A stretch of DNA of 64,000 nt from assembly GCA_014161675.1 (NCBI GenBank), contig GCA_014161675.1_4760.1. One strand, given 5' to 3'. The DNA is from a phage. Shown one piece after another: positions 1 to 64,000 of the stretch (positions within the stretch are counted from its first letter, which is position 1; every line of letters begins with the position of its first letter). Under the pieces are notes generated by a model. The model ran no database searches, was not told the DNA's origin, and worked only from the letters and a program-made list of their open reading frames with translations. The position numbers and the translations under genes were made by a program.

Positions 1-1
1 A

Positions 2-1651
2 GATCTATTATGGATTACGCCAGTACAAGATATTACAAGCGCGGCGATCTCCGGTATCGGTCAAAGCCCTACTGGTATTGTTGAAGGTTCAATGGTATTT
101 GGTTTGGCTTTAGATGAACGTTATTTAAACTGCGTTATTCTTGGTACTATTGCCGGACAATATACAGAGAAACCACTCACTACAGAGGGTTTTTGTGACC
201 CTTCTGGTGCATATCCTCGTTATATTGGTAATGATGTTAATATTCTTGCTCGTGGCGGTATTAACCCAGAAACCGGACAAACAACAAAACCTGATAGTGT
301 CTATATTCGAGATGAAAACACTGGAGTTGCAGTAAATCCAGACGACGAGCCATTAGACCAAATTCCGGTTGATGATAATCCTGATTTTACAATAGAAAAA
401 ATGCTGCGGGGCGATGAGGGATATCGCGAGAAATGGTATCTTGATTCAGAAGGATATCCGACAATAGGCATCGGGCATTTGATCATTTATAAGAAAACCA
501 GTGATCTTGGTATTATCAATAATGAACTTTCTAAGCTGGTAGGGCGTGAAGTTACAAACGGAAGACTTACCGCCGAAGAAGTTAGTAAAGTATTTGCTGA
601 CGATATAGAAAAGACTCGTCGTGATATGCGCAAACATCCACGAATTGCACCTGTCTATAATAAATGTAATGCCTCACGTCGTATGGCATTAGAAAATATG
701 GCGTTTCAAATGGGTGTTGGTGGATTGGGTAAATTTAAGAATAGTCTTGCTGCGATGTTAGCGGAAGAATGGAAACAAGCCTATGATGGATTACGTCAAT
801 CGGTATGGGCTAACCAAACTCCAGGACGCTCCAGCCGTGTTTCTAAAATTATTTTAACTGGTAACTTAGAATCATATGGCGTAATTGCTCCAAAGAAAGA
901 GGAATCAATTTCTGATGATCCGCGAGCACGTTTAAGAAATGCCCGTATTGCGGCCTATAAGACGCAGAGAGCAGAAGAAGACCCAGAAGCACCGTTTACC
1001 CCACAAGACACACGAATCATGTTTAAAGAGCCTAAGAGTTCGTATTCTGCAAGGTATCCTTATAACCATGTGTACGAGTCAGAGAGCGGTCATATTATCG
1101 AGATTGATGATACTCCTTCTCATGAGCGATATCATCGTAAACATCCTTCTGGTACATTTGAAGAAACCAGACCGGACGGAACGAGGGTAGAAAAGATTGA
1201 AGGCGATGATTATCTGATCGTTAAACAAGGCCGGAAAGTAAACGTTAAGGGTAATTTGCAAGTTGTTGTTGAAGGTGACGCGCAAGTTTATTATATGGGT
1301 AATGTGATGCAAACCGTTGATGGTAACGTCACGGAATTTATTCGTGGTAATGTTAATCAGACCGTTGAGGGTACAGCTAATATGCATGTTGTAGGTGATG
1401 TTACCGCTCAGCTTGACGCTAATTTAACGGCTAACGTCAAGGGTAATGCTGAATTAATGATCGAGGGTAACACTACCGAAACAATTAAAGGTAACTATGA
1501 TTTAACCGTTGAGGGTAATTTTAATATGACCGTCAATGGCACGAAATCAGATCAGGTTAATGGTGACTGGTCCCGTAATTGTGGTGCAAGCGTTAAAGAT
1601 ATTGCATCTGGTACAGTTAAAATTGATGGTAGCCGTATTGATCTTGGGTGA
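2..1651 (+). CDS. 5: gp5 baseplate hub / tail lysozyme, 5'-truncated at window edge
   Basis: Frame open from nt 2 with no upstream stop; T4-lysozyme-like segment 'MLRGDEGYREKWYLDSEGYPTIGIGHLI'; C-terminal VxGxxxV beta-helix repeats (GNVMQTVDGNVTEFIRGNVNQTVEG...). Confidence 0.8.
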   Translation, partial: DLLWITPVQDITSAAISGIGQSPTGIVEGSMVFGLALDERYLNCVILGTIAGQYTEKPLTTEGFCDPSGAYPRYIGNDVNILARGGINPETGQTTKPDSVYIRDENTGVAVNPDDEPLDQIPVDDNPDFTIEKMLRGDEGYREKWYLDSEGYPTIGIGHLIIYKKTSDLGIINNELSKLVGREVTNGRLTAEEVSKVFADDIEKTRRDMRKHPRIAPVYNKCNASRRMALENMAFQMGVGGLGKFKNSLAAMLAEEWKQAYDGLRQSVWANQTPGRSSRVSKIILTGNLESYGVIAPKKEESISDDPRARLRNARIAAYKTQRAEEDPEAPFTPQDTRIMFKEPKSSYSARYPYNHVYESESGHIIEIDDTPSHERYHRKHPSGTFEETRPDGTRVEKIEGDDYLIVKQGRKVNVKGNLQVVVEGDAQVYYMGNVMQTVDGNVTEFIRGNVNQTVEGTANMHVVGDVTAQLDANLTANVKGNAELMIEGNTTETIKGNYDLTVEGNFNMTVNGTKSDQVNGDWSRNCGASVKDIASGTVKIDGSRIDLG

Positions 1652-1659
1652 GGTAACTA

Positions 1660-2226
1660 ATGGTTGAAATTCTTCCGATGAGTTCAAAATTGGAGGATAT
1701 CAGCGAGCGAGAAATCTTTGAGGTGGTGTTCTCTTATAAAGCAACGCCACCGGATGCAAATACCACATACACGATTAAAGAGTTTAAGATCAGCGAGTAT
1801 CGCCCTAATAAGGGCGTTACCGTTGAAGAAACTAAAATATCTGGTGAGTATCGGGATAGTTTTTCGCTTGGCGCGGATTCTCTTAAATATATAACGAAAG
1901 ATCGAATTAAAAAATCTGCCGGAAGTTTTGATGATTTACCAGATCCAACTACCGCAGATCTATATTATTTTAACGCTCCTACACGTCTACAGGAGGTTTA
2001 TACTTATAAAGTAACCCTAACCTATATCCAATCTGTTTCAGAGTCTTCTGGTGGTTCTGGTGAAGGAAATATTGGTGGTTCCAATAGCCGAGAGGGTGCT
2101 GGTGAAACTAATCCGCCTCCGGTAGTAACCGAGCACACAATAGAGAAAGTTTATACTCAAACCGTTTTTGGAAATTGGGATGTGTGGAGTAAACAGTTAA
2201 GAGATTATGTACATAGGGGTGTTTAA
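1660..2226 (+). CDS. gp5.1-like protein (position-based)
   Basis: ORF directly after gp5, syntenic with T4 5.1; Gly/Ser-rich segment; no motif recognised. Confidence 0.4.
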
Positions 2227-2519
2227 TGGCTGGATTATCCTACGATAAAGCTAAAACTACAGGGCACGGAAACTACCCACCTACGGTAATTAATGCAACT
2301 CAATCTAAGGTATTTGTTGAGGGTATCCCTGTATTAGTCGAAGGAGACCCAATTACACCACATACAAAAACAACAAAGCCTTATGATACACACGGGGGAA
2401 CTACGGTCGCCAGTACCCCGAAAGTATTTGTTACCGGAAAGAAAGCAATTCAAATGGCAGATCGTATTAGCTGTGGCGATACCGTCGCTATGGCATCACC
2501 GAAGGTATTCATAAAATGA
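2226..2519 (+). CDS. 5.4: gp5.4-like PAAR-type spike tip protein
   Basis: 97 aa, same length as T4 gp5.4; start overlaps upstream stop (TAATG); position between 5.1 and gp6. Confidence 0.65.
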
Positions 2520-4420
2520 CAAAGCAAAAGATTACACAAATTCCTGATATTTTTAATGCTGCTACATTCGATGAAATTAAAAGCGCATTAACAGACTGGA
2601 TGAGAAACCAGGAAGAATTTAAAGATTTTGATTTTAATGGTGCTGGTATTAACGTATTGATGGACTTGCTCGCATATAACACTCTGTATATTCAGCAATT
2701 CGCTAACGCCGCGCTATATGAATCTTTTATCAGAACGGCAATTAAGCGTAGTTCAGTTGTTCAAGCCGCGCAAGATTTAGGATATTTGCCAGCAAGTAAA
2801 ACTAGTGCATCGACTACAATTATGTTGCACGTAACACATCCTCGAAATCCGGCAAGTATTCGAATCCCACGAGGAACTAAATTTATTGCAAGTGTGGATC
2901 GCCAGACTTCTTACCCGTTTGTGACTACAGAAGACGTTGTGAGCGTTTTAGGTTCAAATGGTTTATATACGCCTATGCTTAAAGTCGCACAAGGTCGTAT
3001 TGTTCGTACAGAAATGTTATTTGATCCGAAGAAACAAATTCTGATCCGCGATCCTGATATTGACCGCGCTCAGGTTAAGTTGTGGGTAGATGGTGCTGAA
3101 TGGAAAGACTGGACGCGAGAAAGTATTGTTAATGCAACTGGCGCTAGTAATATTTTCTATATGCGTGAAACCGTAGACGGACATACTGAAATTTTCTTTG
3201 GTGAGGGTGAATCAACTTTATCTGCCGCTGGCGGTGCACTGGAAGCAAATTATATTGGTGGACTTAAGCCGTCAACTGGTGCTAATATTGTTATCGAATA
3301 TATCAGCACTAAAGGCGCGGAAGCAAACGGTTCAGTTAATTTCACATACGCGGATACATTGGCATCAATTTCTATTGTTAAAATTATTGAGAATCCGACA
3401 AATGATCGTGATTATGTCGGTGCAGATGGTGGTGGTGATCCTGAATCAATCGAACGTATCCGTGAACTTGCTCCGGTAATGCGTGAATCTCAGCGTCGTT
3501 GTGTGACTGCTTCCGACTATGAGGCTTTTGTGTCTAGCCGTTTTGGTAGTATTGTTCAGGCGGTACAATGTTTCACCGACCGAGAAAAACCGGGTTATGC
3601 TTTTGTTGCTGTTAAGCCTAAATCTGGCTTGCGCTTGACAACCGTTCAAAAAGAAGATATGCGGGATTATCTGGCAAAATATAACCTTGCCCCTATCACG
3701 CCGAGCATCATTGACCCTAACTATCTGTATATTAAACAGAATATTAAAGTTTCCTATTCAATCAACGACTTGTCAGAATCAGAGCAGTGGTTGCGCGGTG
3801 CGGTTATTGATCAGATTGATGCATATTATACCGACGAAGTGGAAATTTTTAACCAGACATTTAGTAAGTCTAAAATGCTTGCTCGTATTGACAAAGCTGA
3901 TGTATCTGTGATAGGTTCTAGTGCAGAAATCGAGATGGTGCGAGAGATCGACAACTTCTATAAAGCACCGATGGCGGGAATCAAGTTTTTAAACCAGTAT
4001 AAGAGCGGAATCAAGTCTAGTTCATTCAACTTCGAAAAGGACGACAAGCAATATCCGATCCATTATGTAAGTACAGAAATGAACAAAGAATCCGGTTTAG
4101 CTAAATTGCTGGTTGGACCTTTCCCTGTTGATTCTACAATCGCTTTACCGCACTATTCCGGCACTGATTTTGATAAAGAGGTTATTGACGGGGCGGACCT
4201 ATACTTTGAGGTTGGAGAGGTTCAGCATTATGACGACCTTATTTCATGGGATCTGGGTAAACTGAATATCAATAGCGATCGCTTTACTGGTTCATATATT
4301 GAGTTGACAGCTAAACCGATTGCTGATAACATCTTTACTAAAGACGGTTCTTTGATCGTGTTTGAAAACGATCTCCGTCCTCAGTACACAACTATTAGTC
4401 TGGAGGCAATTGCTCAATGA
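2516..4420 (+). CDS. 6: gp6 baseplate wedge protein
   Basis: 634 aa (T4 about 660); synteny 5.4-6-7-8; start overlaps upstream stop. Confidence 0.8.
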
Positions 4421-7400
4421 TTAAAGCGCCTAGTGTAACTAGCTTGACAATAGAAAAATTGTCTGCTAATCAGGCGTATATCACATGGGATGACGTAGGC
4501 GAAAACTTCTTTTATTTTGTGGAGTTAGCCGAAACCAGAACACGAGACGGGGAGATCATCCCCGTCGATGAGTTAAGCTGGGTAAACCTGGGATATACTG
4601 CCGACCAAAACTGGTTTGAGGATAAAAACCTTTTTCCAGAATATTATTACAAGTTTCGTGTAGCAGTAGCCGCAGAAGGATTTGAACAAAGTAAATGGGT
4701 TGAAACAGAAGAGTTTCAGACATTTAAAACAAACGCATATAATTTTTCTATGATGCGAGAGTTCAACCTTGCAAACGAGTTTATAAAGGAAAAATTTACA
4801 TACGATAATCGAGAGTATGTCAAGTTTAATACTGACCTGATTCAAGCATCATTAATGAAGGAAGATTTTGTCTTTAGTCCTGAATATGCAAACATGACAA
4901 ATATCTCAAACTACATTGTAGTGGATGAGAACTTTCATGAAATACAGGATCACATAGAAAAAGTTTGTACTGATATAAACCGCACTATGTTAGCGGAAAT
5001 GAACGGTGTTTTGTACCTTTTCGAACGGTTCCAGCCGATCGTGAAAGTGTCAAATGATAAAGGCCAATCATGGAAAGCATACAAGGCTTTTAATGACCGT
5101 GTAGGCAATCCGGTTTCCCGTACATGCGTTTATCAGTCTAAAACCACTACTTACGTTTTAGGATATGACCGAATCTTTTACGGACGACAAGCGAGCGATA
5201 CTCGATGGAGCGCGGACGATGTTCGATTTAGTGATGATACGATCACTTTTGCAAAGGTCGGTGACGAAAACGATTTAGGCTTTGACGTTGAGGTCTTTGG
5301 TGTATTTTCCAGATTAACAGGTGATACCACAAAATACGCCGAAGCTATGGCGTGTAGTGATGACTATTTGTGGGTTGGTGCTAAAGATGTTATTCGCAGG
5401 ATTCGTCTTAAGAATACTCCTGTTGATACCGTACAGGGTTCGCCTACGTTTGGAGAAAAAATATTCGATCCTGATGTTATCCGAGTAACAGGAAATGATA
5501 AAGCTGTCATTCAGAAAATGGATGTGATCGACGGTAAATTGCTTGTATTTGTTACGGGTGAAGTTAAACAGCGTTATCAAGATCCAACTAAACCAGAAAA
5601 CGTTGTTCCGTCAGATGATGCGGGTGTATACTTAATAGGGAGTGATGGTCTGTCTTTTCAGAGAGTATTTGGCAACACTCCGCAGGAAAGGGAATATATT
5701 CAGCATGGGTTCAGTAATATGTCAACCAATGGTGATGAGGTGTTCATAAGCCATTATAATCATCACTTCGAAAGCATTTTACCTGATCCAGAAACTGCCG
5801 AGAAATATGAATTGGGCGAAGCTGTAAAATATTCTCAGGAGCCAACTTATCTAACTGATAAGAAAATACATCAAACTACTTTCAGAGCAAGTTATGATGA
5901 TTTGCGTATTTGGGAGTTAGGACCGCAAGCGTATTATAACGAGGCTGATTATACATGGATGCGTCGAAACGGTGTCCGTGTGTGGATCACAAATGATAAT
6001 CGCCCGTTGGTTGTTTATCCAGAGGTTATCTATACTCAAGAAGTTGATACGTCTGGCATTCTTGACCAAAATAGGGTCAACCGAGAAGTTTATGATAAAG
6101 GGACCGTGACCTGTTATCTTAACAATGTTAAATTTGAAGGATTCAAACAATATGCATCCGGTGTAATGTTCCATAAAAACACAGGAGAGATCATAGGATT
6201 CTATCAATTTAATTATCGTGTTCGTGATCAGGTTGGTGTATATTGGAAACCTACAAATGTAGCATTTGTTGCTGAATTGCAAAATCAGGTTCGAGAGGTT
6301 CCCTGGGTTCCGGTTCACTACGATCGAGAGCAAGATCCAGATTTGCGGCCTTTACTGAATAAGATGACCCCTGATAGCTTTTTACTTGAGAACGAAAATT
6401 TCAGAAAATTCTCTGAATATTATCTGCAATTCTTAAGCGATGGTTCAGGAACATATTATAATAAACTAAAAAATCTGATTAAAAACAAATATCCACGCGA
6501 GAAAGATGCATATGAGTATCTTTGGTCAGAGATGAACAAACGAAACATCTATGCAGATAAAAACAAGCGAGATGCGGTAGTAAGATTCTTTGAATCCCGC
6601 AAATCAGATTTTTATTCCACTAAGGGCGTGGAGGCTTCTTATAAGTTCTTGTTTAAGTTACTTTATAATGAAGATGTGGAAATTGAGGTTGAATCACAAG
6701 CCGGACTAGAGTATGATATTGTTGTTAGTTCAACGAACATTGACGAGGATATCGTAGGTCGCACGATTTATACTCCAACCGGACGGGCTAACGTGACGTA
6801 TCTTGAAAGGGAATATGAAGGTGGTCGCCTACGCTGGCGAGTAACCATTCATAACCTGATCGGGCGGTTCGAAGAAGGTCAAGTGATCAAATCAGAGAAA
6901 ACAGCGTTTGAAGGGATGATCCTTGTTGGTGTACGTGGTAAAGAGTTGTTGAGTAGTTCAATCGACTATATCAACCGCTCACGAAGCCAATACACCATGA
7001 AGATTAAAAGTGCATTGCCAGTTTCGCGCTATGCAAATGATGTAATGCGATTCGTTCATCCTGTCGGCTTTGGGTTTATCGGTGTTACCCTGCTTACAAT
7101 GTTCATTAACAGCGGGTTAAGCATGAAGCACACCGAGACTATAATTCAATCTCTGAAAAATTATAAGTTTGACAGCGGATTGCCTAGCGTGTATCCTGAT
7201 CGGGTGGCAGACCTTGACGTTGACGGAAACATTAAGAAAGACCCGCTTACCGGAAAAGCATTATATTTGACTTCACCTTTAATTGGTGAAGAATTTCCGG
7301 TTCCTCCTGAATATGATCAGGAGAACAGCGAATTGTTCCACGGACTTAAAGCAAGCGAACGAAGATTTGCAATGAGTCCACTGTTTGACCAGTCGGCGGT

Positions 7401-7503
7401 AACATTCTCTATGTTCCGTGAACTTGTAGATAAACGGTTGAAGGATAATATAGGGAATCCACGCGATCCGAAGAATCCGACACAGAGGAAAATTAATGGC
7501 TAA
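4417..7503 (+). CDS. 7: gp7 baseplate wedge protein
   Basis: 1028 aa (T4 about 1032); synteny; translationally coupled to gp6. Confidence 0.8.
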   Translation: MIKAPSVTSLTIEKLSANQAYITWDDVGENFFYFVELAETRTRDGEIIPVDELSWVNLGYTADQNWFEDKNLFPEYYYKFRVAVAAEGFEQSKWVETEEFQTFKTNAYNFSMMREFNLANEFIKEKFTYDNREYVKFNTDLIQASLMKEDFVFSPEYANMTNISNYIVVDENFHEIQDHIEKVCTDINRTMLAEMNGVLYLFERFQPIVKVSNDKGQSWKAYKAFNDRVGNPVSRTCVYQSKTTTYVLGYDRIFYGRQASDTRWSADDVRFSDDTITFAKVGDENDLGFDVEVFGVFSRLTGDTTKYAEAMACSDDYLWVGAKDVIRRIRLKNTPVDTVQGSPTFGEKIFDPDVIRVTGNDKAVIQKMDVIDGKLLVFVTGEVKQRYQDPTKPENVVPSDDAGVYLIGSDGLSFQRVFGNTPQEREYIQHGFSNMSTNGDEVFISHYNHHFESILPDPETAEKYELGEAVKYSQEPTYLTDKKIHQTTFRASYDDLRIWELGPQAYYNEADYTWMRRNGVRVWITNDNRPLVVYPEVIYTQEVDTSGILDQNRVNREVYDKGTVTCYLNNVKFEGFKQYASGVMFHKNTGEIIGFYQFNYRVRDQVGVYWKPTNVAFVAELQNQVREVPWVPVHYDREQDPDLRPLLNKMTPDSFLLENENFRKFSEYYLQFLSDGSGTYYNKLKNLIKNKYPREKDAYEYLWSEMNKRNIYADKNKRDAVVRFFESRKSDFYSTKGVEASYKFLFKLLYNEDVEIEVESQAGLEYDIVVSSTNIDEDIVGRTIYTPTGRANVTYLEREYEGGRLRWRVTIHNLIGRFEEGQVIKSEKTAFEGMILVGVRGKELLSSSIDYINRSRSQYTMKIKSALPVSRYANDVMRFVHPVGFGFIGVTLLTMFINSGLSMKHTETIIQSLKNYKFDSGLPSVYPDRVADLDVDGNIKKDPLTGKALYLTSPLIGEEFPVPPEYDQENSELFHGLKASERRFAMSPLFDQSAVTFSMFRELVDKRLKDNIGNPRDPKNPTQRKING

Positions 7504-8491
7504 TGAAAATAGTGTGATCTATCGCTCAATCATTACTAGTAAATTCAGAACGGAAAAACTTCTGAATTTCTATAATTCTGTAGGCGATGAGGCAAATCAA
7601 ATTACAATTTATGGAACGTTTGGACGTTCGGAGCCGTGGTCAGAAAACGAAAAAGAGGTGGGCTTTGCCCCACCTTATCCGACCGATTCAACGGCTGGTG
7701 TTGTTGACATGTGGACCCATATGATGGGGGCGGTTAAGATTAACAAATCACTTCTTGATGCGGTTATCCCTCGTAAAGATTGGGGTGATACCGGACAGGA
7801 TAACCCGCGCACATTCTTTATCAATGACATTGTTGTTGTCAACTCAGCACCATATAACAGAACTGATGTTGGTAGCGGCTGGATGGTGTATCGCGTAACC
7901 GATGTTCCTGATCGCGGTTACTGCTCGATTTCAAGCATTGACGCTAAAGTAGAGTGTTTGAAGTTGGGCGGAAAGTGGACCCCCACTCATGAATCAATTG
8001 CGCCACCTGTAGGAAAGGGCGATTCTATTGATATGGGTGATGGGTATCGTTGGGAATATCTGTACACAATTCCACCTGATGCGGCGATCAACCGTTGCAC
8101 CAATGAACATATTGTTGTACCGTTCCCCGATGAACTGCGACAAGATCCGGCGCGTTGGGGTTATGACAATGTGATCACCTGGTATAATGACTATAATCTG
8201 CTTTATCGGCTGAAAGTAGTAACTTTGCGTTTTCAGGCTTATATGGACTCTGCGCAATTCCCAACTACCGCGTTAGTGGGTAATACTGGTTTCCGTCAGT
8301 TAAGCATTATCCTTAACCCATTGGAAAAGAAAGCACGCCCTAGCGATCCAGACGTTAAAGCGGTCAAAGATAAGTACCGACCGCAAGACTTAGAGCCACA
8401 CTCAGGCGAAATGATCTACATGGAAAACCGACAACCTATCGTTCGGTCATTAGATCAAACAGAACTTGTTTCTGTATTGTTTGAGTTCTAA
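7496..8491 (+). CDS. 8: gp8 baseplate wedge protein
   Basis: 331 aa (T4 about 334); synteny. Confidence 0.8.
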   Translation: MANENSVIYRSIITSKFRTEKLLNFYNSVGDEANQITIYGTFGRSEPWSENEKEVGFAPPYPTDSTAGVVDMWTHMMGAVKINKSLLDAVIPRKDWGDTGQDNPRTFFINDIVVVNSAPYNRTDVGSGWMVYRVTDVPDRGYCSISSIDAKVECLKLGGKWTPTHESIAPPVGKGDSIDMGDGYRWEYLYTIPPDAAINRCTNEHIVVPFPDELRQDPARWGYDNVITWYNDYNLLYRLKVVTLRFQAYMDSAQFPTTALVGNTGFRQLSIILNPLEKKARPSDPDVKAVKDKYRPQDLEPHSGEMIYMENRQPIVRSLDQTELVSVLFEF

Positions 8492-8502
8492 GTGTATGAT
8501 TT

Positions 8503-8531
8503 AAAAGCCAATTCGAGAGAGTTGGCTTTTT
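8503..8531 (+). terminator. Rho-independent terminator after gp8
   Basis: Hairpin AAAGCCAA-ttcgagagag-TTGGCTTT followed by T-run. Confidence 0.5.
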
Positions 8532-8543
8532 CTATTTTGGGTG

Positions 8544-8571
8544 TTGACAATCTTGTCTGATAAGGTATAAT
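8544..8571 (+). promoter_or_regulatory. sigma70-type (early-like) promoter
   Basis: TTGACA (8544-8549), 16-bp spacer, TATAAT (8566-8571); GGAGGA ribosome-binding site at 8589-8594 before ATG 8601. Confidence 0.55.
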
Positions 8572-8600
8572 GATCACATCTAAACAACGGAGGATAAATT

Positions 8601-8858
8601 ATGGCACGTCGTAAATTTACAGATAATTGTGAAGCAATTCAGGTATCCCCTTGCGGTTGGGATGTGATCGCGAACGGTGAAAAGATCGGAGAGATCATCG
8701 ATCATACTCATTCATCACTAGCCGATTACACCGATGAACTATGGGAGGGTATCAACTTCATGAATGACACTAAACGATTCAAGACTATCGACGAAGCTAT
8801 CTATTTTGTGTATAATCCAACTTTCGGTATGTGGGGTAATAGAAAATGGCACGCGTAA
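8601..8858 (+). CDS. hypothetical protein (cassette gene 1)
   Basis: 85-aa ORF with strong RBS; two Cys near N-terminus; no recognised motif. Confidence 0.5.
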   Translation: MARRKFTDNCEAIQVSPCGWDVIANGEKIGEIIDHTHSSLADYTDELWEGINFMNDTKRFKTIDEAIYFVYNPTFGMWGNRKWHA

Positions 8859-9178
8859 ATATTAAATTGCATTACACAATGAATAAAGCTAAGTTCCCAA
8901 TGCAAAAGCATTACTATGGTCTACGTGCACAAGATCCTAAACTCTATGGTACTCATTGGTTTTGTAAACATGATAACCAATGGCACACATACGAAGAAAT
9001 GCACGAGATGATGAAACAGGGTATTGAATTTAGTTATTCTAATTATGACCATCGTATAACTTGCATTCGAAAATTGAAACGATGGATTCGTAAGAATCCG
9101 CAATTTAAAAACTTTGTGTTCTTTATGTCTCATGTTTATTTGGGGCATAGCGTTACCGTCACAGCAAAGGTTAAATAA
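8846..9178 (+). CDS. hypothetical protein (cassette gene 2)
   Basis: 110-aa ORF; start overlaps upstream stop; His/Cys-rich; no recognised motif. Confidence 0.5.
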   Translation: MARVNIKLHYTMNKAKFPMQKHYYGLRAQDPKLYGTHWFCKHDNQWHTYEEMHEMMKQGIEFSYSNYDHRITCIRKLKRWIRKNPQFKNFVFFMSHVYLGHSVTVTAKVK

Positions 9179-10017
9179 TGGCACGACTTTCTAAACAAGA
9201 ACAAAAATTACACGATCGGGTGATGGAGTTGATTAATTCAGATCGCCCATTGACATATGAAGAAAAAGAATTTTGCTATAATAACTATCATGGCGATGGT
9301 CTAGGCGGTTCAGGTGCATTCTTTACCCCAGAAGGGCTTGCATGGGATTTTACCATCGATGCACATTGCACAGGAAAAGTATTAGATCTTTGTGCTGGGA
9401 TCGGTCGCTTATCTTTTTGTATGTTACATCGTTGTAAGCCAGAAAAGATCGTATGCGTCGAACTCAATCCAGAATTTGCGCGGATTGGCAAGAGACTATT
9501 ACCGGAGGCAGAATGGATCACCAGCGATGTATTCGAATTTGAGTCAAACGAAAAATTCGATGTGGTGATCAGCAATCCACCTTTCGGGAAAATCAATACA
9601 ACCGACACAAAGGATGTATTTGAGTACACTGGCGGTGAGTTTGAATTTAAGGTTATGACATTAGGCCAGAAGTTTGCCGATGTAGGTTATTTTATTGTTC
9701 CTTCTGGTTCCGCTGGTTTTGCTTATTCCGGCAGACCTTATTATGACGGGACCATGAAGTCTAATAAATATCTAAAATGGAGCAAACAAACTGGTTTGGT
9801 GACTTATGCCGGATGTGGGATCGATACATCAATCTATCGCGATGAATGGCATAGTACAAACGTTTTAACAGAAGTGGTTGAGGTTCGGTATTACGAGAAA
9901 GAAGCCGTAGAAGCGCCTAAAACACGTCCTAACGAACAAATAGAAGAAAGTAAGGAGATTACCTTACCGAAACAGGAAAGCGAGTCTGGGACGCTCTCAG
10001 ATTTGTTTGACATTTAA
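9178..10017 (+). CDS. gamma-class amino-methyltransferase (putative DNA N6-adenine MTase)
   Basis: Motif X 'GAFFTPEG', motif I 'VLDLCAGIGRL', motif IV 'VISNPPFG' in order X-I-IV; start overlaps upstream stop (TAATG). Confidence 0.6.
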   Translation: MARLSKQEQKLHDRVMELINSDRPLTYEEKEFCYNNYHGDGLGGSGAFFTPEGLAWDFTIDAHCTGKVLDLCAGIGRLSFCMLHRCKPEKIVCVELNPEFARIGKRLLPEAEWITSDVFEFESNEKFDVVISNPPFGKINTTDTKDVFEYTGGEFEFKVMTLGQKFADVGYFIVPSGSAGFAYSGRPYYDGTMKSNKYLKWSKQTGLVTYAGCGIDTSIYRDEWHSTNVLTEVVEVRYYEKEAVEAPKTRPNEQIEESKEITLPKQESESGTLSDLFDI

Positions 10018-10021
10018 TTAT

Positions 10022-10047
10022 AAGCCGTCCTTGTGGGCGGCTTTTTT
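10022..10047 (+). terminator. Rho-independent terminator after MTase cassette
   Basis: GCCGTCC-ttgt-GGGCGGC hairpin (one G-U wobble as RNA) followed by TTTTTT. Confidence 0.5.
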
Positions 10048-10057
10048 GTATGTATTT

Positions 10058-10065
10058 TATAAATA
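10058..10065 (+). promoter_or_regulatory. T4-type late promoter (TATAAATA) for gp9
   Basis: Exact TATAAATA about 28 nt before gp9 ATG; GAGGAA RBS follows. Confidence 0.45.
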
Positions 10066-10092
10066 ATACATCATAACATGAGGAATTAAACA

Positions 10093-10947
10093 ATGGCACA
10101 AGTTCCAAAGAAAAGAATAGACACAGGTACTGTCGGCAATCCATCGACTGGCGATATCTTATATGATGGCGGTAATAAAATTAACGATAACTTTGATTCA
10201 ATATATGACGCATTTGCTGATCAGAGGTTTAAAGACGTAGACCACGGCGTGGGAAGAATGGTTATTCATGCAACCGGATACTATCAGAAGCATCCACGTC
10301 AAAGCTACGCGGGTTCCGCTGTTGAGATTGGGAGTCTACACGATATCGATACAACTCAAGGCGCACTTATTGCTATTCTACCTAAAGCAAAGGTCGGCGA
10401 GGGTGTTGTATTCATAAATAGTAACGGTAGCCTTTCAACGACGACACCTCTCAATATTCGAACTCAAGCAGGTGATTCTATTAGCGGTTATTCCGGTGAT
10501 GCTACAATAACACAACCATTTTCAAAAGTCACTGTTTGGTGTACTGCCGTTGAAGGTAGTCGCGTAACATGGCGATTGGGTATCGAAAGTATGTTTACCG
10601 ATACAACAACGCCATTAGATAAAACAGTTAACGTAACTGGAGTAGCAACAAACGTTGCTATTGCCGCAAAAACAGAATACGTTTCCATCAAATTATTAAC
10701 TACCGCTAGCAATACATCCGGTTCAAAAATGCGTTCAAGTGAAACGCTACTGATGATTGATTCTAAAGCCGGAAAAGTTTATGCGACGGAATATGCAGTT
10801 TTGCAGAAGACAGAAGATGAACTATACACGGTTCGTTATTTCATCGGTTCCGGCGATAAAGTATATGCAGAGTATAAGGCTACTGGCGAAAATATTCGTT
10901 TAGCAGTTAAAGCCGTAGACACTATTAAAATCGGGGTTGCTACATGA
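10093..10947 (+). CDS. 9: gp9 baseplate wedge / long tail fiber socket protein
   Basis: 284 aa; N-terminal 'GDILYDGGNKINDNFDSIYDAF' and 'IHATGYYQKH' match remembered T4 gp9. Confidence 0.8.
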   Translation: MAQVPKKRIDTGTVGNPSTGDILYDGGNKINDNFDSIYDAFADQRFKDVDHGVGRMVIHATGYYQKHPRQSYAGSAVEIGSLHDIDTTQGALIAILPKAKVGEGVVFINSNGSLSTTTPLNIRTQAGDSISGYSGDATITQPFSKVTVWCTAVEGSRVTWRLGIESMFTDTTTPLDKTVNVTGVATNVAIAAKTEYVSIKLLTTASNTSGSKMRSSETLLMIDSKAGKVYATEYAVLQKTEDELYTVRYFIGSGDKVYAEYKATGENIRLAVKAVDTIKIGVAT

Positions 10948-12746
10948 AACAATTAATTAATATCGGTAACGTTGTTGATGACGGTACAGGTGATTATCTA
11001 AGAAAAGGCGGTCAAAAGATTAATGACAACTTTTCTGAACTTTATACTAAGCTGGGGGATGGTGATATCCCTCATGCATCCGGCGCGTGGAAAACTCACA
11101 CACAACCAGTATTAAAACCAAATTTTGGTGATGCATGGGCGATTAATACAACGAACAACGCTGTTTCTGTTGAATTGCCTAAAGGAAGCGCGAGTGATTA
11201 TAATAAAACAATTAAACTTCGTGATGTTTGGCGCTCATGGGCTGCACATAACGTAACGTTGAAGCCAGCACAAGGTGATACCATTAAGGGATCTCCAATC
11301 GACCGTGAGTTGTATAAAGATTTCATGGATGTTGAATTGGTTTATTGTGCGCCCGGACGTTGGGAATATGTCGAAAATAAACGAGTAGATACTATCACCA
11401 CTTCCGATTTAAGCACAGTCGCTAAGGAAGTTTATATTGCAACCGAAGGACAAACAGACTTCCCTAATGTGTTTGGTTCCAATACTTACAATATTCGAAA
11501 TGTTGAAGTGTATTATCGCGGTAACTTGCTTTATTATGGCAAGGATTTAACCGATGATTCTAACTATGGTTCAATCGGTGAAAACGGTGATATTGTTCCT
11601 CTGGACGGTAAAAGCATTAAATTACGCTTCCCTTGTTCGGCGGGTGATACCATTCAAATCATCACTTATATGGACGGTATCGCATCCTTCCGGTCAAGCT
11701 ATATTACTCATACAATCCGCGTTTATGAAACAGGAATGACCACTTTTGAATCCATCCCTGGTGAAGTTTGGGTCGGTGAACTTGCTAATAAGAAAGAGTT
11801 TACTAATGCTGAATTAGGCGTAAGTAAGCGAGATCTTATTAATCCAAATTCATTTGAATTGCTGATCAACGGCACACAAATGATTAAAGCGGGTGATGCG
11901 GATTTACCTTCCTTTATTTGTGAAGGTGCTGACGGTGAAACGGAAGAAACCTGCGTACTTGCTGGCGGTCAATGGGTGGAATCTGGTGAAGATTATTCAT
12001 TAATGTTTGACGAAAACAGCGTGGTGACTGGTATTAAATTATCTAAAGCACTAGATAACAGAGACACTATCACAATTCGCTGGTTTAATAATGATATCGG
12101 AACATTAATGGAATGGGACGGTGTAGGCGGTATTAAAGAAAAAGCAGATAAAATCTATCTTAATAACGAAGATGAAGTTACTCTGACAAATCGAATTGAA
12201 TATACCGATTTCCAGAATCCAAGCCAAGCAACTAAACGCCCAATGGAAGATTATACAGGTCGTGTGATGGATATATATTCCATCTTTGATATTTTCCATC
12301 CTATAGGCACAATTTATGAAAACGCGCATAACCCAGCTAACCCGGCGACATATATGGGAATTGGTACATGGGTACGTTATGCGGAAGGAGAATTTCTGGC
12401 TGGTTGGTCTTCTGACGCAAGCGATCAAAACTTCGCACTAAACAACAACGATCTTGATACACATGGTCAACCTACACACACCGCAGGTGGTAACGGTGGT
12501 GATGTTGCATACCAGATCAAGAAAAATATGATTCCTGAATTACAGAGCAACGATCGAGTTCTTGTAAAAGATGATAACGGAAATATTATTATCGGTGGTT
12601 GTCAGGTAGACCCTGATGCAGTAGGTCCAGCGTTTACCAAATATCGAGAAGATAATGTTAAGGTTAATCAGGGAAATACCGATCCATCAATGATGGGTAT
12701 TCTTCCTCCATACAGAACTGTCTATCGTTGGCTAAGGGTAGGTTAA
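10944..12746 (+). CDS. 10: gp10 baseplate wedge protein
   Basis: 600 aa; N-terminus 'MKQLINIGNVVDDGTGDYLRKGGQKINDNF' closely matches remembered T4 gp10. Confidence 0.85.
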   Translation: MKQLINIGNVVDDGTGDYLRKGGQKINDNFSELYTKLGDGDIPHASGAWKTHTQPVLKPNFGDAWAINTTNNAVSVELPKGSASDYNKTIKLRDVWRSWAAHNVTLKPAQGDTIKGSPIDRELYKDFMDVELVYCAPGRWEYVENKRVDTITTSDLSTVAKEVYIATEGQTDFPNVFGSNTYNIRNVEVYYRGNLLYYGKDLTDDSNYGSIGENGDIVPLDGKSIKLRFPCSAGDTIQIITYMDGIASFRSSYITHTIRVYETGMTTFESIPGEVWVGELANKKEFTNAELGVSKRDLINPNSFELLINGTQMIKAGDADLPSFICEGADGETEETCVLAGGQWVESGEDYSLMFDENSVVTGIKLSKALDNRDTITIRWFNNDIGTLMEWDGVGGIKEKADKIYLNNEDEVTLTNRIEYTDFQNPSQATKRPMEDYTGRVMDIYSIFDIFHPIGTIYENAHNPANPATYMGIGTWVRYAEGEFLAGWSSDASDQNFALNNNDLDTHGQPTHTAGGNGGDVAYQIKKNMIPELQSNDRVLVKDDNGNIIIGGCQVDPDAVGPAFTKYREDNVKVNQGNTDPSMMGILPPYRTVYRWLRVG

Positions 12747-12747
12747 T

Positions 12748-13392
12748 ATGATTTCTAAAACACGTTCAAAAGCTAGTGTATTTTCCAGCGATGCGGCGTT
12801 TATTTCATACGATCCAGGATCGAAAGATCCTGTTATCGGTGGTTCTCGTCCAATTGGTGGCGTTAATGTCGATCAATCAAGAAAAGGTTCCTATGTAAAC
12901 AACGTTCAATCTGCAATTGATGACCTTTATTCATTGTCAATGATCCGAATTGGTGATGTGTTGGTTACAACCGACTCAACTCCACCACAAGCCGCAGGAC
13001 AGATTGAAACTCTGTCATTTTCTGGTTCTGTTAACAATCAGCATAATCCAGACGCAAACAAAGTATTAATTGATGTTTTGGGTTATCCATTTATTGTTGA
13101 TGTTGGGTCTTCCGGCGTTTCTCTATGTGAGAAAGTAACGGAAAAATTTACCGAACTAATGAATAAAAACATTATGTTCAAAGAAGTAAAAAGAAAAGGA
13201 AGTAGCAACGACCAATTAGAAATTCATTATATCGATTCTCTTGAACACCCACCAACCGATATTAACAAGTACGGAATTACAATCACAGGAAATGTTGATT
13301 CTCCTGCTCGTGTTGGTTATGGTTCATGGTCTCGAATGGGTACAGAAGAGAAATTTGGAACTACCCTATATTATTTCAAACGTATTGCATAA
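12748..13392 (+). CDS. 11: gp11 baseplate wedge / short tail fiber attachment protein
   Basis: 214 aa; C-terminus 'TTLYYFKRIA' resembles T4 gp11; synteny. Confidence 0.8.
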   Translation: MISKTRSKASVFSSDAAFISYDPGSKDPVIGGSRPIGGVNVDQSRKGSYVNNVQSAIDDLYSLSMIRIGDVLVTTDSTPPQAAGQIETLSFSGSVNNQHNPDANKVLIDVLGYPFIVDVGSSGVSLCEKVTEKFTELMNKNIMFKEVKRKGSSNDQLEIHYIDSLEHPPTDINKYGITITGNVDSPARVGYGSWSRMGTEEKFGTTLYYFKRIA

Positions 13393-13403
13393 GGTGATGT
13401 ATA

Positions 13404-14804
13404 ATGGCAAACAATACTATTAACCATGTAAAAGACGATGCTCAATACGTCAAGTTTAACCCTGTAAATGATTGGCCTCAAAGCATTACCAACGTACAAG
13501 CGGCTTTAGCCGCTATTAATGGCTTTGCCGTAAATGGATTACCGGACGCTACGGAAGATACAGCCGGGATCGCTGCAATCGCAACTCAGGAAGAAGTAAA
13601 CGACGGCACTGTAGACAATAAGATCGTGACTCCAAAAACACTAGCTGTTAAAATGTCACGTCCAGATGCTACAAAAGAAGTAAAAGGCATTACCCGATTT
13701 GCCACGATGGAAGAATCGCTGCAAGAGAGCAACGAGAACATGGCAATCGGTCCAGACACACTAAACCATTACTTCACCACTAAAAAGGCGTCAGAGAGCG
13801 TTCAGGGGACTATTAAGATATGTTCTCTTGAGGCGGCAAAGATTGGCAGTGATGACACAATGGCAGTAACACCGAAAAAGATGCACACTGCCATTGCACA
13901 GATTGTGCCGGGATTAATTCCAGATCAAAACACAGCAACCGAAAGCGCACAGGGTTTAGTTCAGTTAGCAACTAATGCGCAGGTTTTACAAGGCCAGATT
14001 CGAGAAGGTTTTGCAATTAGCCCTTATGCATTTGCAAATGCTCGCGCCAATGAGAATCAGGCGGGTACTGTTAAGATCGCCAGCCAGTCACAGATGAATG
14101 CTGGTTCAGATGATACTGTAGTTGTTTCTGCTAAGAAGTTTGCAAGCACTAAGGCAACAACGTCTCAATACGGCATTGTTAAACTACGAGACACCGTAGG
14201 AAGTGAGGCTAACGCTGCACTATCAGCAAATGCTAAGGTTCTTCCTAGCACTGGCGGTACGGTAAGCGGAAACGTCTATAAAGGTTCAAACTCAGACGGC
14301 AACCAGTTTGTTACTAAAAATGAATTAGCGAATCACGCAATGCCAATTGGTGGTATTATCCTTTCTGGATTCAATGCCGATCGAGGTGACTTTCTGATCT
14401 GTAATGGTCGTTCACTGAATAAAAATCAATATCCGCAATTATTTTCTGCGATTGGTTATACCTTTGGTGGTTCAGGTGACAATTTTAATCTTCCTGATAT
14501 GCGCGGTTTAGTTGCTCGTGGTTGCGATCATGGAAGAAACCTTGATCCAGGTCGTCGATTTGGTTCTTATCAAGAAGACGCAATGCAGAGAATTACTGGT
14601 AAATTCCCTGTAGCTGACCGCTGGCGCGGTTGGTATGGTGGCGCATTTACTGCACAGCGCGGTCAATGGAGCACGAACTATAAAAACGGTGGTGGTGATG
14701 ATTGGGGTTCTACTGTTAACTTTGATTCAGGAAGATCCGTAAGAACGGCTAACGAGACTCGCGTCAAGAGTCTGGCATTAAACTATATCATAAGGGTGCG
14801 CTAA
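13404..14804 (+). CDS. 12: gp12 short tail fiber
   Basis: 466 aa; C-terminal 'LPDMRGLVARG' and 'LNYIIRVR' resemble T4 gp12. Confidence 0.8.
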   Translation: MANNTINHVKDDAQYVKFNPVNDWPQSITNVQAALAAINGFAVNGLPDATEDTAGIAAIATQEEVNDGTVDNKIVTPKTLAVKMSRPDATKEVKGITRFATMEESLQESNENMAIGPDTLNHYFTTKKASESVQGTIKICSLEAAKIGSDDTMAVTPKKMHTAIAQIVPGLIPDQNTATESAQGLVQLATNAQVLQGQIREGFAISPYAFANARANENQAGTVKIASQSQMNAGSDDTVVVSAKKFASTKATTSQYGIVKLRDTVGSEANAALSANAKVLPSTGGTVSGNVYKGSNSDGNQFVTKNELANHAMPIGGIILSGFNADRGDFLICNGRSLNKNQYPQLFSAIGYTFGGSGDNFNLPDMRGLVARGCDHGRNLDPGRRFGSYQEDAMQRITGKFPVADRWRGWYGGAFTAQRGQWSTNYKNGGGDDWGSTVNFDSGRSVRTANETRVKSLALNYIIRVR

Positions 14805-16573
14805 TGATTGAACAATTAAACATCCACGAGATCCCACATGTTGACGGTGTACCAAGCGAAGGACAGCACCGTATTAACTGGATCAAGAATGGCGAATGTT
14901 TAAGCGCAGCAACGACACAGACTGGCAATGACGGGACGCTTAACCGCGCCCCGGTTGCAATTCAAGAAAACGTTGCACGCGTAAACGAAAACGCAAAATC
15001 AACCGTCGCTAAAGTTAACGAGGTTGTAACGGCGGTTAACGATATTAAAACAACTTTAGGGGTAATTTCTGACGGAAGTATCATTGATGTGGTTAACCAG
15101 ACTGTCGCAAAAGTTGAATCCGTCGAAGATAACTTAGGAGAAACAGCAAGAACTCTACAAACAACGGTAGACGCTGTATCAGAACTTAACATCAAGATTG
15201 GTGATCGCCCCGCTGCCGATCCTAGCACAAGAACAATCTATGATGACATTTCTTTCATCAAACAAGAAATGGGTTCTTATCCTAACTTTAATATCAATGG
15301 TTCCCCTGATGCTGGCAGTTCCGGTTCTGGCATCAAATACCGAGTTATTCAGAATACCGCAGCATTAAATGACCACGGTCGCCGAATCATTCAGCTTGAA
15401 AACGACTGGCAAGATTCTGACGTCGGCGAGTTAACAAAACAAGTTAACAAAATGCGCAGTGAGATCGGCGACACGTCTCTTGCAACACAAGAAAATGTGT
15501 ATGTTCGTCTCCGCACCAACGCAAGAAACATTGCTAACTTATCAAACGAAGTTCTAGAAGTCAAGAAAGCAATTTTGTTTGATTCAATCCCTGATATCGG
15601 GACTAAAGTCACTACGCTGGGAACTAATTATGAACGTCTAAACAATGATGTTAATGGTGTAGATTCCGGTATTCGTCCTCGTCTTCTGGCTGTCGAGAAT
15701 AAGATCGGAACGCCTCAATCGGCTGGAAGCATTGACTATCGATTAACCAACACAGAGCGAGAATTTTTAGATCTTAAACAGGTTGTTGGTGTAAGCGGTG
15801 CTGACGGTTTGCGCGGTGAAGTTGTTCGACTTTCCAATGAGATTGGCACTGACAGCGATCGACATACTCTAGCCGGACGTATTAAAGTTGTAGAAAACAC
15901 TCAGGGTCGGTTAGAAGCAAGCGTACAGGACATGGAACAGATTGTAGGTGATCGCGAATCAGGTTTGACCGCTGGCGTTATTAAACTATCAAGTGATATC
16001 TATGGCGATGATGGTTCAGAAGATCCATTTACTCAGAAAGGCGTGATTAAAATCGTCAAAGAGCTACAAACATCTAACGGAAACAAAGTAGATGATGTAC
16101 CTGATGACGGTTTCCATTATCTGCGTAAGCGCGGAGAATGGGTGCAAGTTGCATATGCTGCTGGAGCATTTAAAAATACCGCAGATATTACGGTTGAGCT
16201 GGACGAACAGGATGTTTATAAACCGATTCCGCTTAACGACATGGCGGAAGAAGTTAATGCGCGTCAAATGGTGAAAAGTGAATCTGTTATTACCGTTCAG
16301 GACAAAGGTTTATTCCGTTGTGTATTCCGTTGTGATGTACAAGCTCAACATAATGCAACATTCATTGTTGCGATTTTCAAAAATGGACAGATGGTACATG
16401 AAGCGAAAAATGGTCATTACGGAACAGACGAATTGATCAGCTATTCTACCAGTGCTTTCCTAAATATTGAAACGGGAGATCAGATTAACATCCGTATTAA
16501 GGGTGTATCTGCCGAAGCAGTAGCACAGCCAGTACAAATTAAAGAGTTCCTCTTTGGGATTTCTCCGGTATAA
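14804..16573 (+). CDS. wac: fibritin (wac) with C-terminal extension beyond the foldon
   Basis: N-terminus 'HEIPHVDGVPSEGQHRINWIKNGE' matches T4 wac; foldon-like 'DGFHYLRKRGEWVQV' at about 16105-16150; about 140 further residues follow. Confidence 0.8.
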   Translation: MIEQLNIHEIPHVDGVPSEGQHRINWIKNGECLSAATTQTGNDGTLNRAPVAIQENVARVNENAKSTVAKVNEVVTAVNDIKTTLGVISDGSIIDVVNQTVAKVESVEDNLGETARTLQTTVDAVSELNIKIGDRPAADPSTRTIYDDISFIKQEMGSYPNFNINGSPDAGSSGSGIKYRVIQNTAALNDHGRRIIQLENDWQDSDVGELTKQVNKMRSEIGDTSLATQENVYVRLRTNARNIANLSNEVLEVKKAILFDSIPDIGTKVTTLGTNYERLNNDVNGVDSGIRPRLLAVENKIGTPQSAGSIDYRLTNTEREFLDLKQVVGVSGADGLRGEVVRLSNEIGTDSDRHTLAGRIKVVENTQGRLEASVQDMEQIVGDRESGLTAGVIKLSSDIYGDDGSEDPFTQKGVIKIVKELQTSNGNKVDDVPDDGFHYLRKRGEWVQVAYAAGAFKNTADITVELDEQDVYKPIPLNDMAEEVNARQMVKSESVITVQDKGLFRCVFRCDVQAQHNATFIVAIFKNGQMVHEAKNGHYGTDELISYSTSAFLNIETGDQINIRIKGVSAEAVAQPVQIKEFLFGISPV

Positions 16574-16582
16574 GAAATTAAA

Positions 16583-16602
16583 GGGGCGTTAAGCCCCTTT
16601 TT
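16583..16602 (+). terminator. Rho-independent terminator after wac
   Basis: GGGGC-gttaa-GCCCC hairpin plus TTTTT. Confidence 0.55.
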
Positions 16603-16619
16603 CGTTTATAGGTGATATT

Positions 16620-17552
16620 ATGTCAGGATATGTAACCAATAACCCAAGAGAATTAAAAGACGCTATTCTGCGTCGTTTAGGCGCACCAGTAATTAACGTA
16701 GAAGTAACAGAAGACCAGATTTACGATTGTATTCAGAGAGCATTAGAACTCTATGGGGAATATCATTTCGATGGTGTGAATAAAGGATATAAAGTATTTC
16801 GTGTTAGTGCCGAGCAAGCGCAACACGGGGTATTTGATTTAAGCGATTCTGGAGTATTCGCAGTAACTAAAATAATTCGAACAAACGTAGGTAGCGCGGC
16901 TACGATGGATGGTACTGCCGTTTATCCGTGGTTTACTGACTTTCTGTTGGGTTTAGCTGGTGTAAATGGCGGTTTAGGATCTGGCTGTAGTAAATTTTAT
17001 GGTCCAAATGCAATGGGTGGTGATCTAGGATATTTCGAACAGCTTATGAGCTATCGAGCCACTATGCAAAATATGCTCAATCCGCTGCCAGATTATTGGT
17101 ATAACAGCGCAAACGGACAACTTAAGATAACAGGAAACTTCCGAGAAGGTGATCTCATTGTTGTTGAATTATATGTTAAAAGCTATGTAGACGTTCCTGA
17201 TATGATCGGCGCGGTTGCTGGTTATGCTCATGCTGGAGGATGTTCTACCGCTGGAGGGATTAGCGCCGTTTATGATAATCCAACTGCTGGTTTAAGCGGG
17301 ATTGTTGCTGGCATGGGACCGATCAGTGAGAACAAGCAGGGCGCATATAATAACCGTTGGGTTAAAGACATGGCAACCGCTTTCACTAAGGAGGTGTGGG
17401 GGTCTATCATGGCTAAACATCAAGGTCTGCAATTACCCGGCGGTGTCACTGTTGATGGTATCCGAATCATTGAAGAAGCACGCGCCGACATTGAGAAATT
17501 GCGACAAGAACTAGAATTATTAGATCCTCCGTTCGGCATCCTCATGATTTGA
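16620..17552 (+). CDS. 13: gp13 neck protein
   Basis: 310 aa (T4 309); synteny wac-13-14-15. Confidence 0.8.
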
Positions 17553-17588
17553 TTTATTGGGGGAGTATTCCCCCATTTGGAGTAACAT

Positions 17589-18329
17589 ATGTTTAACAAC
17601 ACTCTTTTTGCTCGCCTTGAATCGCAAAAGGATTATGAGAATACACGACAAACAGAGATTCTTAATCCTTATGTGAACTTTCACAAATATACAAATACTC
17701 AGACGTTAGCCGACGTTATGGTCGCCGAAGCTATTCAGATGCGAGGTGTAGAATTATATTACATCCCTCGTGAATTTGTCAAACCAGATATGATCTTTGG
17801 TGAGGATGTTCAAAGCAAATTTACTAAAGCATGGAAATTTGCGGCGTATATTAACTCATTTGATGGGTATGAAGGAGCGGGTAATTTCTTCTCTAGTTTC
17901 GGGTATCAAGCTAATGATGAATTAACTTTTACGGTTAACCCCAACCTATTCAAACATCAAGTAGATGATCAAGAGCCAAAATCAGGTGACTTAATTTATA
18001 TTCCGATGAGTAATGATTTATTTGAAATTAATTACGTTGAGCCATATCAGCCGTTTTTTCAGGCTGGCAAAAATGCCATGCGTAAAATTATTGCAGAGAA
18101 ATTCGTGTATAGCGGTGAGGAATTGCGACCAGAATTACAACGCAATGAGGGAATTAATGTTGATGAGTTTGCGGATCTGGATCTTGCACCGATCACTAAT
18201 CTGGACGGGTTAACAGATATCAACCTAGATCAGTACAAAGAAGATAAGCAATTCAGAAGCGAAGGACAAGATTTTATTGATCCGTTTGATCCTATTAATG
18301 GCAAGGGTTCACCTTTCGCCGATTTTTGA
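17589..18329 (+). CDS. 14: gp14 neck protein
   Basis: 246 aa; synteny. Confidence 0.75.
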
Positions 18330-19189
18330 TAAATACTCATAAACAAGGGGGTCAAATGTTCGGTTGGCACTATAATTCGTCAATTAGACGGTATATTGTA
18401 TTGCTGGGTAATTTATTCTCCGGTGTACAAATTAAAAGGGTGCGTAGCGACGGTGAGCGTTTTATTAAAGTTCCTATCACCTACGCAAAGAAAGAAAAAT
18501 TCATGATGAGTCTGGACAAATATAACAATATCTCAAGTGAGGAAGACGTAGCAAAGGTAGAAACTATTTTACCGCGTATGTGTCTTTCTTTGATTGATAT
18601 GACATACGCCCAGAACTTTAAAACAAATATTGCAAATAAGACAGTACCAAAATATACGGCTGATGGAATCAGGAGCGTAACACAATATAATCCTGTACCA
18701 TATAAGTTTACTTTCGAGTTAGGGATTTATACGCGTAACGAAGATGATATGTTTCAGATAATTGAACAGATTCTTCCTTACTTCCAGCCTCATTTTAACT
18801 GTAAGATTAAAGAACTACACGGTAATGATGTATGGATTGATCGAGATATTCAGGTCACAATTAGTTCTATTACTCCAGATGAACAGGTAGGAGAAGATAA
18901 GTTTTCTCGTCGTCGTCTTGAGTGGACCATTATGTTCGAATTTATCGGGTTTATATATCCTCCAGCTACCGACGTTAAGGGGGAAATTAGAACGATTTAT
19001 CTTGATTTTCATGCCAATTCTCGTGAATTGAATCCTAGCGGTAATTTTGAATCCGTGGATCACGAGGTCGTTAAACGTGACGTCGAGCAAGATGATTGGG
19101 ACGGAACTATCAAAGAATCATATTCTAGTGATATTCCAATACCAGTTGCACCGACCCCACCGGGTCCACGTATTGTAAGAGAATTTTAA
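18326..19189 (+). CDS. 15: gp15 tail sheath stabiliser / tail terminator
   Basis: 287 aa; synteny; start overlaps gp14 stop. Confidence 0.75.
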
Positions 19190-19202
19190 GAGGTAATTTA
19201 TT

Positions 19203-22802
<3,600 letters not shown>

Positions 22803-22836
22803 ATACGATAATGCATAAAAAGATGAGGAAATTCTA

Positions 22837-24840
22837 ATGACTCTATTATCACCGGGTTTCGAAACGAAAGAAACTACTCTCTCCACTACCATTGTGCAAT
22901 CTGCGACTGGTCGCGCGGCACTGGTGGGTAAATTCCAATGGGGTCCAGCTTTCCAAATTGTTCAAGTAACTAATGAAGTTGAATTAGTTAATAAATTTGG
23001 TCAGCCGGATAATAACACCGCAGACTATTTCATTAGCGGGGCTAACTTCCTCCAGTACGGTAATGATCTGCGTGTTGTTCGCGTATTGAATAAAGAAAAA
23101 GCGAAAAACGCAACTGCCCTAGCTGGTAACATCGAGTTTGAAATCACAAACGAAGGTTCAAACTATGAAGTAGGTGATACCATCAAGATTAAACATAACC
23201 GTCAAGATATTGAAACGGCTGGTAAAGTAACTAAAGTTGATGGTGATGGTAAAGTTAAGGGCGTATTTATCCCAACTGGTAAAATTATCGCTCACGCTAA
23301 AGCAATCGGTGTATATCCAGAACTTGATGGCGGTTGGACGGCAGAGTTCACTTCTTCGTCAGGTAACGGTAGTGCGGCGCTGTCAGTGACTAAAATTGTT
23401 ACTGATTCCGGTCTTCTGTTAACGGATCTGGAAACTTCCCGCGCCAATATCACAAATCAAACTTTCTTGACTAAACTCCAGAAGTATGATATGCCAGCGG
23501 TAAGTGCAATCTATGCTGGTGAGATCGGCAACTCTCTGGAAGTTGAAATTCTGGCACGTAGCGCGTTCAGTGGCGCGGTAGCACCTGAATTAACCATGTA
23601 TCCGTTCGGCGGAACTCGTGCCGCAGCACGCAACCTGATTCCATATGCACCGCAGAATGATAATCAATATGCATTTATTGTTCGTCGCGATGGTGTTGTG
23701 GTAGAATCCTATGTACTGTCTACTCTGAAAGGGGATAAAGACGTATACGGCAATTCTATCTACATGGACGACTTCTTTGCTCGTGGTTCTAGCCAGTACA
23801 TCTATGCAACCGCTCAAGGATGGGTAGATGGTTTCAGTGGTATTATCTCTCTTGCTGGTGGTGTTTCTGCTAACGAAGCAACGACTGCTGGTGTTGGTGC
23901 TGATCCGTTCATCGGTGCGATGATGCAAGGTTGGGATCTGTTTGCTGAACGAGAATCTATTCACGTAAACCTGTTGATCGCTGGTGCATGTGCTGGCGAA
24001 GGCGATGCGTTCTCTACCGTACAGAAACATGCTGTTTCCATCGGTGATGAGCGTCAGGATTGCTTAGTAATGGTTTCTCCGCCGCGTAGCACTGTTGTTA
24101 ATATTCCGGTGACTACCGCAATTGATAACCTGATTGCATGGCGCGAAGGTTCAGGAAACTATAATGAAAACAACATGAACATTAATACCACTTACGCTGT
24201 TATTGATGGTAACTACAAATATCAGTATGACAAATACAACGACGTAAACCGTTGGGTTCCGTTGGCTGCTGATATTGCTGGTCTGTGCGCTCGTACTGAT
24301 GCTGTATCCCAGCCGTGGATGAGTCCGGCAGGTTATAACCGTGGTCAGATCATGAACGTGGTTAAACTGGCAATTGAGCCTCGCAAAGCGCACCGCGATC
24401 GTCTGTATCAGGCCGCAATTAACCCGGTGATCGGTGCTGGTGGTGAAGGGTTTATCTTGATGGGTGATAAAACCGCTACGACTGTTCCTAGCCCGTTTGA
24501 CCGCATTAACGTTCGTCGTCTGTTTAACATGCTGAAAAAGAATATCGGCGATTCAAGCAAATACAAACTGTTTGAAAACAATGATAACTTTACTCGCGCT
24601 TCCTTCCGTATGGAGGTTTCGCAATATCTCAGCACGATTCGCTCTCTGGGTGGAATTTATGACTTCCGAGTACAATGCGACACCACGAATAACACGCCGG
24701 ATGTAATTGATCGTAACGAATTTGTTGCTAGTATGTTCATCAAACCAGCAAAATCGATCAACTATATCATGCTCAATTTCACTGCTGTTGCAACTGGTTC
24801 TGATTTTGACGAAATTATCGGTCCAGCTAACCAGGCATAA
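22837..24840 (+). CDS. 18: gp18 tail sheath protein
   Basis: 667 aa (T4 659); synteny; N-terminus resembles T4 gp18. Confidence 0.9.
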   Translation: MTLLSPGFETKETTLSTTIVQSATGRAALVGKFQWGPAFQIVQVTNEVELVNKFGQPDNNTADYFISGANFLQYGNDLRVVRVLNKEKAKNATALAGNIEFEITNEGSNYEVGDTIKIKHNRQDIETAGKVTKVDGDGKVKGVFIPTGKIIAHAKAIGVYPELDGGWTAEFTSSSGNGSAALSVTKIVTDSGLLLTDLETSRANITNQTFLTKLQKYDMPAVSAIYAGEIGNSLEVEILARSAFSGAVAPELTMYPFGGTRAAARNLIPYAPQNDNQYAFIVRRDGVVVESYVLSTLKGDKDVYGNSIYMDDFFARGSSQYIYATAQGWVDGFSGIISLAGGVSANEATTAGVGADPFIGAMMQGWDLFAERESIHVNLLIAGACAGEGDAFSTVQKHAVSIGDERQDCLVMVSPPRSTVVNIPVTTAIDNLIAWREGSGNYNENNMNINTTYAVIDGNYKYQYDKYNDVNRWVPLAADIAGLCARTDAVSQPWMSPAGYNRGQIMNVVKLAIEPRKAHRDRLYQAAINPVIGAGGEGFILMGDKTATTVPSPFDRINVRRLFNMLKKNIGDSSKYKLFENNDNFTRASFRMEVSQYLSTIRSLGGIYDFRVQCDTTNNTPDVIDRNEFVASMFIKPAKSINYIMLNFTAVATGSDFDEIIGPANQA

Positions 24841-24913
24841 TCAGTAAATTAGCATAGATTAAAAGTTAAATCAAGCGGGGAGAAAATCCCCGCTCTATTA
24901 AGGAATATCAATT

Positions 24914-25408
24914 ATGGCACTCGATTTGAATGATATTACACGCGGTTTCGAGTCTGGCGATTTTGCTCGTCCTAACCTGTTTGAAGTTGAGATCCCGTAT
25001 CTGGGGCAAAACTTTAAGCTGATGTGTAAGGCTGCGACTGTCCCGGCTGCTACCGTAGAAAAAATTGCTATAGGCTATCAAAACCGTAAAATTAACATCG
25101 CTGGCGACCGTGTATACGACGACTGGACCATCACTGTATTCAACGATGACGCACACAAGATCCGTGATGCTATCGTTGCATGGAGCGATCAGACACACGG
25201 CACTGGTTCGGCGATCACGGGTGCAACTCCTGCACAATATAAGAAACAAGCTATTGTTCGTCAACTTAACCGTAACACCGAATCAACTAGCGAAAAAACA
25301 TTGTACGGTATTTTCCCGACCAACGTTGGTGAAGTAACCCTCGATTGGGAACAAAACAACGAAGTTGAAACGTTTGAAGTTACTTTTGCTATCGATTGGG
25401 TAGAATAA
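24914..25408 (+). CDS. 19: gp19 tail tube protein
   Basis: 164 aa (T4 163); C-terminus 'ETFEVTFAIDWVE'. Confidence 0.85.
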   Translation: MALDLNDITRGFESGDFARPNLFEVEIPYLGQNFKLMCKAATVPAATVEKIAIGYQNRKINIAGDRVYDDWTITVFNDDAHKIRDAIVAWSDQTHGTGSAITGATPAQYKKQAIVRQLNRNTESTSEKTLYGIFPTNVGEVTLDWEQNNEVETFEVTFAIDWVE

Positions 25409-25466
25409 ATATATTATCATGCGGGGAGAAGTTCCCCGCCTAATTTCTCCCAATTCGAGGTGAATA

Positions 25467-27032
25467 ATGTTTAGTAGATTAAAAATGCTTGCGCGTTGGG
25501 CTGATTTTGACAACGACAAATACGAAGAACAAATTAAAGATAAAGCAGAGTCTATCGCCGCACCTAAAAACAATGATGGTGCTACGGAAGTAGAAATTAA
25601 CGATAATTCACCTGCTAGCTCGTGGAACTCTCTTACCCAGCAATTTTACAGCACCGACCAGAAAATCAGCACAACTAAGCAATTAGTTAACACATATCGC
25701 GGTTTGATGAATAACCATGAAGTCGAAAACGCTGTACAAAATATCGTTAACGATGCGATTGTATTTGAAGAAGGTCATGAAGTTGTTTCATTAAATCTTG
25801 AGGCGACTGGCTTTAGTGAATCTGTAAAAGAGCGCATTCATGAAGAATTTAAAGATCTTTTAAACACTATCCAGTTTGATAAGCGTGGTCAGGATATGTT
25901 CCGTCGCTGGTATGTCGATTCTCGTATTTTCTTCCATAAAATCATCGGCAAAAATCCAAAAGATGGTATCGTAGAATTACGCCAGCTTGACCCACGAAAT
26001 CTTGAATATGTTCGCGAGATCATTACAGAAGACACACCGGAAGGTAAAATTTATAAAGCAACGAAAGAATATTTCATTTACACTGTAGGCAATAGCTCTT
26101 ATTGCGCGGGTGGTCAAGTATTCTCTCCCAATAGTCGCGTTAAAATCCCGCGTAGTGCTATTACATACGCTCACAGCGGCTTGATGGATTGCGATGATAA
26201 ATATATCATTGGTTATTTGCATCGGGCTGTTAAGCCAGCAAACCAGCTTAAATTGTTGGAAGACGCAATGGTCGTTTATCGTATCACGCGTGCACCGGAA
26301 CGCCGAGTGTTCTTTATTGATACCGGAAACATGAACAACCGCAAGGCTGCACAGCACATGAACTCAGTGGCACAGTCTTTTAAAAACCGCGTTGTTTATG
26401 ATGCATCGACTGGTAAACTTAAAAACCAGCAAGCAAATCTATCAATGACAGAGGACTACTGGTTACAGCGTCGAGATGGTAAAGCAATCACCGACGTTAC
26501 TACTTTACCCGGTGCATCCGGTATGAGTGATATCGATGATATTCGCTACTTTAACCGTAAATTGTATGAAGCGTTGCGTGTACCATTGTCACGCAGTAAT
26601 CTCTCCGATGCTAATATGGTGATCGGTGGTGACGGTTCAGAAATTACTCGCGATGAGTTGGAATTTTCGAAATTCATTAGAACTCTGCAATCACAGTTTT
26701 CGGAAGTATTGCGCGATCCTCTGAAATATAATCTGATTCTCAAAAATGTAATTACGGAAGACGATTGGGATCGTGAAATAAATAATATCAAGGTGGTTTT
26801 CCATCGGGACTCTTATTATACAGAAGTTAAAGACGCGGAAATTTTAGAACGTCGAATCGGTCTAATCGAACGTATTACACCTTACATTGGTAAATATTTC
26901 TCTAACCAGACAGTGATGCGTGACATTCTGAAATATACCGATGACCAGATGGACACCGAGAAGAAACAGATCGAAGAAGAAGCGAACGATCCGCGCTTTA
27001 AACAAACTCCCGATGAAATAGAGGATTTTTAA
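25467..27032 (+). CDS. 20: gp20 portal vertex protein
   Basis: 521 aa (T4 524); synteny. Confidence 0.85.
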   Translation: MFSRLKMLARWADFDNDKYEEQIKDKAESIAAPKNNDGATEVEINDNSPASSWNSLTQQFYSTDQKISTTKQLVNTYRGLMNNHEVENAVQNIVNDAIVFEEGHEVVSLNLEATGFSESVKERIHEEFKDLLNTIQFDKRGQDMFRRWYVDSRIFFHKIIGKNPKDGIVELRQLDPRNLEYVREIITEDTPEGKIYKATKEYFIYTVGNSSYCAGGQVFSPNSRVKIPRSAITYAHSGLMDCDDKYIIGYLHRAVKPANQLKLLEDAMVVYRITRAPERRVFFIDTGNMNNRKAAQHMNSVAQSFKNRVVYDASTGKLKNQQANLSMTEDYWLQRRDGKAITDVTTLPGASGMSDIDDIRYFNRKLYEALRVPLSRSNLSDANMVIGGDGSEITRDELEFSKFIRTLQSQFSEVLRDPLKYNLILKNVITEDDWDREINNIKVVFHRDSYYTEVKDAEILERRIGLIERITPYIGKYFSNQTVMRDILKYTDDQMDTEKKQIEEEANDPRFKQTPDEIEDF

Positions 27033-27272
27033 ATGAAACAATTTATCGAAGCAATTAAAACTCGCGATCTAACGCTGATCGAAAAAGAATTTGATAAGAT
27101 CATGGAGGCTAAAAAAGCCCAGATCATCGAATCCCAGCGTGTCGAAATCGCATCCAGTATCATGATCGAAGGTGAAGAAGAAAAAGACCGCGATGATGAA
27201 GATATGGAAGATGAGGACGACGAAGACGAAGAACACAAAGACGATAAAAAAGACAAAGAAGACGACGAATAA
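27033..27272 (+). CDS. 67: gp67 prohead core protein
   Basis: 79 aa with highly acidic C-terminus; position between portal and gp68. Confidence 0.6.
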   Translation: MKQFIEAIKTRDLTLIEKEFDKIMEAKKAQIIESQRVEIASSIMIEGEEEKDRDDEDMEDEDDEDEEHKDDKKDKEDDE

Positions 27273-27284
27273 TAGGAAGCCAAC

Positions 27285-27692
27285 ATGATTAAAGATTTTA
27301 CTCCTAAAGCTGACTTAGAAACTTTTCTGCCGGAAGCACAGGAAAAATTGGACATGTTGGCTATGTTTGAGTCAGAAGAACTATTGAAAATCGTTGAAGG
27401 TATCTCCGAGGATGAGCCGGAACTGGCGGTAGCAATGCTGTCTATCATCGACGGAATTACTGTAAATGAAGCAATGGTTAAACATGTAAACGCACGCGGG
27501 GAAGTTGCACGTAAGAAAGATCGCAAAACCCGTGAGCGCAATGCTTACATGACTACTGGCCTAAGCAAAGCTAAACGCCGTCAAATTGCCCGTCGTGCTG
27601 CAAAAACCAAACGTGCAAATCCATCTATCGAACGTCATGCGGAACGTAAGCGCAAAAAAGCAATGCGTAAACGTAAGGCGTTAGGATTATAA
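27285..27692 (+). CDS. 68: gp68 prohead core protein
   Basis: 135 aa with basic C-terminus; synteny. Confidence 0.6.
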   Translation: MIKDFTPKADLETFLPEAQEKLDMLAMFESEELLKIVEGISEDEPELAVAMLSIIDGITVNEAMVKHVNARGEVARKKDRKTRERNAYMTTGLSKAKRRQIARRAAKTKRANPSIERHAERKRKKAMRKRKALGL

Positions 27693-27703
27693 CAGGAAAC
27701 AAC

Positions 27704-28399
27704 ATGGAAAAGAACGAATTACTGATCGAACAATGGGGCGTTCCTTGTGCTCGCGGTAGTTCGTCATTGCTTGAATCATTTGATGATAAGGCTACAGGAA
27801 ATCTCTATATTCAAGGGATTTTCCTGCAAGCCGAAACAGTAAACCGCAATAAACGCTGGTATCCTCGCAGTGTTCTAGAAAATGCGGTTACTAAATACAT
27901 ACATGAACAAGTTGAGACACATCAAGCTCTAGGCGAACTTAATCACCCAGCAAGAGCAATGCCAGATCCATCTAATGCTTGCATCATAATTGAAAAATTA
28001 TGGTGGGAAGGTAATAACGTGATGGGTAAAGCCCGTGTTATTGAAGGGGATAAAGGCGCAGGTGATAAACTTGCTGCACTGATTCGCGCTGGCTGGATTC
28101 CTGGCGTTTCCTCCCGTGGGTTGGGTCGGTTGAAAGACTCTGGTCGCGGATACAATATTGTACAGGAAGGTTTTGTGTTGACGGTTGGTGTTGATGTTGT
28201 ATGGGGTCCGAGCGCACCAGATGCGTGGGTAACTCCTGTGGTTGAGTCAACGGATAGCGATTCTAGCGCGTCAGACGCACCAGAAAGCGATAAAACCGAA
28301 AAAGTGACTAACCCTACAGCCTCACAACAAAACATCGTAGAATCGAATAATAGCGCGTTTATGGCGCTCGCAGAAGCGTTATCTAAACGCTATAAATAA
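27704..28399 (+). CDS. 21: gp21 prohead core protease
   Basis: 231 aa (T4 212); synteny 68-21-22-23. Confidence 0.8.
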   Translation: MEKNELLIEQWGVPCARGSSSLLESFDDKATGNLYIQGIFLQAETVNRNKRWYPRSVLENAVTKYIHEQVETHQALGELNHPARAMPDPSNACIIIEKLWWEGNNVMGKARVIEGDKGAGDKLAALIRAGWIPGVSSRGLGRLKDSGRGYNIVQEGFVLTVGVDVVWGPSAPDAWVTPVVESTDSDSSASDAPESDKTEKVTNPTASQQNIVESNNSAFMALAEALSKRYK

Positions 28400-28430
28400 T
28401 AACGTCGTTATCAACAAGAAGGTTATAACC

Positions 28431-29225
28431 ATGCTTAAAGAAATGCTGCTCGAAGAAGCAAAACAGATCACCGTAGACGTTGCTCTCGATGACCTGTTTG
28501 AATCCGTCGAACTGTCGCCGGAAGTAAAAGAAAATTTTGGTACTATCTACGCTCAGGCGGTAAAAGCTAATGCTGTTGCTCTGGCAGAAAGCCACATTGA
28601 AAAAATCGCCGCTAAAGCCGATGAACTGGTAGAATCAAAGGTCGAAGAAGCACGCACCGAGATTGAAACCAAACTGTACGAAGATGCAGATAAATTCCTG
28701 AATCACTTAGGCGCTAAATGGCTGGCAGAAAATAAAGAAGCCGTCACCCGTAATATTAAAGCGGATCTGTGCGAATCCCTGATTGGTTCTCTGAAAGATG
28801 TTTTCGTTACTCACAATGTTGTAGTACCGGAAGAATCTGTAGACGTTGTTGCTGAACTTGACGAAGCACTCAAAGAAGAAAAAGAAAAAACCTCTGAACT
28901 CTTTGATGCCAAACTGCAACTTGAAAGCGAAATTCGTGGCATGAAGCGCGAACAAGCGATCAATGAAAGCACTCGTGATCTTTCCGATACTCAGAAAGAA
29001 AAAGTAACCGCGCTGATTGAAGGTCTGGAATATAGCGAAACTTTCGATAAGAAATTAACTGCAATTGTCGAAATGGTTGCTAAGAAAGAAGACAAACCAG
29101 CGAAGATTGAAGAATCACTAAATACTGATGCCGACAAGCTGAATGTTATTGCAGAAGCTGTCGAAGAATCAGAGAAAAAAGCAACTGTAGATTCCGGCGT
29201 ATCTCGCTACCTGAATTTCATCTAA
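28431..29225 (+). CDS. 22: gp22 prohead core scaffold protein
   Basis: 264 aa, acidic and helical; synteny. Confidence 0.7.
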   Translation: MLKEMLLEEAKQITVDVALDDLFESVELSPEVKENFGTIYAQAVKANAVALAESHIEKIAAKADELVESKVEEARTEIETKLYEDADKFLNHLGAKWLAENKEAVTRNIKADLCESLIGSLKDVFVTHNVVVPEESVDVVAELDEALKEEKEKTSELFDAKLQLESEIRGMKREQAINESTRDLSDTQKEKVTALIEGLEYSETFDKKLTAIVEMVAKKEDKPAKIEESLNTDADKLNVIAEAVEESEKKATVDSGVSRYLNFI

Positions 29226-29242
29226 TGCAATTCAAATCTACT

Positions 29243-29250
29243 AATAAATA
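29243..29250 (+). promoter_or_regulatory. Possible late promoter variant (AATAAATA) for gp23
   Basis: 'ctAATAAATActtt' about 35 nt before gp23 ATG; one mismatch to TATAAATA. Confidence 0.3.
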
Positions 29251-29283
29251 CTTTAGGTTAACAACAAACAAGGTTTAAAGAAC

Positions 29284-30870
29284 ATGAAAACTACCAAAGA
29301 ACTGATGGAAAAATGGTCCCCGCTGCTGGAGAACGAAAAACTGCCGGAAATCGCAACTGCGTCTAAGCAGAAACTGGTTGCTAAAATTCTGGAATCTCAG
29401 GAAGCGGATTTTGCTGTAGACCCGATCTATAAGGATGAAAAAGTTGTTGAAGCATTCGGTGGCTTTATCGCAGAAGCCGAAGTTGCTGGCGACCACGGTT
29501 ATGACGCATCTCAGATCGCGGCTGGTCAGACCACTGGTGCAATCACTAACGTAGGTCCGGCTGTTATCGGTATGGTTCGCCGTGCTATTCCTAACCTGAT
29601 CGCATTTGATATTTGTGGCGTTCAGCCGATGAGCACTCCGACTAGCCAGATCTTTGCAATCCGTTCTGTATACGGTGGCGATCCGCTGAAATCCGGTGCT
29701 CGCGAAGCATTCCATCCGATGTATGCACCTGATGCGTTCCATAGCTCTCTTGCTGCTAAAGAGGCAACTGTAGGTTCACCAACTGGTACTGCATTCGCTA
29801 AACTAACTCTCAATAATCAGATTGAAGCAGGTGATATTGTACACCACACCTTCGCAGAAACTGGTATTGCATATCTGCAAAACGTTACCTCAGATGCAGT
29901 AACCCCAGCCAAAGCTGGCAGCGAGTCAGAAGATGAAGTTGTCATGAAGCTGATGGAAGAAGGTAAACTGGCTGAAATCGCTTTCGGTATGGCTACTTCC
30001 ATTGCCGAAATTCAGGAAGGCTTTAACGGTTCCAGCAATAACCCGTGGGCTGAAATGTCAATGCGTATTGACAAACAGGTTGTTGAAGCGAAATCTCGCC
30101 AACTGAAAGCTCGTTATTCTATCGAAGTTGCGCAGGATCTGCGTGCTGTACACGGTATGGATGCTGACGCCGAACTGAATGCTATCCTGGCTAACGAAGT
30201 TCTGCTTGAAATCAACCGCGAAATCGTTGATGTGATCAACTTTACCGCTCAGGTTGGTAAGACTGGTATGACTCAGACCGTTGGTTCTAAAGCTGGTGTA
30301 TTTGACCTGCAAGACCCGATCGATACTCGCGGTGCTCGTTGGGCTGGTGAATCCTTCAAATCTCTGATCTACCAGATCGACAAAGAAGCTGCTGAAATCG
30401 CTCGTCAGACTGGTCGCGGTGCTGGTAACTTTGTTATCGCTTCCCGTAACGTTGTAAACATTCTGGCTTCTGCTGATCAGGGTATCAGTCTTGCTATGCA
30501 GGGTGCTGCAAAAGGTCTGAATACCGACACCACTAAAGCTGTTTTCGCTGGTGTTCTGGCTGGTAAGTACAAAGTATTCATCGACCAGTATGCTCGTCAG
30601 GACTACTTCACCGTAGGTTACAAAGGCGACAACGAAATGGATGCTGGTATCTACTATGCTCCGTATGTTGCTCTGACTCCGCTGCGTGCAACTGATCCGC
30701 AGTCTTTCCACCCGGTTCTGGGCTTCAAGACTCGCTACGGCATCGGTATTAACCCGTTTGCAGACAGCAAATCCCAGGCACCGTCCGCTCGCATCACCTC
30801 CGGTATGTTGAGCAAAGACAGCGTAGGTAAAAACGCATACTTCCGTCGTGTATGGGTTAAAGGTTGCTAA
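29284..30870 (+). CDS. 23: gp23 major capsid protein
   Basis: 528 aa; long collinear matches to T4 gp23 ('MVRRAIPNLIAFDICGVQPM', 'IDKQVVEAKSRQLKA', 'GIYYAPYVALTPLR', 'KNAYFRRVWVKG'). Confidence 0.95.
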   Translation: MKTTKELMEKWSPLLENEKLPEIATASKQKLVAKILESQEADFAVDPIYKDEKVVEAFGGFIAEAEVAGDHGYDASQIAAGQTTGAITNVGPAVIGMVRRAIPNLIAFDICGVQPMSTPTSQIFAIRSVYGGDPLKSGAREAFHPMYAPDAFHSSLAAKEATVGSPTGTAFAKLTLNNQIEAGDIVHHTFAETGIAYLQNVTSDAVTPAKAGSESEDEVVMKLMEEGKLAEIAFGMATSIAEIQEGFNGSSNNPWAEMSMRIDKQVVEAKSRQLKARYSIEVAQDLRAVHGMDADAELNAILANEVLLEINREIVDVINFTAQVGKTGMTQTVGSKAGVFDLQDPIDTRGARWAGESFKSLIYQIDKEAAEIARQTGRGAGNFVIASRNVVNILASADQGISLAMQGAAKGLNTDTTKAVFAGVLAGKYKVFIDQYARQDYFTVGYKGDNEMDAGIYYAPYVALTPLRATDPQSFHPVLGFKTRYGIGINPFADSKSQAPSARITSGMLSKDSVGKNAYFRRVWVKGC

Positions 30871-30952
30871 TATAAGCCATTCCTGAAAACTCCTGTCGGG
30901 TGCAATGCCCGACTTATCATAAACCTTATGACAGTGTAAAGTGTTAATTCCA

Positions 30953-30983
30953 AAGGGAAGACTCGAAAGGGTCTTCCCTTTTT
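30953..30983 (+). terminator. Strong Rho-independent terminator after gp23
   Basis: 10-bp stem AAGGGAAGAC/GTCTTCCCTT with 8-nt loop, then TTT; a weaker hairpin precedes it at about 30895-30913. Confidence 0.6.
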
Positions 30984-30999
30984 GCGTATTATAACCCGT

Positions 31000-31007
31000 T
31001 ATAAATA
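31000..31007 (+). promoter_or_regulatory. T4-type late promoter motif (TATAAATA)
   Basis: Exact TATAAATA just after the gp23 terminator; target unclear. Confidence 0.35.
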
Positions 31008-31369
31008 AGGTTGCAAGCCTATATTCTATTGGGAGCGAAAATAGATACACACAACAAAGACAGGAAGATGCAGAACATCGGTGGGTTGCGATCCTAAATC
31101 CGGTGGCTATGATATGTGATTGATTTTGATGCTGGATTTATTAAAACACAACAAACAATTCCACCAATTTTCGTAGTAACTGCATGGCAAAGGGACCAAT
31201 GAATGAAATGAGCGTTCATGTTGATATTGGGTCGGATCTATTTGATAGATATACAAGATCTGGTGTATGCCGACCTTGTTATGACATTCCATTGTGACGC
31301 TAGCGGTAATTTTTGGTTTTGGTACGCTGTTCCCCGAATTAACCCAAAATTCTCCATAAGGAGGAATGC

Positions 31370-31522
31370 ATGAGTAAGAAAGAAAACAGCTATGTTATGA
31401 CTCGTAAGGAATACAACGAATTGATGTTAGCATTAGCTTATGCAATTATTCGTTCTGATCATGCAATTAATCTGGTAAACAAAGTTAACCGTAGCGTTGA
31501 TAATGTTTCTAGGAAGAAGTAA
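31370..31522 (+). CDS. small hypothetical protein (50 aa)
   Basis: AAGGAGG at 31358-31364, 5-nt spacer, ATG 31370; below the ORF-track length cutoff. Confidence 0.4.
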   Translation: MSKKENSYVMTRKEYNELMLALAYAIIRSDHAINLVNKVNRSVDNVSRKK

Positions 31523-31561
31523 GTTTATTTTTGGAATCCTTTGGATTCCTTTTTCTTTTTG

Positions 31562-31569
31562 TATAAATA
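31562..31569 (+). promoter_or_regulatory. T4-type late promoter (TATAAATA) for gp24
   Basis: Exact TATAAATA about 38 nt before the gp24 ATG at 31607. Confidence 0.5.
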
Positions 31570-31606
31570 TGATATATCCATTAAGGCAAATACAGGATTC
31601 ATAAAC

Positions 31607-32848
31607 ATGACTCATATTTTTACTGAACTGTTGCGGGAATCTACTTCCTCAGTAGCTAACCAGACAGCGCGACCGCAACTATTATCATTAACTCGCGCGG
31701 TAAACAACCTGATTTTCTCTGATCTGGTAGCAATCCAGCCAACGGATCAACCAGTATCTGCATTGTACGGCCTACGTTATCTTAATCGTGATGGTCAGAT
31801 GACTTTCCGAACTGCTGCGACCTACGGTGGCGCGGCTGGTGATCGCACAGAGATTGAAGAGTTTTCAAAAGAAAAATCTTATGACGAAGGCGCACTGTTC
31901 AAATCAGACGATGTTGTATACGAAGTTGTGACCGCTGGTACAGTCGGTGAAGATGCCGAAACTCCAGAAGCTGCAATCTTTAAAGGCGTAATGACAAACA
32001 AAATTCGTTTCTATAGCGATTGTGCATCGGTAGAATACTTTGAAGATAAAAACACCGAAATTTCGTCTACCTCTATGCAGTTTGACAAGTGGCAAGTTAA
32101 TGTAGGTTCTCGTAAACTGAAAACCTCGTTCACGACCGAATTGATGCAGGATCTTGAGGCAAGCCAAATCAACTCTGAAAACTCTGTAATTGATCTTCTG
32201 GCTACTGTTGCTTCCGAAGAGATCAACAAAGATATTATTCAGAAGTTGATCACTGTATCATCTCGCTATAAAATTAAAGGGATCACCCCTGATGGCGTAC
32301 TTTCTCTCGTTAGCGTTCAGGATGCACCAACACAAGCGCGTGAACTTTACCGCTATGCTTGCGAAATGAGCAATCAAATGTTGCGGACTTCCTCCTTTGC
32401 TGGTACATACGTTTTGGCGTCTTCTCGCGTGGTTGGCCTCCTGCAATCTACCGGATGGATGGAAGAAACCGACAATGCTCTAAGCGAAGGTCGTCTACGT
32501 TGCGGTCTGGAAGTGTACGCAGACACGACGACACCTTTCGATTATATGCTCGTTGGTTGTAAGCACATGATCGGTGATATGGAGAGTGTAGGTTCTCTGT
32601 TCTACTCCCCATATACAGAAGCCGACGGCGCTGGCGCGTATAAGAGCGTAATTGACCCTAATAGCTTCCAGCATCATGTAGCTATTATGAATCGTTATTC
32701 ACTATCTGTCAACCCATACACATCAAAAGTTGATCAGGAAGAACACCAGGTCATCAAGGGTGACGATTGGGGTAAAATGGCTGGACGTTCAGAAATGTCC
32801 TACATTTTAGGAATCGAACTGCCACCGCTTGAGATTGACAACGCTTAA
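31607..32848 (+). CDS. 24: gp24 head vertex protein
   Basis: N-terminus 'MTHIFTELLRESTSS...' aligns with T4 gp24; ORF-track start 31541 is TTG, ATG 31607 preferred. Confidence 0.85.
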   Translation: MTHIFTELLRESTSSVANQTARPQLLSLTRAVNNLIFSDLVAIQPTDQPVSALYGLRYLNRDGQMTFRTAATYGGAAGDRTEIEEFSKEKSYDEGALFKSDDVVYEVVTAGTVGEDAETPEAAIFKGVMTNKIRFYSDCASVEYFEDKNTEISSTSMQFDKWQVNVGSRKLKTSFTTELMQDLEASQINSENSVIDLLATVASEEINKDIIQKLITVSSRYKIKGITPDGVLSLVSVQDAPTQARELYRYACEMSNQMLRTSSFAGTYVLASSRVVGLLQSTGWMEETDNALSEGRLRCGLEVYADTTTPFDYMLVGCKHMIGDMESVGSLFYSPYTEADGAGAYKSVIDPNSFQHHVAIMNRYSLSVNPYTSKVDQEEHQVIKGDDWGKMAGRSEMSYILGIELPPLEIDNA

Positions 32849-33436
32849 CTAAATATCTAACCAAGACAAGTCAGATCCGCCCAAGATTTTTTCGACGGCG
32901 GATCTATTTTCTTGATGATATAAGTTAAAACATGGTATCCCATGTCTACGGGCAACATAAACAGCAATTCGAGTTCCTCCCGAAACGATTCCATTAACTT
33001 CTTTCGCCCAAAATAACACACAATCTACAGGATCATCAAGTGTCTCACCTAAAACTTGAGCAACATTTCTAGAAAACAGATTTTGCATGTATAACGGTAT
33101 AGAACGAGGATTATCATAAACTTGTTCTAATTCATCCATCGCCAGATTTTTTTGTTCTAAGGTTTGCCATGCAATCACATCATGACCGTTATGCTTGTGG
33201 TCATAAAACTTCCAATTTGGAATGAAAATTTTTCTATAATCTGGATCGTAATATTTCATGAAAGCATTGTCCATACCGTAAGCCCCTCCAGAATGCGCTA
33301 CAACGCGATTTTCTGACAATACCCTCCCAATGGTACTAGCCATTATCAAAATGTCGCTAGGCGCTTTTCTAGAGCCTATTAAAGCACATCTACGAAGTGG
33401 TTTTACTCCAAATAGATCTTGTAACTGGTCAAACAT
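32849..33436 (-). CDS. Rossmann-like protein, possible SLOG/DprA(Smf)-like fold
   Basis: 'CALIGSRKAP...VVAHSGGAYGMDNAF' and 'SGGTRIAVYVARRHGIP' resemble DprA/SLOG motifs; GGAGGA RBS. Confidence 0.35.
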   Translation of the reverse strand: MFDQLQDLFGVKPLRRCALIGSRKAPSDILIMASTIGRVLSENRVVAHSGGAYGMDNAFMKYYDPDYRKIFIPNWKFYDHKHNGHDVIAWQTLEQKNLAMDELEQVYDNPRSIPLYMQNLFSRNVAQVLGETLDDPVDCVLFWAKEVNGIVSGGTRIAVYVARRHGIPCFNLYHQENRSAVEKILGGSDLSWLDI

Positions 33437-33588
33437 AATATTTCCTCCATAGAAAGCAATATCATACTACAAGTTAATAACAAATACAAGTATCCGCGTA
33501 GCGGAAGCGAGCACAGCGAGCAATAAAACACTTCCAGTAATTGATTAATAAATGTTCGAAACAAATTTTTATTATTCTATAAGATAAG

Positions 33589-33614
33589 TCTTCGTTTTGA
33601 TCATAATTTAATCA
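33589..33614. repeat. Direct repeat copy 1 (26 bp)
   Basis: tcttcgttttgatcataatttaatca; identical copy at 33738-33763. Confidence 0.7.
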
Positions 33615-33737
33615 TACATGTAAAAACTACACAAAAGGATATCGCTTCGCGAACTCCTACGGAGTATAACATTTGTGTTACAATATGTAGTGATTAATAA
33701 TTAACCAAAGATACATTTTCTATGTTCTAAAGATCTT

Positions 33738-33763
33738 TCTTCGTTTTGATCATAATTTAATCA
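33738..33763. repeat. Direct repeat copy 2 (26 bp)
   Basis: Identical to 33589-33614; flanking 'aagat' and 'acatgtaaa' also shared. Confidence 0.7.
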
Positions 33764-33818
33764 AACAGTATTAATATTGTGCACATGTAAACTAAAATTA
33801 TGTCAATAATAGATACAA

Positions 33819-33843
33819 AAAAGCCGCCCCGAAGGACGGCTAA
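33819..33843 (-). terminator. Rho-independent terminator (minus strand)
   Basis: On the minus strand GCCGTCC-ttcg-GGGCGGC plus T-run; on the plus strand the stem has a C-A mismatch. Confidence 0.45.
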
Positions 33844-33849
33844 TGTTAA

Positions 33850-34287
33850 TTATTTGTTGATAACGATCTGATTTCGGCGAATGGTAACATTACTCTTAGA
33901 GATGATCAGATCATCCGGCACTACGTTAGTTTTGTATGGTTGGAAGCGAACAAGCATCTGATTGCGTTTAGACCCTTCCTTAATCTTGATTTCCATCTGG
34001 ATATTGTTGCCTACGTGAGCAACCGCAATTTCACCTTTATTCTCATAGACCCACTTGCTGGTAACGTCTCCAGCAAAAGCCTTAATAACTTGCAATGCTT
34101 CGTCGTATGCGGTAGAGCTGTGAACTTTCAGAAGGCCAGCCGTAGCAAGACGGGAGCAGGTGATCGCCGGAGATTGCCAAACATCAACATTAATTTGCTC
34201 AATCAGAGTAACACCGCCCTGATCAACTGCTTTGAATGCTTCGAACATTGCCTTTTTCATTGCTACGTGGTTTTTACGGAATTTCAT
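33850..34287 (-). CDS. hypothetical protein
   Basis: 145-aa ORF with GAGGTGA RBS; no motif recognised. Confidence 0.5.
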   Translation of the reverse strand: MKFRKNHVAMKKAMFEAFKAVDQGGVTLIEQINVDVWQSPAITCSRLATAGLLKVHSSTAYDEALQVIKAFAGDVTSKWVYENKGEIAVAHVGNNIQMEIKIKEGSKRNQMLVRFQPYKTNVVPDDLIISKSNVTIRRNQIVINK

Positions 34288-34333
34288 AATTATTCACCTC
34301 TATTGATTAGTTATTCAGAATATTAATTACAAA

Positions 34334-34609
34334 TCAGGACATTGCCCGTTTGAATGCGTCCATTATAACAGTGTTATTTGGCATGTCAACACGTTTTTGA
34401 ACTTTATTTTTAAATTTTTTGTTGATGTGGTGTTTACGATAAACAACCTTTTCACGATTGGCGTAAGACTCTCGTGCATCTTTTACCATCAACCATGCCT
34501 TAGCCGCATCTTGTCCGCTGATCCCGCCAATCTTCTTAGCAATATCAACAAAATTAAGACCGTGGTCTTCGCGTAGCATGTAAACCATTAACGCTGTTTT
34601 CTTGTCCAT
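34334..34609 (-). CDS. hypothetical protein, possible helix-turn-helix
   Basis: 91 aa; 'LNFVDIAKKIGGISGQDAAKAW' is HTH-like; basic C-terminus. Confidence 0.4.
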   Translation of the reverse strand: MDKKTALMVYMLREDHGLNFVDIAKKIGGISGQDAAKAWLMVKDARESYANREKVVYRKHHINKKFKNKVQKRVDMPNNTVIMDAFKRAMS

Positions 34610-34806
34610 TACTTCGCCTCATTGACGATTAACAGGATAGTGATCAGTACCGGAAACTGGATCATGACAGTACCAAAAAACCGGATAAACGCATTTTCTG
34701 ACTTCCACACATGACATGCGACTAGCTGATAGACCATTGTTGCAACCAAAGCCAGAAAATACATCTCGATTGGTGCTTCTTTGATCAATCGTACAATCTC
34801 ATTCAT
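34609..34806 (-). CDS. small membrane protein
   Basis: 65 aa with two hydrophobic stretches; GAGGTGA RBS. Confidence 0.45.
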   Translation of the reverse strand: MNEIVRLIKEAPIEMYFLALVATMVYQLVACHVWKSENAFIRFFGTVMIQFPVLITILLIVNEAK

Positions 34807-34960
34807 ACTTCACCTCATACATTCATAAACACAACAACGAATAGGACAGTAACAGTTATTAAAGCCATTTTCAACCCCATATTCATAATATTTTCCTCAT
34901 AAGGTAACGCCCTGTTGATGTGTGCCATTATAAGCCACTAAATCACACTGTCAAGCACTA

Positions 34961-34990
34961 AAAACAAAAAAGCCACCCCGAAGGATGGCT
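34961..34990 (-). terminator. Rho-independent terminator after hoc (minus strand)
   Basis: Minus strand GCCATCC-ttcg-GGGTGGC plus U-run. Confidence 0.45.
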
Positions 34991-35001
34991 GATAGATTTC
35001 A

Positions 35002-36216
35002 TTAAGCAGGATGCGTTTCACGAATGCGTAGAACTCGATCTAACGTCTCTCGGTCCAGTTTATGTAACTCTTTGGACTGATACATGAAACCATTGCGAGA
35101 TTCCATGCAAGTGCAATCACTATATTTTTCTTCCGCTGCCGCGATTGTCTCCAGATCTTTGGCGTACTTGCTGGTTGAATAAACTTCTCGGTTACGCCAC
35201 TCTAACCCAGCCTCATTGAATTTAACAATCTCGTCAAATACCCACCATCCAATGTAGATAAATGAAGTTTTGCGCCACGGGATCGGGTGTACGTAACGAA
35301 ACATTTTAACAACTTCCATTGAACATTTTCTACTTGTACTTGTTGCAACTTCTACTGTTTCATCTTCGATCTGTTGATATAGTTTAGCAACACACCAGAA
35401 TTTGGCTGTGTCATCGTAAGTAGCACTCTCTTTGAACAGATGACCGTCTGGAGTGATAGAAAATCCTTCCAGTGCTTCGCCAACCTCACTACCGATCAGA
35501 GTCGGTGACGGTTGCCCTTCGCGCTGCAAATACCAGTTATGTTTGATCGTCAATTCAGGCATACCGCTAGAATCGCCTACAATGTTCTCTGACACAACAT
35601 AATTAAGTAAGATCTCATTACCTAGTGCCACGGTCTTTGATTCCACCACATCCTGATCTACGTTCATTGTTGCCAGCATGATTTTAGTCGATGCGCTAGC
35701 GGCTGAATCTTCCGACTCACCCCACACTTTTACAGTATACACGCCGTTTTTATCTGCTGTAAATTCTTGGATCGTAATATCCTTTTTTGTGTCTATAACG
35801 TCATCGCCCTTACTCCAACTATAATGTAGTTCATAGTTGTCTGATGGAGTCTTCCCACCCGAAAATTTTACTGTTGCATGTAATTCTACGTTTGTTTGTG
35901 ATGATACGTAGAAATGCTGCGGTTCGGTGATATTTACGATTAATTCAGCTTCTTCCATGAGGAAAACTTCAGATTCTACTGATGTCATCGTATCGGTATC
36001 CTGTACCGTTACTTTATAGCTACCCGCATTTTCACTTGTTGCGTCTGCTACAGTTAGCGTAGCTGTGCTATTTTCATGCGGTTGGTCGTCTTTTGTCCAT
36101 GTATATGTCAAATTGCTGGGTAATGGTTCGTCACCCGCTACAGTCGCCGTTAAGGTGAAACCATCTCCAGCAAGAAAACATCTTTTGTCAGATTTAATTG
36201 ATACTGTGAAAGTCAT
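35002..36216 (-). CDS. hoc: Hoc highly immunogenic outer capsid protein
   Basis: 'MTFTVSI' start; Ig-like repeats ('LTYTWTKDDQ', 'YSWSKGDD'); C-terminal 'YVHPIPWRKTSFIYIGWWVFDEI' and 'ESRNGF' match T4 Hoc. Confidence 0.8.
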   Translation of the reverse strand: MTFTVSIKSDKRCFLAGDGFTLTATVAGDEPLPSNLTYTWTKDDQPHENSTATLTVADATSENAGSYKVTVQDTDTMTSVESEVFLMEEAELIVNITEPQHFYVSSQTNVELHATVKFSGGKTPSDNYELHYSWSKGDDVIDTKKDITIQEFTADKNGVYTVKVWGESEDSAASASTKIMLATMNVDQDVVESKTVALGNEILLNYVVSENIVGDSSGMPELTIKHNWYLQREGQPSPTLIGSEVGEALEGFSITPDGHLFKESATYDDTAKFWCVAKLYQQIEDETVEVATSTSRKCSMEVVKMFRYVHPIPWRKTSFIYIGWWVFDEIVKFNEAGLEWRNREVYSTSKYAKDLETIAAAEEKYSDCTCMESRNGFMYQSKELHKLDRETLDRVLRIRETHPA

Positions 36217-36385
36217 ATAAAGCCACTCCCATAGAAAATCCGAATTTAATTAATTGAAATAGTTGATTGCCATCAACCAGATAACCATTGCGAGATTCCA
36301 ATACATGAGTATTAGAATAGTGATGCAACGAGGCCGAAATAGTATCGATCTCGTCTGGGTATTTGTTCTGTTTGATGTAATACAT
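36194..36385 (-). CDS. small ORF resembling the Hoc C-terminal tail (possible fragment)
   Basis: 63 aa; 'KYPDEID...ESRNGYLVDGNQ' parallels T4 Hoc 'DYPEVDVQESRNGYIIHK'; overlaps hoc start by 23 nt. Confidence 0.3.
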   Translation of the reverse strand: MYYIKQNKYPDEIDTISASLHHYSNTHVLESRNGYLVDGNQLFQLIKFGFSMGVALYDFHSIN

Positions 36386-36481
36386 TGATTTTGTTAGACA
36401 TGTAGTATCCTCTTTTTAATTGCATAACGGAACTACAATTAAAATTATAACAAATATTTCACAACTTTTATCACCCAAAAA

Positions 36482-37207
36482 TTACTTGAGTGTGTGGAAT
36501 TGGCTGTGTTTAGTCTCTCGCACCTTGACAGACCCATCGCGTTTGATATAATAGATCAGTGACTTGAGGGTGTCGTGTACATACGCGTGCGGGAAACGCT
36601 CTGGATACTTCTTCCAATCTGGAGTATTAACGATCCAGTCGAAAATCCACCACGGGCAGGAGTAGTAACCACGACCGCCACCGATCAAGCAAATGGTCGG
36701 ACGGAAGCCAGTAAGATCGCAAAATGAATCAGTGTCATGTGCTGGGGAACGATGCTCTGCTTCGTTAGAGAAAATGTTGGCTACCGGAGATTCCACTTTA
36801 ACTTCCGGTGCTTCTTCAACATCTGACTTAACTTCTTCGACCACTGGTTCAACTGCCGGAGATTCTTCTTTTGTTTCTTCAATGACGATCTCAGGTTCTT
36901 TCATTGCTTCAACCAGAGACGGATCAACTTCGTCGAATACCACTTTATCATCTGCGGTGTCTGCTGCCAGAATAAGATCGTTAATACTGGTTCCTTCTGC
37001 CGGAGTTTCTTCTTCCATTTCGGAAGCCAGTTTAGTTAATTCTGTTTCTACGAACTCGATCATGTTCTCTAGCGAGAGCGTCTTTTTGACCTTTATATCA
37101 AATTGTTTTGCGTAGTCCGCTAATTCTGTTTTAGCGGCTTTCTGTGATTCTTTGTCGTCGGACGCCGCAATAGCGCGGAGTTCTTCGAAATATTCTTTAT
37201 CAAACAT
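36482..37207 (-). CDS. inh: Inh-like protein with Hoc-type C-terminal domain
   Basis: Acidic middle region; C-terminal 'CPWWIFDWIVNTPDWKKYPE' parallels Hoc 'GWWVFDEI'; sits at the T4 inh position next to hoc. Confidence 0.45.
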   Translation of the reverse strand: MFDKEYFEELRAIAASDDKESQKAAKTELADYAKQFDIKVKKTLSLENMIEFVETELTKLASEMEEETPAEGTSINDLILAADTADDKVVFDEVDPSLVEAMKEPEIVIEETKEESPAVEPVVEEVKSDVEEAPEVKVESPVANIFSNEAEHRSPAHDTDSFCDLTGFRPTICLIGGGRGYYSCPWWIFDWIVNTPDWKKYPERFPHAYVHDTLKSLIYYIKRDGSVKVRETKHSQFHTLK

Positions 37208-37234
37208 GTTATTCTCCTGATTGGGGGGTGTTTG

Positions 37235-37242
37235 TATAAATA
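37235..37242 (+). promoter_or_regulatory. T4-type late promoter (TATAAATA) for uvsW
   Basis: Exact TATAAATA about 37 nt before uvsW ATG 37279. Confidence 0.5.
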
Positions 37243-37278
37243 TTTGTATACTGTATTTATTGAGTGAGGCTATTCGCT

Positions 37279-38781
37279 ATGCAAGATATTAAAATTCACT
37301 TTCTGAACTACTCCCATGTTCAAATTGAATGTAGCGATTCAATTTTATTAGAAATGCGAGATTATTTTAGTTTTGAAGTCGAGGGAGCGCGGTTTCAAAA
37401 AAGATTTAAGTATGGTGGATGGGATGGGCGTATTCGTCTTTTAGATTACAACGGAAAGCTGCCAATCGGCCTAACTAAAACCGTGGGAATCTTCGCTAAA
37501 AATATGGGCTATAGCGTATGGGTAGATCCTCGCTTATTCGAAAAAGAACAAGTTACAGAAGAAGAAATTACAAAATGGTGTAATGACTTAGAATTATATT
37601 CCGGTGCTAACAGGATCACCCCGCATTGGTATCAATCAAAGGCCGTCTTTGAAGGTATTCATCATAAACGCCGTATGTTAGTTTTGCCTACGTCCGCTGG
37701 TAAATCTGCGATTGCTTGTATGTTGTCTCGTTGGTACTTAGAGAACTACGAAGGGAAAGTGTTGATCATCGTTCCTACCACGTCGCTAGTGCTGCAAATG
37801 CGTGATGACTTTGTTGATTATCGCCAGTTTCCTTATGAAGCAATTCATACTATCATGAGCGGTACTAGTAAACACGTAGGTGATCGCCTGATCGTTGTTA
37901 GTACGTGGCAATCTGCATGTAAACAACCTCGTGAGTGGTTCCAACAATTCGGGATGGTTATTGTTGACGAATGTCATAAAGCCACTGCTAAAAACCTGCT
38001 AAACATCGTTACTGATATGGATCATTGCCAATTTAAGATCGGCATGACTGGTTCCCCTCGTGACGGGAAAGCTAACATGATGCAGTATGTCGGGCTTTTC
38101 GGTGATATTTCTAAGATCGTGAGTATTGACCGCCTGATGGAAGAAGGCCAGGTGACAAAACTGAAAATTAACTGTCTTTTCCTTCGTTATACCGATGAGG
38201 AATGTAGCGCGGTTAAGGGGCGAGAATATGCGGAAGAGATCAAGTATATTACGTCTAACCCACGACGAAATAAGTTTGCTTGTAATTTGGCGCTAAAACT
38301 CGCTAAGAAGGGCGAAAACGTATTCCTGATGTTCCGCAATACTAAGCACGGAAAACTTATGTATGACGCGTTACAGAAGGTACACGACAAGGTTTATTAT
38401 ATTGACGGTGGAGTTAAGACAGAAGAACGTGATGAATTTAAGAAAATGGCGGAGGGTGACACCGGGATCATTTGTGTTGCGTCTTATGGTGTGTTCTCTA
38501 CTGGTGTTTCAATTAAGAATTTGCACCATGTTATTTTCGGTCATCCAGTGAAGGAATCAACTATCGTTCGTCAGAGTATCGGTCGTGCATTGCGCAAACA
38601 TGGTTCTAAGGATATTGCAACGGTCTGGGATCTTATAGATCATCTGGCGGTGAAGACAAAGAGCAAGAATGCTAAGAAACAGTTTAGTCACCTTAATTAT
38701 GCTCTTAAACATGCCCTTGAAAGAATAAAAATTTACAACACCGACCGATTTGAATATGTCACGAAAACCATCGAGATTTAA
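37279..38781 (+). CDS. uvsW: UvsW DNA/RNA helicase
   Basis: Collinear with T4 UvsW ('WDGRIRLLDYN', 'LPTSAGKS', 'IIVPTT', 'DECH', 'TIGRALRKHGSKDIATVWDLID'); ORF-track start 37264 is GTG. Confidence 0.85.
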   Translation: MQDIKIHFLNYSHVQIECSDSILLEMRDYFSFEVEGARFQKRFKYGGWDGRIRLLDYNGKLPIGLTKTVGIFAKNMGYSVWVDPRLFEKEQVTEEEITKWCNDLELYSGANRITPHWYQSKAVFEGIHHKRRMLVLPTSAGKSAIACMLSRWYLENYEGKVLIIVPTTSLVLQMRDDFVDYRQFPYEAIHTIMSGTSKHVGDRLIVVSTWQSACKQPREWFQQFGMVIVDECHKATAKNLLNIVTDMDHCQFKIGMTGSPRDGKANMMQYVGLFGDISKIVSIDRLMEEGQVTKLKINCLFLRYTDEECSAVKGREYAEEIKYITSNPRRNKFACNLALKLAKKGENVFLMFRNTKHGKLMYDALQKVHDKVYYIDGGVKTEERDEFKKMAEGDTGIICVASYGVFSTGVSIKNLHHVIFGHPVKESTIVRQSIGRALRKHGSKDIATVWDLIDHLAVKTKSKNAKKQFSHLNYALKHALERIKIYNTDRFEYVTKTIEI

Positions 38782-38810
38782 TAAATAGGGGCTTTAATGC
38801 CCCTTTATTC
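38782..38810 (+). terminator. Hairpin after uvsW
   Basis: AGGGGC-tttaat-GCCCCT followed by TTTATT. Confidence 0.4.
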
Positions 38811-38824
38811 TACGGAGATTAAAA

Positions 38825-39061
38825 ATGATTAGCTTTAAACGTTTTTTGGTTGAGGCCGCTATTGACGGTTTCATGCGTAAGATTTATTCTTGTAATACTA
38901 TCGAGGGATTAAATGAACTTGAGGCATATTATGAGAAGCGCAAGAAAGAAACAGAATTGAAACCTGCTGATGATATTTCGATCCGTGATGCCATCGCTGG
39001 ACGCCGTAAGCAACTGGAAGCGGACAACGAGCCGGAAGAGGAGCCGGAAGAGGATTTTTAA
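38825..39061 (+). CDS. uvsW.1: UvsW.1-like small protein
   Basis: 78 aa directly after uvsW (T4 uvsW.1 similar size); acidic C-terminus. Confidence 0.5.
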   Translation: MISFKRFLVEAAIDGFMRKIYSCNTIEGLNELEAYYEKRKKETELKPADDISIRDAIAGRRKQLEADNEPEEEPEEDF

Positions 39062-39068
39062 GATATAA

Positions 39069-39092
39069 AAAAGCCCCATCATTGATGGGGCA
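39069..39092. terminator. Bidirectional terminator hairpin
   Basis: AAAAAGCCCCATCA-ttga-TGGGGCAAAA between convergent uvsW.1 and the uvsY cluster. Confidence 0.5.
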
Positions 39093-39124
39093 AAATAAAC
39101 CAATTAAAATCGGTTATCAACAAA

Positions 39125-39301
39125 TTACATTAACAGCATTGTTTGCTCTACGAGTTGTTCTTGTTCTTCGCCGTTCGCATCTTCACTAATCGAACGTTCT
39201 GTTACTAGCTGTAAGCAGTAGCCAGTGTGAACAACGCCGTTTTCTGTCTGGACGGATAACGCATCCTCGACAGGTTGTTTACAACAAATACAGATTTTCA
39301 T
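39125..39301 (-). CDS. small Cys-containing protein (58 aa)
   Basis: AGGAGG RBS then ATG at 39301; 'MKICICCKQ...'; below the ORF-track cutoff; downstream of uvsY. Confidence 0.35.
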   Translation of the reverse strand: MKICICCKQPVEDALSVQTENGVVHTGYCLQLVTERSISEDANGEEQEQLVEQTMLLM

Positions 39302-39322
39302 AAAAATTCCTCCTGCATGTAT

Positions 39323-39730
39323 TTAGCGACCAGATTCCAGCATACGCAATTCTATAGCATTCTTGATCGCAAAGCCACGAGATTTAACGATATCAAGTGC
39401 GCGACCAGCAAAATCCATTACCATCTGGTAATATGCAATTTTCGTATCAAGCGGTAAGATCTCGTCGTCTGCTGCCATGACAACTTTCAATTCTGATTTC
39501 TCATATTCAGCACGACACCAGTCATCACTACGGTTAGTGTAAAAATCAAGACGATTTTTCATAGCCTTTTTCTTTTTAGCCTCAAGAGCAATCGTCTCTC
39601 TTTTCGCCTCGCTGTAAATCCTTAACCACTTTGAGTATACTACCGGATTATTCAGCGCCTCCCATTGCAACTTAGTCGCATCGATCTTCATGTCAGCTTC
39701 TAATTGTTCTTTCAAATCGTTTAGGTCCAT
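39323..39730 (-). CDS. uvsY: UvsY recombination mediator
   Basis: 135 aa; 'YSKWL', 'YEKSELK', 'IVKSRGFAIKNAIELR' match T4 UvsY. Confidence 0.8.
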   Translation of the reverse strand: MDLNDLKEQLEADMKIDATKLQWEALNNPVVYSKWLRIYSEAKRETIALEAKKKKAMKNRLDFYTNRSDDWCRAEYEKSELKVVMAADDEILPLDTKIAYYQMVMDFAGRALDIVKSRGFAIKNAIELRMLESGR

Positions 39731-39777
39731 AATATCCCCTTATTCACACTAAGACCTATATCATATCACACACAAAA

Positions 39778-40164
39778 TCACTTTGCAAGTCTTATGCGTA
39801 GTTGTTCAAGATCATCTGGGTTATCTATTACTGAAAAGTAGATTGATACTATGATTGAGTTATCGTCGTACTGCGGAGTTACTTCTACTGTCAGGTTTCG
39901 GACCCGTGGTTCATAGTTTCGGATCGCCTCATTGATGTTTTTTGATAAGGTATCCACCGTCAGTGGGTTCATGTTCTCAAACAAAGATTTATTGAGATCG
40001 CATCCAAACAGTGGATCAAATGGACGAGATCCCTTGCGAGTAGTCACGATCAGTAGAATAGAATCCTTAACCGCTTTAATCCCTATGTTCTTTTTAACGT
40101 CGTTATTCCACGATCTGGATATATTGAGATCCAAATCAGTATACATCTGATTAATAGTTGCCAT
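39778..40164 (-). CDS. 25: gp25 baseplate wedge protein
   Basis: 'TTRKGSRPFDPLFGCDL', 'IRNYEPR', 'FSVIDNPDDLEQ' match T4 gp25; ATG at 40164 preferred over TTG at 40176. Confidence 0.8.
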   Translation of the reverse strand: MATINQMYTDLDLNISRSWNNDVKKNIGIKAVKDSILLIVTTRKGSRPFDPLFGCDLNKSLFENMNPLTVDTLSKNINEAIRNYEPRVRNLTVEVTPQYDDNSIIVSIYFSVIDNPDDLEQLRIRLAK

Positions 40165-40172
40165 GTTATACC

Positions 40173-40802
40173 TCAAAGAATTTTAAGGAAACTGGATAGA
40201 CCTGATAATGAATATACACCAGATTCCCCGCATTCGCACTTGATCGGTACTGCCAGCGTGATTTGATTTCTTGTTAGCTCGTCGATCACTTCTTCCACTT
40301 TATCCGTGGTAAGCATATCCAGCACGCGGTCAAAGTCCTGTGCGTTCAGGTCGTCTATATTGAATTGCTGATCGCCGATCACGATATATTCGATACATGC
40401 AATTACCATCTGCATAATATCAACATCTTCTGTAAACTTAGGTTGACGAAACTTGATTTTTACTTGTCCTAAGTCTAGAATATATGGTTCAACTTCTGGT
40501 ATCTGTGTGCGTGAAACATCAAGAGAGTATACTTTCTCTTTATTGCATACACCACACACCCAAGTAGCATCAATTTTCATCTTATTGAGGCTGTGACACC
40601 ATAAGAGAAGAAAAATATATTCTGCTTCGCATTTCTCTAGCTCTAATGCATTGATCCCCGTACATTCATGTATGATCTCTATAACAACCTCTGACAGCTT
40701 GCCAGTCTCTTTTGCTGCTACCAGTTTTTGAAATTCGCCGAAGGTGAAAGCACGGGCGTGTATCAACTTTTCGCCTAATTGGATCTTGAAAAAGTATTGC
40801 AT
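40173..40802 (-). CDS. 26: gp26 baseplate hub protein
   Basis: 209 aa (T4 208); 'MQYFF' start; synteny. Confidence 0.7.
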   Translation of the reverse strand: MQYFFKIQLGEKLIHARAFTFGEFQKLVAAKETGKLSEVVIEIIHECTGINALELEKCEAEYIFLLLWCHSLNKMKIDATWVCGVCNKEKVYSLDVSRTQIPEVEPYILDLGQVKIKFRQPKFTEDVDIMQMVIACIEYIVIGDQQFNIDDLNAQDFDRVLDMLTTDKVEEVIDELTRNQITLAVPIKCECGESGVYSLSGLSSFLKIL

Positions 40803-40872
40803 AATAAAACACCCTTTATAAACACATAGAATTATTTAGTATTTTATAAATACCCGAAAGGGGGATTATACC

Positions 40873-41643
40873 ATGAATATTATCCGAATAAAACTACCGG
40901 AAGGTGTGCAGAGATTTAAACCATTCACGGTAAAAGATTATAGAGATTTCCTTCTGGTGTCAACTGAAATTAAGATGAATCCAGAAGAAGAACAAACGAT
41001 TCTTGATGAGCTATTAGAAGAAATATATCCAGACGTAGATCCGGCATTTCGTGAATATATTTTCCTGAATGTCTTTACTAGTTCAATTGGTAAAACTAAG
41101 ATACCGCTTTGTTTTACTTGCCCGACTTGCAACAAAGAAAGAAGAATGTTGCTTAACTTACAGGTTGAAGCACTAAAACCAATCGTTCTAGAGGCCGCAG
41201 GGCTTAAAATAACTTTCCGGTATGTTAAACCATCAACCGACTATGCAAAAACGTTTCTGGATGCGATAGAGCGTGTATCTGATGGTATTAATGACTATCT
41301 ATGGACTGAATTGCCGGAAGAAGTTAGAGAACAGGTTATCGATTCAATCTCATTTTCTGAATTTGAAGAAGTTGTTAAGCAGATGCACACAATCAAGATC
41401 GAACAAAAGATATCTTGTTGTGAGAGTCATGACCTGAAATACATAGGTCTTCTTCCATTATTCAAATTGTTGTTGAATCCAGATGAGTTATTCATCTTTT
41501 ATCGAATAAACCATCTATTGGCAAAATCAAATTATTCTATCAGTGATCTTATGGACATGTTACCCGTCGAGAGAAACATTGCACTGACACTGGTCGAGAA
41601 AGACGTAAAAGAGGCAAACAATGCAAAGAACGGGGTTTCCTAA
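40873..41643 (+). CDS. 51: gp51 baseplate hub assembly protein
   Basis: 256 aa (T4 249); synteny 26-51-27. Confidence 0.65.
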   Translation: MNIIRIKLPEGVQRFKPFTVKDYRDFLLVSTEIKMNPEEEQTILDELLEEIYPDVDPAFREYIFLNVFTSSIGKTKIPLCFTCPTCNKERRMLLNLQVEALKPIVLEAAGLKITFRYVKPSTDYAKTFLDAIERVSDGINDYLWTELPEEVREQVIDSISFSEFEEVVKQMHTIKIEQKISCCESHDLKYIGLLPLFKLLLNPDELFIFYRINHLLAKSNYSISDLMDMLPVERNIALTLVEKDVKEANNAKNGVS

Positions 41644-42730
41644 TGTCTCAATAAAACTTTATCAGGATTATGAGGCATTTCTAAATCATCGCTTTATAGA
41701 ATTGGGTGCTACCTTTGTTACAATGACTCTGCGTGATTCGATTCGTGGGGTGAACGAAGGATTGTTGCAATTCTATGATAATAAGGCGATGCATACAAAA
41801 TTAAACGGGAGAGAGATCATTCAGATTTCGCTATCCACTGCTAATACAGATGAAGTGTTTAACCGAATCTATGGGATCTCTCATAGTAATGTAACAATTG
41901 ACCAAAAATCCGACAACATTTTAACATTCCAGTTAAAGAGCTATCACGAATCATTAAACCTTAAATTTTCTCGCTCATTGACAAATAACGCGGTTAATAA
42001 CGTAACTAGCATGATTGATGCCATCTATAAGGAAGTTCCTTTATGGAAACCTACTATAAAGGGTGATAACGTTGTTATTCCTCGTTGTCCGTGGGTTAGT
42101 ACCATAAATGACTATATGGATTTTGTGAGGGCATACGGGCAAAGCGTAGAAACCGAGTCTTTCGTGTATTGCTGGGAAGATTTTGATGGTATAACGATCG
42201 CTGGACACGATACAATATTAAAAAATGAGCCAATACCAGCTATAATCTGTGAGCCTAGACTCATGGGGCAGTTTATTGATATGTCGCCTAATCTGATGGT
42301 TTTTAATTTCGAGTGGCAGACTAAGAGCAATGCTAAAGTTAAAAATTCATTTAGCAATGTGACATACACAACTATTGATTTTGTTACTAAGCAGTATAAT
42401 AAAATTATTGTTGGTAATGGGGATAACATTGCACACTTTGCTCATGGTGGCGCTTATGGCGATTTAACTTATAAGAATGCGTTTTTGGAAGGTTCTAAAC
42501 TTGCCACAATAGAACAATATGATTCATATGCTACCGCCGTGTGTCACGGTAATTTTTCGTTGCGCCCCGGTATGGTTATTCGATTCTTTGATGAGAAGCA
42601 ACAAGCACGCAATGATTTTATTGTTGACGAAGTTGTGCATGAAATTAGCCGAGAGCAATCATTAACTCACCTGTATATGATCGGTAACAGCGAAGAATTG
42701 CAGGAAGTCAAATTTGAAGGTAAGATATAA
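41621..42730 (+). CDS. 27: gp27 baseplate hub protein
   Basis: 369 aa (T4 391); synteny. Confidence 0.7.
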   Translation: MQRTGFPNVSIKLYQDYEAFLNHRFIELGATFVTMTLRDSIRGVNEGLLQFYDNKAMHTKLNGREIIQISLSTANTDEVFNRIYGISHSNVTIDQKSDNILTFQLKSYHESLNLKFSRSLTNNAVNNVTSMIDAIYKEVPLWKPTIKGDNVVIPRCPWVSTINDYMDFVRAYGQSVETESFVYCWEDFDGITIAGHDTILKNEPIPAIICEPRLMGQFIDMSPNLMVFNFEWQTKSNAKVKNSFSNVTYTTIDFVTKQYNKIIVGNGDNIAHFAHGGAYGDLTYKNAFLEGSKLATIEQYDSYATAVCHGNFSLRPGMVIRFFDEKQQARNDFIVDEVVHEISREQSLTHLYMIGNSEELQEVKFEGKI

Positions 42731-43248
42731 TGACAGAAACTAAACCTATGTTAAAATTTGTTGTTCCTGTAAAAAAATTAGAGATAAACGGGAAACATAT
42801 CAAGATCCCAAAAATGGGGATTAAGCAACATCGATTATTAAAAGATGTTCGTAGCTGTGATGAAACATTAAAGATTCTTCTTGATTCAATCTGTCCTGGG
42901 TTAAACGCTGCCGAGTCTGAATTGGTTATGCTTAACCTTTGTGCGTTTAATGGTAAGTGTCTGGAAGAAAAAGATGGTCTTAAGCTGTCTGATGTGTATA
43001 TTTGTACAGAGACTGAATTTACTTTAAATGGTAAAGTCTTTAAATTTAAAAATCCAATGTATACTTCTGACCCCATTATCGATGACGCTGATTTCTTGAG
43101 TCATCATTATCACGATCCTAGTGTAGACTTCCATGATTTCCCAGCTTTTATTATGGATTGGGCTACAGGATTAAGAAAAACTATTGCACTGGATACACCG
43201 GAAGGTACTATCTATGGTGGAATTAACATATTGGATCGCCTATCATGA
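42730..43248 (+). CDS. 28: gp28 baseplate hub distal subunit
   Basis: 172 aa (T4 177); synteny. Confidence 0.65.
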   Translation: MTETKPMLKFVVPVKKLEINGKHIKIPKMGIKQHRLLKDVRSCDETLKILLDSICPGLNAAESELVMLNLCAFNGKCLEEKDGLKLSDVYICTETEFTLNGKVFKFKNPMYTSDPIIDDADFLSHHYHDPSVDFHDFPAFIMDWATGLRKTIALDTPEGTIYGGINILDRLS

Positions 43249-44978
43249 ATGACGCATTAACATCATTTCGCGGGATGCGCAAGGAAGCGGAAGAAACCCC
43301 GATTGATAAACTTAACAAATTAGATAAACTTGATTCTATTGATAATTTGCAAGCCGCTACCGAATTGGTGGCGGAGACAGTAGAACAAAAATCTAATGAA
43401 GTTGTTGGTGCGGTAGAGGATAACACCGCAGCCAATGAATTGACGGCAGAAAATACACAATCTACCGCTGGCAATACCCAAAAAACTTATGAAGAATTGC
43501 AAAAACTCAATAATTTCTCTTCTCAGATGAATGAGAAATTACGTGGTTTTGGTGTTATGATGGAACGTAGATTTGGTGTTGTCAGTAAAATGGCTAGCGG
43601 TATTGGTGCGATTGAAGAAGCACTGAAAAAACCGGAACAACCGCAAACAATGCCATCACCTCAGCCAGTTTTGCCTACTGTACCGGAACAGCCTAATAAT
43701 GACAACTATCAAGGTCTTCCAAAGAAAAAACCAGATGTTGAGGAACGGAAGAAAAAGAACGCCGCAGATAAGCGCAATGCGGATTCTATGGAAAATCTTC
43801 TTAAAGTTGTTCGTGGAGGATTTAAAGAAACCATAGGTATCTCTAATAAGGTCTTAGGGATGTTATTTAAGATCACCTTGACCGCTATGGCAGAAGCCGC
43901 AAAATGGGGCGCTATTTTGATGGGTATTGTTTTTGCCATTGATACCCTTATGATTCATTTCAGATATTGGAGTGATTTATTCGAAACAAAATTTGATGAA
44001 TTTATGGATAAGGCCGGAGAATGGGCTGGACCAATTAGCGATATCTTAACCACGATTCGTCAAGTTCGAGATTATTGGTCTAAAGGCGAATATGGAGAAT
44101 TAATTAAATCTCTTGTTATGGGTATTGGTGATGCATTCTATAAAACCTTTATCCAACTTGATCGAATTATCACTACTGGTATTGCTAAAATTCTTCGCAT
44201 GATCCCCGGTATGGGTGATTATGCCGATAAGTTAGAATACGGTGCTTTAAAGTCTGCTGTTGCTAAAGGCTATAAGCCAAATGAAAGAGAACTCGAATTA
44301 ATGGATAAGGTCGAGTCTGAACACGAAGAAGACAAATATGGAGAGCGCACAGGATGGACAGGAAAAGCCCGTGATATTGGCGAAGCTATTGGGGATTCTA
44401 TTAAGGATAAAGTTAACGAAGGTCTTGTTAGTCTGGGCTGGAGAGATCAAAAGGATGTTGACGCAGAGAAACGACAAGAAGAATTAAAACGCGGGGAATA
44501 CAAGTCTGTTTCTGCTGAACAACGATCTGCTAGTCGTAAACTTAAAATTAAAAGCGAGGGAGCGATCAATAATATTAATGAAGTTATGGAGAATTTGAGC
44601 GGTGACTATGACAAAGAAAGAATGGAAGAGTTGAAAAAGGATATTGATGTTTACCGTGAGCAAGTTCAAGATCCTACATTAGTTGAAAGTGATCGTTCTC
44701 AGTTAGAGCGTCTTATTGAAAAATTTGATGAGATGTATGCTGATAAAACTAAGGGTGTGGTTCCAACCAAACCTGTTCCTGCAACTGAAACGGAAACAGC
44801 AAAACAAGCGGAACGTACTGAACAAATGCAGAAACAAGCTGCAATCCAGCAACAAACGACAAATCAGACCTCAAACGTAAATAATACACAAATTGTAACA
44901 AACAATAGAACTATTAAACAGGGTGCACCAACAACTAGAATTGATGCCCCCGGTACAATTAATATGGGGAACTTTTAA
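43245..44978 (+). CDS. 29: gp29 tail length tape measure / baseplate hub protein
   Basis: 577 aa (T4 590); helical and charged; synteny. Confidence 0.7.
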   Translation: MNDALTSFRGMRKEAEETPIDKLNKLDKLDSIDNLQAATELVAETVEQKSNEVVGAVEDNTAANELTAENTQSTAGNTQKTYEELQKLNNFSSQMNEKLRGFGVMMERRFGVVSKMASGIGAIEEALKKPEQPQTMPSPQPVLPTVPEQPNNDNYQGLPKKKPDVEERKKKNAADKRNADSMENLLKVVRGGFKETIGISNKVLGMLFKITLTAMAEAAKWGAILMGIVFAIDTLMIHFRYWSDLFETKFDEFMDKAGEWAGPISDILTTIRQVRDYWSKGEYGELIKSLVMGIGDAFYKTFIQLDRIITTGIAKILRMIPGMGDYADKLEYGALKSAVAKGYKPNERELELMDKVESEHEEDKYGERTGWTGKARDIGEAIGDSIKDKVNEGLVSLGWRDQKDVDAEKRQEELKRGEYKSVSAEQRSASRKLKIKSEGAINNINEVMENLSGDYDKERMEELKKDIDVYREQVQDPTLVESDRSQLERLIEKFDEMYADKTKGVVPTKPVPATETETAKQAERTEQMQKQAAIQQQTTNQTSNVNNTQIVTNNRTIKQGAPTTRIDAPGTINMGNF

Positions 44979-46036
44979 TGAAAATTAGTGTTATCAATGA
45001 TGCCGTTGATAGCTTTAAAGCGGGGGTTAAAACCTCCGCTGGTTTTACCTCAAAAAATAAAGGGAAAACATTAACCGCTCAATTCCCCGCTGAACGTGCT
45101 AGCGGTAATGATGCTAGCGGTTATTATATCAACGACTTATATAATAATGGTCTGTTATTCACTGCATACGATTATACATCTCGTACTACTGGATCGTTGC
45201 GTGATTTCAGGAAAAAGAAAAATGTTGCTAGCGGTTTTGGCGGTAGCGTTAATATCGCTGGTTTTGATTTAAATTTGGGTGGGAGAAATGCTGCATTTGA
45301 CCGAGAGGCAATTGCTAATATTCTTCTTCCTCGTAGTCAATCTGACGTTGACGCTGCCAGCCATAAGTTTAATGATGTTGGTGAATCTGTTATTTCTCGC
45401 GGCGGTGGTACTTTAGGCGGTGCTCTTTCTAATATGGCATCTACTGCCGTTTTTGGTGGTATCGAAAGTATTACTGGTGGATACCTTGCCGATCACGGTG
45501 AACAGATTTATAATACTGCGCGAAGCATGTATGCGGGTGCTGACGCACGAACGAAAAACTACGTATGGCATCTAACCCCACGTAGTATTGAAGACCTTCG
45601 CAATATTCTGATCATATACGAAACGTTTTTAGAATTGTCTTATGGTTCTAGTGGTATTTCCAGCACCGCAAAAGAATTAAAAGCGGAAGTTGATGCGTGG
45701 TATAAAAATACACTATTGAGAAAATCCACTCCAGAGGAAGCGAAGAGAAATGATACTCTGTTTGAAGGGATCACCGATTTTCTATCAAACGTAATTACTG
45801 TATCTAACCCGACAATATGGATGATCTCTAACTTCGGCAAGCGTACATCGTTTGAAGGGCGTAGCGATGCATTTGGTCCCGCTCAGATCTCAAGTGTGCG
45901 TCTGGACAAGTCGCCTGATGGTAAGTTTAATGGCCTTGCTATTTCTCCTAACTTGCCGAGTACCTTTGTTCTGGAAGTAACATTTAGAGAGATCTTGACA
46001 CTTTCCCGTGGTACTATATTTGGGAGTGCGGCATAA
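44978..46036 (+). CDS. 48: gp48 baseplate-tail tube junction protein
   Basis: 352 aa (T4 364); synteny. Confidence 0.7.
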   Translation: MKISVINDAVDSFKAGVKTSAGFTSKNKGKTLTAQFPAERASGNDASGYYINDLYNNGLLFTAYDYTSRTTGSLRDFRKKKNVASGFGGSVNIAGFDLNLGGRNAAFDREAIANILLPRSQSDVDAASHKFNDVGESVISRGGGTLGGALSNMASTAVFGGIESITGGYLADHGEQIYNTARSMYAGADARTKNYVWHLTPRSIEDLRNILIIYETFLELSYGSSGISSTAKELKAEVDAWYKNTLLRKSTPEEAKRNDTLFEGITDFLSNVITVSNPTIWMISNFGKRTSFEGRSDAFGPAQISSVRLDKSPDGKFNGLAISPNLPSTFVLEVTFREILTLSRGTIFGSAA

Positions 46037-46968
46037 TGTTTGATTTAAATGACTTTAACGAACAAGCCGCTAACCTTGACTTTCAGCGATCTAACTTATT
46101 CAGCGTGGCATTTGCCACCACTCCAAGTAATAAGACACAAGCGATCCTAGAAAGTATGGGTGGTGCGGTATATGATATTATACCAAATGCATTAAATGAC
46201 TATTTCGGGATTACTCGTGGTGATTATACTGACGCATTAACAAATCTTGCTGTACAGGGTGTTAGGCGTGCTGTTGATTCATCTGGTGTCAAAAAGTATC
46301 TTTTAGGTGCAATGTCATCCCGCGTAGTTCAATCTCTTCTGGGGCAATTTGATGTTGGTACGTATGCTCTTGACTGGTTCAATATGGCATATAAGACAAG
46401 CGGTCTTCTGGTGTATGCTGTTAAGGTTCCAGAAAACAGATTGAATTATGAAATGGACCGTAACCACAATGCGCCAAACATTCGAATTACCGGACGTGAT
46501 TTTGATCCGCTTGTATTGAGCTTTAGAATGGACTCTAGCGCATCAAACTATAGAGCAATGCAGGATTGGGTTAACTCAGTAGAAGACCCCGTTACAGGGC
46601 TTCGTGCGCTTCCTGTTGACGTTGAAGCAGATATTCAGGTCAACTTACATAACCGAATGGGAGTTCCTCACACGATCATGATGTTTAATGGTTGTGTTCC
46701 TGTTGGTGTGAGTGCACCGGAATTAAACTATGAAAACAACAACGAAATCACAACATTCGATGTTACTTTCGCATATCGTTCTATGCAAACTGGTGCTGTA
46801 GGAGAGCAAGCCGCGCGAGAATGGATTGAGGATAAGGCAATAAACGCAATAACAAACACTTTCGGCAATAATTTACTTGATAGTGGGTTATCTGCTGCTG
46901 GTAATGCTTTATCGCGTCTAAATGGCGTTGGTGGGCGTGTGGTGAATACTGTCACTAACTGGTTCTGA
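46036..46968 (+). CDS. 54: gp54 baseplate tail-tube initiator
   Basis: 310 aa; C-terminal 'EITTFDVTFAYRS' resembles the tail-tube-like end of gp19. Confidence 0.75.
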   Translation: MFDLNDFNEQAANLDFQRSNLFSVAFATTPSNKTQAILESMGGAVYDIIPNALNDYFGITRGDYTDALTNLAVQGVRRAVDSSGVKKYLLGAMSSRVVQSLLGQFDVGTYALDWFNMAYKTSGLLVYAVKVPENRLNYEMDRNHNAPNIRITGRDFDPLVLSFRMDSSASNYRAMQDWVNSVEDPVTGLRALPVDVEADIQVNLHNRMGVPHTIMMFNGCVPVGVSAPELNYENNNEITTFDVTFAYRSMQTGAVGEQAAREWIEDKAINAITNTFGNNLLDSGLSAAGNALSRLNGVGGRVVNTVTNWF

Positions 46969-46977
46969 TAAGCGAAA

Positions 46978-47001
46978 GGCGGGGATTATCCCCGCCTTTT
47001 T
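46978..47001. terminator. Terminator hairpin after gp54 (also ends the minus-strand lipoprotein gene)
   Basis: GGCGGGG-attat-CCCCGCC followed by TTTTT. Confidence 0.55.
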
Positions 47002-47485
47002 ATTTTGCTAAATCATTGCAATATTTTAGTGCCTTAGTTTGAAATTCTGCGCTGTTAAGTTCTTCATAACGGTCATAATCACCGTTTAATGCTGCCTTTC
47101 TTGCTTCTTGCTCTATCTGCATGTCAGACATGATAATACAGCGATCCCGTGCTTTCATCTTCTCAAGTTGTATAGACTCTTCTTTCTGCTTGCGCAATTC
47201 TTCTTGACGCTTCTTTTCTTCTTGTGCTTTCTCTTCCCGCGCTTCTTTGATTGCATCCTTGAACATCTGCGTTTGTGGTTCTAAACCAACTTTAACGCGA
47301 TCCACGTCTCGACGTTCCATTTTAGAAATAAAGCACGATTCGATCTGATCATCACTTGCATATGCTGCTTTACATTCACGAAGCAAGAAAACCGGATCTG
47401 ATTTAGCATTCATCATAGCTTCCATGTTGGCACAACCAGTAAGCATGAATGCAGCCGCAAGACCAATCAGTTTAATCATTTTCAT
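47000..47485 (-). CDS. predicted lipoprotein
   Basis: Signal peptide with lipobox 'LTGC'; charged helical region; last gene of the alt operon. Confidence 0.55.
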   Translation of the reverse strand: MKMIKLIGLAAAFMLTGCANMEAMMNAKSDPVFLLRECKAAYASDDQIESCFISKMERRDVDRVKVGLEPQTQMFKDAIKEAREEKAQEEKKRQEELRKQKEESIQLEKMKARDRCIIMSDMQIEQEARKAALNGDYDRYEELNSAEFQTKALKYCNDLAK

Positions 47486-48306
47486 TTAGTCACCTCACCG
47501 AAAATTGTAAATTGTCTACGATTCTCATCACCGAAAGATTCTACTACGTCGTTTACCTTGACGCAAGTCCCGCGCGGTAAAATTACTTCACATTCGCAAG
47601 GATTCCATGCAATTGACCCAACAACAAAACCTTTATGATCTTTTACGTCAATTACCCATGATACATTACAAGAATGTTGCATCTTTCCGGTCATTGATTC
47701 ATATCGATTCTCACAATAAAGGCTAGTGCTGTTTGATAACCATCCTCCAAAGATGATCGGTGTCATGCTGGTAGATACAAAGTTTTTAAAGGTAAACTCC
47801 TTATCTTCAATGATACGCTCTATTGTCTGAATGTCAAGATGTTGACCGCGATAAAGAGTACCGTTTAACTTTTCGGTTTTATCCATGACGCAATCCATCA
47901 AATCGACAATCTCTGATATCTCATCGGTCATGTCTTCTTCCCCTAAGAGAGCACCATTTACCCATTCGTATTGCTCAGACACATAATCACAGATTGCATT
48001 ATATTCTGCTGGGGTTATGTTGTTATGTTTGTAATGTTTGAATACATTATCTCCAAAGTCTTCGGAGTGTACTTCATACATCACATTAATGATTTTCTTG
48101 ACAAATCCATAATCTTGTGTCTCACGCTCAAGGAAGCGGATAACCTTCACATAATCATCAAAGTTAATCTGATCGCTGATCATCTCAGTGATCATGTAAC
48201 CATTAATACCCTCAATGTCATATGTTTCGATGTAATTATCCATACGTTCCATCATTGATTCGCGTGATTCTTCCGAAAGACGAAAATCCTGTAATTTCTT
48301 GAACAT
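47482..48306 (-). CDS. ADP-ribosyltransferase, Alt-like paralog (R-S-E class)
   Basis: 'LYRGQ', 'FVSTS', 'CECEVILPRG' (R, STS, ExE motifs); shares 'IFGGW' with Alt; GGGAGG RBS. Confidence 0.7.
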   Translation of the reverse strand: MFKKLQDFRLSEESRESMMERMDNYIETYDIEGINGYMITEMISDQINFDDYVKVIRFLERETQDYGFVKKIINVMYEVHSEDFGDNVFKHYKHNNITPAEYNAICDYVSEQYEWVNGALLGEEDMTDEISEIVDLMDCVMDKTEKLNGTLYRGQHLDIQTIERIIEDKEFTFKNFVSTSMTPIIFGGWLSNSTSLYCENRYESMTGKMQHSCNVSWVIDVKDHKGFVVGSIAWNPCECEVILPRGTCVKVNDVVESFGDENRRQFTIFGEVTK

Positions 48307-48330
48307 TTTAAACCTCCCATATAACAGAAA

Positions 48331-48362
48331 ACGGGGGCTAGTATAAAACTAGTCCCCGTTTG
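48331..48362 (-). terminator. Hairpin between alt and alt-like gene
   Basis: 14-bp stem AAACGGGGGCTAGT/ACTAGTCCCCGTTT; U-rich tract follows on the minus strand. Confidence 0.45.
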
Positions 48363-48385
48363 AGTCAACCATTATTTCTTAAAAA

Positions 48386-50437
48386 TTACATTTTAAATTT
48401 ATCTGGCATTGCGTCTACAGATACCAGATCAGCGATAAGCTGACGTAGAGTTGCCTTATCTGCTTTCTTACGTTCGGTTTTAGCTTCGCTAATGAAGCTG
48501 GAGAAAGACAGGTCAGAAGCAGGTTTAATAACACCTTCACGGATGAATGCATCACCGTCCGCGATCATCTCGCCAGATTCTTGTAATGCTGCCAGTTCAT
48601 TTTTGTTCATAATATGTGCCTCAATGTAATAAGTTTCTTGTGAATCCGTCGATGCCGTAGCACGAGTTACCGTATCAAAGGATAACACAACACCGCGAGG
48701 AAGTAAAATCTCGCATTCTTTGTAAGCAAATGCTTTGTTACCTACTGGCAATACAGGGATGTTTTCCGCGCCAGCAATGGAGAAAGCAACATTAGCGCCA
48801 CCTTCACCGCGAGAGCCAGCCATAGAGTCAACACCAGCAACGGCACTAGCCACGTTTGCATTCCAGCCGCCAAAAATGTTAGGTGCAAGGGAAGTGCTCA
48901 CATAGTTTTTAAAGTAAAACGCTTTTTGCTTACGTGCAGTTTCCCACATTTGCGACCGGAAGTCCATACCACGATACAGAATAGTACCCGGATCAAGTTT
49001 AACGCCATAGTTGGAGAAGGCATTATCCAGTGCATCGCACATCTTGACCAATTCTTCTGGATCTGCGATGCCTTCAAACTCTTCCAGCTTACGGTCGGTT
49101 AGGAAGTTGTTCATATTGATGTATGCTGCATCGGCATATTCGCTCAACACAAAACCTTCCGCGCCTGGCAGATCAAGATCAATATCTGCCATCATTTCAC
49201 CCATGTTGCTAGCAATTGCTTCAAACATACCGGAGGCAACATTACGTAGGGCATCGGTTTTAATCTGGGTGATATGACTACGCAGCATTTCAGCTTTTAC
49301 ATCTGCTGGCATAGACTGGTCTACTCGATCCATTGCCAGGGCGGTGATCTTGTTTTCGAATACTTCCTCGCTCATGATTTCTTTTAAGCGTTTGACCGAG
49401 GCTGCGATAACTTCCGCAGACAATGGATCATATTGATCCTGAACTTTTACCAGTTCGCTTACTGCGTATTTTGCATCGGCTTCGCTTTCAAAAATAGTAC
49501 GCATGAAACCATAGCGAGTGATAATATCACTTGTCCAGTCATTCAGAGAACGAGCGGTTGAACGTTCTAAGGCTTGACGGTCAATCAGAGTATTAAACTG
49601 TTTCTTAGGTTCTGCTTCGGTGATATCTTCTTCCGGTTTAAGATTAATTTTTTCTGGATGATTCACATAGTCGCTGTTATAGGTCGCTTGAGTTTTCAGC
49701 ATTTCTTCTTTAGTCAAACGAGATTTAGCCGCTACGCGTTGTTCTGCTTCCGCGTTTCGTTCTTCTTCTGACACAAGACTAGCCGCATATGCCTCATCTT
49801 TAGTCAGAGATTCACCAGTAGCCTTAGATACCCAGCGATCACCTAAATCACTTTCTACTTTAGTGAACAAGGATTCATCAAGTTTAATCCCTTTAATCTT
49901 ATCAATCGCCATCCCGCGACGCTTGACAACAACTAAAGCGATCTTTTTGCTGGTCATTACTTCCTGCTGGAATACTTCAAACTTCGGTGTACGACGCACC
50001 AAACGCTCTATAACGCGCTTAACCAGTTCGGTCTTACCTTTCATGCGGGATACGTTAAAACGGAACATAACAGCGTCTAATTGCGCTTTACGGGCTGTTT
50101 CCATAACCACATCAAAAGCACTTGACATAACTGCAATCGGGTTATCGCCTAGACCATTTTTAAGCTGTACAATACGACCGCTTTTGTTCATTTCGCACAG
50201 TACAACATGTGCGGTCTTGTCACCCATACGAATGATTTTAGGTGTTTTGTTGGTGAAGTTACAAAGACGGACAATCACATCTTTATCGCGTGTCTGTACT
50301 GCAAAAAGCTGTTTAGGATTCTGCTTAGGCTTTAAGCACTGTACCGGAGCAATCCTGCCAAAGTTTTCTTCCTCTTCCGTCAACAGCCATTTCTCGAAAG
50401 ATTCAATCATTAGATCGTCGATTTCTAAGTTAAACAT
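48386..50437 (-). CDS. alt: Alt ADP-ribosyltransferase
   Basis: 683 aa (T4 Alt 682); 'ILYRGM', 'YVSTS', 'ECEILLPRG'. Confidence 0.8.
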   Translation of the reverse strand: MFNLEIDDLMIESFEKWLLTEEEENFGRIAPVQCLKPKQNPKQLFAVQTRDKDVIVRLCNFTNKTPKIIRMGDKTAHVVLCEMNKSGRIVQLKNGLGDNPIAVMSSAFDVVMETARKAQLDAVMFRFNVSRMKGKTELVKRVIERLVRRTPKFEVFQQEVMTSKKIALVVVKRRGMAIDKIKGIKLDESLFTKVESDLGDRWVSKATGESLTKDEAYAASLVSEEERNAEAEQRVAAKSRLTKEEMLKTQATYNSDYVNHPEKINLKPEEDITEAEPKKQFNTLIDRQALERSTARSLNDWTSDIITRYGFMRTIFESEADAKYAVSELVKVQDQYDPLSAEVIAASVKRLKEIMSEEVFENKITALAMDRVDQSMPADVKAEMLRSHITQIKTDALRNVASGMFEAIASNMGEMMADIDLDLPGAEGFVLSEYADAAYINMNNFLTDRKLEEFEGIADPEELVKMCDALDNAFSNYGVKLDPGTILYRGMDFRSQMWETARKQKAFYFKNYVSTSLAPNIFGGWNANVASAVAGVDSMAGSRGEGGANVAFSIAGAENIPVLPVGNKAFAYKECEILLPRGVVLSFDTVTRATASTDSQETYYIEAHIMNKNELAALQESGEMIADGDAFIREGVIKPASDLSFSSFISEAKTERKKADKATLRQLIADLVSVDAMPDKFKM

Positions 50438-50483
50438 TTTATATCCTCTAGTTGATAACCTATAAACCTATATTTATGAAAAA

Positions 50484-50498
50484 GGGGCTTAACGCCCC
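50484..50498 (-). terminator. Terminator hairpin (minus strand)
   Basis: GGGGC-ttaac-GCCCC; U-run on the minus strand; downstream of ORF 50508-50720. Confidence 0.45.
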
Positions 50499-50507
50499 CC
50501 CCATTTA

Positions 50508-50720
50508 TTATAATGCACCATCGAGCAATTGCTCTAAGGTGTATCCTGAATAGTCTTTTTCAATCAGGGTATATTTTCCTACTCGTTTAATCCAGCCACG
50601 CATTTCAACGTATTCTGCGTAGTTGATGGTGCGCGTTGTTCCATCTTCCAGTAATGCAGTACCGATTTCGTTAATGCGGTCATAAGTTACGTCGGTAATG
50701 ATGATTTCGATGTTAGCCAT
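50508..50720 (-). CDS. hypothetical early protein
   Basis: 70 aa behind promoter/leader unit 1. Confidence 0.5.
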   Translation of the reverse strand: MANIEIIITDVTYDRINEIGTALLEDGTTRTINYAEYVEMRGWIKRVGKYTLIEKDYSGYTLEQLLDGAL

Positions 50721-50756
50721 TTGATACTCCTTAGTAGTTCGTTTCGGTATGGGTGT

Positions 50757-50785
50757 ATTATGATATACACCATCTGTTATGTCAA
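50757..50785 (-). promoter_or_regulatory. Early sigma70-type promoter unit 1
   Basis: Minus strand TTGACA, 17 bp, CATAAT; inverted repeat GGTGTAT/ATACACC spans the -10. Confidence 0.5.
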
Positions 50786-50791
50786 CAACTT

Positions 50792-50971
50792 TTAGAACAT
50801 TTTTGAAATTAATTCTGCTTTGATTTCGCAGAGAACATCTAAAGATTTCTCGTCACCCGCTTTTGCTGCTTCTGCTTGCATTTTTGAAATGGCTTCAATG
50901 TCAGTGCAATTATAAGCCGCTTGAACTTTAGCGATTGCGATGATTGCCGATTCGATGGTTAAGTGTTTCAT
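50792..50971 (-). CDS. small hypothetical early protein (59 aa)
   Basis: Hand-translated 'MKHLTIESAIIAIAKVQAAY...'; behind promoter unit 2; below the ORF-track cutoff. Confidence 0.45.
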   Translation of the reverse strand: MKHLTIESAIIAIAKVQAAYNCTDIEAISKMQAEAAKAGDEKSLDVLCEIKAELISKMF

Positions 50972-51003
50972 GTTTGATTCTCCTTTCGTTTCGGTATGTG
51001 TGT

Positions 51004-51032
51004 AGTATAGGGGATCACCGATCCCCTGTCAA
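51004..51032 (-). promoter_or_regulatory. Early promoter unit 2 with palindromic spacer
   Basis: TTGACA, spacer GGGGATCGGTGATCCCC (17-bp palindrome, two GATC), TATACT. Confidence 0.55.
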
Positions 51033-51040
51033 CAACTTTT

Positions 51041-51559
51041 TTAGTTATTTTTTAATTGCTCATCTTGCAATAGGGCAATCACATGCTGGCGATGTTCTTC
51101 CGATTGAGGCACACCGAAAAAGTTTGTTTTGTAGAAATACTCTAATCGGTCTTCTCGTGTGCTCTCTTCCATCATGATCGCGGGTAGTCCGAGATTTCGG
51201 AAACGTCGCTTTTCTGCTGGCGTAAAATCACTGTAATACAACATAGAATCATCATTACCAGCAATGCTAAACTCATCCTTCATAAAGGAGAATATTGCGT
51301 TTAAACGCTGTTTACCGTCCACGATTTCGATCTCATAGCGAGAGCCATCATCAATCTTAGCCATTGCGATAGCACCAACCGGAAAATCATTAATCAGGTT
51401 TTCGATAAACATACGTTTGTTTTCTGTGTCCCATACTAAAGGACGCTGATAATCTGGGTTCATGTTGATATAGCCATCTTCTAACCACGCCTCATAAACA
51501 GAGATTACAAAGTTTTTAGTATTGGTATAGTAACGGCGTTTAGGTGTTAAACGGTTCAT
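51041..51559 (-). CDS. DUF262 / ParB-like (GmrSD N-domain-like) protein
   Basis: 'YQRPLVWDTENK...IVDGKQRLNAIFSFM' resembles the DUF262 DGQQR region; ATG 51559 with AGGAGA RBS preferred over TTG 51595. Confidence 0.5.
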   Translation of the reverse strand: MNRLTPKRRYYTNTKNFVISVYEAWLEDGYINMNPDYQRPLVWDTENKRMFIENLINDFPVGAIAMAKIDDGSRYEIEIVDGKQRLNAIFSFMKDEFSIAGNDDSMLYYSDFTPAEKRRFRNLGLPAIMMEESTREDRLEYFYKTNFFGVPQSEEHRQHVIALLQDEQLKNN

Positions 51560-51560
51560 G

Positions 51561-51893
51561 TTATAGTCTCCTGAATGGATCATCACGTAAATCAATATCT
51601 TTTAAGAACTCATCCCATGAATGGCGGATATTGTTCTTAATTCTCCAGATAAGAGCAGGGATTGAACGCTCTCCCATCTGGAAGTATGGATCATATGATC
51701 CGTATGCCCAATATGCTACTACAATTCCACAATCAGCGCAATAGTATTCTATTTCACTTGCTGGCGACCAAAGTCCATCAATATGATCGGTGATCTTGCT
51801 TTCGATGTTATGGCTATGACAATCAGGGCAACGGATGCAATGACCTTGTTTATCGTAATTTGACGTTAGCGAATACTTAAACAATCTCATCAT
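51561..51893 (-). CDS. zinc-ribbon protein
   Basis: 110 aa with 'CIRCPDC' and 'CADC' Cys pairs. Confidence 0.5.
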   Translation of the reverse strand: MMRLFKYSLTSNYDKQGHCIRCPDCHSHNIESKITDHIDGLWSPASEIEYYCADCGIVVAYWAYGSYDPYFQMGERSIPALIWRIKNNIRHSWDEFLKDIDLRDDPFRRL

Positions 51894-52606
51894 AGATCCT
51901 TATTTGCTTCAAATACTGCCTTTGCGAATCCTCGCGGGGTAAGTGACCTGATAGTCTTTGTTTTCGTTCCTTTCCCGCCTAGCTTAGAATGCTGTTTACT
52001 GTACCCTTTATTAATCTGCAACGGTTTCTTTTCTGGCATTATAAAGCCTTGTCCGGTCCATAAGCAAGTCTTTTTCGGGTACATATCACGGGCGGCGATA
52101 TACTCAGGAAAAGTAGGATGTTTATCATCTTCCGGCAAATAACCGCCATATTCCCACGGGTGGAACATGTAATCAGGCTTACGCCACATGCTAGAGATAA
52201 CGCTTACAGGATTCTCTATCATGTAGGGAACTCCTAGCCATTCACCCAAATAAGCGGTTATTTTAGCTGCCCTTACATCATGAACTTGAATCAATGGTCC
52301 TTGTTCTCGTTTCTTTCGTTCAAAGTGTGCAGCGCCACTAACAGCTAAATTGGTGCACGGTGGGAATGCAAAGATAATATCCGGTTTCCCCCATTCAAGG
52401 TCCATTGCTCTTTCCAGCCAATTCAAATCAATCCAGGTGTTTACATAGGTAATGTTTGGATGTTCAAATCTGGTATTATACTTTTTGTATGTGCCGTGGT
52501 CGCCATCATCAGCATTAAAGCAGATCACCTTATGACCTGCTTTAGCCCATTCTAGCCCCATTATCCCCGATCCGTCAAAGTTACAGAATATTAATTTTTG
52601 TTTCAT
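51890..52606 (-). CDS. compact C5-cytosine methyltransferase-like protein
   Basis: Motif I 'LIFCNFDGSGIMG', motif IV 'FAFPPCTNLAVSG', motif VI 'MIENPVSV', motif X-like 'IRSLTPRGFAKAV'; only 238 aa. Confidence 0.55.
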   Translation of the reverse strand: MKQKLIFCNFDGSGIMGLEWAKAGHKVICFNADDGDHGTYKKYNTRFEHPNITYVNTWIDLNWLERAMDLEWGKPDIIFAFPPCTNLAVSGAAHFERKKREQGPLIQVHDVRAAKITAYLGEWLGVPYMIENPVSVISSMWRKPDYMFHPWEYGGYLPEDDKHPTFPEYIAARDMYPKKTCLWTGQGFIMPEKKPLQINKGYSKQHSKLGGKGTKTKTIRSLTPRGFAKAVFEANKDL

Positions 52607-52848
52607 ATACGCCCCTTTAATCCAACACAGATTTTAGAAGGTTCTTTGCCGTGCCACATTAAGTAAAGTCCGTTAATGCGGCCTTGTTTTGTATATGATT
52701 CTTTTCTGATCTTCTTATAGTGTCGTGTTTCCTCAACTGATTGTTTAGAATACCAATCATAAAGGAAGAGGCACAAAGGCCAACCATTAGCGGCCTTAAT
52801 GCAGTTATTAAGAAATTCCTTATTGCGTTTAATTAATTTTCTTTTCAC
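52603..52848 (-). CDS. hypothetical protein
   Basis: 81-aa ORF in operon; start overlaps upstream stop. Confidence 0.45.
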   Translation of the reverse strand: MKRKLIKRNKEFLNNCIKAANGWPLCLFLYDWYSKQSVEETRHYKKIRKESYTKQGRINGLYLMWHGKEPSKICVGLKGRI

Positions 52849-53096
52849 GCTGCCCCCATTGGTTTGATAGTAACAGAATCTAAAAGACCTTTGTTAGCCA
52901 GTTCGCGGCAAGTTTTCAGATCCGCAACTTCCCAGCCAGCCGCAATCAGGTTATCAATCAGGCTGTTAGCAACTTCTTCGCTCATGAAAGAGCACTGTTT
53001 GCCGATGGTGTAGCGTACACGCTGTAATTTCAGTTTACGGAAGCCTTTAACGTTCAGGTCTTTAGCGATTTTCTTTGCGGTTTCGATGTTAGCCAT
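52845..53096 (-). CDS. hypothetical protein
   Basis: 83-aa ORF, first gene behind promoter unit 3. Confidence 0.5.
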   Translation of the reverse strand: MANIETAKKIAKDLNVKGFRKLKLQRVRYTIGKQCSFMSEEVANSLIDNLIAAGWEVADLKTCRELANKGLLDSVTIKPMGAA

Positions 53097-53136
53097 TGTT
53101 TGATTCTCCTAAGTGGTATCTCGTCTTGATGGTTGT

Positions 53137-53165
53137 ATTGTAGGGGAGTTATCCTCCCCTGTCAA
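53137..53165 (-). promoter_or_regulatory. Early promoter unit 3 with palindromic spacer
   Basis: TTGACA, spacer GGGGAGGATAACTCCCC (17-bp palindrome), TACAAT. Confidence 0.55.
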
Positions 53166-53179
53166 CACTTTTTATAAAA

Positions 53180-53347
53180 TTATTTGTTAATTTCTGGTGC
53201 GTTGCTAGGATAGTAACCTTCTTTAACTCCGAGGTATTTCGCAACCATCCCTACAATCTTCTGTGCTACTACAATGTCAAATTTCAGATAATCTTCGCCG
53301 TGGGTTTCAATGATATATGCTTCACATGCTGCTTTAGTCTCGAACAT
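53180..53347 (-). CDS. small early protein (55 aa), paralog of 56438-56605
   Basis: 'MFETKAACEAYIIETHGEDYLKFDIVVAQKIVGMVAKYLGVKEGYYPSNAPEINK'; below the ORF-track cutoff. Confidence 0.55.
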   Translation of the reverse strand: MFETKAACEAYIIETHGEDYLKFDIVVAQKIVGMVAKYLGVKEGYYPSNAPEINK

Positions 53348-53380
53348 TTTGATTCTCCTATTTCGTTTCGGTATGTGTGT

Positions 53381-53409
53381 ATTATAGGGGATCTCCTGAT
53401 CCCCGTCAA
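53381..53409 (-). promoter_or_regulatory. Early promoter unit 4
   Basis: TTGACG, palindromic spacer GGGGATCAGGAGATCCC, TATAAT. Confidence 0.5.
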
Positions 53410-53423
53410 CAACTTTTTTAAAA

Positions 53424-53705
53424 TTATTCGTGATTAGTTTCGATGTTGTGCATTTTGCACCAGTTCAGCCAATCACCCAGATCCTGATAGCTAATGCTTT
53501 TATCTGCTGCCATCGTTTTTGTCTTGATACCCATATGTGCGTTATGAGTAAGCATTTTTACAGTGAACTCAATTTTATCACCTTTAGCTTTAACATCAAC
53601 CAGTTTGGTCCACTGGCTACCAGCGCCGCGAATGTTCATACCAACGATGTTTCCGATGTATGCTTCTTTGTTTTTCAGGATTTCGGTTGCTTTGATGAAT
53701 TTCAT
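53424..53705 (-). CDS. hypothetical early protein
   Basis: 93-aa ORF behind promoter unit 5. Confidence 0.5.
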   Translation of the reverse strand: MKFIKATEILKNKEAYIGNIVGMNIRGAGSQWTKLVDVKAKGDKIEFTVKMLTHNAHMGIKTKTMAADKSISYQDLGDWLNWCKMHNIETNHE

Positions 53706-53738
53706 TTTTGATTCTCCAGTTCGTTTCGGTATGTGTGT

Positions 53739-53768
53739 ATTATGCTATGTTCTTACTTTGGTGTCAAC
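53739..53768 (-). promoter_or_regulatory. Early promoter unit 5
   Basis: TTGACA, about 18 bp, CATAAT, conserved leader ACACACATACCGAAACGAACTGGAGAATC. Confidence 0.5.
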
Positions 53769-53775
53769 AACTTTT

Positions 53776-54045
53776 TTAGATATTTTCAGAAATAAATTTT
53801 AAAACTTGACGTAAATGTTTCTCATCTTTGATGGTAGCCGGAAGTTCTTCTTTTACTTCCTGTGCAAGATAGATATTTCCGTTCCAAGTGAAAGATCCGT
53901 CTTCGTTTACGCGATAGCTGAACATCCACTCGCAATCATTTTCGATTTCATATACACACAGAAGGGTGTAATCGTTAAAGCTATTGATTTCAAGGTCGAA
54001 GCCGTGACGTTTTGCAAAGTTGGTAGTGGTTTTAGTCAGTGTCAT
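53776..54045 (-). CDS. hypothetical early protein
   Basis: 89-aa ORF behind promoter unit 6. Confidence 0.5.
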   Translation of the reverse strand: MTLTKTTTNFAKRHGFDLEINSFNDYTLLCVYEIENDCEWMFSYRVNEDGSFTWNGNIYLAQEVKEELPATIKDEKHLRQVLKFISENI

Positions 54046-54085
54046 TGTTTGATTCTCCTAAGTGGTATCTCGTTTCGATGTGTGT

Positions 54086-54114
54086 ATTATGCTATAGGCC
54101 GGATCTGGTGTCAA
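54086..54114 (-). promoter_or_regulatory. Early promoter unit 6
   Basis: TTGACA, 17 bp, CATAAT. Confidence 0.5.
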
Positions 54115-54170
54115 CAACTTTTTTAAAAATTTGGGCAATAAAAAGCCGACACTAAGGTCGGCTAATAAAA

Positions 54171-54479
54171 TCATTTAGACAAATAATCATTCTGTGCAAT
54201 CCGGTCAGCATGTTCCGGCGTTACGTCAATCGCAATCACTTTAACGCGTGCTTTCTTGCGACCTGGGTTTTCTCGTAACCAGTGCTCATGACCGTGAACA
54301 TTTTTATACTGCGATGCTTCTTCGAAGGTACGGATCGGACCTGGGTAATCAGCGTAAAGGATCTCTAGATCTTCGGTGATGTAAAAATATACATCGTAAT
54401 TGCTGTTCTCTAGCTTAAGCAGAGACTTTCGGAACATTGGGAGATTTTCGCGGGTAAATTCAAAGATATTATCTTTCAT
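54171..54479 (-). CDS. HxHW-family small protein (paralog 1)
   Basis: 'FYITEDLEI...HGHEHWL...VIAIDV'; GAGGATAA RBS. Confidence 0.55.
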   Translation of the reverse strand: MKDNIFEFTRENLPMFRKSLLKLENSNYDVYFYITEDLEILYADYPGPIRTFEEASQYKNVHGHEHWLRENPGRKKARVKVIAIDVTPEHADRIAQNDYLSK

Positions 54480-54507
54480 AGTATTATCCTCAATAGTTGG
54501 ATGAAAA

Positions 54508-54524
54508 GGGGGCTTAACGCCCCC
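54508..54524 (-). terminator. Terminator hairpin (minus strand)
   Basis: GGGGGC-ttaac-GCCCCC; same core as hairpins at 16583 and 50484. Confidence 0.4.
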
Positions 54525-54529
54525 ATATA

Positions 54530-54817
54530 TTAAAACAGCCCTTCCTGTACACCGTAGTAGAGTTCGTCACTGATAATTTCATTAATGCGACGGTGTGCAT
54601 ATTCCTGATTTGCGAAGTTGTCAGCAAGTTCTACTTTAGTTTCGCCGTCATGAGTCCATTTAGTGATAACTTTACCATCTGCAAATTTGAAGTTGAACTC
54701 TTTAGCTACTGCATCGCGTACCAGACGTGCGAACTTGTTGTTACGGATTGCATTGTCTGTTTCGTTTGCAGCGTGAGCAAATTTGTTAACTTTCAGAGTG
54801 ATAGTAATGTATGCCAT
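54530..54817 (-). CDS. hypothetical early protein
   Basis: 95-aa ORF behind promoter unit 7. Confidence 0.5.
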   Translation of the reverse strand: MAYITITLKVNKFAHAANETDNAIRNNKFARLVRDAVAKEFNFKFADGKVITKWTHDGETKVELADNFANQEYAHRRINEIISDELYYGVQEGLF

Positions 54818-54863
54818 AATTTGATTCTCCTAGTTAGAAAGTGTATATCGTTTCGATGGGGAT

Positions 54864-54892
54864 ATTATGCTATATCCCCGATCCGGTGTCAA
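54864..54892 (-). promoter_or_regulatory. Early promoter unit 7
   Basis: TTGACA, 17 bp, CATAAT; inverted repeat GGGGATAT/ATATCCCC spans the -10. Confidence 0.5.
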
Positions 54893-54898
54893 CACTTT

Positions 54899-55192
54899 TT
54901 ATAAAATAATTTTTTGATATTTTTCTATGATGTTCGTGTAAGTCACATCAACCGCTAGCACCGTTGCTTCGAATCCACCGTTTAGCCAATGGCTATGATC
55001 ATGATCGTGAAAGAAACCTAGACCAGTACGAAGACCTTCTTTATATTCTGCGCGTACATTCAGTTTGTCGTCGATAAACAGATAAAACCATGAATTTTTA
55101 CTAGGATTGATGATACAACCTTTCAGATTAGGGAGAATATCACGACTAAGAATAAACTTATCACCTACTTTGAACATAATATTAGTCCTCAC
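54899..55192 (-). CDS. HxHW-family small protein (paralog 2)
   Basis: 'FYLFIDDKLNV...HDHDHSHWL...VLAVDV'. Confidence 0.55.
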   Translation of the reverse strand: MRTNIMFKVGDKFILSRDILPNLKGCIINPSKNSWFYLFIDDKLNVRAEYKEGLRTGLGFFHDHDHSHWLNGGFEATVLAVDVTYTNIIEKYQKIIL

Positions 55193-55502
55193 TTATAAGG
55201 TCAAACCAATTGTTTTTCGCATAATGCTTAATGCGTGCTTGATCTGCTTCCGCTGGTGATAGATTCCATGCAACCACTACAACTTCTGACGCATCGTCAT
55301 CCGTTTCTGATACCCAATGATTGTGATTCATACAGTTATTTGCTATCGAGTGAGCAAATGATTTCATCACTGGAGACGTATAATCATAGTAACGGATTTT
55401 CAGATTTTCATCAACGTACAAATAGATCGTATAAGGTTTATATTCAGTAACCAGTAACAGACAGTTACGCAATTCTGGGAAAATATTTTTAGTTAATTTC
55501 AT
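55182..55502 (-). CDS. HxHW-family small protein (paralog 3)
   Basis: 'YLYVDENLKI...NHNHWV...VVVVAWNL'. Confidence 0.5.
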   Translation of the reverse strand: MKLTKNIFPELRNCLLLVTEYKPYTIYLYVDENLKIRYYDYTSPVMKSFAHSIANNCMNHNHWVSETDDDASEVVVVAWNLSPAEADQARIKHYAKNNWFDLISED

Positions 55503-55716
55503 ATTCTAGTTCTCCGTAATACACGGTAATCCATTTTTCTTCATACTTTGTATCTTTCCAACACACAATCCCGTTTACTGTGCAATCTTTGGAATTGACG
55601 AATGATTCATATTGTTCTGCATCTTCCATCATTGCATGAGCGGTCTTTTCATCGAATATATCGCAGATCGCTTTATATGCTCGATAATCTTTAAATTTGC
55701 TCATAATTAAGACCAC
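55489..55716 (-). CDS. small early protein, tandem duplicate A
   Basis: 'MSKFKDYRAYKAI...MMEDAEQ...GIVCWKDTKYEEKWI' paralogous to the adjacent ORF. Confidence 0.5.
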   Translation of the reverse strand: MVLIMSKFKDYRAYKAICDIFDEKTAHAMMEDAEQYESFVNSKDCTVNGIVCWKDTKYEEKWITVYYGELEYEIN

Positions 55717-55922
55717 TCAAGAGTTTTTGAAAACACATCTATCCATTGTTGAGTATATGCGGTTTCTTTCCATGATACAATACCAGTCGAATAATGGTTT
55801 TTGTTTCCAGAAAAGGACGGGCATTTTGAGGCATCTTCCATCATCTTTTCGGCGAACTCTGGTGCGTATACTCGCAGGATCTGTTGATATGCTTTGTATT
55901 CTTTAAATTTGCTCATAATCAT
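55707..55922 (-). CDS. small early protein, tandem duplicate B
   Basis: 'MSKFKEYKAYQQI...MMEDASK...GIVSWKETAYTQQWI'. Confidence 0.5.
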   Translation of the reverse strand: MIMSKFKEYKAYQQILRVYAPEFAEKMMEDASKCPSFSGNKNHYSTGIVSWKETAYTQQWIDVFSKTLEWS

Positions 55923-56181
55923 TCACTACCTTATCAGCTTCTTTTGTTGTTTTTACATCAACTGCGATAACTCGTAAAGGTTCGTCATGGTTCCACCAGT
56001 GGTCATGAATATCAGCTTGTGATTTATCACCAAAGGAATCACGAATATCATTTTTACATTTATAGCTAATGTGACCTTCATAGTCAACATAAAGGTAATT
56101 ATCGAAAATCGGCGTTTTTAAGATCATACCGAAAAATCTTTCTTTGTGTGTCTTATCCAGCGTTGCAGTAATTCGCATCAT
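55903..56181 (-). CDS. HxHW-family small protein (paralog 4)
   Basis: 'YLYVDYEGHI...HDHWW...VIAVDV'. Confidence 0.55.
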   Translation of the reverse strand: MMRITATLDKTHKERFFGMILKTPIFDNYLYVDYEGHISYKCKNDIRDSFGDKSQADIHDHWWNHDEPLRVIAVDVKTTKEADKVVNDYEQI

Positions 56182-56193
56182 AATATATTCCTC

Positions 56194-56373
56194 TTAGAAA
56201 GGGATGGTCATTTCTTGAGCTTGTACGTTCTCGTTAGGATTAAACTTCATCCAGCCGATATTGTCTACCAGCATATGCACATTTTTATCATATCCTACGT
56301 GGGTAGTCAATACTGTATGTGCTTTACCTTCAATGATGAGTTCCATGTACTTCTGAACTTCGATAGCTTTCAT
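56194..56373 (-). CDS. small hypothetical early protein (59 aa)
   Basis: Hand-translated 'MKAIEVQKYMELIIEGKAHTVL...'; behind promoter unit 8. Confidence 0.4.
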   Translation of the reverse strand: MKAIEVQKYMELIIEGKAHTVLTTHVGYDKNVHMLVDNIGWMKFNPNENVQAQEMTIPF

Positions 56374-56405
56374 TTTGATTCTCCGTTTGTTGTCTTGATG
56401 GGAGT

Positions 56406-56434
56406 ATCTTACTACTCCCTTTAATCATTGTCAA
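56406..56434 (-). promoter_or_regulatory. Early promoter unit 8
   Basis: TTGACA, 17-bp spacer with GGAGTA/TACTCC inverted repeat, TAAGAT. Confidence 0.45.
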
Positions 56435-56437
56435 CTA

Positions 56438-56605
56438 TTATTTGTTAATTTCTGGTGCGTTGCTCGGATAGTAACCTTCTTTAACACCCAGATATTTTGC
56501 GACCATTCCGGTGATCTTCTGTGCTACTACGATATCGAATTTCAGGTAATCTTCACCGTGGTTTGCTACAATGTATGCTTCGCATTCTGCTTTAGTCTGG
56601 AACAT
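56438..56605 (-). CDS. small early protein (55 aa), paralog of 53180-53347
   Basis: Internal ATG at 56605 gives 'MFQTKAECEAYIVANHGEDYLKFDIVVAQK...', near-identical to the 53180-53347 product. Confidence 0.55.
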   Translation of the reverse strand: MFQTKAECEAYIVANHGEDYLKFDIVVAQKITGMVAKYLGVKEGYYPSNAPEINK

Positions 56606-56638
56606 TTTTATTCTCCCATATCTCGTTGGTATGTGTGC

Positions 56639-56668
56639 ATTATAGGGGATCACCGATCCCCTGTCAAC
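56639..56668 (-). promoter_or_regulatory. Early promoter unit 9 with palindromic spacer
   Basis: TTGACA, GGGGATCGGTGATCCCC, TATAAT; spacer identical to units 2 and 10. Confidence 0.55.
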
Positions 56669-56672
56669 AACT

Positions 56673-56966
56673 TTATAATGCTTTATATGCGTATTTCATA
56701 AATTTGTCTGCCACTTCATTGGCATGTTCAGATTCTACGCCTGATTCGAGAACAATAGCTAGGTCGGTTTCGTCATTCCCGCCGTACCAATGATTTGATG
56801 TTCGATTTTTTTCAATTGGAAATTGGTCACTTTTATCTGTGCGACAAAATACATCTAAATGCTCGTCGATGTAAAAGATCCAATCTTCATAAAGAATAAC
56901 GGTATTAGCCAGATTTTTATTGCCTTCAACGAAAGGTTCGGCTACAAACAAATTAGTATGTTCCAT
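56673..56966 (-). CDS. HxHW-family small protein (paralog 5, divergent)
   Basis: 'IFYIDEHLDV...SNHWY...LAIVLESG'. Confidence 0.45.
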   Translation of the reverse strand: MEHTNLFVAEPFVEGNKNLANTVILYEDWIFYIDEHLDVFCRTDKSDQFPIEKNRTSNHWYGGNDETDLAIVLESGVESEHANEVADKFMKYAYKAL

Positions 56967-57023
56967 AGTATTTTCCTCAATTTGTGGGAGAGTATTGCCC
57001 CTCCCGATGTCTGTTATATTACA

Positions 57024-57344
57024 TTACACAAAATGGCGTTTCAATGCTTCTTTTGCGGTTCCGCTAAGACTTTCGATCTCGCCTGGCATAACATCAACTG
57101 CCAGAACTTCTACAACATCCTCTGACCCCAACCAGTGAGTATGACCTTTGTAGAACTTGATAACCAGACTACCTTCCTCATCCCATTTAACGCTATCGCT
57201 AGCCCACCACACATCACCGTCGATAAAGTTGATGTAAAGCACACTACGCCACATTGAATTAATTACTTTCAATACTGCGCCTTTCATATCTTCCACGGTG
57301 TGGTCTTCCATTTTGAAGACCTCGCCTACCTGAACTTTTGCCAT
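57024..57344 (-). CDS. HxHW-family small protein (paralog 6)
   Basis: 'LYINFIDGDV...GHTHWL...VLAVDV'. Confidence 0.55.
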   Translation of the reverse strand: MAKVQVGEVFKMEDHTVEDMKGAVLKVINSMWRSVLYINFIDGDVWWASDSVKWDEEGSLVIKFYKGHTHWLGSEDVVEVLAVDVMPGEIESLSGTAKEALKRHFV

Positions 57345-57361
57345 TTAGTCACCTCTCTTTA

Positions 57362-57541
57362 TTACATAACAATCACGCCAGCCGTTGAAAGTTGATGTTT
57401 CAACTGAGCATTTTCTGCTACTGTCAAATCAATGATTTCTTGTGACGCTGCAATCATATAGCCATTGGTGATATTGTTTTGCATCAGTTCAATGGTTTCT
57501 TCGTTGTAGCGGATTTTAGCGATGATTTCGTTGAAGTTCAT
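57362..57541 (-). CDS. small hypothetical early protein (59 aa)
   Basis: Hand-translated 'MNFNEIIAKIRYNEETIELMQNNITNGY...'; behind promoter unit 10. Confidence 0.4.
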   Translation of the reverse strand: MNFNEIIAKIRYNEETIELMQNNITNGYMIAASQEIIDLTVAENAQLKHQLSTAGVIVM

Positions 57542-57575
57542 GTTTGATTCTCCTAGTTCGTTTCGGTATGTGTGT

Positions 57576-57604
57576 AGTATAGGGGATCACCGATCCCCTG
57601 TCAA
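57576..57604 (-). promoter_or_regulatory. Early promoter unit 10 with palindromic spacer
   Basis: TTGACA, GGGGATCGGTGATCCCC, TATACT; conserved leader to AGGAGAATCAAACATG. Confidence 0.55.
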
Positions 57605-57616
57605 CAACTTTTTGAA

Positions 57617-58093
57617 TTATTTTTCTTGATGCTCGCGATCGTACTTTTCGAAATAAAATTCTACTGGCTGGTCGTGGATTGACAGCAAGCCAAAGCGTTT
57701 AGCCGCTCGCAATCCCATATTGCGCTGAATGTACTTCTGGAAGTTCTCGCGTATACACTTACGCCAGGATTCTAAGCCCATGCAGCTTTTATAAAGATTG
57801 CATTGCACACACGCCGGATTCATGTTATCAAGTATATCATGCTCCGGTTTATGCATTCCTACAACCTTATACTTCCACGATCCATCATCATTACGGGCAA
57901 TTCGTCCATTTTCATCATAGACTACCTTTGAGCGTCGCAATACTGGTTTGATGTGGTCTGCGTGCCAGCGATCCCCTAGTTCCTCGCCACAATAGGCACA
58001 ACGTCCACCATATTTCATTTTCAGGATCTGGCGTTGATCTTTCTTTGACAATTTTTTAGGTTTAGGGGCTTTCGCCCCTTCATTATCACACAT
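57617..58093 (-). CDS. HNH endonuclease (putative free-standing homing endonuclease)
   Basis: 'CAYCGEEL...HADHIKP...N...CVQCN' HNH/zinc motif; start overlaps ligase stop. Confidence 0.65.
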   Translation of the reverse strand: MCDNEGAKAPKPKKLSKKDQRQILKMKYGGRCAYCGEELGDRWHADHIKPVLRRSKVVYDENGRIARNDDGSWKYKVVGMHKPEHDILDNMNPACVQCNLYKSCMGLESWRKCIRENFQKYIQRNMGLRAAKRFGLLSIHDQPVEFYFEKYDREHQEK

Positions 58094-59582
58094 CGAATAC
58101 CTCTTTTACTGTATTTGCAGTGGTCTTGTCGTAGCGAATACGTTTGATGATTGGGAGAAATAAAGAGAACTCCGGTTCATCTTCTTTACGTGATTTGCTG
58201 CGGATATACCCGTTGCATGTCATCTCAATGACTTTGCCAACCAGGTTATGACGGTCAGCCCATAACATTTCTCGGTCGAGTTCATTTCGACGAACGAACG
58301 GAATTACACGTTCAGTACCATCATCACCTTTTTCGGTTGTAGTGTCGGTTAATCCCGATCCGGTGTTAGTCATCATTCGTCCGCACGCACTACGGACAGT
58401 AAAACCGCCTACCTTATTGGGGTCTTTACTATGCGGATATACGTCAACAATTTCCGCGTCGAAGTCAATCACTTCTTTAAATTTAACCTGATCTTTACTA
58501 CGGCGATCTTCAAATACACCATGTAAATTTTTAAGGATAATACCTTCTAAGCCCATGTTGACATAACGATGATATACTTCGCGAGCTTCATCGATATTGT
58601 TAACTACAGTATTTTCGATTATCTGAACACGAGGATCGTTAAGTTCTTCAACAATCTGTTTTAGTTCTTCGAATCGATCTTTATATTGCTTCGTTGCTTT
58701 CTCGTTTCCATAATACACATCACGGTCGATAACATCCCAGACAGTGTAAACAATACATTGGGCTTCTTCTTTTGGAATAGTTCCTTTAAGTGATTTGTTG
58801 AGGATACCATTTCCGGTCTGACGATCTGCAACAACGGATTCTTTCACTGCTTCCGCTACTGGCGTTAATGGCATTTCCTCTTCTTCAAATATCCATGACA
58901 GAGTACCATCATAAACGCTCTCAACGAAGTTCTGCGCTGGTGTTTGCGAAAGGGTAGGCATATATACCAATTCGCCATCTAGAACAATTCCACGGCCTCG
59001 TAGACGCTCTAAAACCGCAAACAAATCATCAAGCCCTTGATAGGTATTACCTGAGCGGGTATAGATTGCTAATGTTTCCCCGTCAATATCAGCCATACCA
59101 CGAGCGCCATCGCTTTTAAGTTGTGCATACGCCGGATACTTGATATTAGCAATAGTCTTATCAGAACATGACGATGCAAGGTGGCACGGCTGCTGGGGGA
59201 TCAGTTTCTTCCATACCTTGTTTGCAGTGGTAGCTGAACAGCCGCATTCCAGATCACGATTCAGGACCATCATTGCAACTTTAGCATCATCCTCTGACAA
59301 GCAAGTCAGAGTATCGGTAACTAGCTGTAATGCTGCATTACCAGTTACTTGACGCGTGGCAAGTTTATTTTTAAAGACCTGTAATGCACCGGATAAAGAT
59401 AATACAGACGAATAGCGAGATGGTTTATCGTATTTCTTTACGCCAAACGTAACCTGTTTGCAATATGCCAGATAAAAGCATTCTTTCAGCGTTTCATTGC
59501 TCGCGGATTCTTTCAGAATCTTTTCTTTCAGCGATGTTTTGTCTGTTGCTGCAAGCTGATTAATGATATTAAGAATTGACAT
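58086..59582 (-). CDS. 30: ATP-dependent DNA ligase gp30
   Basis: 'AQLKSDGAR' (KxDG adenylation motif), 'LDGELVY', 'EGIILKN', 'VKFKEVIDFD' collinear with T4 ligase; ATG 59582 preferred over GTG 59588. Confidence 0.85.
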   Translation of the reverse strand: MSILNIINQLAATDKTSLKEKILKESASNETLKECFYLAYCKQVTFGVKKYDKPSRYSSVLSLSGALQVFKNKLATRQVTGNAALQLVTDTLTCLSEDDAKVAMMVLNRDLECGCSATTANKVWKKLIPQQPCHLASSCSDKTIANIKYPAYAQLKSDGARGMADIDGETLAIYTRSGNTYQGLDDLFAVLERLRGRGIVLDGELVYMPTLSQTPAQNFVESVYDGTLSWIFEEEEMPLTPVAEAVKESVVADRQTGNGILNKSLKGTIPKEEAQCIVYTVWDVIDRDVYYGNEKATKQYKDRFEELKQIVEELNDPRVQIIENTVVNNIDEAREVYHRYVNMGLEGIILKNLHGVFEDRRSKDQVKFKEVIDFDAEIVDVYPHSKDPNKVGGFTVRSACGRMMTNTGSGLTDTTTEKGDDGTERVIPFVRRNELDREMLWADRHNLVGKVIEMTCNGYIRSKSRKEDEPEFSLFLPIIKRIRYDKTTANTVKEVFDV

Positions 59583-60048
59583 TTTCACCTCGTTTTGTTA
59601 AACGTTCACGAATATCATTGAGGATACTACAAAATTCCGATTCAGTCAATATAGTCTTTAACGGATCAGTTCCACCTATGCTATGACGTAATTTCTTATT
59701 TCCGGTAGAGAGTAATGCTTTACAAAATTCTGGGTTATTCCGTGCCATCGTAACAAATGCCAGATGTACCAGTCTGTAATAATGCTCACTCATTCGATGA
59801 ATCGGGCGACCCTGAAAATATAACATGTGATTCTCAATCTTTTCAGTTCTTCCGGTTCTTTTTGCTTTGCCACCGTGCATCAAAAAGATTTCTCTTTGTC
59901 TCTGAGGGTTCTTAAATCTTAGCCCCTGTAAAAATCCTTCTGTGCTGTTAATATCGCAACCAAATAGACGGAATGGTCTTTTATTGAAATTACTCAATTC
60001 ACCCGATGGATAAGGTCCACCCGCATAGATATCAATTTCAGAAGTCAT
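59569..60048 (-). CDS. NADAR (YbiA/DUF1768)-like protein
   Basis: 'IYAGGPYPSGELSNFNKRPF...INSTEGFLQGLRF' parallels YbiA 'INFYS..DYGDFSNF...TSEHYFQAQKF'. Confidence 0.55.
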   Translation of the reverse strand: MTSEIDIYAGGPYPSGELSNFNKRPFRLFGCDINSTEGFLQGLRFKNPQRQREIFLMHGGKAKRTGRTEKIENHMLYFQGRPIHRMSEHYYRLVHLAFVTMARNNPEFCKALLSTGNKKLRHSIGGTDPLKTILTESEFCSILNDIRERLTKRGENVNS

Positions 60049-60250
60049 TGAAACTAATCTCGCTAATCAGAGAGAACGGATCATAATCGTCATTAGGAAT
60101 ATCGATAGTAATCGAATGAGGGTTTACCCATACACCAAACTGGTCTTCTTCGGTGAATACTTCGGTATGGATTTCGTGGATGTTTACATTCATAGTTTTC
60201 ATAATAAAATTTCCTTAATAATCAATAACTTACAAAATCATATAGCCAAA

Positions 60251-60276
60251 ATATAGGCGGGATTATTACCCGCCGT
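60251..60276 (-). terminator. Terminator hairpin after gp31 (minus strand)
   Basis: GGCGGG-taataat-CCCGCC; U-rich tract follows on the minus strand. Confidence 0.45.
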
Positions 60277-60285
60277 TTAAAATCA

Positions 60286-60609
60286 TTAACCGTAAACTAC
60301 CACAATATTCTGTTTGTGCGTTACAGTCCATTTCAGGTCGATCTCTTCTTCCTTCTTAACGCCGTTAATAACGTCTGGATGAGGAACTTTATTCATCTTG
60401 CCATGTGGCAGTAAAACAGTTTTACCCAGCAATTCTTTATCTACCGTTTCACCGATATCAATAATCTTACCTACCAGCGGAATCTCGCCCATAGTGCGCT
60501 TTTGCTCAATAATGATCCCCATAGAGCTTTTTACTTCTGTCCCTGCGCTTTCTGCTTTAGCTTCAATGATCACATAGTCACCAAGTGCTTTAGGAGTTTT
60601 AACGGTCAT
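60286..60609 (-). CDS. 31: gp31 co-chaperonin (GroES-like)
   Basis: 107 aa; 'GDYVIIEAKAESAG' and 'NKVPHPDV' resemble T4 gp31; position between ligase and cd. Confidence 0.65.
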   Translation of the reverse strand: MTVKTPKALGDYVIIEAKAESAGTEVKSSMGIIIEQKRTMGEIPLVGKIIDIGETVDKELLGKTVLLPHGKMNKVPHPDVINGVKKEEEIDLKWTVTHKQNIVVVYG

Positions 60610-60650
60610 AATTTTATTACCTCTTCAAATCAATACAGTTTAATGATGAA

Positions 60651-60965
60651 TTATTTATAAATTTCGACGATCTGCGCTGGAGTCAGCCCGTCTACATTAA
60701 TCAGACTATCAAGCCCAAAACTACGGAAACCTTCAACTGCAATTTCATATACTGGCAAAGATGTTTCTGATTCTTTACGCGGTTTTTCAACATTAGGAAC
60801 TAACCACTTTTCGTATGTTTCAAACGGCATCAGTGCCGGATCTCGCGTGGCGATCATCTCGCGGACAGTACCATCTTTCTTAGTAAACTGCAAAGAGTGA
60901 GTACCGACCGAAAACATTTTCTTGAGTGCTTCACGAAGTGCGATATTATCAATTTGTTCGGTCAT
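60651..60965 (-). CDS. hypothetical protein
   Basis: 104 aa from ATG 60965 (ORF-track start 60971 is TTG); no motif recognised. Confidence 0.45.
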   Translation of the reverse strand: MTEQIDNIALREALKKMFSVGTHSLQFTKKDGTVREMIATRDPALMPFETYEKWLVPNVEKPRKESETSLPVYEIAVEGFRSFGLDSLINVDGLTPAQIVEIYK

Positions 60966-61464
60966 TATCAATACCCTTCAAATCAGTCAATAATGCTTTT
61001 GGAATACGCGTGATCGTAATATCTGCATTATTCAGAATATCAGCCCAATCACGCCCACCATTTCGATCATATGTGTCGCAATAGTATAGATGTTTAATTC
61101 CACTGTTTGCAATTGCTTTAGCGCAATCTGGACACGGTGAAGCAGTGCACCACATACTAGCGCCTTCAATCGATACACCGCTACGGGCAGCAAACAAAAT
61201 AGCATTTAATTCAGCGTGGATCTCGTTTTTCTGTGACCATGCACTATGTTCTGGTCGTTTTTCTGGGATCATTTTACCGTCATCATCCAGCCAACCGTTT
61301 TTATGTGCATGACAGCTACAATTTACTTGCCCTGCTGGAGTTCCGTTAAATCCAGTAGAAATGATTCGCCCGTCTTTTTCGATCAGTGCGCCTACCTTCC
61401 ACGAAACACATTTAGAGTTCTTTGCGATCAGATAGGCGATCTGCATGTAAGTTTGTGACAACAT
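60949..61464 (-). CDS. cd: dCMP deaminase
   Basis: Zinc-binding 'HAELNAI' and 'SPCPDCAKAI' (HxE / PCxxC). Confidence 0.8.
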   Translation of the reverse strand: MLSQTYMQIAYLIAKNSKCVSWKVGALIEKDGRIISTGFNGTPAGQVNCSCHAHKNGWLDDDGKMIPEKRPEHSAWSQKNEIHAELNAILFAARSGVSIEGASMWCTASPCPDCAKAIANSGIKHLYYCDTYDRNGGRDWADILNNADITITRIPKALLTDLKGIDNDRTN

Positions 61465-61485
61465 AATATAATCCTCACATATTAA

Positions 61486-61689
61486 TTAACCGTATACGCG
61501 AAAGTATTCTACTGATCCGTCGCTATACTGTTTTACATTGAATGTATTCACACCATGATCATTGCTCATAATGACATACACACTGCGACGCTCATCACTA
61601 AACGGGTTAACTGGTGCTGGTTCAATTTCAACATTAAAACCACGTTTAGCAAGTGCTTCGCCTAATTGCTTGAGTTTATCGGTAAACAT
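61486..61689 (-). CDS. hypothetical protein
   Basis: 67-aa ORF; start overlaps pseT stop. Confidence 0.45.
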   Translation of the reverse strand: MFTDKLKQLGEALAKRGFNVEIEPAPVNPFSDERRSVYVIMSNDHGVNTFNVKQYSDGSVEYFRVYG

Positions 61690-62567
61690 TAAAAGTCTCC
61701 GTAGTTAACCTGAAAACATTCTACACCAATTGATCGGTACATGTCAACCACTTGATCACGGTCATCTACTGCCAACACAACATGATAACGCGGTGCAATT
61801 TCAGAGAAGAAGATCTCTTTCTTCACTTCATGATCAGGACGACGGTCATTAGTTTCACGTTGAAAGTGATCACTAGGTTCAATACCCTGTTCACGCAACC
61901 ATTGCAGAGTATCTTCTTCGCAAACATCCTCACGCCCTGAGCATGTAATGATACGATAACCATTATCACGATACAGTTTAAGCATTTCTATAACTTGCGG
62001 ACGTGGTTTATCTTCTTTGACCTTTGTCCAGTCAAACGGATGACGACCGCCCTTATCCGCTAATGTTCCATCAATATCAAAGATCACTGCCTTCGGCAGC
62101 ATGGTATTCGGTTTGTATACTTCTTGACCCATATATTCCTGCATCAGATAAAATTGGTTACGCAAATGAGAAAGTGGAATTGCTTTCTCGCCGCGATAGA
62201 AATTACGTTTCTTTAGTGTCTCAAATGATTCATTGAACACTTGTTCAGTATACACCGCGTTAAATTCTTTTGCAAGTTCTTTGTAGAATACACGATGTTT
62301 TTCTTTCAGGTTGGTATCAGAGATAATGATACTCAATCCGCGTGATAGAGTCTCACGAGCAATCATTCTCTGAATAGACTCCACCAGCTTTTCTTTTTCC
62401 TTAGTATACTTGTATTTCAAATGTGAGTCAACACCAAACAACATAAGACGAAGATCATCACGATTCACATTACGATAATTACTAAACCGTTTACATGTTT
62501 CCATAGCCCATGTAGTTTTACCGGACCCAGAACAACCAACGGTTAAAATCACTTCACATTTCGGCAT
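61689..62567 (-). CDS. pseT: polynucleotide 5'-kinase / 3'-phosphatase
   Basis: P-loop 'GCSGSGKTTWA', 'ISDTNL', HAD motif 'VIFDIDGTLA', C-terminal 'IGVECFQVNYGDF' collinear with T4 Pnk; ATG 62567 with AAGGAGA RBS preferred. Confidence 0.85.
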   Translation of the reverse strand: MPKCEVILTVGCSGSGKTTWAMETCKRFSNYRNVNRDDLRLMLFGVDSHLKYKYTKEKEKLVESIQRMIARETLSRGLSIIISDTNLKEKHRVFYKELAKEFNAVYTEQVFNESFETLKKRNFYRGEKAIPLSHLRNQFYLMQEYMGQEVYKPNTMLPKAVIFDIDGTLADKGGRHPFDWTKVKEDKPRPQVIEMLKLYRDNGYRIITCSGREDVCEEDTLQWLREQGIEPSDHFQRETNDRRPDHEVKKEIFFSEIAPRYHVVLAVDDRDQVVDMYRSIGVECFQVNYGDF

Positions 62568-63019
62568 TATTTCTCCTTCGGTTTGCACCGTTCCTCATTA
62601 AGTTCTTTGCGATAATAACACATGATCAACTTACTTTCAAGTGTATATCTCTTAATATCAGCCAACCAGACTCTAAATTTTTGGGAGTCCTCCCACGACA
62701 TAGAAACTCTAGGTTTACCGTCTATTGTATCCACTTTCAGGTCAATGTCAACTTTTTCTATTGGTGCTGGTAGTGGTGGATGTAATTTCGGTTCCTGTGA
62801 ATAATGGTCCATTGTACACGAAGAAAGCGCAAATACAATAGGCACAGCGAAGACATGGATTATGGCGGTCTGAAAATTCTTATGTTCTTTCTTAAACATC
62901 CAGTGTATCACGAAAATTGAAAACACCATCAGGATAATAATGCTTGCACCTATCCCCAGATAATCAACCAGATTAAAATTGCTTATCTGCTCTTGCGTAG
63001 GCAATATTTCTATGCTCAT
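62567..63019 (-). CDS. membrane protein
   Basis: 150 aa with two hydrophobic segments. Confidence 0.45.
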   Translation of the reverse strand: MSIEILPTQEQISNFNLVDYLGIGASIIILMVFSIFVIHWMFKKEHKNFQTAIIHVFAVPIVFALSSCTMDHYSQEPKLHPPLPAPIEKVDIDLKVDTIDGKPRVSMSWEDSQKFRVWLADIKRYTLESKLIMCYYRKELNEERCKPKEK

Positions 63020-63339
63020 TTAGTAGCCTCCTTTAATTCTTCGGTAAACTCCTTAAATGAGTCATTAAGCTGTTTCTCTACCAACTTGGGTTTTTGTGTT
63101 ACTACATAGCCTCGTGTAGCGTCTTTCATTGCTTTGTTTTGTTCTTCTGCAAACTTAGTTCTTATTCCGTACATCTCCTTTTGTAGTGAGTCTACGACCT
63201 TCATCTTTTCATCTGTCTTTTTCTTATATTCTGTAAATTCCCGATTCAGTCGATCTACCTCCTTTTTATTTTCCCACCACATATTGCCACCTATCCCCAA
63301 CAACACAGATATGATAACAATGTATATCAGCTTTGACAT
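63016..63339 (-). CDS. small membrane-anchored coiled-coil protein
   Basis: Start at 'MSKLIYIVIIS' (GGGGG RBS); hairpin GCGGGG-ctagt-CCCCGC at about 63348-63372 lies upstream. Confidence 0.4.
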   Translation of the reverse strand: MSKLIYIVIISVLLGIGGNMWWENKKEVDRLNREFTEYKKKTDEKMKVVDSLQKEMYGIRTKFAEEQNKAMKDATRGYVVTQKPKLVEKQLNDSFKEFTEELKEATK

Positions 63340-63383
63340 ATTACCCCCAACGACAAAAGGCGGGGAACTAGCCCCGCTTATTA

Positions 63384-64000
63384 TTACCAATCAATCTTAT
63401 CAGCCGGAATTAGTTTCTTATAATTCCGTAGATAGTAAGTTTTCATTGAAGCCAGAATACGGTCATAATCAAGACCATCAAATGCAATCATCAGACACAT
63501 GAAAATATATGCTTGTGCATCACCATGTTTACGTGATTCGATAGTCGCATTGGATGCATATGTCTTTCTGTCTTCTCCCGCGTGTGCGTTATAAAATTCT
63601 GTTGCTGTCGTGAAGGCATTGCGAAGAATAGACCTGAATGCTTCCTCGAATAGCTCGATTCGTTCCAGTGCTTCCGGTTCGCCTTCATATGCAGCACGCA
63701 AATCATCGGTTTCACTTTCTACGACATAGTAGATCAGGTTATTAGGAAACATCGATGTGTTTTTAATGTTATGCACACCAATATACCATTCACTCTTCAC
63801 CTTGAACATTTGACCGTCTTTAGTGCGTGCAACAATTCCTTCGATACCTTCTGCGGTCCGAACTTCATCAAGAATATTGCTAAAACGCGCTGAATCAACC
63901 TGTAACGCATTTACCAGATGAGGACGTAGGATTGCGTCCGCAAATAGCATTTGATGCGGTACGTACTCTCCTGTGACGTTATGGCGTACATTCAGAAGTG
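63384..64000 (-). CDS. rnlA: RNA ligase 1, C-terminal part, truncated at window edge
   Basis: 'EGIVARTKDGQMFKVKSEWY', 'GEDRKTYA', 'YLRNYKKLIP' match T4 Rnl1 C-terminal region; N-terminus lies beyond nt 64000. Confidence 0.65.
   Translation of the reverse strand, partial: LLNVRHNVTGEYVPHQMLFADAILRPHLVNALQVDSARFSNILDEVRTAEGIEGIVARTKDGQMFKVKSEWYIGVHNIKNTSMFPNNLIYYVVESETDDLRAAYEGEPEALERIELFEEAFRSILRNAFTTATEFYNAHAGEDRKTYASNATIESRKHGDAQAYIFMCLMIAFDGLDYDRILASMKTYYLRNYKKLIPADKIDW

Follow-up and report, generated by a model that had tools for sequence, protein, structure and literature searches.

An early-type cassette in the late baseplate operon of Krischvirus encodes a predicted adenine methyltransferase with a sliding clamp-type tail

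Using a 64,000-nucleotide stretch of phage DNA (the window; contig GCA_014161675.1_4760.1), which comes from a Krischvirus (RB49-type, T4-like) and is 99% identical to phage kaaroe, we observe that the late genes encoding gp8 and gp9 are separated by a self-contained cassette, and that the last of the three proteins encoded there is a predicted adenine methyltransferase ending in a peptide near-identical to the C-terminus of the DNA polymerase that this phage encodes. The new element is this clamp-type tail; the architecture of the cassette is already published, since its unit of terminator and promoter belongs to the PeSL class of regulatory cassettes of RB49 and phi1, and is therefore of a known kind. 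We consider it probable that this is a PeSL-type early cassette, fixed in the late baseplate operon of Krischvirus, with a clamp-tethered DNA adenine methyltransferase that acts against restriction.

The cassette between genes 8 and 9

The order in the region 8503-10047 and its flanks is gp8, a terminator, a perfect sigma-70 promoter, three overlapping open reading frames (ORF1 to ORF3), a second terminator, the octamer TATAAATA and gp9 (Table 1), and every one of these elements that the original prediction had listed is present. ORF3 overlaps ORF2 by 1 nt (TAATG). Both terminators fold strongly (-15.6 kcal/mol, z -3.9, for the first, and -15.9 kcal/mol, z -3.8, for the second), and both are found at the same positions in two metagenomic relatives, L018 and L020. 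Perfect 12/12 matches to TTGACA/TATAAT occur six times in the window and 0.05 times in expectation from shuffled sequence, and are therefore far above chance. The count of TATAAATA octamers (8 found, 5.6 expected) is not significant alone; seven of the eight lie on the + strand, and in at least six of these seven, including the one preceding gp9, a start codon follows after about 20-45 nt. The same octamer is also present 3' of the terminator in the two divergent relatives. An Rfam scan of positions 8300-10300 at a permissive threshold returned two matches, both at chance level, and therefore no known RNA element in this region.

Table 1. Features of the cassette and its flanks in the window
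Feature	Position	Strand	Basis or remark
gp8 baseplate wedge subunit, late gene, upstream flank	7496-8491	+	Pfam PF09215 Phage-Gp8, E 8e-144
Intrinsic terminator 1, end of gp6-gp8 late transcript; stem-loop half of PeSL-type element	8503-8530	+	12-bp stem, T run
Sigma-70 early promoter (predicted), TTGACA-16-TATAAT; promoter half of PeSL-type element	8544-8571	+	12/12 consensus
Shine-Dalgarno GGAGG	8589-8593	+	Read from sequence; ends 7 nt upstream of ORF1 start codon
ORF1, 85 aa, phrog_16603	8601-8858	+	70% identical homologue in Vequintavirus FV3
ORF2, 110 aa, phrog_12630	8846-9178	+	13-nt overlap with ORF1
ORF3 methyltransferase, 279 aa	9178-10017	+	N6-adenine methyltransferase motifs and predicted fold
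Methyltransferase catalytic core, aa 1-240	9178-9897	+	Motif X 9313-9330, motif I 9379-9411, motif IV NPPF 9574-9585
Acidic/Pro-rich disordered linker of methyltransferase, aa 241-271	9898-9990	+	pLDDT <50 for aa 245-268
C-terminal peptide TLSDLFDI of methyltransferase, putative gp45 sliding clamp-binding motif	9991-10014	+	Likeness to RB49 gp43 end
Intrinsic terminator 2, closes cassette	10022-10043	+	9 pairs, then T6
T4-type late promoter TATAAATA upstream of gp9	10058-10065	+	Octamer position; same arrangement in L018, L020
gp9 baseplate wedge tail fiber connector, late gene, downstream flank	10093-10947	+	Pfam PF07880 T4_gp9_10_N, E 1e-40

PeSLs were described in RB49 and phi1 as sigma-70 consensus promoters with an adjacent stem-loop that can take any of five positions with respect to the promoter; they are experimentally strong, mediate the shuffling of non-core ORFs or the formation of mini-circles, keep early transcription from spilling into late genes, and in a few cases lie in virion modules (PMC2839356). 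In the cassette, the terminator stem-loop is located 13 nt upstream of the -35 hexamer, which places it in the "upstream of -35" subclass. Classic PeSL copies present at 50.7-57.6 kb of the window have GTGTTGACA, ..TATAAT and ..CACATC..AAAC..GGAG in common with the cassette site, although this likeness is partial, with the GGGGATC..GATCCCC spacer stem absent at the cassette. The cassettes of PeSLs and ORFans in RB49 and phi1 (Arbiol et al. 2010, PMC2839356; Comeau et al. 2014, PMC4122927) are from the same phage lineage, and they too contain a sigma-70 promoter and stem-loop upstream of non-core genes. Those cassettes are variable and bounded downstream by a second PeSL, whereas the one studied here is bounded by a terminator and a late promoter and is fixed, with variation limited to the small ORFs and a patch of ORF2; the text of the PeSL paper (PMC2839356) does not discuss the gp8/gp9 locus or the methyltransferase located there.

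Comparison of the gp8-gp9 junction across T4-like genomes confirmed the expectation that T4 has nothing between these genes (a gap of 63 bp), and the spacing is 9 bp in both Tulanevirus and Slopekvirus, i.e., the two genes are adjacent in all three and the cassette is an insertion into the late baseplate operon, as originally predicted. From 1477 phage records with a gp8 gene we defined a Krischvirus set of 59 records with gp8 at least 95% identical, and all 59 carry the cassette. Judged by these sequences the cassette is restricted to the Krischvirus lineage and is therefore not present in most T4-like phages; presence in most of them is what the original prediction had named as evidence against it. 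The metagenomic relatives L018 and L019 (gp8 88% identical) have the terminator, TTGACA-16-TATAAT, the methyltransferase gene, the terminator and TATAAATA but no small ORF, and L020 (gp8 81% identical) has one unrelated ORF of 154 aa ahead of the methyltransferase gene, so that none, one or two ORFs occur in this position among relatives. The pattern across these sequences indicates an old insertion, fixed in the lineage, in which the methyltransferase gene stays constant and the small ORFs vary.

No Pfam or NCBIfam family matches ORF1 or ORF2, and a search of 5.8 billion proteins returned only close relatives, in five clusters for ORF1 and one for ORF2. The homologue of ORF1 in Vequintavirus FV3 adjoins a homologue of ORF2, and by sequence comparison both are narrow ORFans that this lineage has in common only with Vequintavirus. 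ORF2 has conserved Cys and His residues (C40, H42, H47, H69, C73 and H96), occurs as two alleles in Krischvirus, is mosaic at 8851-9100 when compared with RB49, and gave an AlphaFold model of low confidence (four sequences, pLDDT 62). All three cassette proteins do begin with MAR, as had been noticed, and they are the only ones to do so among the window's 101 ORFs of 70 aa or more. This common start is probably without function, since members of the methyltransferase family begin with MA[KR] and homologues of ORF1 and ORF2 with MSR or MAH.

The original description of the cassette as a moron-type insertion holds in part. As in the morons of lambdoid phages (the concept of Hendrix and Juhala, discussed in PMC2839356), an extra block with its own promoter and terminator is located between genes that are adjacent in relatives. 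However, the cassette does not have the foreign base composition or the prophage expression of a moron: its GC content (0.35-0.42) falls inside the range of its flanks (0.37-0.47) and is no outlier, which gives a negative result for recent import as judged by composition, and this phage is lytic, hence there is no prophage expression. The cassette also differs from lambdoid morons in having the same orientation as its neighbours.

The methyltransferase and its C-terminal tail

Detailed examination of ORF3 confirmed the motifs proposed for it, i.e., motif X (GAFFTP, aa 46-51), motif I (VLDLCAGIGRL, aa 68-78) and motif IV (NPPF, aa 133-136), in the linear order that defines the gamma group, with about 100 aa remaining on the C-terminal side. 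GAFFTP and CAGIG are invariant across the family; in two alignments, of 30 and 13 homologues, N133, P134, F136 and G137 are invariant in both and P135 in one, its conservation being at least 90% in the second, so the protein has the (D/N)PP(Y/F) catalytic tetrapeptide. The predicted structure has a class I Rossmann methyltransferase fold whose nearest known counterparts are N6-adenine enzymes, and on motifs and model together ORF3 is a predicted N6-adenine methyltransferase. Pfam Eco57I matches it above the cutoff (29.0 bits, cutoff 25.3), and N6_Mtase below it (16.7 bits, cutoff 20.4).

ORF3 has the X-I-IV order, G-x-F-F-T-P, NPPF and the Pfam Eco57I match in common with DNA methyltransferases of the gamma group such as M.TaqI, the HsdM of Type I systems, Eco57I and MmeI. 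It differs from these in having only about 100 residues after motif IV, and therefore no large target recognition domain, in having no partner nuclease or specificity subunit, and in its clamp-type C-terminal tail. A homologue in Citrobacter freundii is likewise without a restriction enzyme partner, and its genomic island neighbours have no informative Pfam match. T4 Dam is also a phage orphan adenine methyltransferase (GATC) that is thought to counter restriction, but it is of a different sequence class; RB49 has a separate dam gene (AY343333.1, 39922-40734), whose product ends in ..YVTNVD and has no clamp-like tail.

The methyltransferase ends in ...SGTLSDLFDI, and the DNA polymerase of RB49, gp43, in ...ASLTDLFDI, where SLTDLFDI is, by homology with T4, the end that binds the sliding clamp gp45. 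Among 610 ORFs, the C-terminus of the methyltransferase is the best match to the gp43 end (32 of 39, with 19 for the next). The tails of gp43, gp33 and gp55 are interchangeable clamp-binding motifs (PMC2988020), and a loop of T4 ligase, LDFLF, which was found by its likeness to the SLDFLFG of gp43, was shown to bind gp45 (PMC6212786). These T4 ligands and the tail described here have in common a short hydrophobic-acidic peptide, like that of the polymerase, on a flexible and variable linker (PMC2988020, PMC6212786), and our reasoning parallels that of the proven case of ligase and gp45; the difference is that the carrier here is a methyltransferase and that the likeness is known from sequence. 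Between relatives the linker differs in both sequence and length, from about 8 to 35 aa.

In relatives the tail reads TLDFVDF or SLSMFDI, which resemble the T4 gp43 end SLDFLFG, and in many IMG/VR homologues it takes another form. The clamp-binding motif of bacteria, which have the beta clamp, is QL(S/D)LF (PMC9690074), and Qx[SD][LIM]F was found within the last 14 residues of 31 of 78 homologues in IMG/VR; these 31, with their QL[SD]LF tails of beta-clamp type, are on prophage-sized contigs. A Q-initiated tail was also found in 21 of 22 further loci, where N was accepted besides S/D at the third position, the sole exception (L121) ending in ...NDLFSAVAA without a Q. A gene for a DnaB-like helicase adjoins the methyltransferase gene or lies within ~0.7 kb of it in 5 of the 22 loci, and in one of these (L107) the two are translationally coupled. 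The tail is absent from AS-zj, GAP32 and phiM12 (T4-like or large phages) and from enterobacterial prophage copies; tethering is therefore not obligatory. The tails of the RB43 and Miro methyltransferases (..LFTFTIE) are not among the top matches to the ends of their own polymerases (..SLNDLFGDW), which leaves the case for gp45 a strong one in the Krischvirus lineage only. By sequence, then, tail type tracks clamp type across the family, being gp45-like in T4-like phages, of beta-clamp type on prophage-sized contigs, or absent.

Searches of the literature on Krischvirus methylation, on clamp-bound methyltransferases and on QLSLF together with methyltransferase returned nothing on this family, and no experiment on it was found in the searchable literature. 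A 2022 review of clamps names no methyltransferase of bacteria or phages as a clamp partner, and describes DNMT1 as the eukaryotic maintenance DNA methyltransferase on the sliding clamp PCNA (PMC9690074). The likeness to DNMT1, as we propose it here, is that of a DNA methyltransferase brought to new DNA by a clamp-binding motif; DNMT1 methylates cytosine at C5, whereas ORF3 is a predicted adenine-N6 enzyme, is viral and has its motif at the C-terminus, and there is no evolutionary relationship.

Alternative explanations

It is unlikely, in our view, that this is a freely diffusing orphan DNA adenine methyltransferase like T4 Dam, with a tail that has no clamp function and arose by chance, as a leftover of recombination between PeSLs, or as a degradation tag. 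A relic would account for the 14-nt TGTTTGACATTTAA that is common to the tail and the 3' end of gene 43, where it includes the -35 hexamer of an early promoter located downstream, given that PeSLs are recombination sites; a tag would suit the many beta-type tails that end in ..AA, since such a protein end resembles a C-terminal degron; and the existence of family members without a tail also speaks for this reading. However, these 14 nt are the only DNA that the tail shares with gene 43. Recent gene conversion from gene 43 was ruled out, because the codons for TLSD and SLTD and for the first Leu differ, and the likeness is one of protein and not of a recent DNA copy, with relatives keeping the peptide in different DNA (SLSMFDI, TLDFVDF). 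Neither relic nor chance predicts a tail that switches to QL[SD]LF on prophage-sized contigs, some near genes for DnaB-like helicases, and this therefore counts against them, as does the rate of Q-type tails in control ORFs (1 of 668).

A methyltransferase that acts on RNA or protein (on N6-adenine or N2-guanine of rRNA or tRNA, or on release factor glutamine), and that would serve in host takeover or modify translation, is suggested by existing annotation, as several GenBank records use the name prmC and the RB49 record notes a likeness to rRNA guanine-N2 methyltransferase. The best NCBIfam matches are to PrmC and RsmC, the top matches in a sequence search of the PDB are PH1948 and RsmC (METTL5 and PH1948 at E ~4e-4), and the strongest Pfam match is MTS (38.5 bits, cutoff 23), a family that is not specific to DNA and includes rRNA and protein methyltransferases. 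NPPF/NPPY is also found in RNA and protein methyltransferases of the PrmC/RsmC type. Despite this we judge such a substrate highly improbable. The matches to the equivalog families TIGR03534 (PrmC; 37.5 bits, cutoff 199.1, covering aa 64-137 only) and NF007023 (RsmC; 29.2 bits, cutoff 295) are far below cutoff, which counts against both a PrmC/HemK release factor glutamine methyltransferase and an RsmC-type rRNA guanine-N2 methyltransferase. G-x-F-F-T-P is the form that motif X takes in HsdM and Eco57I, and alignments extend over 208-215 residues with DNA enzymes versus 171-172 with METTL5 and PH1948. The rRNA m6A methyltransferases METTL5 (18S) and PH1948 (16S) have neither a clamp tail nor a context of replication genes, unlike the ORF3 family, in which a homologue from Dickeya phage JA33 carries a fused PF01555 DNA methylase domain and the gene of RB43 and Miro is located between replication genes 41 and 61. 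Least probable of all, and in our judgement extremely so, is that the sigma-70 match is unused and the three genes are late, transcribed by polymerases that run on past gene 8 or start at a late promoter. Scans for a consensus are alone no proof of function, and weaker promoter-like sites in the window occur at chance frequency (11 found, 12.4 expected); but perfect sites are ~100 times rarer by chance than observed, promoter and genes are bracketed by the two strong terminators, and no TATAAATA was found between gp8 and ORF1 by reading the sequence or by the octamer scan. The sigma-70 site, moreover, keeps its position in L018 (12/12) and L020 (TTGACA-17-GATACT) amid different sequence, and very strong activity was demonstrated for related PeSL promoters (PMC2839356).

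A probable clamp-tethered methyltransferase in phage replication

Early timing, DNA as the substrate, clamp binding, the target sequence and a role against restriction are what we infer for the preferred reading, the clamp-tethered DNA adenine methyltransferase encoded by an early cassette. Late transcripts of genes 6-8 would halt at terminator 1, and host RNA polymerase with sigma-70 would initiate at the consensus promoter soon after infection, giving one tricistronic mRNA from which ORF1, ORF2 and the methyltransferase are translated by coupling; this mRNA would stop at terminator 2, with the late promoter TATAAATA restarting gp9. The constant cargo would be a small SAM-dependent N6-adenine methyltransferase acting on DNA, in which a flexible linker joins the catalytic core to a C-terminal peptide of eight residues that mimics the end of the phage DNA polymerase. 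Through this peptide the enzyme may dock on gp45, so that new phage DNA would be methylated at or just behind the fork. Motifs and fold by themselves do not decide the substrate, but the clamp-type tails, the PF01555 fusion and the nearby replication genes lend independent support to DNA. The tails in these sequences also point to methylation coupled to replication: the methyltransferase ends in the peptide by which the polymerase holds the clamp, and DNA is therefore probably methylated during replication. The most likely benefit would be that replicating and progeny DNA is shielded against restriction. HPLC/MS of the genome of Krischvirus TB34 gave no detectable modified DNA, in a study that addressed cytosine derivatives and never mentioned adenine (PMC13390438), and which therefore counts only against bulk hypermethylation.

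Orphan methyltransferases are common in phages, and how they match very fast phage replication is rarely asked; a tail that docks on the clamp is a simple answer to keeping pace. If this is so, the methyltransferase would join the few listed partners of gp45 and also count among those of the beta clamp, and database names such as "release factor glutamine methyltransferase" would be corrected. A broader idea, which we offer as quite unlikely to prove right, is that the whole, widespread family consists of orphan adenine methyltransferases that ride the replisome, with the C-terminal peptide repeatedly swapped to suit gp45 or the beta clamp of the host. If true, it would be a viral counterpart of DNMT1-PCNA, and adenine methylation coupled to replication would mark phage versus host DNA in Krischvirus, whose DNA contains cytosine and which is without the hydroxymethylcytosine system of T4. 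Such a mark would be of use against host restriction and to the nucleases that the phage itself encodes, and a methyltransferase occupying sites on gp45 could influence the switch from replication to late transcription. For Krischvirus therapy phages, the finding also matters in predicting the restriction systems that they are able to evade.

The cassette between genes 8 and 9

Our analysis of the region between gp8 and gp9 found the layout claimed by the original prediction, i.e., a terminator, a sigma70-type promoter, three overlapping ORFs, a second terminator and the late promoter sequence TATAAATA. Both cassette hairpins have a folding energy of ~-16 kcal/mol with z near -3.8, and the window contains 6 perfect sigma-70 sites (0.05 expected). 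The count of TATAAATA in the window shows no significant excess taken alone; its location just 5′ of a start codon and its retention in relatives argue that the site at 10058 is a real late promoter. No Rfam family matched in the cassette region, and no foreign GC content was seen in the cassette. All three proteins begin with MAR as predicted, a start found in only these 3 of the 101 long ORFs in the window, but we give it no functional weight, since homologues begin with MAK, MSR or MAH.

Features of the gp8-gp9 region (window positions)
Feature	Position	Remark
gp8	7496-8491	Pfam match
Terminator 1, 12-bp stem	8503-8530	hairpin
Sigma-70 promoter TTGACA-16-TATAAT, perfect	8544-8571	
GGAGG ribosome site	between promoter and ORF1	
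ORF1	8601-8858	
ORF2	8846-9178	13-nt overlap with ORF1
ORF3 (methyltransferase)	9178-10017	1-nt overlap with ORF2
Terminator 2	10022-10043	
Late promoter TATAAATA	10058	
gp9	10093-10947	Pfam match

This architecture, in a phage genus that is already annotated, belongs to a published class of elements, the promoter-early stem-loops (PeSLs), of which RB49 and phi1 contain about 50 per genome. A PeSL is a sigma-70 consensus promoter of experimentally demonstrated strength joined to a transcription-terminating stem-loop, located mainly 5′ of ORFans with a few within virion modules; five subclasses are distinguished, one of them with the stem-loop upstream of the -35, and the authors remark that early transcription is thereby kept from spilling into late genes (Arbiol et al. 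2010, PMC2839356). The text of that paper does not mention the gp8/gp9 locus or its methyltransferase. The 8544 promoter partly shares a flanking consensus with the classic PeSLs at 50.7-57.6 kb. These lie in a hyperplastic region (~50785-57604, minus strand), where at least nine sigma-70 promoters close to consensus form an array with a common downstream leader, most with a G/C-rich inverted repeat between -35 and -10, in several of them GGGGATC..GATCCCC. Four further perfect (12/12) promoters are present at 17753-17782 (-), 34362-34389 (-), 34927-34954 (-) and 36525-36552 (+); that at 34927-34954 has the same order of terminator hairpin, T run and promoter as the 8503-8571 element.

Across the 1.75-kb region, 59 phage genomes of the RB49/Phi1/JSE type (genus Krischvirus) match at 98-99% identity, with phage kaaroe the closest (99.3%). 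Comparing the junction, as had been proposed, demonstrated that the cassette is carried by 59 of 1477 phage records with gp8, all with gp8 at least 95% identical. T4 has only a 63-bp gap, in agreement with the claim that nothing lies between its genes 8 and 9, and the genes are likewise adjacent, 9 bp apart, in the nearest non-Krischvirus gp8 carriers, Tulanevirus and a Slopekvirus, the latter having the methyltransferase elsewhere in its genome. Two divergent metagenomic lineages retain the plan at this site: one (L018/L019, gp8 88% identical) contains a terminator, TTGACA-16-TATAAT, the methyltransferase, a terminator, TATAAATA and gp9, with no small ORF; the other (L020, gp8 81% identical) has one unrelated 154-aa ORF before the methyltransferase. 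The old and constant cargo is thus the methyltransferase, and the small ORFs are exchangeable.

The small ORFs and the methyltransferase core

ORF1 and ORF2 are 60-70% identical between Krischvirus and Vequintavirus (rV5-like) and are real genes. In Vequintavirus (FV3, L002, 4004-4575) their homologues are adjacent and overlapping without a methyltransferase, and ORF1-ORF2 (8601-9178) is a two-gene module common to unrelated myovirus groups. Neither matched a family in Pfam, NCBIfam or PHROG function, hardly any other relatives were found, and the AlphaFold model of ORF2 is unreliable. Krischvirus contains two ORF2 alleles (~100% and ~72% protein identity), and the window cassette is 96-100% identical to RB49 save at 8851-9100 (50-84%), the first two thirds of ORF2, a small mosaic replacement within one gene. 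In the RB49 record AY343333.1 (L003, 2438-2684) ORF1 is split into ORF140w and ORF141w, probably a frameshift error of the 2003 sequence, since ORF1 is intact in the later RB49 assembly OZ035808.1 and in all other genomes.

ORF3 scores above the Pfam MTS and Eco57I cutoffs, and its best PHROG is phrog_3820, "DNA methyltransferase" (E 1e-117); for prmC and RsmC, names given in some records, the scores were far short of the curated cutoffs. GAFFTP, CAGIG and NPPFG do not vary among 30 homologues or among a further 13, except for P135 (at least 90% conserved in the set of 30). The AlphaFold model (pLDDT 84 overall) is good for residues 1-240 and disordered at 245-268. RB49 carries, in addition, a distinct dam gene. 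Further links to DNA are the location of the gene in RB43 and Miro, where genes 41 (helicase) and 61 (primase) flank it, and the C-terminal fusion of the Dickeya phage JA33 homologue (MH460462.1, L016, 401-1550) to a PF01555 (N6/N4 DNA methylase) domain.

The C-terminal tail and the polymerase end

Bacterial copies of the methyltransferase end at about residue 238; in copies from T4-like phages the core is followed by an acidic/proline linker that varies and an end that is conserved. The window protein ends in ...ESGTLSDLFDI and the RB49 DNA polymerase in ...EKVASLTDLFDI, and, of 610 six-frame ORFs of an RB49-type genome, the one that matches the polymerase end best, with a large lead, is the methyltransferase at its C-terminus (32 of 39). 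At the tail the two genes have only 14 nt in common, with different codons upstream, which excludes a recent copy from gene 43 as the source and points to conservation at the protein level. The runner-up (score 19) is DNA ligase gene 30 (58086-59582, minus strand), ending in ..TVKEVFDV. In T4 ligase the contact with gp45 is made by an internal loop; the RB49-type ligase may make it with its C-terminus.

The T4 gp43 end is SLDFLFG; the T4 ligase loop LDFLF was picked by its likeness to that end and later shown to bind gp45 (PMC6212786), and the ends of gp43, gp33 and gp55 can replace one another as clamp-binding motifs, on linkers that vary (PMC2988020). In the divergent relatives the linkers are much shorter and the ends are TLDFVDFSEI and SLSMFDI; in RB43 and Miro the likeness to the polymerase end is limited to around (N/D)LF, and AS-zj, GAP32 and phiM12 have no tail. 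At the 3′ end of RB49 gene 43 (AY343333.1, L008, 15776-15803), TTT GAC ATT TAA (..FDI*) includes the -35 TTGACA of an early promoter annotated just downstream, so the clamp-binding end and the promoter share bases. The methyltransferase gene, with the same 14 nt, has no -10 element after its tail.

Tail classes and the replisome

An IMG/VR scan with the family alignment identified 80 loci, giving 78 complete proteins when ORFs were read to the stop.

Tail classes among complete proteins
Class	n	Tail
Krischvirus	3	SGTLSDLFDI
RB43/Slopekvirus/Karamvirus-like	9	..LFTFTIE or ..FDFRIE
10-90 kb contigs, 52-64% GC	31	Pro/Ala/Glu linker; QLSLF/QLDLF/QADLF/QASLF/QLDIF/QMDLF; then 2-9 further residues
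Other	6	near variants, e.g., NLDLF, MELF
Tailless	29	none

A C-terminal QL(S/D)LF is the bacterial beta-clamp-binding motif (PMC9690074). Among the 31 beta-type tails there are 24 different sequences, and the pattern occurred in the last 14 residues of 1 of 668 control ORFs. A second scan added 22 loci, 21 of them with the Q-initiated motif (third position N as well as S/D); the other, L121, ends in ...NDLFSAVAA, without Q. In 5 of these 22 a DnaB-like gene adjoins or lies within ~0.7 kb of the methyltransferase gene. On a 67-kb, 56% GC viral contig (2824987192_000002, L107, 6630-10852), the gene for a homologue ending in ..QMDLFGEAA directly follows and overlaps a DnaB-like helicase gene, to which it is coupled in translation, with a GcrA-like regulator gene 1.2 kb upstream. 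GcrA reads adenine-methylated promoters in Alphaproteobacteria.

T4-like phages with their own clamp thus appear to carry a gp45-type tail, and prophage-sized contigs a beta-clamp motif; homologues on the latter presumably depend on the host replisome. Two IMG/VR contigs (L080 and L088, 56-58% GC) encode ends (..ALDFGDWEQSA and ..TLDFGDWEATA) closer to the ..LFGD(D)W end of the RB43/Miro polymerase than to the beta-clamp motif. Tailless copies on Citrobacter freundii chromosomes (L004-L007, 8001-8717) lie at the extreme border of an island that contains small, unannotated genes as well as HNH and transposase genes, adjoining bssR/yliI; tailless enterobacterial copies in IMG/VR (L030-L051) lie at the ends of prophage-like contigs of ~13-40 kb, mostly ~30 kb.

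HPLC/MS of the Krischvirus TB34 genome detected no modification (PMC13390438), a result that argues against bulk methylation only, since the study covered cytosines and did not mention adenine. A search of literature largely outside the subscription journals turned up no paper on a bacterial or phage methyltransferase that binds a clamp, and a 2022 clamp review has DNMT1-PCNA as its only such entry (PMC9690074). The clamp-type tail, and the way it changes with the type of replisome, make a DNA substrate methylated in a replication-coupled manner the best-supported mechanism, which we hold to be reasonably probable. The original observation was correct and its reading of the cassette is upheld; what is added is a clamp-type tail that co-varies with the replisome, and a mechanism, replication-coupled methylation, that would be easy to test.

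Follow-up and report, generated by a model that had tools for sequence, protein, structure and literature searches.

Three copies of a probable conventional terminator module, each with one U.G pair, in the virion-gene region of a Krischvirus

The best explanation of three hairpins in the virion-gene region of a Krischvirus, with a probability of roughly 0.8, is a short Rho-independent terminator module of the conventional kind, present three times; its single wobble pair is tolerated and nearly neutral, and its direction comes from the U tract. The window (the whole stretch of phage DNA analysed, 64,000 nucleotides) belongs to an RB49-like T4-type coliphage and is 95–99.8% identical to Krischvirus genomes; its gene map was taken from RB49 and TB34. 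Both the strand asymmetry and the role of G.U as an intermediate are in the literature.

The three hairpins of the original prediction were confirmed at the coordinates given for them. Their common pattern is GCC(G/A)TCC, a loop of 4 nt, GGG(C/T)GGC and T6, with one U.G per stem, at the third pair from the loop. Site 1 is on the plus strand (stem 10024–10030/10035–10041, GCCGTCC/GGGCGGC, loop TTGT, wobble T10028.G10037), and an outer A-T extension lengthens its stem to 10022–10043. Sites 2 and 3 are on the minus strand and both have the loop TTCG: site 2 with the stem 33840–33834/33829–33823 (GCCGTCC/GGGCGGC, wobble T33836.G33827) and site 3 with the stem 34989–34983/34978–34972 (GCCATCC/GGGTGGC, wobble T34985.G34976). 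RNAfold gave sense minimum free energies of −13.5 to −15.9 kcal/mol (z −4.6 to −5.1 against shuffles), and the distance from the end of the same-strand stop codon to the core stem is 6 nt at site 1, 9 nt at site 2 and 12 nt at site 3. The T6 tract abuts the stem at all three sites, at 10042–10047 (plus), 33817–33822 (minus) and 34966–34971 (minus), with T-tail scores of 4.83, 4.83 and 5.45 on the sense side versus 0.92, 0.78 and 0.51 on the antisense side.

A U run is required for intrinsic termination. Because the tract is present on one side only, termination is predicted to be one-way, with the direction set mainly by the T tract; the antisense side lacks it and so would not terminate intrinsically even if its stem were perfect. 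No site showed the marks of a bidirectional terminator: no upstream A tract was found, antisense tail scores were 0.5–0.9, and the antisense strand carries a C-A mismatch. Termination probably takes place at all three sites. Deposited relatives carry 'terminator' features at each of them, with ARNold as the source where one is stated: at site 1 in the GenBank records of TB34, GEC-3S, G2494, G37-3, Makalu and G2248, at site 2 in TB34, the Makalu phages, G37-3, G2494, G2248 and GEC-3S, and at site 3 in TB34, Makalu_002, G37-3, G2494 and G2248. RB49 and phi1 contain terminator/promoter cassettes named PeSLs, the stems of which are drawn with G-T pairs marked in the legend, and for one PeSL stem-loop of RB49 the termination of lacZ read-through was demonstrated in vivo (PMC2839356).

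Each copy of the module (a GC-rich stem of 7–9 bp, a tetraloop and T6) would end a small transcription unit and shield the next promoter. Site 1 lies between genes 8 and 9, where the RB49 annotation places p140–p143. The insert starts with a hairpin at 8503–8530, which likewise has one U.G pair, and a sigma-70 promoter at 8544–8571 (plus strand; TTGACA-16-TATAAT, 12/12); from its sequence, this 8503–8571 stretch is a predicted PeSL-type terminator/promoter unit after gene 8. It is followed by the plus-strand ORFs 8601–10017, the last of which encodes a methyltransferase (9178–10017), and the site 1 hairpin, 4–7 nt past its stop codon, closes the cassette. Ten nucleotides past the T tract stands TATAAATA (10058–10065, plus strand), 28 nt before the ATG of gene 9 at 10093; seven of the eight copies of TATAAATA within the window are on the plus (late-gene) strand. 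TATAAATA is the T4-type late-promoter consensus, and the copy at 10058–10065 is a putative late promoter. Site 1 would thus close an early cassette inserted between the late genes 8 and 9, with a late-promoter-like element next.

On the minus strand, site 3 is the predicted terminator of hoc (ORF 35002–36216), a gene counted among the PeSL-associated ones (Arbiol et al. 2010, PMC2839356). An early sigma-70 promoter (34927–34954, minus strand; TTGACA-16-TATAAT, 12/12) follows 11 nt past the T6 and 17 nt past the stem; hairpin and promoter together form a PeSL-like terminator/promoter cassette, as judged from their arrangement. Three small minus-strand ORFs (34609–34806, 34334–34609 and 33850–34287) make up an early cassette at 33850–34806, which would be driven by this promoter and ended by site 2. 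A distance of 1149 bp separates sites 3 and 2, which are direct repeats. Downstream of the site 2 T6 a TTGACA stands at 33806–33801, where most relatives have TTAACA. The promoter scan of the window found no −10 element after it, and site 2 is therefore read as a terminator only.

The three copies are evidently related. GCCRTCCNNNNGGGYGGC, searched in the 64 kb with up to 2 mismatches, matched at the three sites only, giving 6 strand-hits where 0.29 were expected, and none of 100 shuffles reached 6 matches. The hairpin plus GGCTTTTTTGT(A/T)T is common to all three sites, and sites 1 and 2 are alike further downstream. The three hairpins are thus not independent events, and a wobble at the same position is one trait of a family rather than three designs; all three share the U.G because they are one sequence family.

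How the copies came to be alike may have another component. It is possible, though rather doubtful, that the hairpin+T6 modules are short DNA repeats which delimit the cassettes and between which homologous recombination takes place, as in PeSL-type shuffling. The wobble would then be a mere part of the repeat; such a role is compatible with termination and would mainly explain the likeness of the copies. The cassettes are indeed bracketed, 33850–34806 by sites 3 and 2 and the gene 8–9 insert (8601–10017) by the 8503–8571 unit and site 1, and divergence among relatives shifts abruptly at the hairpins, with breakpoints at sites 2 and 3. G2248 differs in the 3' end of hoc just upstream of site 3 and again right after the site 2 T tract, and in most relatives identity to the window is only ~60% over the first 50 nt beyond the promoter of site 3. 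Recombination between flanking PeSLs has been described to give mini-circles, with one crossover inside a stem-loop (Arbiol et al. 2010, PMC2839356). Against this, the repeat is only ~30 nt long, and recombination at these particular sites is hypothetical. Moreover, the canonical RB49-type PeSL stem-loop, a G-run, loop and C-run, is a different hairpin family (PMC4122927), and its stem GGGGATC..GATCCCC was found elsewhere in the window, at 50.7–57.6 kb.

Identical 18-mer hairpins also occur in many unrelated viral contigs, so that the likeness could also be convergence: GCCGTCCTTCGGGGCGGC and GCCATCCTTCGGGGTGGC each recur in IMG/VR, in roughly ten unrelated contigs whose flanks differ. That the three copies are alike by chance, or that each converged separately on a sequence good for termination, is nevertheless improbable, given the excess of GCCRTCCNNNNGGGYGGC matches in the window and a resemblance which, beyond the stem, takes in GGCTTTTTTGT(A/T)T as well and for sites 1 and 2 goes even further downstream.

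On the opposite strand the position of the wobble becomes C-A, as originally predicted, and RNAfold left this as an unpaired 1x1 internal loop or shifted the pairing. Sense and antisense energies were −15.9 and −11.3 kcal/mol at site 1, −14.8 and −9.9 at site 2, and −13.5 and −9.0 at site 3. The claim that the hairpins are stable only in the sense transcript has the direction right, the sense form (−13 to −16 kcal/mol) being ~5 kcal/mol stabler, but goes too far: the antisense hairpins still fold, at −7.9 to −11.3 kcal/mol (z −3.3 to −4.7). When U.G was exchanged in silico for C-G or U-A, the gap between the strands fell to 0.6–0.9 kcal/mol, so most of it (~4.3 of 5 kcal/mol) is caused by the wobble. 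With either exchange the antisense stem was about as stable as the sense stem, but its side still had no U tract. That G-U versus C-A renders terminator hairpins strand-specific is stated in the TransTermHP paper (PMC1852404). The weakening of the antisense hairpin by the wobble is real and is best read as a by-product.

Among relatives the wobble is the majority state. At site 3 it is present in 17/17 sequences and at site 2 in 15/17; at site 1 at least 41 have it out of the 42 sequences of known state (33 records that do not differ from the window and 9 that were read; 58 records match altogether). It is not conserved. RB49 has GGACGGC at site 2, that is a U-A pair, with −14.9 kcal/mol sense and −14.0 antisense; site 1 of G37-3 shows the same change to U-A, and in JSE the pair at site 2 is mismatched (U.U). 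At site 3 the wobble is invariant, yet so is the entire hairpin in all 17 Krischvirus sequences. The loops vary as well, with UUCG, UUCU, UUAG or UUUG among site 2 orthologues and UUGU or UCGU at site 1. No reversion of T to C at the wobble was seen among the Krischvirus orthologues compared at the three sites, and since divergence is only 1–10%, weak purifying selection and lack of time are inseparable for the wobble. The U-A and U.U variants speak against the shared special design of the original prediction. G.U has been reported as the commonest intermediate in terminator switches between AU and GC, mostly resolving to AU (PMC5381666), a trend which the two G-to-A changes of RB49 and G37-3 match.

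Pairs of this kind are also frequent. At least one G.U was present in 18 of 39 candidate terminators of the whole RB49 genome and in 17 of 28 high-confidence candidates from ~1 Mb of unrelated viral contigs, where it made up ~10% of stem pairs; in B. cereus terminators the figure is 4% (PMC5381666). A strong G-C preference has been reported for the stem base (PMC8060035). The U.G of the three hairpins belongs to the upper stem, as the third pair below the loop, a place in which a weak pair would be expected to affect termination least, and it would represent a nearly neutral state on the path from C-G over U.G to U-A in an AT-rich genome. We infer that the wobble is near-neutral.

Counts from IMG/VR complicate this view to some extent. 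They were taken from the first 120 listed stretches matching the hairpin pattern GCCR(Y)CC-N4-GG(G)YGGC-T5. Among these listed matches the third pair from the loop was T.G in 55, C-G in 50 and T-A in 7, while the second pair was T.G in 8, C-G in 62 and T-A in 23, and the fifth T.G in 3 and C-G in 92. At the third pair of the listed matches U.G is thus about as frequent as C-G and 8 times as frequent as U-A, though U-A is predicted to be slightly stabler. Simple neutrality does not predict this excess of U.G over U-A, which stands unexplained. A bacterial sample gave 16 T.G, 52 C-G and 13 T-A, and the GC content of the T.G-class contigs was lower, 0.49 vs. 0.56. That phages positively maintain U.G at this position of GCCR(Y)CC-N4-GG(G)YGGC-T5 terminators, instead of letting it drift, is a speculative and improbable idea. 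A selected reason could be that the RNA hairpin stays strong while the palindrome in the DNA and the hairpin of the antisense RNA are made imperfect; alternatively, U.G at just this position could influence how the hairpin folds in the exit channel of the polymerase. These counts do not separate selection from common descent of a module that spread horizontally, acting together with AT mutation pressure. If the excess in phages proved to be selected, it would provide a small new rule for terminator design.

The wobble could also be an adaptive design which leaves the sense RNA hairpin whole and breaks the antisense one, and so spares polymerases arriving from the opposite direction a stop or a pause. 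Its large share of the strand difference and its majority status at all three sites are what such a design would produce, as is the IMG/VR excess over U-A at similar predicted stability among the listed matches. In both hairpins at convergent junctions in the window (39073–39091 and 46975–46999) the stem is perfect and the two strands fold with the same energy, whereas five of the eight co-directional hairpins carry a U.G pair. For the one-way termination originally ascribed to the wobble, however, the one-sided T tract (4.8–5.5 vs. 0.5–0.9) makes the wobble unnecessary; the antisense hairpin folds anyway at −8 to −11 kcal/mol, and perfect U-A versions exist in RB49 and G37-3. Nor did the supposed context of genes on both strands hold, as in the ORF map of the window all three hairpins are flanked by same-strand genes. 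No convincing opposing promoter was found nearby, promoter-like hits being at or below shuffle expectation, and the late gene 24 transcript would meet its own plus-strand hairpin at ~32873–32905 before site 2. Any stem position or orientation would serve asymmetry, yet enrichment is at one position only, and the same wobble occurs in hairpins flanked by T or A runs both up- and downstream (L032, L065). An adaptive design of this kind is therefore very unlikely.

The conventional module, by comparison, supports the view that in Krischvirus the small early-gene cassettes lying between late virion genes are insulated by one-way terminators of the usual type, as in RB49 and phi1. More generally, G.U in a terminator stem automatically weakens the hairpin of the opposite strand, but it is the U tract that decides direction; such pairs are common evolutionary intermediates and should not be taken for design without evidence of conservation or function.

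Several known systems can be compared with the three sites. Bidirectional terminators are hairpin-based too, but in them a symmetric stem stands between an A tract and a T tract, whereas the three sites are of the unidirectional type. Hairpins with a C(UUCG)G tetraloop were reportedly noted in T4 transcripts by Tuerk and colleagues in 1988. Sites 2 and 3 likewise have UUCG closed by C-G, in contrast to UUGU or UCGU at site 1; because site 2 orthologues have UUCU, UUAG or UUUG, this tetraloop is not conserved. PeSLs (Arbiol et al. 2010; Comeau et al. 2014) come from the same genus, and site 3 resembles them with its stem-loop, early promoter and small ORFs beside hoc. In RB49, however, the typical PeSL stem-loop of G-run, loop and C-run usually lies between or over the −35 and −10 elements, while the stems found here are GCCRTCC/GGGYGGC and the site 3 hairpin is upstream of the −35, a position allowed for a subclass in the 2010 paper (PMC2839356). 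Only site 3 is followed by a 12/12 early promoter; site 2 has TTGACA with no −10, and at site 1 the late-type TATAAATA follows in place of an early promoter. The canonical intrinsic terminators of E. coli and its phages have the same GC-rich stem of 7–9 bp, 4-nt loop, T6, position a few nucleotides after a stop codon and G-C pairs at the stem base; there is no essential difference, and a single U.G in the upper stem is within their normal range.

The three hairpins of the original prediction are present in the window: GCCGTCC-TTGT-GGGCGGC at 10024-10041 on the plus strand (site 1), and on the minus strand GCCGTCC-TTCG-GGGCGGC at 33840-33823 (site 2) and GCCATCC-TTCG-GGGTGGC at 34989-34972 (site 3), each followed by T6. 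On the sense strand, the one carrying the T6, every stem is fully paired with one U.G wobble, located at the third pair from the loop at all three sites, and on the opposite strand the same position becomes C-A. Judged by their sequence, the three sites are predicted to be conventional terminators, already annotated in relatives: deposited records of close relatives carry 'terminator' features at all three positions, as ARNold predictions where stated. Searching the 64 kb for the shared hairpin motif with up to two mismatches returned these three sites as sole matches (0.29 expected). The stem is followed by GGCTTTTTTGT(A/T)T in all three copies, and sites 1 and 2 are alike further downstream. 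The sites are thus one sequence family, and their common wobble counts once and not as three independent occurrences. The UUCG tetraloop was rejected as the key feature, since orthologues do not conserve it. No Rfam family reached its gathering score in a scan of the whole window, so that the hairpins are not explained by a known structured RNA.

About 58 Krischvirus genomes (RB49-like, Straboviridae) share 95-99.8% identity with the window over 3 kb around sites 2 and 3 and over 2.5 kb around site 1. Alignment to RB49 (NC_005066.1) indicated that the window starts near gene 5 and continues with baseplate, neck, head and hoc/inh/uvsW genes, beyond which lies a hyperplastic region of small ORFs. 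A methyltransferase ORF (9178-10017, +) has its stop codon 6 nt before site 1. It is the final gene of a small cassette, which opens just after late gene 8 with a further hairpin at 8503-8530 (+) and, at 8544-8571 (+), a perfect sigma-70 promoter. Ten nt after the T tract of site 1, a late-promoter-like element TATAAATA (10058-10065, +) precedes gene 9; this motif is the T4-type late-promoter consensus. The same terminator-then-late-promoter layout follows gene 23 (major capsid), with the terminator AAGGGAAGACTC-GAAA-GGGTCTTCCCTT (30953-30980, +), which has one U.G second from the loop, and TATAAATA 20 nt after it (31000-31007, +). Site 3 is directly preceded by hoc and followed by a 12/12 early promoter (34954-34927, -), which is predicted to drive the three small ORFs located downstream (34806-33850, -); site 2 closes that unit. 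At each site the neighbouring genes and the hairpin share one strand, and the earlier description of a region with genes on both strands does not apply locally. Site 2 and the DprA-like gene are separated by 413 nt of non-coding sequence (33437-33849, -), an unusually long gap in which a direct repeat of 38 nt occurs (33581-33618 vs 33730-33767, 89% identical); in UPWr_E1 a longer ORF is annotated here.

The strand asymmetry of terminator hairpins through G-U and C-A is explicitly stated in the TransTermHP paper (PMC1852404). Folding with RNAfold gave sense and antisense energies of -15.9 and -11.3 kcal/mol for site 1, -14.8 and -9.9 kcal/mol for site 2, and -13.5 and -9.0 kcal/mol for site 3. 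Replacing the U.G by C-G or U-A in silico reduced the difference between strands from about 5 to 0.6-0.9 kcal/mol, which makes the wobble worth about 4.3 kcal/mol and leaves the remainder to the loop. The sense hairpins are indeed the stronger ones, as predicted, but the proposed stability in the sense transcript only was not confirmed: the antisense hairpins still fold (z = -3.3 to -4.7 against shuffled sequences) and are thus weaker, not absent.

Intrinsic termination requires a U tract right after the hairpin. The T-weighted tail score of sites 1-3 was 4.8-5.5 in sense and 0.5-0.9 in antisense, so that the antisense strand is without a terminator tail even given a perfect stem, and the wobble is not needed as a source of unidirectionality. 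The TransTermHP model likewise assumes a U tract immediately 3' of the hairpin (PMC1852404). Antisense read-through from opposing promoters was rejected, as promoter-like matches did not exceed shuffle expectation and none near the sites was strong; nothing suggests strong opposing transcription at the sites. Elsewhere, late gene 24 (+) converges on the minus-strand block and has its own hairpin and U-rich tail (~32873-32905), for which the G37-3 record has a terminator feature. This plus-strand hairpin, CAGATCCGCC...GGCGGATCT followed by the U-rich tail (32873-32915), lies inside the 3' end of the minus-strand ORF 32849-33436, and the 76-nt region folds with -26.1 kcal/mol (z = -5.9). This hairpin, situated within the coding sequence of the DprA-like gene that converges on late gene 24, is probably the terminator of the latter. 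The two hairpins of the window situated exactly at convergent junctions, those of uvsW.1/uvsY.-2 (39073-39091; -13.5/-13.5 kcal/mol on the two strands) and gene 54/RB49p182 homologue (46975-46999; -18.9/-18.9 kcal/mol), have perfect Watson-Crick stems, in contrast to the wobble-bearing hairpins of co-directional junctions.

Flank-anchored patterns recovered only two Krischvirus contigs from IMG/VR; orthologues were therefore drawn from GenBank phage records, sites 2 and 3 being compared in 17 Krischvirus sequences, and site 1 by BLAST (58 records) together with nine retrieved variants. The site 3 hairpin was invariant among the 17 sequences. At site 2 the U.G was found in 15 of the 17, with UUCG, UUCU, UUAG and UUUG as loop variants; RB49 (NC_005066) reads GGACGGC, giving a perfect U-A pair (-14.9 kcal/mol in sense, -14.0 in antisense), and JSE reads GGTCGGC, giving a U.U mismatch. 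Site 1 was the same as in the window in 33 of the 58 records; G37-3 shows the G->A change of RB49 site 2, turning U.G into U-A, the loop is UCGT in several relatives, and the basal G-C pair is missing from G2248. In Bacillus cereus terminators, G.U was reported as the commonest intermediate between GC and AU and as the most substitution-prone pair, changing mostly to AU (Safina et al., PMC5381666), a pattern which the two independent G->A changes match. The wobble is common without being a fixed feature of the design. Overall, the original observation is confirmed and its interpretation partly supported: the asymmetry is real, without being all-or-none, required for the direction of termination or conserved.

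In the window, a simple hairpin plus T-tail search identified 13 terminator candidates, including five credible ones that contain a U.G (8503, 10022, 30953, 33822 and 34971), with the U in the 5' arm of all five wobble pairs. With the same scan, at least one wobble was found in 18 of 39 candidates of the whole RB49 genome; in unrelated IMG/VR contigs (~1 Mb) this was the case for 17 of 28 high-confidence candidates, G.U making up about 10% of the stem pairs there. Wobbles are not unusual in terminator stems. A strong G-C preference was reported at the stem base, where A-U and G-U pairs need factor help (PMC8060035); in sites 1-3, by contrast, the wobble lies in the upper stem. The idea that terminators generally favour 5'-U.G-3' over 5'-G.U-3' was rejected, both orientations being equal in unrelated viral contigs (84 vs 78 overall, 13 vs 13 strict). 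As the same contigs gave no general enrichment of wobbles at the third pair from the loop either, a general structural rule was dropped. The RB49 genome contains more AGCC..TCC-loop-GGG..GGCT hairpins with a U.G near the loop, for example at 34498-34519, 47747-47770 and 53585-53609, where it is the third pair, and at 149963-149985 and 159773-159795. The one at 47747-47770 (AAAGCCATCC-GAAA-GGGTGGCTTT) was called on both strands, with U.G on one and C-A on the other.

Within the hairpin family itself, IMG/VR was searched with the pattern GCCRNCC-N4-GGNYGGC-T5, whose matches are not phylogenetically independent. In the first 120 phage stretches among the matches listed, the wobble position was T.G in 55, C-G in 50 and T-A in 7. 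Among the matches listed, the second pair from the loop was T.G in 8, C-G in 62 and T-A in 23, and the fifth was T.G in 3 and C-G in 92, U.G being roughly 10-30 times rarer than C-G at these two pairs. A bacterial sample gave 16 T.G, 52 C-G and 13 T-A at the wobble position among the matches listed (U.G ~10% of states). A thermodynamic cause of this excess was rejected, since nearest-neighbour energies differed by no more than about 1 kcal/mol wherever in the stem a single C was changed to U. Contigs with T.G were lower in GC among the matches listed (0.49 vs 0.56), which fits AT mutation pressure and does not account for the restriction to one position. The excess in phage contigs is regarded as a lead, a side result that leaves the verdict on sites 1-3 unchanged.

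Around 50 promoter-early stem-loop (PeSL) cassettes were described in RB49 and phi1, with one stem-loop shown to terminate in vivo, hoc named as PeSL-associated, and the repeats proposed to mediate cassette shuffling, with mini-circle evidence (Arbiol et al., 2010, PMC2839356). A three-ORF cassette is flanked by sites 3 and 2 as direct repeats, and the degree of divergence between relatives shifts abruptly where the hairpins lie. The segment after the site 3 promoter (~34880-34925, -) has about 60% identity to most other Krischvirus genomes, the window phage grouping there with TB34, UPWr_E1 and KMB43, and in G2248 a different hoc 3' end adjoins the site 3 hairpin; module boundaries thus coincide with the terminator. 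About eight canonical RB49-type PeSL copies (families D1/D2) were found in the hyperplastic region (50738-57624, -), with one small ORF between copies. Each consists of TTGACA, a GGGGATC..GATCCCC stem-loop in the spacer, a -10 element and a conserved leader (family D4, ...TAGGAGAATCAAACAATG) ending in a Shine-Dalgarno sequence and ATG. Site 3 and its promoter match the PeSL subclass with the stem-loop upstream of -35. In contrast, the canonical RB49 PeSL stem, found at 50.7-57.6 kb of the window, is a G-run, loop and C-run within the promoter (PMC4122927), unlike sites 1-3; site 2 has no -10 element and site 1 is followed by a late-type promoter. Sites 1-3 are classed as ordinary intrinsic terminators, one of them in a PeSL-like unit, and not PeSLs as such.

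Follow-up and report, generated by a model that had tools for sequence, protein, structure and literature searches.

The C-terminus of the RB49-type fibritin was reportedly described by Letarov and colleagues in 2005, and its expanded C-terminal part is said to have been found necessary for trimerisation. In their later account, the RB49 type figures as one of about eight alternative forms of the fibritin C-terminus, and only the fibritins of T4 and JS98 are listed as trimerising with the small foldon alone (Letarov & Krisch, 2013; PMC3797505). RB49 fibritin, which like fibritins in general is trimeric, and the fibritins of others are stated to need further sequences of an expanded C-terminal domain for trimer folding, and the modular swapping of the C-terminal domain is held to have ceased (PMC3797505). 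Published accounts call the RB49-type C-terminus “alien” or “unrelated to T4” and give no fold for it, and a full-text literature search found no paper that names the fold. The extension itself is already published; since no fold-naming paper was found, the assignment of a fold to it appears to be a new, if straightforward, annotation.

The window analysed here, a stretch of 64,000 nucleotides, is part of the genome of a Krischvirus (RB49-like, Straboviridae) phage of E. coli. The features on which the following account draws are these:

14804..16573, plus strand: wac, encoding fibritin (neck whisker), 589 codons and a stop (1770 nt); from the ORF list, nucleotide identity, PHROG 1056 and 2bsg_A
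14819..16084, plus strand: aa 6-427, the N-terminal region for attachment to the neck and the segmented coiled-coil shaft, homologous to residues 5-432 of T4 fibritin; from phmmer against the PDB
16106..16150, plus strand: foldon-like beta-hairpin DGFHYLRKRGEWVQV (aa 435-449); from its position, alignment to the foldon chains 2lp7/1rfo, Pfam Fibritin_C and predicted strands
16157..16570, plus strand: C-terminal 138-aa globular domain (aa 452-589), a predicted C1q/TNF/BclA-like jelly roll and putative whisker-tip knob
16198..16532, plus strand: jelly-roll core, a cassette exchanged between Krischvirus lineages; from sliding identity, the list of differences and dS
16580..16606, plus strand: terminator-like hairpin AAAGGGGCGTTAAGCCCCTTT followed by a T run, 7 nt past the wac stop; from a pattern scan and the sequence

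The start of wac overlaps the stop of gp12 (TAATG), and the gene is flanked by gp12 (13404..14804, short tail fibre, with a Collar domain) and gp13 (16620..17552, neck protein); this gp12-wac-gp13 order, seen among the ORFs of the window and in the annotated JSE and ECD7 loci, is the position of a fibritin gene. At the nucleotide level wac is 99.7% identical to the wac genes of kaaroe and kvi and 98.8% identical to that of RB49. For the 589-aa product, the match to PHROG 1056 “fibritin neck whisker” has an E-value of 2e-186, and its residues 6-427 can be aligned with the 487-aa T4 fibritin (2bsg_A; E 5.8e-50, phmmer against the PDB), placing it in the fibritin/Wac family by an N-terminal neck-binding region and a coiled-coil shaft that are homologous to those of T4 gpwac. 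The terminator-like hairpin between wac and gp13, itself at 16580-16600, is a strong one (GGGGC-GTTAA-GCCCC and a T run).

Downstream of this locus, the large terminase gene gp17 is interrupted (window 19697-22802). An ORF at 19697..21442 covers positions 5-106 of the Terminase_6N profile and continues into a TnsA-like/endonuclease-I-like nuclease domain, and an ORF in a different frame (21423..22802) covers Terminase_6N positions 107-213 together with Terminase_6C. The gene is uninterrupted in JSE, where its product has 608 aa, and carries a different insertion at this place in ECD7; the insertion of the window is present in about 7 of 60 Krischvirus records. An Rfam search of the interrupted gp17 matched no intron, and the insertion is probably a mobile homing-endonuclease element. 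A homing endonuclease gene separates gp14 from gp15 in JSE, and segC lies between gp13 and gp14 in ECD7 (L001 8214-8969; L002 7463-8047); the window is without both genes (sites 17552-17589 and 18326-18329). The identity of the window to ECD7 falls to 76% at 17657-17956, adjoining the segC site, as is expected of co-conversion tracts.

The sequence-only reading of this DNA had proposed that the fibritin carries an extra C-terminal stretch of about 140 residues after a foldon-like motif, and each element of this proposal is borne out. The ORF translation gives a product of 589 aa against the 487 of T4 and contains every peptide that had been quoted, the motif is found at aa 435-449, and the residues past it are aa 450-589, or nt 16151-16570, the very coordinates that had been claimed, with 138 residues following the end of the Fibritin_C match. 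That match (PF07921) extends over aa 368-451 with 105.5 bits against a cut-off of 21 (E 1.6e-30) and runs up to position 92 of the 93 in the model, so that a Fibritin_C region complete with its foldon motif also marks the protein as a fibritin. The motif DGFHYLRKRGEWVQV can be aligned with the T4 foldon sequence PRDGQAYVRKDGEWVLL (chains 2lp7/1rfo), with the hairpin residues Y, R, K, G, E, W and V retained, the flanks altered and the C-terminal “STFL” of T4 exchanged for a linker into the next domain. The T4 foldon, for which fibritin is chiefly known, is a 27-residue C-terminal unit sufficient for trimerisation, whereas the motif here is internal, 138-140 residues from the end. A T4-type fibritin would end at the foldon; the window fibritin goes on for 138 residues.

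It had also been suggested that wac C-termini be compared among related phages, and in this comparison the extension is of full length in all 58 matching phage genomes, while the full-length homologs (n = 15, 53-99% identity) are all of 587-589 aa. Given this uniformity, and dN/dS ratios below 1, the extension is not an artefact of assembly or of a frameshift. A tblastn search of the domain against 50,697 phage records returned exactly 58 matching records, all from RB49-like phages of E. coli or Shigella and all with the match within wac. Among 1.84 billion representative proteins, phmmer found three matches, namely two fibritins and P0025, the latter a tandem-repeat junk ORF that was rejected as a relative of the domain. 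Word-indexed searches with the domain and with its profile yielded two 110-aa fragments only, a search of IMG/VR yielded three Krischvirus-like loci, and searches of PDB sequences with the domain or profile yielded foldon constructs and noise only. As judged from these sequence searches, the domain appears to be confined to fibritins, those of the 58 Krischvirus genomes and of a few metagenomic relatives. The metagenomic fibritins P0016-P0019 (67-41% identity) possess the same tail, and for the tail of P0019 the wac genes of the 58 Krischvirus records are the sole matches (about 29% identity). P0020 (30% identity) is encoded between a gp12-like gene and gp13 on a T4-like contig, and its tail is weakly collinear with the domain profile (hhalign E 0.0013). 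P0023 and P0024 occupy the same gp12-gp13 position; their tails have no significant relation to the domain, and Pfam finds nothing in these tails.

Structure prediction was performed as a single chain on aa 429-589 aligned with 14 homologous tails from the full-length search, and the resulting model (mean pLDDT 89.8, pTM 0.82) is all-beta, with the two short strands of the foldon hairpin at model residues 11-14 and 17-20 followed by about ten strands. Nearly all of the best 50 structural matches are heads of the C1q, TNF-ligand or BclA type, or heads with this fold from the fibres of phages and bacteria, a picture that is repeated by Foldseek, and the phage heads among them include those of the cyanophage A4 and A-1(L) tail fibres, PRD1 P5, TM4 gp23 and the lactococcal 1358 RBP. 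In BFVD, hundreds of phage proteins have similar heads, often on collagen-like stalks. The predicted structure is the compact jelly-roll beta sandwich of about 130-140 residues that characterises the C1q/TNF-like superfamily (ECOD 10.3.1; PF00386, PF18573). By sequence profile the domain falls short of the curated threshold for this superfamily, as Pfam BclA_C (PF18573) reaches 22.7 bits against a cut-off of 38 and C1q (PF00386) 15.5 bits against 23.7; among the homologs, BclA_C and C1q match at E <= 0.1 in 9 and 8 of 15, respectively, with a best E-value of 4e-7 and a best homolog score of 30.4 bits (BclA_C). Because both families score below their cut-offs, membership rests on the predicted structure. 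The likeness to C1q/TNF jelly rolls that the sequence-only reading had drawn is therefore upheld as to fold, as a predicted structure, but not by the scores for the fold families, and the C-terminal domain can confidently be predicted to have a C1q/TNF/BclA jelly-roll fold. The best viral structural matches to the model of foldon plus knob are BFVD A0A1J0MHA5 (Klebsiella phage KPV15, 159 aa) and A0A7S9SPP9 (594 aa), with E-values of 1e-10 and 2e-12 and 24% identity, the KPV15 protein being a free-standing 159-aa ORF similar in size to the modelled fragment. Relatives of KPV15 have been reported to possess Ig-domain fibritins.

Domains of the C1q/TNF fold are usually homotrimers about a three-fold axis, with both termini at the base, at the C-terminal end of trimeric fibres, which they nucleate and bring into register, as do the NC1 domains of collagens VIII and X, C1q and BclA. 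On the strength of the predicted fold, of this behaviour of the fold on trimeric fibres and of the folding requirement reported for RB49, a model is proposed, and considered probable, in which the RB49-type C-terminal module is a C1q/TNF/BclA-fold domain that caps the distal end of the trimeric whisker and acts as its trimeric folding nucleus. According to this model, three C-terminal domains would associate after synthesis and set the register, whereupon the coiled coil would zip towards the N-terminus; the domain would most likely have taken over the job of trimer nucleation from the foldon, of which the hairpin alone remains. In the virion the knob would form the exposed tip of the whisker, and it would therefore be the only candidate surface for whatever the tip touches. 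A purely folding role leaves unexplained that the core has been swapped as a cassette and that the dN/dS of the domain is twice that of the shaft, and were the knob only a folding cap, its recognition would amount to a modest structural annotation of a known protein.

The jelly-roll core exists as two main alleles, 31 records being at least 95% identical to the window at the nucleotide level and 27 being 77-79% identical. Between the window and ECD7 there are 73 differences in 16198-16532, whereas the 1394 nt of wac that precede this stretch differ at 6 places. Judged from the amino-acid pattern, the 5' junction falls between aa 474 and 481 (nt ~16225-16244), inside the domain, and ECD7 is of the JSE type over aa 478-577, where dS between JSE and ECD7 is 0.015. 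Because ECD7 is almost identical to JSE in the core though window-like upstream of it, the knob core was moved recently between lineages, as represented by the ECD7-like phages; the chimeric (ECD7-type) arrangement occurs in nine records and the reverse arrangement in none. On a larger scale, the C-terminal part of gp10, gp11, gp12 and wac (~11357-16456) form one diverged block between the window and JSE, with 65-80% nucleotide identity and flanks at 95-99%, and the window and ECD7 agree at 99-100% identity through gp10-gp12 and in wac as far as about nt 16197, with the knob core as the exception. For the window and JSE, dN/dS is 0.19 in the domain and 0.09 in the shaft, ratios by which the domain is under purifying selection, somewhat looser than that on the shaft. 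Variation in the domain is concentrated at aa 459-495; no change is seen in its D-E turn (NG), and its least variable parts also include the E-F loop (NGHYGTDE) and strands F and H, the strand labels being our own assignment from the DSSP string; a contrast in conservation between the putative inner and outer sheets is a trend only (p = 0.07).

An alternate scenario, which is compatible with a role in folding and is regarded as possible if somewhat less than evenly so, is that the knob is selected for docking the long tail fibres of its own phage, close to the gp36/gp37 knee, in keeping with the role of the whisker tip in T4-like phages in fibre assembly and in holding the fibres retracted when conditions are unfavourable. 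In favour of such docking, Letarov and colleagues (2005) are said to have described a novel gp36 C-terminus as well in those genera whose Wac C-terminus is novel. In T4, the C-terminal part of fibritin and the fibre meet just below the knee (PMC3797505), and for this reason the pairing of knob alleles with tail-fibre genes was examined. Within Krischvirus, the allele of the C-terminal domain is indeed associated with that of the gp36 end and gp37 start (28:3 against 10:17), and both knob alleles could see the same fibre surface, since gp34, gp35 and most of gp36 (496 aa in RB49) are 95-99% identical among RB49, ECD7 and JSE. However, this association is confounded by clade structure, and 13 of the 58 genomes, for example those of kvi, ECD7 and JK32, have the “wrong” combination of alleles. 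In addition, a gp37 segment that is of the JSE type in ECD7 is distributed among the genomes independently of the knob allele (12 against 8 records), and this segment shared by ECD7 and JSE was rejected as a partner of the knob, as it occurs with both alleles. Strict pairing of the knob allele with long-tail-fibre genes was not found among the 58 genomes, a result that neither proves nor excludes that the knob docks on a fibre surface which is conserved. Mosaicism is high in the long-tail-fibre genes of Krischvirus: 100% identity to the RB49 gp37 segment (L003 37240-37833) is confined to the RB49 records, other records having 70-86%, and the JSE-type version of the segment is common to 20 phages of both wac types.

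It is further conceivable, though unlikely, that the knob is an accessory adhesin or lectin for a host glycan (LPS, O-antigen or capsule) that serves reversible pre-adsorption or environmental sensing, in line with the sensor or carbohydrate-binding module proposed in the sequence-only reading, an idea kept alive by the cassette exchange and by the many phage receptor-binding heads of the same fold. However, only two main alleles exist in 58 phages whose gp37/gp38 adhesins are highly mosaic, and selection on the domain is purifying overall (0.19), with no hypervariable loops; both the small number of alleles and the purifying selection speak against a determinant of host range like gp37/gp38. 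The E-F loop NGHYGTDE, moreover, is among the less variable loops, and neither the domain nor its homologs match a carbohydrate-binding family in Pfam. A bolder version, more doubtful still, would make the knob a second binding head, a C1q/TNF-like lectin by which the six whiskers touch a host-surface glycan ahead of the long tail fibres or at the same time as these, with the two alleles representing two ligand specificities; if true, the collar whiskers of a T4-like phage would take part in host recognition, beyond the handling of fibres. An additional binding head would bear on the prediction of host range and on the engineering of phages, given that RB49-like phages infect a broad range of hosts and that O-antigens can serve as their receptors (PMC9569957). 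Finally, the extension might be an intramolecular chaperone and be removed by cleavage once folding is complete, as happens in some tail spikes and in the gp37 of T2-like phages. Such a role would accord with the reported need of the extension for folding (PMC3797505), but it is highly improbable and was rejected, as no Peptidase_S74/IMC family is matched and the predicted TNF-like jelly roll is not the IMC fold.

Placed among known systems, the domain here taken as a probable trimeric cap and folding nucleus belongs to what is practically the RB49 protein itself (RB49 Wac, AAP04366.2), with 98.8% nucleotide identity over wac, 97.8% amino-acid identity over the C-terminal domain and the same length and gene position; where the published account holds that modular swapping has ceased (PMC3797505), two alleles of this domain are seen to have been exchanged recently within the genus. 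The BclA C-terminal domain of the Bacillus anthracis exosporium (PF18573) and ExsFA/BxpB are only 12-15% identical to the knob, with Pfam scores of 22.7-30.4 bits below the cut-off of 38, and BclA has a collagen-like stalk where the window fibritin has a coiled coil. The gC1q domains (Caprin-2, C1QL1/3, cerebellin, collagen VIII/X NC1) and TNF ligands (EDA-A1, TWEAK, TL1A) are 9-19% identical, and these animal proteins are most unlikely to be direct relatives of the knob. The TNF-like receptor-binding heads of phages (A4, A-1(L), PRD1 P5, TM4 gp23, 1358 RBP) share the predicted fold and, like the knob, are located distally on a trimeric fibre; they differ in that no sequence similarity to the knob is detectable, and in that they are borne on tail or vertex fibres that contact the host, whereas the knob is borne on the neck whisker, which in T4 touches the phage's own fibres. 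With the T4 foldon (fibritin residues 457-483), the window fibritin shares the hairpin core, kept at the corresponding place, but the RB49-type motif has lost part of its N-terminal segment as well as the STFL turn at its C-terminal side, and it is internal and reported to be insufficient for trimerisation, whereas the T4 foldon ends the protein and suffices (PMC3797505). Naming the fold makes an “alien sequence of unknown origin” testable, as a trimer, as a nucleus of the coiled coil in the way that NC1 and BclA heads are for collagen, and for the binding of fibres or glycans. In the RB49-type fibritin, the minimal trimerisation unit of T4 thus appears to have been replaced by a full C1q/TNF-like head, with a remnant of the foldon kept.

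Follow-up and report, generated by a model that had tools for sequence, protein, structure and literature searches.

The gp23-gp24 spacer of a Krischvirus phage: a probable deletion scar of an accessory late-gene cassette

The variable, or hyperplastic, regions of T4-type phages carry accessory genes between core genes, and modular gene loss from them has been described (Arbiol et al. 2010, PMC2839356; Comeau et al. 2014, PMC4122927). The gp23-gp24 locus analysed here has the same organization: accessory genes lie between core genes, promoters and stem-loops form the boundaries, and genes are gained or lost among close relatives. In the published T4-type cases, early-promoter stem-loops (PeSLs) act as recombination sites, whereas here the boundaries are composites of a terminator and a late promoter, and the deletions would fall inside genes at short chance repeats. 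The text of Arbiol et al. 2010 (PMC2839356), searched for the names of the gp23-gp24 locus, does not mention it.

The second comparison is T4 itself, where, as the original prediction had pointed out, segD, a homing endonuclease gene of the GIY-YIG family, occupies the minus strand at the gp23-gp24 position. The same genomic slot is likewise filled by a non-essential insert there, but the T4 endonuclease is encoded on the opposite strand, whereas the inserts considered below are co-oriented fibre-like late genes with no sequence relationship to it.

The stretch of DNA analysed (64,000 nucleotides, hereafter the window) belongs to a Krischvirus, i.e. an RB49-like T4-type phage. Its gp23-gp24 spacer is very probably the deletion scar of an accessory late-gene cassette, with a 50-aa gene as the only intact survivor. 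Annotation of the 50-aa ORF is already public, as are the late promoters and terminators predicted for RB49 in 2006; we could not find an earlier description of the origin of the ORF-free stretch of about 360 bp that precedes this gene.

Genes and transcription signals of the spacer

The spacer extends over 736 bp (30871-31606), from the end of gp23 at 30870 to the gp24 ATG at 31607. The features listed for it by the original prediction were all located in the sequence where they had been placed. Its boundaries, signals and intact gene are as follows.

29284-30870, plus strand: gp23, major capsid protein gene; 528-aa ORF, annotated as gp23 in RB49 and relatives; upstream boundary of the spacer
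30895-30913, plus strand: hairpin H1; 7-bp stem, -11.9 kcal/mol, z -3.9, without U-tract
30952-30985, plus strand: hairpin H2 (30952-30981) and U-run, terminator after gp23; 13 bp, -20.9 kcal/mol, z -5.5
31000-31007, plus strand: late promoter 1, exact TATAAATA motif, exact in all seven divergent lineages; Pl:94970 of RB49
31358-31364, plus strand: AAGGAGG, Shine-Dalgarno site of the 50-aa gene, overlapping the former stop codon of a 310-aa gene
31370-31522, plus strand: 50-aa gene (RB49ORF162w, PHROG 16600), intact; product predicted as a single long alpha-helix
31533-31560, plus strand: hairpin H3 (31533-31549) and U-run, terminator after the 50-aa gene; 7 bp, -9.2 kcal/mol, z -4.4
31562-31569, plus strand: late promoter 2, for gp24, exact TATAAATA motif, exact in all seven lineages; Pl:95534 of RB49
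31607-32848, plus strand: gp24, capsid vertex protein gene; 413 aa from the ATG, matching RB49 gp24; downstream boundary

A T4-type late promoter, dependent on gp55, gp33 and gp45, is expected to show a TATAAATA box spanning -13 to -6 in front of a late gene (consensus from PMC1524935), and the spacer has exact matches at 31000 and 31562. Conserved in the seven lineages, they bear out the two late-promoter motifs originally reported. The second lies 37 nt upstream of the gp24 ATG, and the first is at the same distance ahead of the former start codon of a 102-aa gene, discussed below. By chance, 736 bp should contain about 0.03 copies of the motif per strand, and the spacer holds two; in the window as a whole, its 8 copies are no enrichment over the 5.6 expected.

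Two hairpin terminators had been proposed after gp23, and this holds for only one of them. Intrinsic terminators have a G+C-rich stem-loop directly before a U-tract, an arrangement found in H2 and H3 and lacking in H1. H2 is a canonical terminator, annotated as such in TB34 and Makalu_001 and predicted in RB49 at 94951-94974; it is kept in JK32, L020, L025 and L028, where the stem sequence is altered and the pairing intact. Since H1 has no U-tract, it is not a canonical terminator. Its stem is identical in JK32, L028 and UPWr_E1 and absent from L025, and the substitutions seen in L020 preserve pairing (GTTGGGC...GCTCAAC). The third hairpin of the spacer, H3, did not figure in the first description. 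UUUUUCUUUUU stands directly 3' of it; it is annotated in TB34 and predicted in RB49 at 95531-95547, and its stems in G2248, JK32, L025, L024 and L028 differ in sequence and keep their pairing. The supplementary tables of Nolan et al. 2006 (PMC1524935) predict the same terminators and late promoters for RB49.

The region between the first late promoter and the 50-aa gene (31008-31369) indeed contains no convincing long ORF, the longest on the plus strand being at most 51 aa. The AAGGAGG site ahead of the 50-aa ORF was likewise confirmed, 5 nt from the ATG at 31370. On the other hand, the ORF was wrongly called unannotated: public records carry it as RB49ORF162w, phi1p162 and EpJSE_00167, which are the same gene (PHROG 16600) with no difference from that of the window.

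Fragments of lost genes and the intact cassette of relatives

Alignment to related phages, proposed as a check of the locus, revealed that the spacer is colinear with an intact fibre-like cassette in Brandy and G2248. With blastn, it matches this cassette in three ordered blocks (30887-31053, 31054-31216 and 31198-31700), and the following elements could be delimited in the ORF-free stretch.

31031-31047, plus strand: orphan ribosome-binding site GGGAG and dead start of the 102-aa gene, with ATA at 31045-31047, formerly ATG
31049-31058, plus strand: 10-nt direct repeat ACACAACAAA, second copy at 31146-31155, from junction sequences and alignment
31054-31197, plus strand: remnant B, frameshifted internal fragment of a gene of about 569 codons, corresponding to approximately codons 392-440 of G2248_162
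31198-31359, plus strand: remnant C, last 50 or so codons and native TAA stop of a gene of about 310 codons, with two frameshifts in the window

At the dead start, Brandy, G2248 and JK32 read GGGAGCGAAAAT(T)AGATG in the alignment. Remnant B is 88% identical to positions 1661-1821 of Brandy L004 (blastn), and its tblastn matches are spread over three reading frames. Remnant C matches Brandy gene 161 at its 3' end, with 94.7% identity (blastn); its frame is intact in JSE, phiS and E26 and carries one frameshift in most phages and two in the window. Ordered similarity to the interior of genes, frameshifts, the lack of a start codon and relaxed constraint relative to the neighbours are thus all present, as in pseudogenes.

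This relaxed constraint is visible among 14 phages. The remnants contain 41 variable sites in 304 bp and 15 indel events (six in B and nine in C), against 3 variable sites in 165 bp for the Shine-Dalgarno site plus the 50-aa ORF, with no indel inside the ORF (Fisher p = 9e-6). Nucleotide diversity (pi) is 0.030 in the remnants, with the same value for B and C taken separately, 0.0026 in the 50-aa ORF and 0.016 in gp23 and gp24. Deletions of 97, 22, 14, 13 and 12 bp distinguish near-identical phages in this region; for instance, the 97 bp between the two ACACAACAAA copies are missing from ten GenBank records including JSE (the class with 88% coverage). Judged from these sequence patterns, the remnants are decaying neutrally beside a constrained gene.

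Six of the 59 GenBank Krischvirus records have the cassette intact between gp23 and gp24, and the other 53 carry the same scar. Brandy49, G2248, JK32, SSG23 and UPWr_E1 bear the cassette; RB49, JSE, Phi1 and the window lack it. The cassette encodes proteins of 102 aa, about 569 aa and about 310 aa, sometimes a coiled-coil protein of 614-656 aa, and then the 50-aa protein. The 310-aa and 614-aa proteins have an N-terminal domain in common. It is found at the same locus in every one of the most divergent metagenomic lineages of the 50-aa family whose contig spans the region; for a fourth divergent lineage, the 2.3-kb contig shows only the gene directly upstream of the 50-aa gene. Since the most divergent lineages covering the region all carry it, the intact cassette is, on this sequence comparison, taken as the ancestral state.

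The ancestral order would have been gp23, H1, H2, late promoter, 102-aa gene, ~569-aa gene, ~310-aa gene, sometimes the 614-656-aa gene, 50-aa gene, H3, late promoter and gp24. Two deletions would then have removed about 2.7 kb from this block of about 3 kb in the lineage of RB49 and the window. The first would have joined codon 3 of the 102-aa gene to codon 392 or so of the 569-aa gene, and the second would have joined approximately codon 440 of the latter to approximately codon 257 of the 310-aa gene. Short sequence repeats mark each putative junction: CAC/AAAGAC at the first and, at the second, an imperfect 19-nt match whose core, AGCGTT, is exact. The leftover fragments may afterwards have decayed neutrally through frameshifts, small deletions and loss of the start codon. 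As for the promoter at 31000, it evidently drove the fibre cassette originally and appears now to be the sole evident promoter of the 50-aa gene.

The surviving 50-aa gene and the nature of the cassette proteins

The predicted 50-aa protein begins MSKKENSYVMTRK and matches PHROG 16600 over residues 1-50 of 50 (E 1.5e-38). The gene is full length in 59 of 59 GenBank Krischvirus records, and the protein is 100% identical to that of RB49 and 41 other records, at the same gp23-gp24 position. Family members have 49-50 aa wherever they are complete, one 48-aa cluster representative appearing truncated. Six pairwise comparisons gave pN/pS values of 0.16-0.46, each with Fisher p < 0.004; towards JK32, for instance, pS is 0.95 and pN 0.24. 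The Shine-Dalgarno AAGGAGG is unchanged in the 14 phages, apart from a 1-nt indel of the spacing in two. At the level of sequence evolution, the 50-aa ORF is therefore shown to be a real protein under purifying selection and, flanked as it is by a conserved late promoter and a conserved terminator, it agrees with the small late protein considered at the outset.

The 50-aa ORF could alternatively be untranslated, its conservation reflecting DNA- or RNA-level signals for gp24 expression. Indeed, the ORF and the 84 bp downstream are both highly conserved in the RB49 clade (pi 0.003-0.006). This reading is nevertheless unlikely: in divergent lineages pS is saturated (0.74-0.95) while pN stays low (0.24-0.39), with start, stop and length preserved, the Shine-Dalgarno site is strong and optimally spaced, and a terminator and gp24's own promoter intervene between the ORF and gp24. 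The 14-phage sample had made the ORF block look six times less diverse than gp23 and gp24, but across 58 records its distribution of nucleotide identity resembles that of the capsid gene segments on either side, so that no constraint signal beyond protein coding is left, and the idea of extra nucleotide-level constraint was dropped. The orphaned promoter at 31000 should now yield a transcript of about 540 nt ending at H3, as the signals and their conservation suggest, in which a non-functional leader of about 360 nt would precede the 50-aa gene, translated from its strong Shine-Dalgarno site. Gp24 would be expressed from its own late promoter just 3' of H3.

An AF2 model of the 50-aa protein predicts a helix over residues 12-49 (pLDDT 87), and a single helix allows no usable fold match. 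The protein belongs to no Pfam or NCBIfam family, and its PHROG family is without annotation; the public record of the PHROG 16600 gene gives no function and does not remark on its place as the last gene of a larger cassette. An exhaustive HMMER search of 1.84 billion cluster representatives returned four clusters of the family. Contigs could be recovered for three, all of them Krischvirus-like, so no distant relatives lend a function to the protein.

More can be said of its lost neighbours. The 569-aa protein has a collagen-like GXY run; with tblastn against phages, it matched only unannotated Vibrio phage proteins, weakly and at the N-terminus. Sequence and profile searches of the PDB with the 50-aa and cassette proteins yielded just the Lpp-type trimeric alanine zipper, matched by the 310-aa protein. 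The AF2 model of the 310-aa protein has a helix (33-117) followed by a beta-sandwich (135-295). Foldseek matched this model to predicted viral tail-fibre and receptor-binding proteins, and its best non-helical matches are the tips of receptor-binding fibres of phages and R-type pyocins (PDB 6cxb, 6cu2, 4mtm, 6r5w, 2fsd). Like these fibres, the lost 310-aa protein would combine a coiled coil, predicted as a trimer-type alanine zipper, with a beta-sandwich tip. Matches of the cassette proteins in PHROG are weak and to tail fibres. Pfam, NCBIfam and PADLOC scans of the 50-aa and cassette proteins gave coiled-coil noise only, with no significant match to the anti-phage defence and counter-defence profiles of PADLOC (E ~1e-3 to 8e-3). 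According to these models and matches, the lost proteins were most likely accessory receptor-binding fibres; with the cassette lying among the head genes, they could have been head fibres as readily as tail fibres. Neither the cassette nor the small protein is mentioned in the Brandy49, G2248 and SSG23 papers, or in the literature searched by locus tag and for Krischvirus proteomics.

The role of the 50-aa protein is a matter of speculation. Since its gene accompanies genes for trimeric coiled-coil proteins, sits in the head-gene block and outlives the loss of the fibres, we would guess that this small protein acts late in morphogenesis by pairing with coiled coils, either to help assembly or as a minor component of the virion, in a function independent of the lost fibres. 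T4 gp57A, a small helical fibre-assembly helper, offers a comparison, though by analogy only: both are very small all-helical late proteins associated with trimeric fibre genes. The 50-aa protein gave no sequence or family match, and its gene is retained after fibre-gene loss, which argues against a dedicated fibre chaperone. A more ambitious and rather doubtful reading is that the cassette is a second, accessory set of receptor-binding fibres and the 50-aa helix a morphogenesis factor with a second, fibre-independent job in the head or virion, which would be why its gene was never lost. If true, the accessory fibres could explain the unusually broad, O-antigen-independent host range of Brandy49, which has been attributed to gp38 (PMC9569957).

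Other readings of the spacer and significance

Small ORFs inside the remnants could be new functional genes born from the wreck. Several GenBank records annotate such ORFs (e.g. the 52-aa JSE_166 / phi1p161.1), which form PHROG 20809, and in the window a 51-aa ORF (31218-31373) overlaps the start of the 50-aa gene as ATGA. However, their frame, start and length vary between near-identical phages, and variable sites and indels are densest precisely in the remnants, which makes this origin very unlikely.

It is also highly improbable that Brandy, G2248 and JK32 acquired the cassette by recent insertion, the window representing an ancestral empty site. The short form does prevail in most cultured isolates (53 of 59 GenBank records), but it holds ordered, frameshifted interior fragments of two genes and a dead start behind an intact Shine-Dalgarno site, and such fragments can only stem from full-length genes; besides, the most divergent lineages covering the region all have the intact cassette.

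As little probability attaches to a structured non-coding RNA or regulatory leader in 31008-31369, selected for its own sake. Given the conserved late promoter ahead of it, this segment is probably transcribed, and a small hairpin (31351-31366) pairs with the Shine-Dalgarno site. That hairpin is missing in JK32, though, the 362-nt leader folds no better than shuffled sequence (minimum free energy z = +1.6), and 15 indel events separate near-identical phages. A scan of 30500-32000 against Rfam 15 gave a best match of 21 bits, with an E-value of 0.88, vs a gathering score of 72, and ARAGORN found no tRNA or tmRNA in the same interval. The small RNA that had been suggested was rejected on these grounds.

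Finally, a remnant of a segD-like homing endonuclease, suggested by the GIY-YIG gene segD on the minus strand between T4 genes 23 and 24, can practically be discounted: SegD has no tblastn match in the spacer or any intact cassette, T4 23-24 spacer DNA has no similarity to the window or the cassettes (blastn), and Pfam, NCBIfam and PADLOC scans of the cassette proteins show no nuclease domain. Of the suggestion that a lost mobile gene had left the spacer behind, the lost-gene part survives, whereas the genes concerned were three fibre-like late genes with no signs of mobility.

On the deletion-scar reading, the odd long spacer now has a definite history. General principles are left unchanged. 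The short ORFs annotated in GenBank within the spacer, and PHROG 20809 built on them, would be pseudogene debris. The 50-aa gene is genuine and offers a clear example of a tiny ORFan that selection has maintained once the genes beside it had decayed. Furthermore, the scar draws attention to three or four uncharacterised fibre-like genes that form a block between the capsid genes in some Krischvirus phages. Since Krischvirus phages are developed for therapy, extra host-recognition fibres would bear on host range, and cassette-bearing and cassette-less phages provide a natural contrast, a ready-made experiment.

Organization of the gp23-gp24 spacer

The region is 97.5-99.2% identical to genomes of Krischvirus (RB49-like, T4-type phages). 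Since gp23 ends at 30870 and the ATG of gp24 lies at 31607, the spacer covers 30871-31606, in exact agreement with the original description. The following features were located, in window coordinates.

29284-30870, plus strand: ORF of gp23
30895-30913: hairpin H1, -11.9 kcal/mol, without a U-tract
30952-30981: hairpin H2, -20.9 kcal/mol, followed by a U-run
31000: late-promoter motif TATAAATA, exact copy
31358-31364: AAGGAGG, Shine-Dalgarno site of the 50-aa ORF, 5 nt before its ATG
31370-31522, plus strand: 50-aa ORF, ATG at 31370
31533-31549: hairpin H3, 3' of the 50-aa ORF, followed by a U-run
31562: late-promoter motif TATAAATA, exact copy
31607, plus strand: ATG of the gp24 ORF

Two terminators had been proposed after gp23; both hairpins are present, but only H2 is built like an intrinsic terminator, since H1 lacks a U-tract. 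The two late-promoter motifs and the 50-aa ORF behind AAGGAGG were recovered where predicted, while H3 was absent from that first description. The TATAAATA motif shows no enrichment over the window as a whole (8 copies against 5.6 expected); even so, each of the two spacer copies stands 37 nt ahead of a present or former start codon, and neither has a mismatch in any of the divergent relatives compared. On the minus strand, a sigma-70-like site at 30988-31016 (TTGCAA, 17 nt, TATAAT; 10/12 matches) is antisense to the first late promoter and directed into the 3' end of gp23. Such sites are no more frequent in the region than by chance (5 versus 3.5 expected), and the -10 element of this one is not conserved in phage JK32.

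All individual elements of the spacer were already in the public record. Nolan et al. 2006 (PMC1524935 supplements) predicted the RB49 late promoters Pl:94970 and Pl:95534 and the terminators 94951-94974 and 95531-95547, the same four signals as in the window. The 50-aa ORF, initially described as unannotated, carries the public names RB49ORF162w, phi1p162 and EpJSE_00167 and belongs to PHROG 16600. The new element is a reconstruction in which the spacer is the ruin of an uncharacterised cassette of fibre-like genes, one small gene of which survives.

Annotation of the gp24 start varies. Some GenBank records (SSG23, L016 3908-5254) start gp24 at an upstream in-frame TTG, window 31541, which would make it overlap the 50-aa gene, H3 and its own late promoter; RB49 and most other records use the ATG equivalent to window 31607. 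The 195-aa gene RB49ORF164c (window 32849-33436, minus strand) converges on the gp24 end, and its annotation in SSG23 as a DprA-like DNA recombination-mediator protein is unexpected beside head genes.

Origin of the spacer

When the spacer alone was used as query in a sensitive DNA search, the 59 Krischvirus records fell into four coverage classes: the whole spacer is covered in 43 records, about 100 bp are missing in 10 (JSE type), only the 3' half is matched in 5, and only the last third in one, JK32. In the six records of the last two classes, gp23 and gp24 are 3-5 kb apart, and between them lie co-oriented genes for proteins of 102, about 569 and about 310 aa, followed by the 50-aa ORF. 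An extra coiled-coil gene lies between the 310-aa and 50-aa genes in JK32 (614 aa, L014 5922-7766), with a 656-aa counterpart at the same position in a metagenomic lineage (L028 7017-8987); both proteins are alanine-rich coiled coils almost throughout. The ~569-aa gene is split in Brandy (L004 484-2213; 250 + 327 aa), whose genome was sequenced by IonTorrent, and in L028 (4306-6019; 467 + 92 aa), reflecting either homopolymer sequencing errors or the onset of the decay seen in the window.

Alignment to these relatives resolves the spacer into three blocks, colinear with the cassette. The first, window 30887-31053, corresponds to the Brandy/G2248-type cassette from just downstream of gp23 into the opening codons of its 102-aa gene (95.8% identity). 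The second, 31054-31216, corresponds to part of the interior of the 569-aa gene (88%), and the third, 31198-31700, to the final ~50 codons of the 310-aa gene together with the 50-aa gene and the beginning of gp24 (94.7%). At the protein level, internal matches to cassette genes occur in several reading frames. Of the 102-aa gene start, the Shine-Dalgarno site persists, while the ATG has become ATA (31045-31047). The first deletion junction falls at a short repeat, CAC/AAAGAC, and the second at an imperfect 19-nt match whose core, AGCGTT, is exact; in JSE-type phages, a further 97 bp are gone between two copies of ACACAACAAA (window 31049-31058 and 31146-31155). All 14 aligned scar-type phages, in which the cassette is reduced as in the window, have the same two junctions, and the two large deletions therefore arose once, or once with subsequent recombinational spread.

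The ~360 bp without an ORF are thus a remnant of lost genes, as had been suspected. In T4, the same slot between genes 23 and 24 holds segD, on the opposite strand, and by analogy a lost mobile gene had been proposed; this was right in kind but not in identity, the lost genes being a fibre-like cassette. Neither T4 SegD nor the T4 spacer is similar to the window or the cassettes, which rules out a segD remnant, and no nuclease or defence domains were found in the cassette proteins. An empty insertion site is ruled out as well, since internal fragments of the cassette genes cannot predate these genes; the spacer is a deletion scar. The suggestion of an RNA is not supported: the best Rfam E-value in the region is 0.88, shuffled sequences fold at least as well as the 362-nt leader (z = +1.6), and indels interrupt the interval. 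No tRNA or tmRNA was found in the region.

Searching 1.84 billion cluster representatives exhaustively with a profile of the 50-aa family yielded only four further clusters; for three of these, contigs were recovered, all Krischvirus-like. Two divergent and one closer metagenomic lineage have an intact cassette (102 / ~565 / ~309 aa), with or without the 656-aa gene, directly upstream of the small gene, itself directly in front of gp24. In a third divergent lineage (2.3-kb contig only), a truncated gene of at least 271 aa lies upstream of the small gene, with gp24 downstream. Because divergent lineages carry the cassette at the same place, its intact form is the ancestral state. Cassette loss is nothing unusual among T4-type genomes.

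Decay of the remnants and conservation of the 50-aa gene

Diversity among 14 aligned scar-type phages (variable sites; pi; indels)
Remnants of the 569-aa and 310-aa genes: 41/304 bp; 0.030; 15 events (1-97 bp)
Shine-Dalgarno site and 50-aa ORF: 3/165 bp; 0.0026; 0 inside the ORF
gp23 and gp24 flanks: 5-6%; 0.016; 0

The remnants and the ORF differ significantly in variable sites (Fisher p = 9e-6, 14 phages). The 310-aa remnant still reads in frame in JSE, phiS and E26 but carries a single frameshift in most phages and two in the window; since its frame differs between phages, the short ORFs that several records annotate there, and PHROG 20809 built from them, are debris. PHROG 20809 (45 aa, "unknown function") consists of C-terminal fragments of the 310-aa fibre-like gene (window 31198-31359; L007 1732-1890; L008 908-1045), as do the 45-63-aa "hypothetical proteins" of JSE, Phi1, MIZ6, Makalu, TB34 and E26. 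With frame and start varying between phages, this family is an annotation artefact.

The 50-aa gene is full length in 59/59 Krischvirus records, and against six more distant alleles its pN/pS is 0.16-0.46 (Fisher p < 0.004 in every comparison); against JK32, pN is 0.24 and pS 0.95, synonymous sites being saturated. This purifying selection supports the suggestion of a small protein, and the pattern of substitutions shows that the ORF is a genuine protein-coding gene, kept by selection after the loss of its upstream neighbours. In the 14-phage sample alone, its conservation seems to exceed even that of the capsid genes; in the full set of 58 records, however, gene and flanks have similar identity distributions, and no extra nucleotide-level constraint is claimed.

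All lineages preserve the order H2, TATAAATA, cassette with the 50-aa gene last, H3, TATAAATA, gp24 leader. The H2 and H3 stems vary in sequence with pairing kept, H3 being GGAATCC/GGATTCC in the window, GGGGAATCC/GGATTCCCC in JK32 and GGGGAGATCC/GGGGTCTCCC in the divergent lineage L025. H1 is conserved in most lineages, shows pair-preserving changes in divergent L020 and is missing from L025; it may stabilise the gp23 mRNA 3' end or mark a processing site. No terminator-like site was found between 31008 and 31369, so that the transcript of the orphaned cassette promoter should extend through the 50-aa gene, and would consist of a useless leader and this gene, ending at H3. At 31351-31366, the final codons of the former 310-aa gene and the Shine-Dalgarno site of the 50-aa gene form the two arms of a 6-bp hairpin (UUCUCC-AUAA-GGAGGA). 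This hairpin is absent from JK32, where a different gene is upstream, and may be a leftover of translational coupling in the intact cassette.

Lost fibre-like proteins and their small survivor

The 569-aa protein has a short collagen-like run, GEQGIPGEKGENGRG, and weak PHROG tail-fibre matches. The 310-aa protein carries an alanine zipper of the type found in Lpp, a trimeric coiled coil; its AF2 model shows a long helix (33-117) and a confident beta-sandwich (135-295), and Foldseek matches it to predicted viral tail-fibre and receptor-binding proteins. By inspection of the translations, the N-terminal ~60 residues look alike in the 310-aa and 614-656-aa proteins. Fibres docking at a common site often have an N-terminal domain in common, and the apparent likeness suggests that these may be two alternative fibres for one docking site. 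From the fibre-like features and this apparently common domain, the cassette is read, with moderate confidence, as accessory receptor-binding fibre genes.

For the 50-aa protein, a single helix is predicted (residues 12-49, pLDDT 87); its best-conserved stretch in a six-lineage comparison is roughly T(R/K)KEY.ELMLA.AYAI(I/M)RSD. It had no match in Pfam, in NCBIfam or among the annotated PHROG families. That it is a small late morphogenesis factor pairing with coiled coils, with a role beyond the lost fibres, is the leading proposal, though one of low confidence.

The cassette is present in Brandy49, which is reported to have the broadest host range among four RB49-like phages and to pass the O antigen by an unexplained, O-antigen-independent route; the authors credit this to gp38 (PMC9569957). 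We hypothesise a link between the cassette and this host range. The reconstruction of the scar is of use in annotation and points to an experiment on host range.
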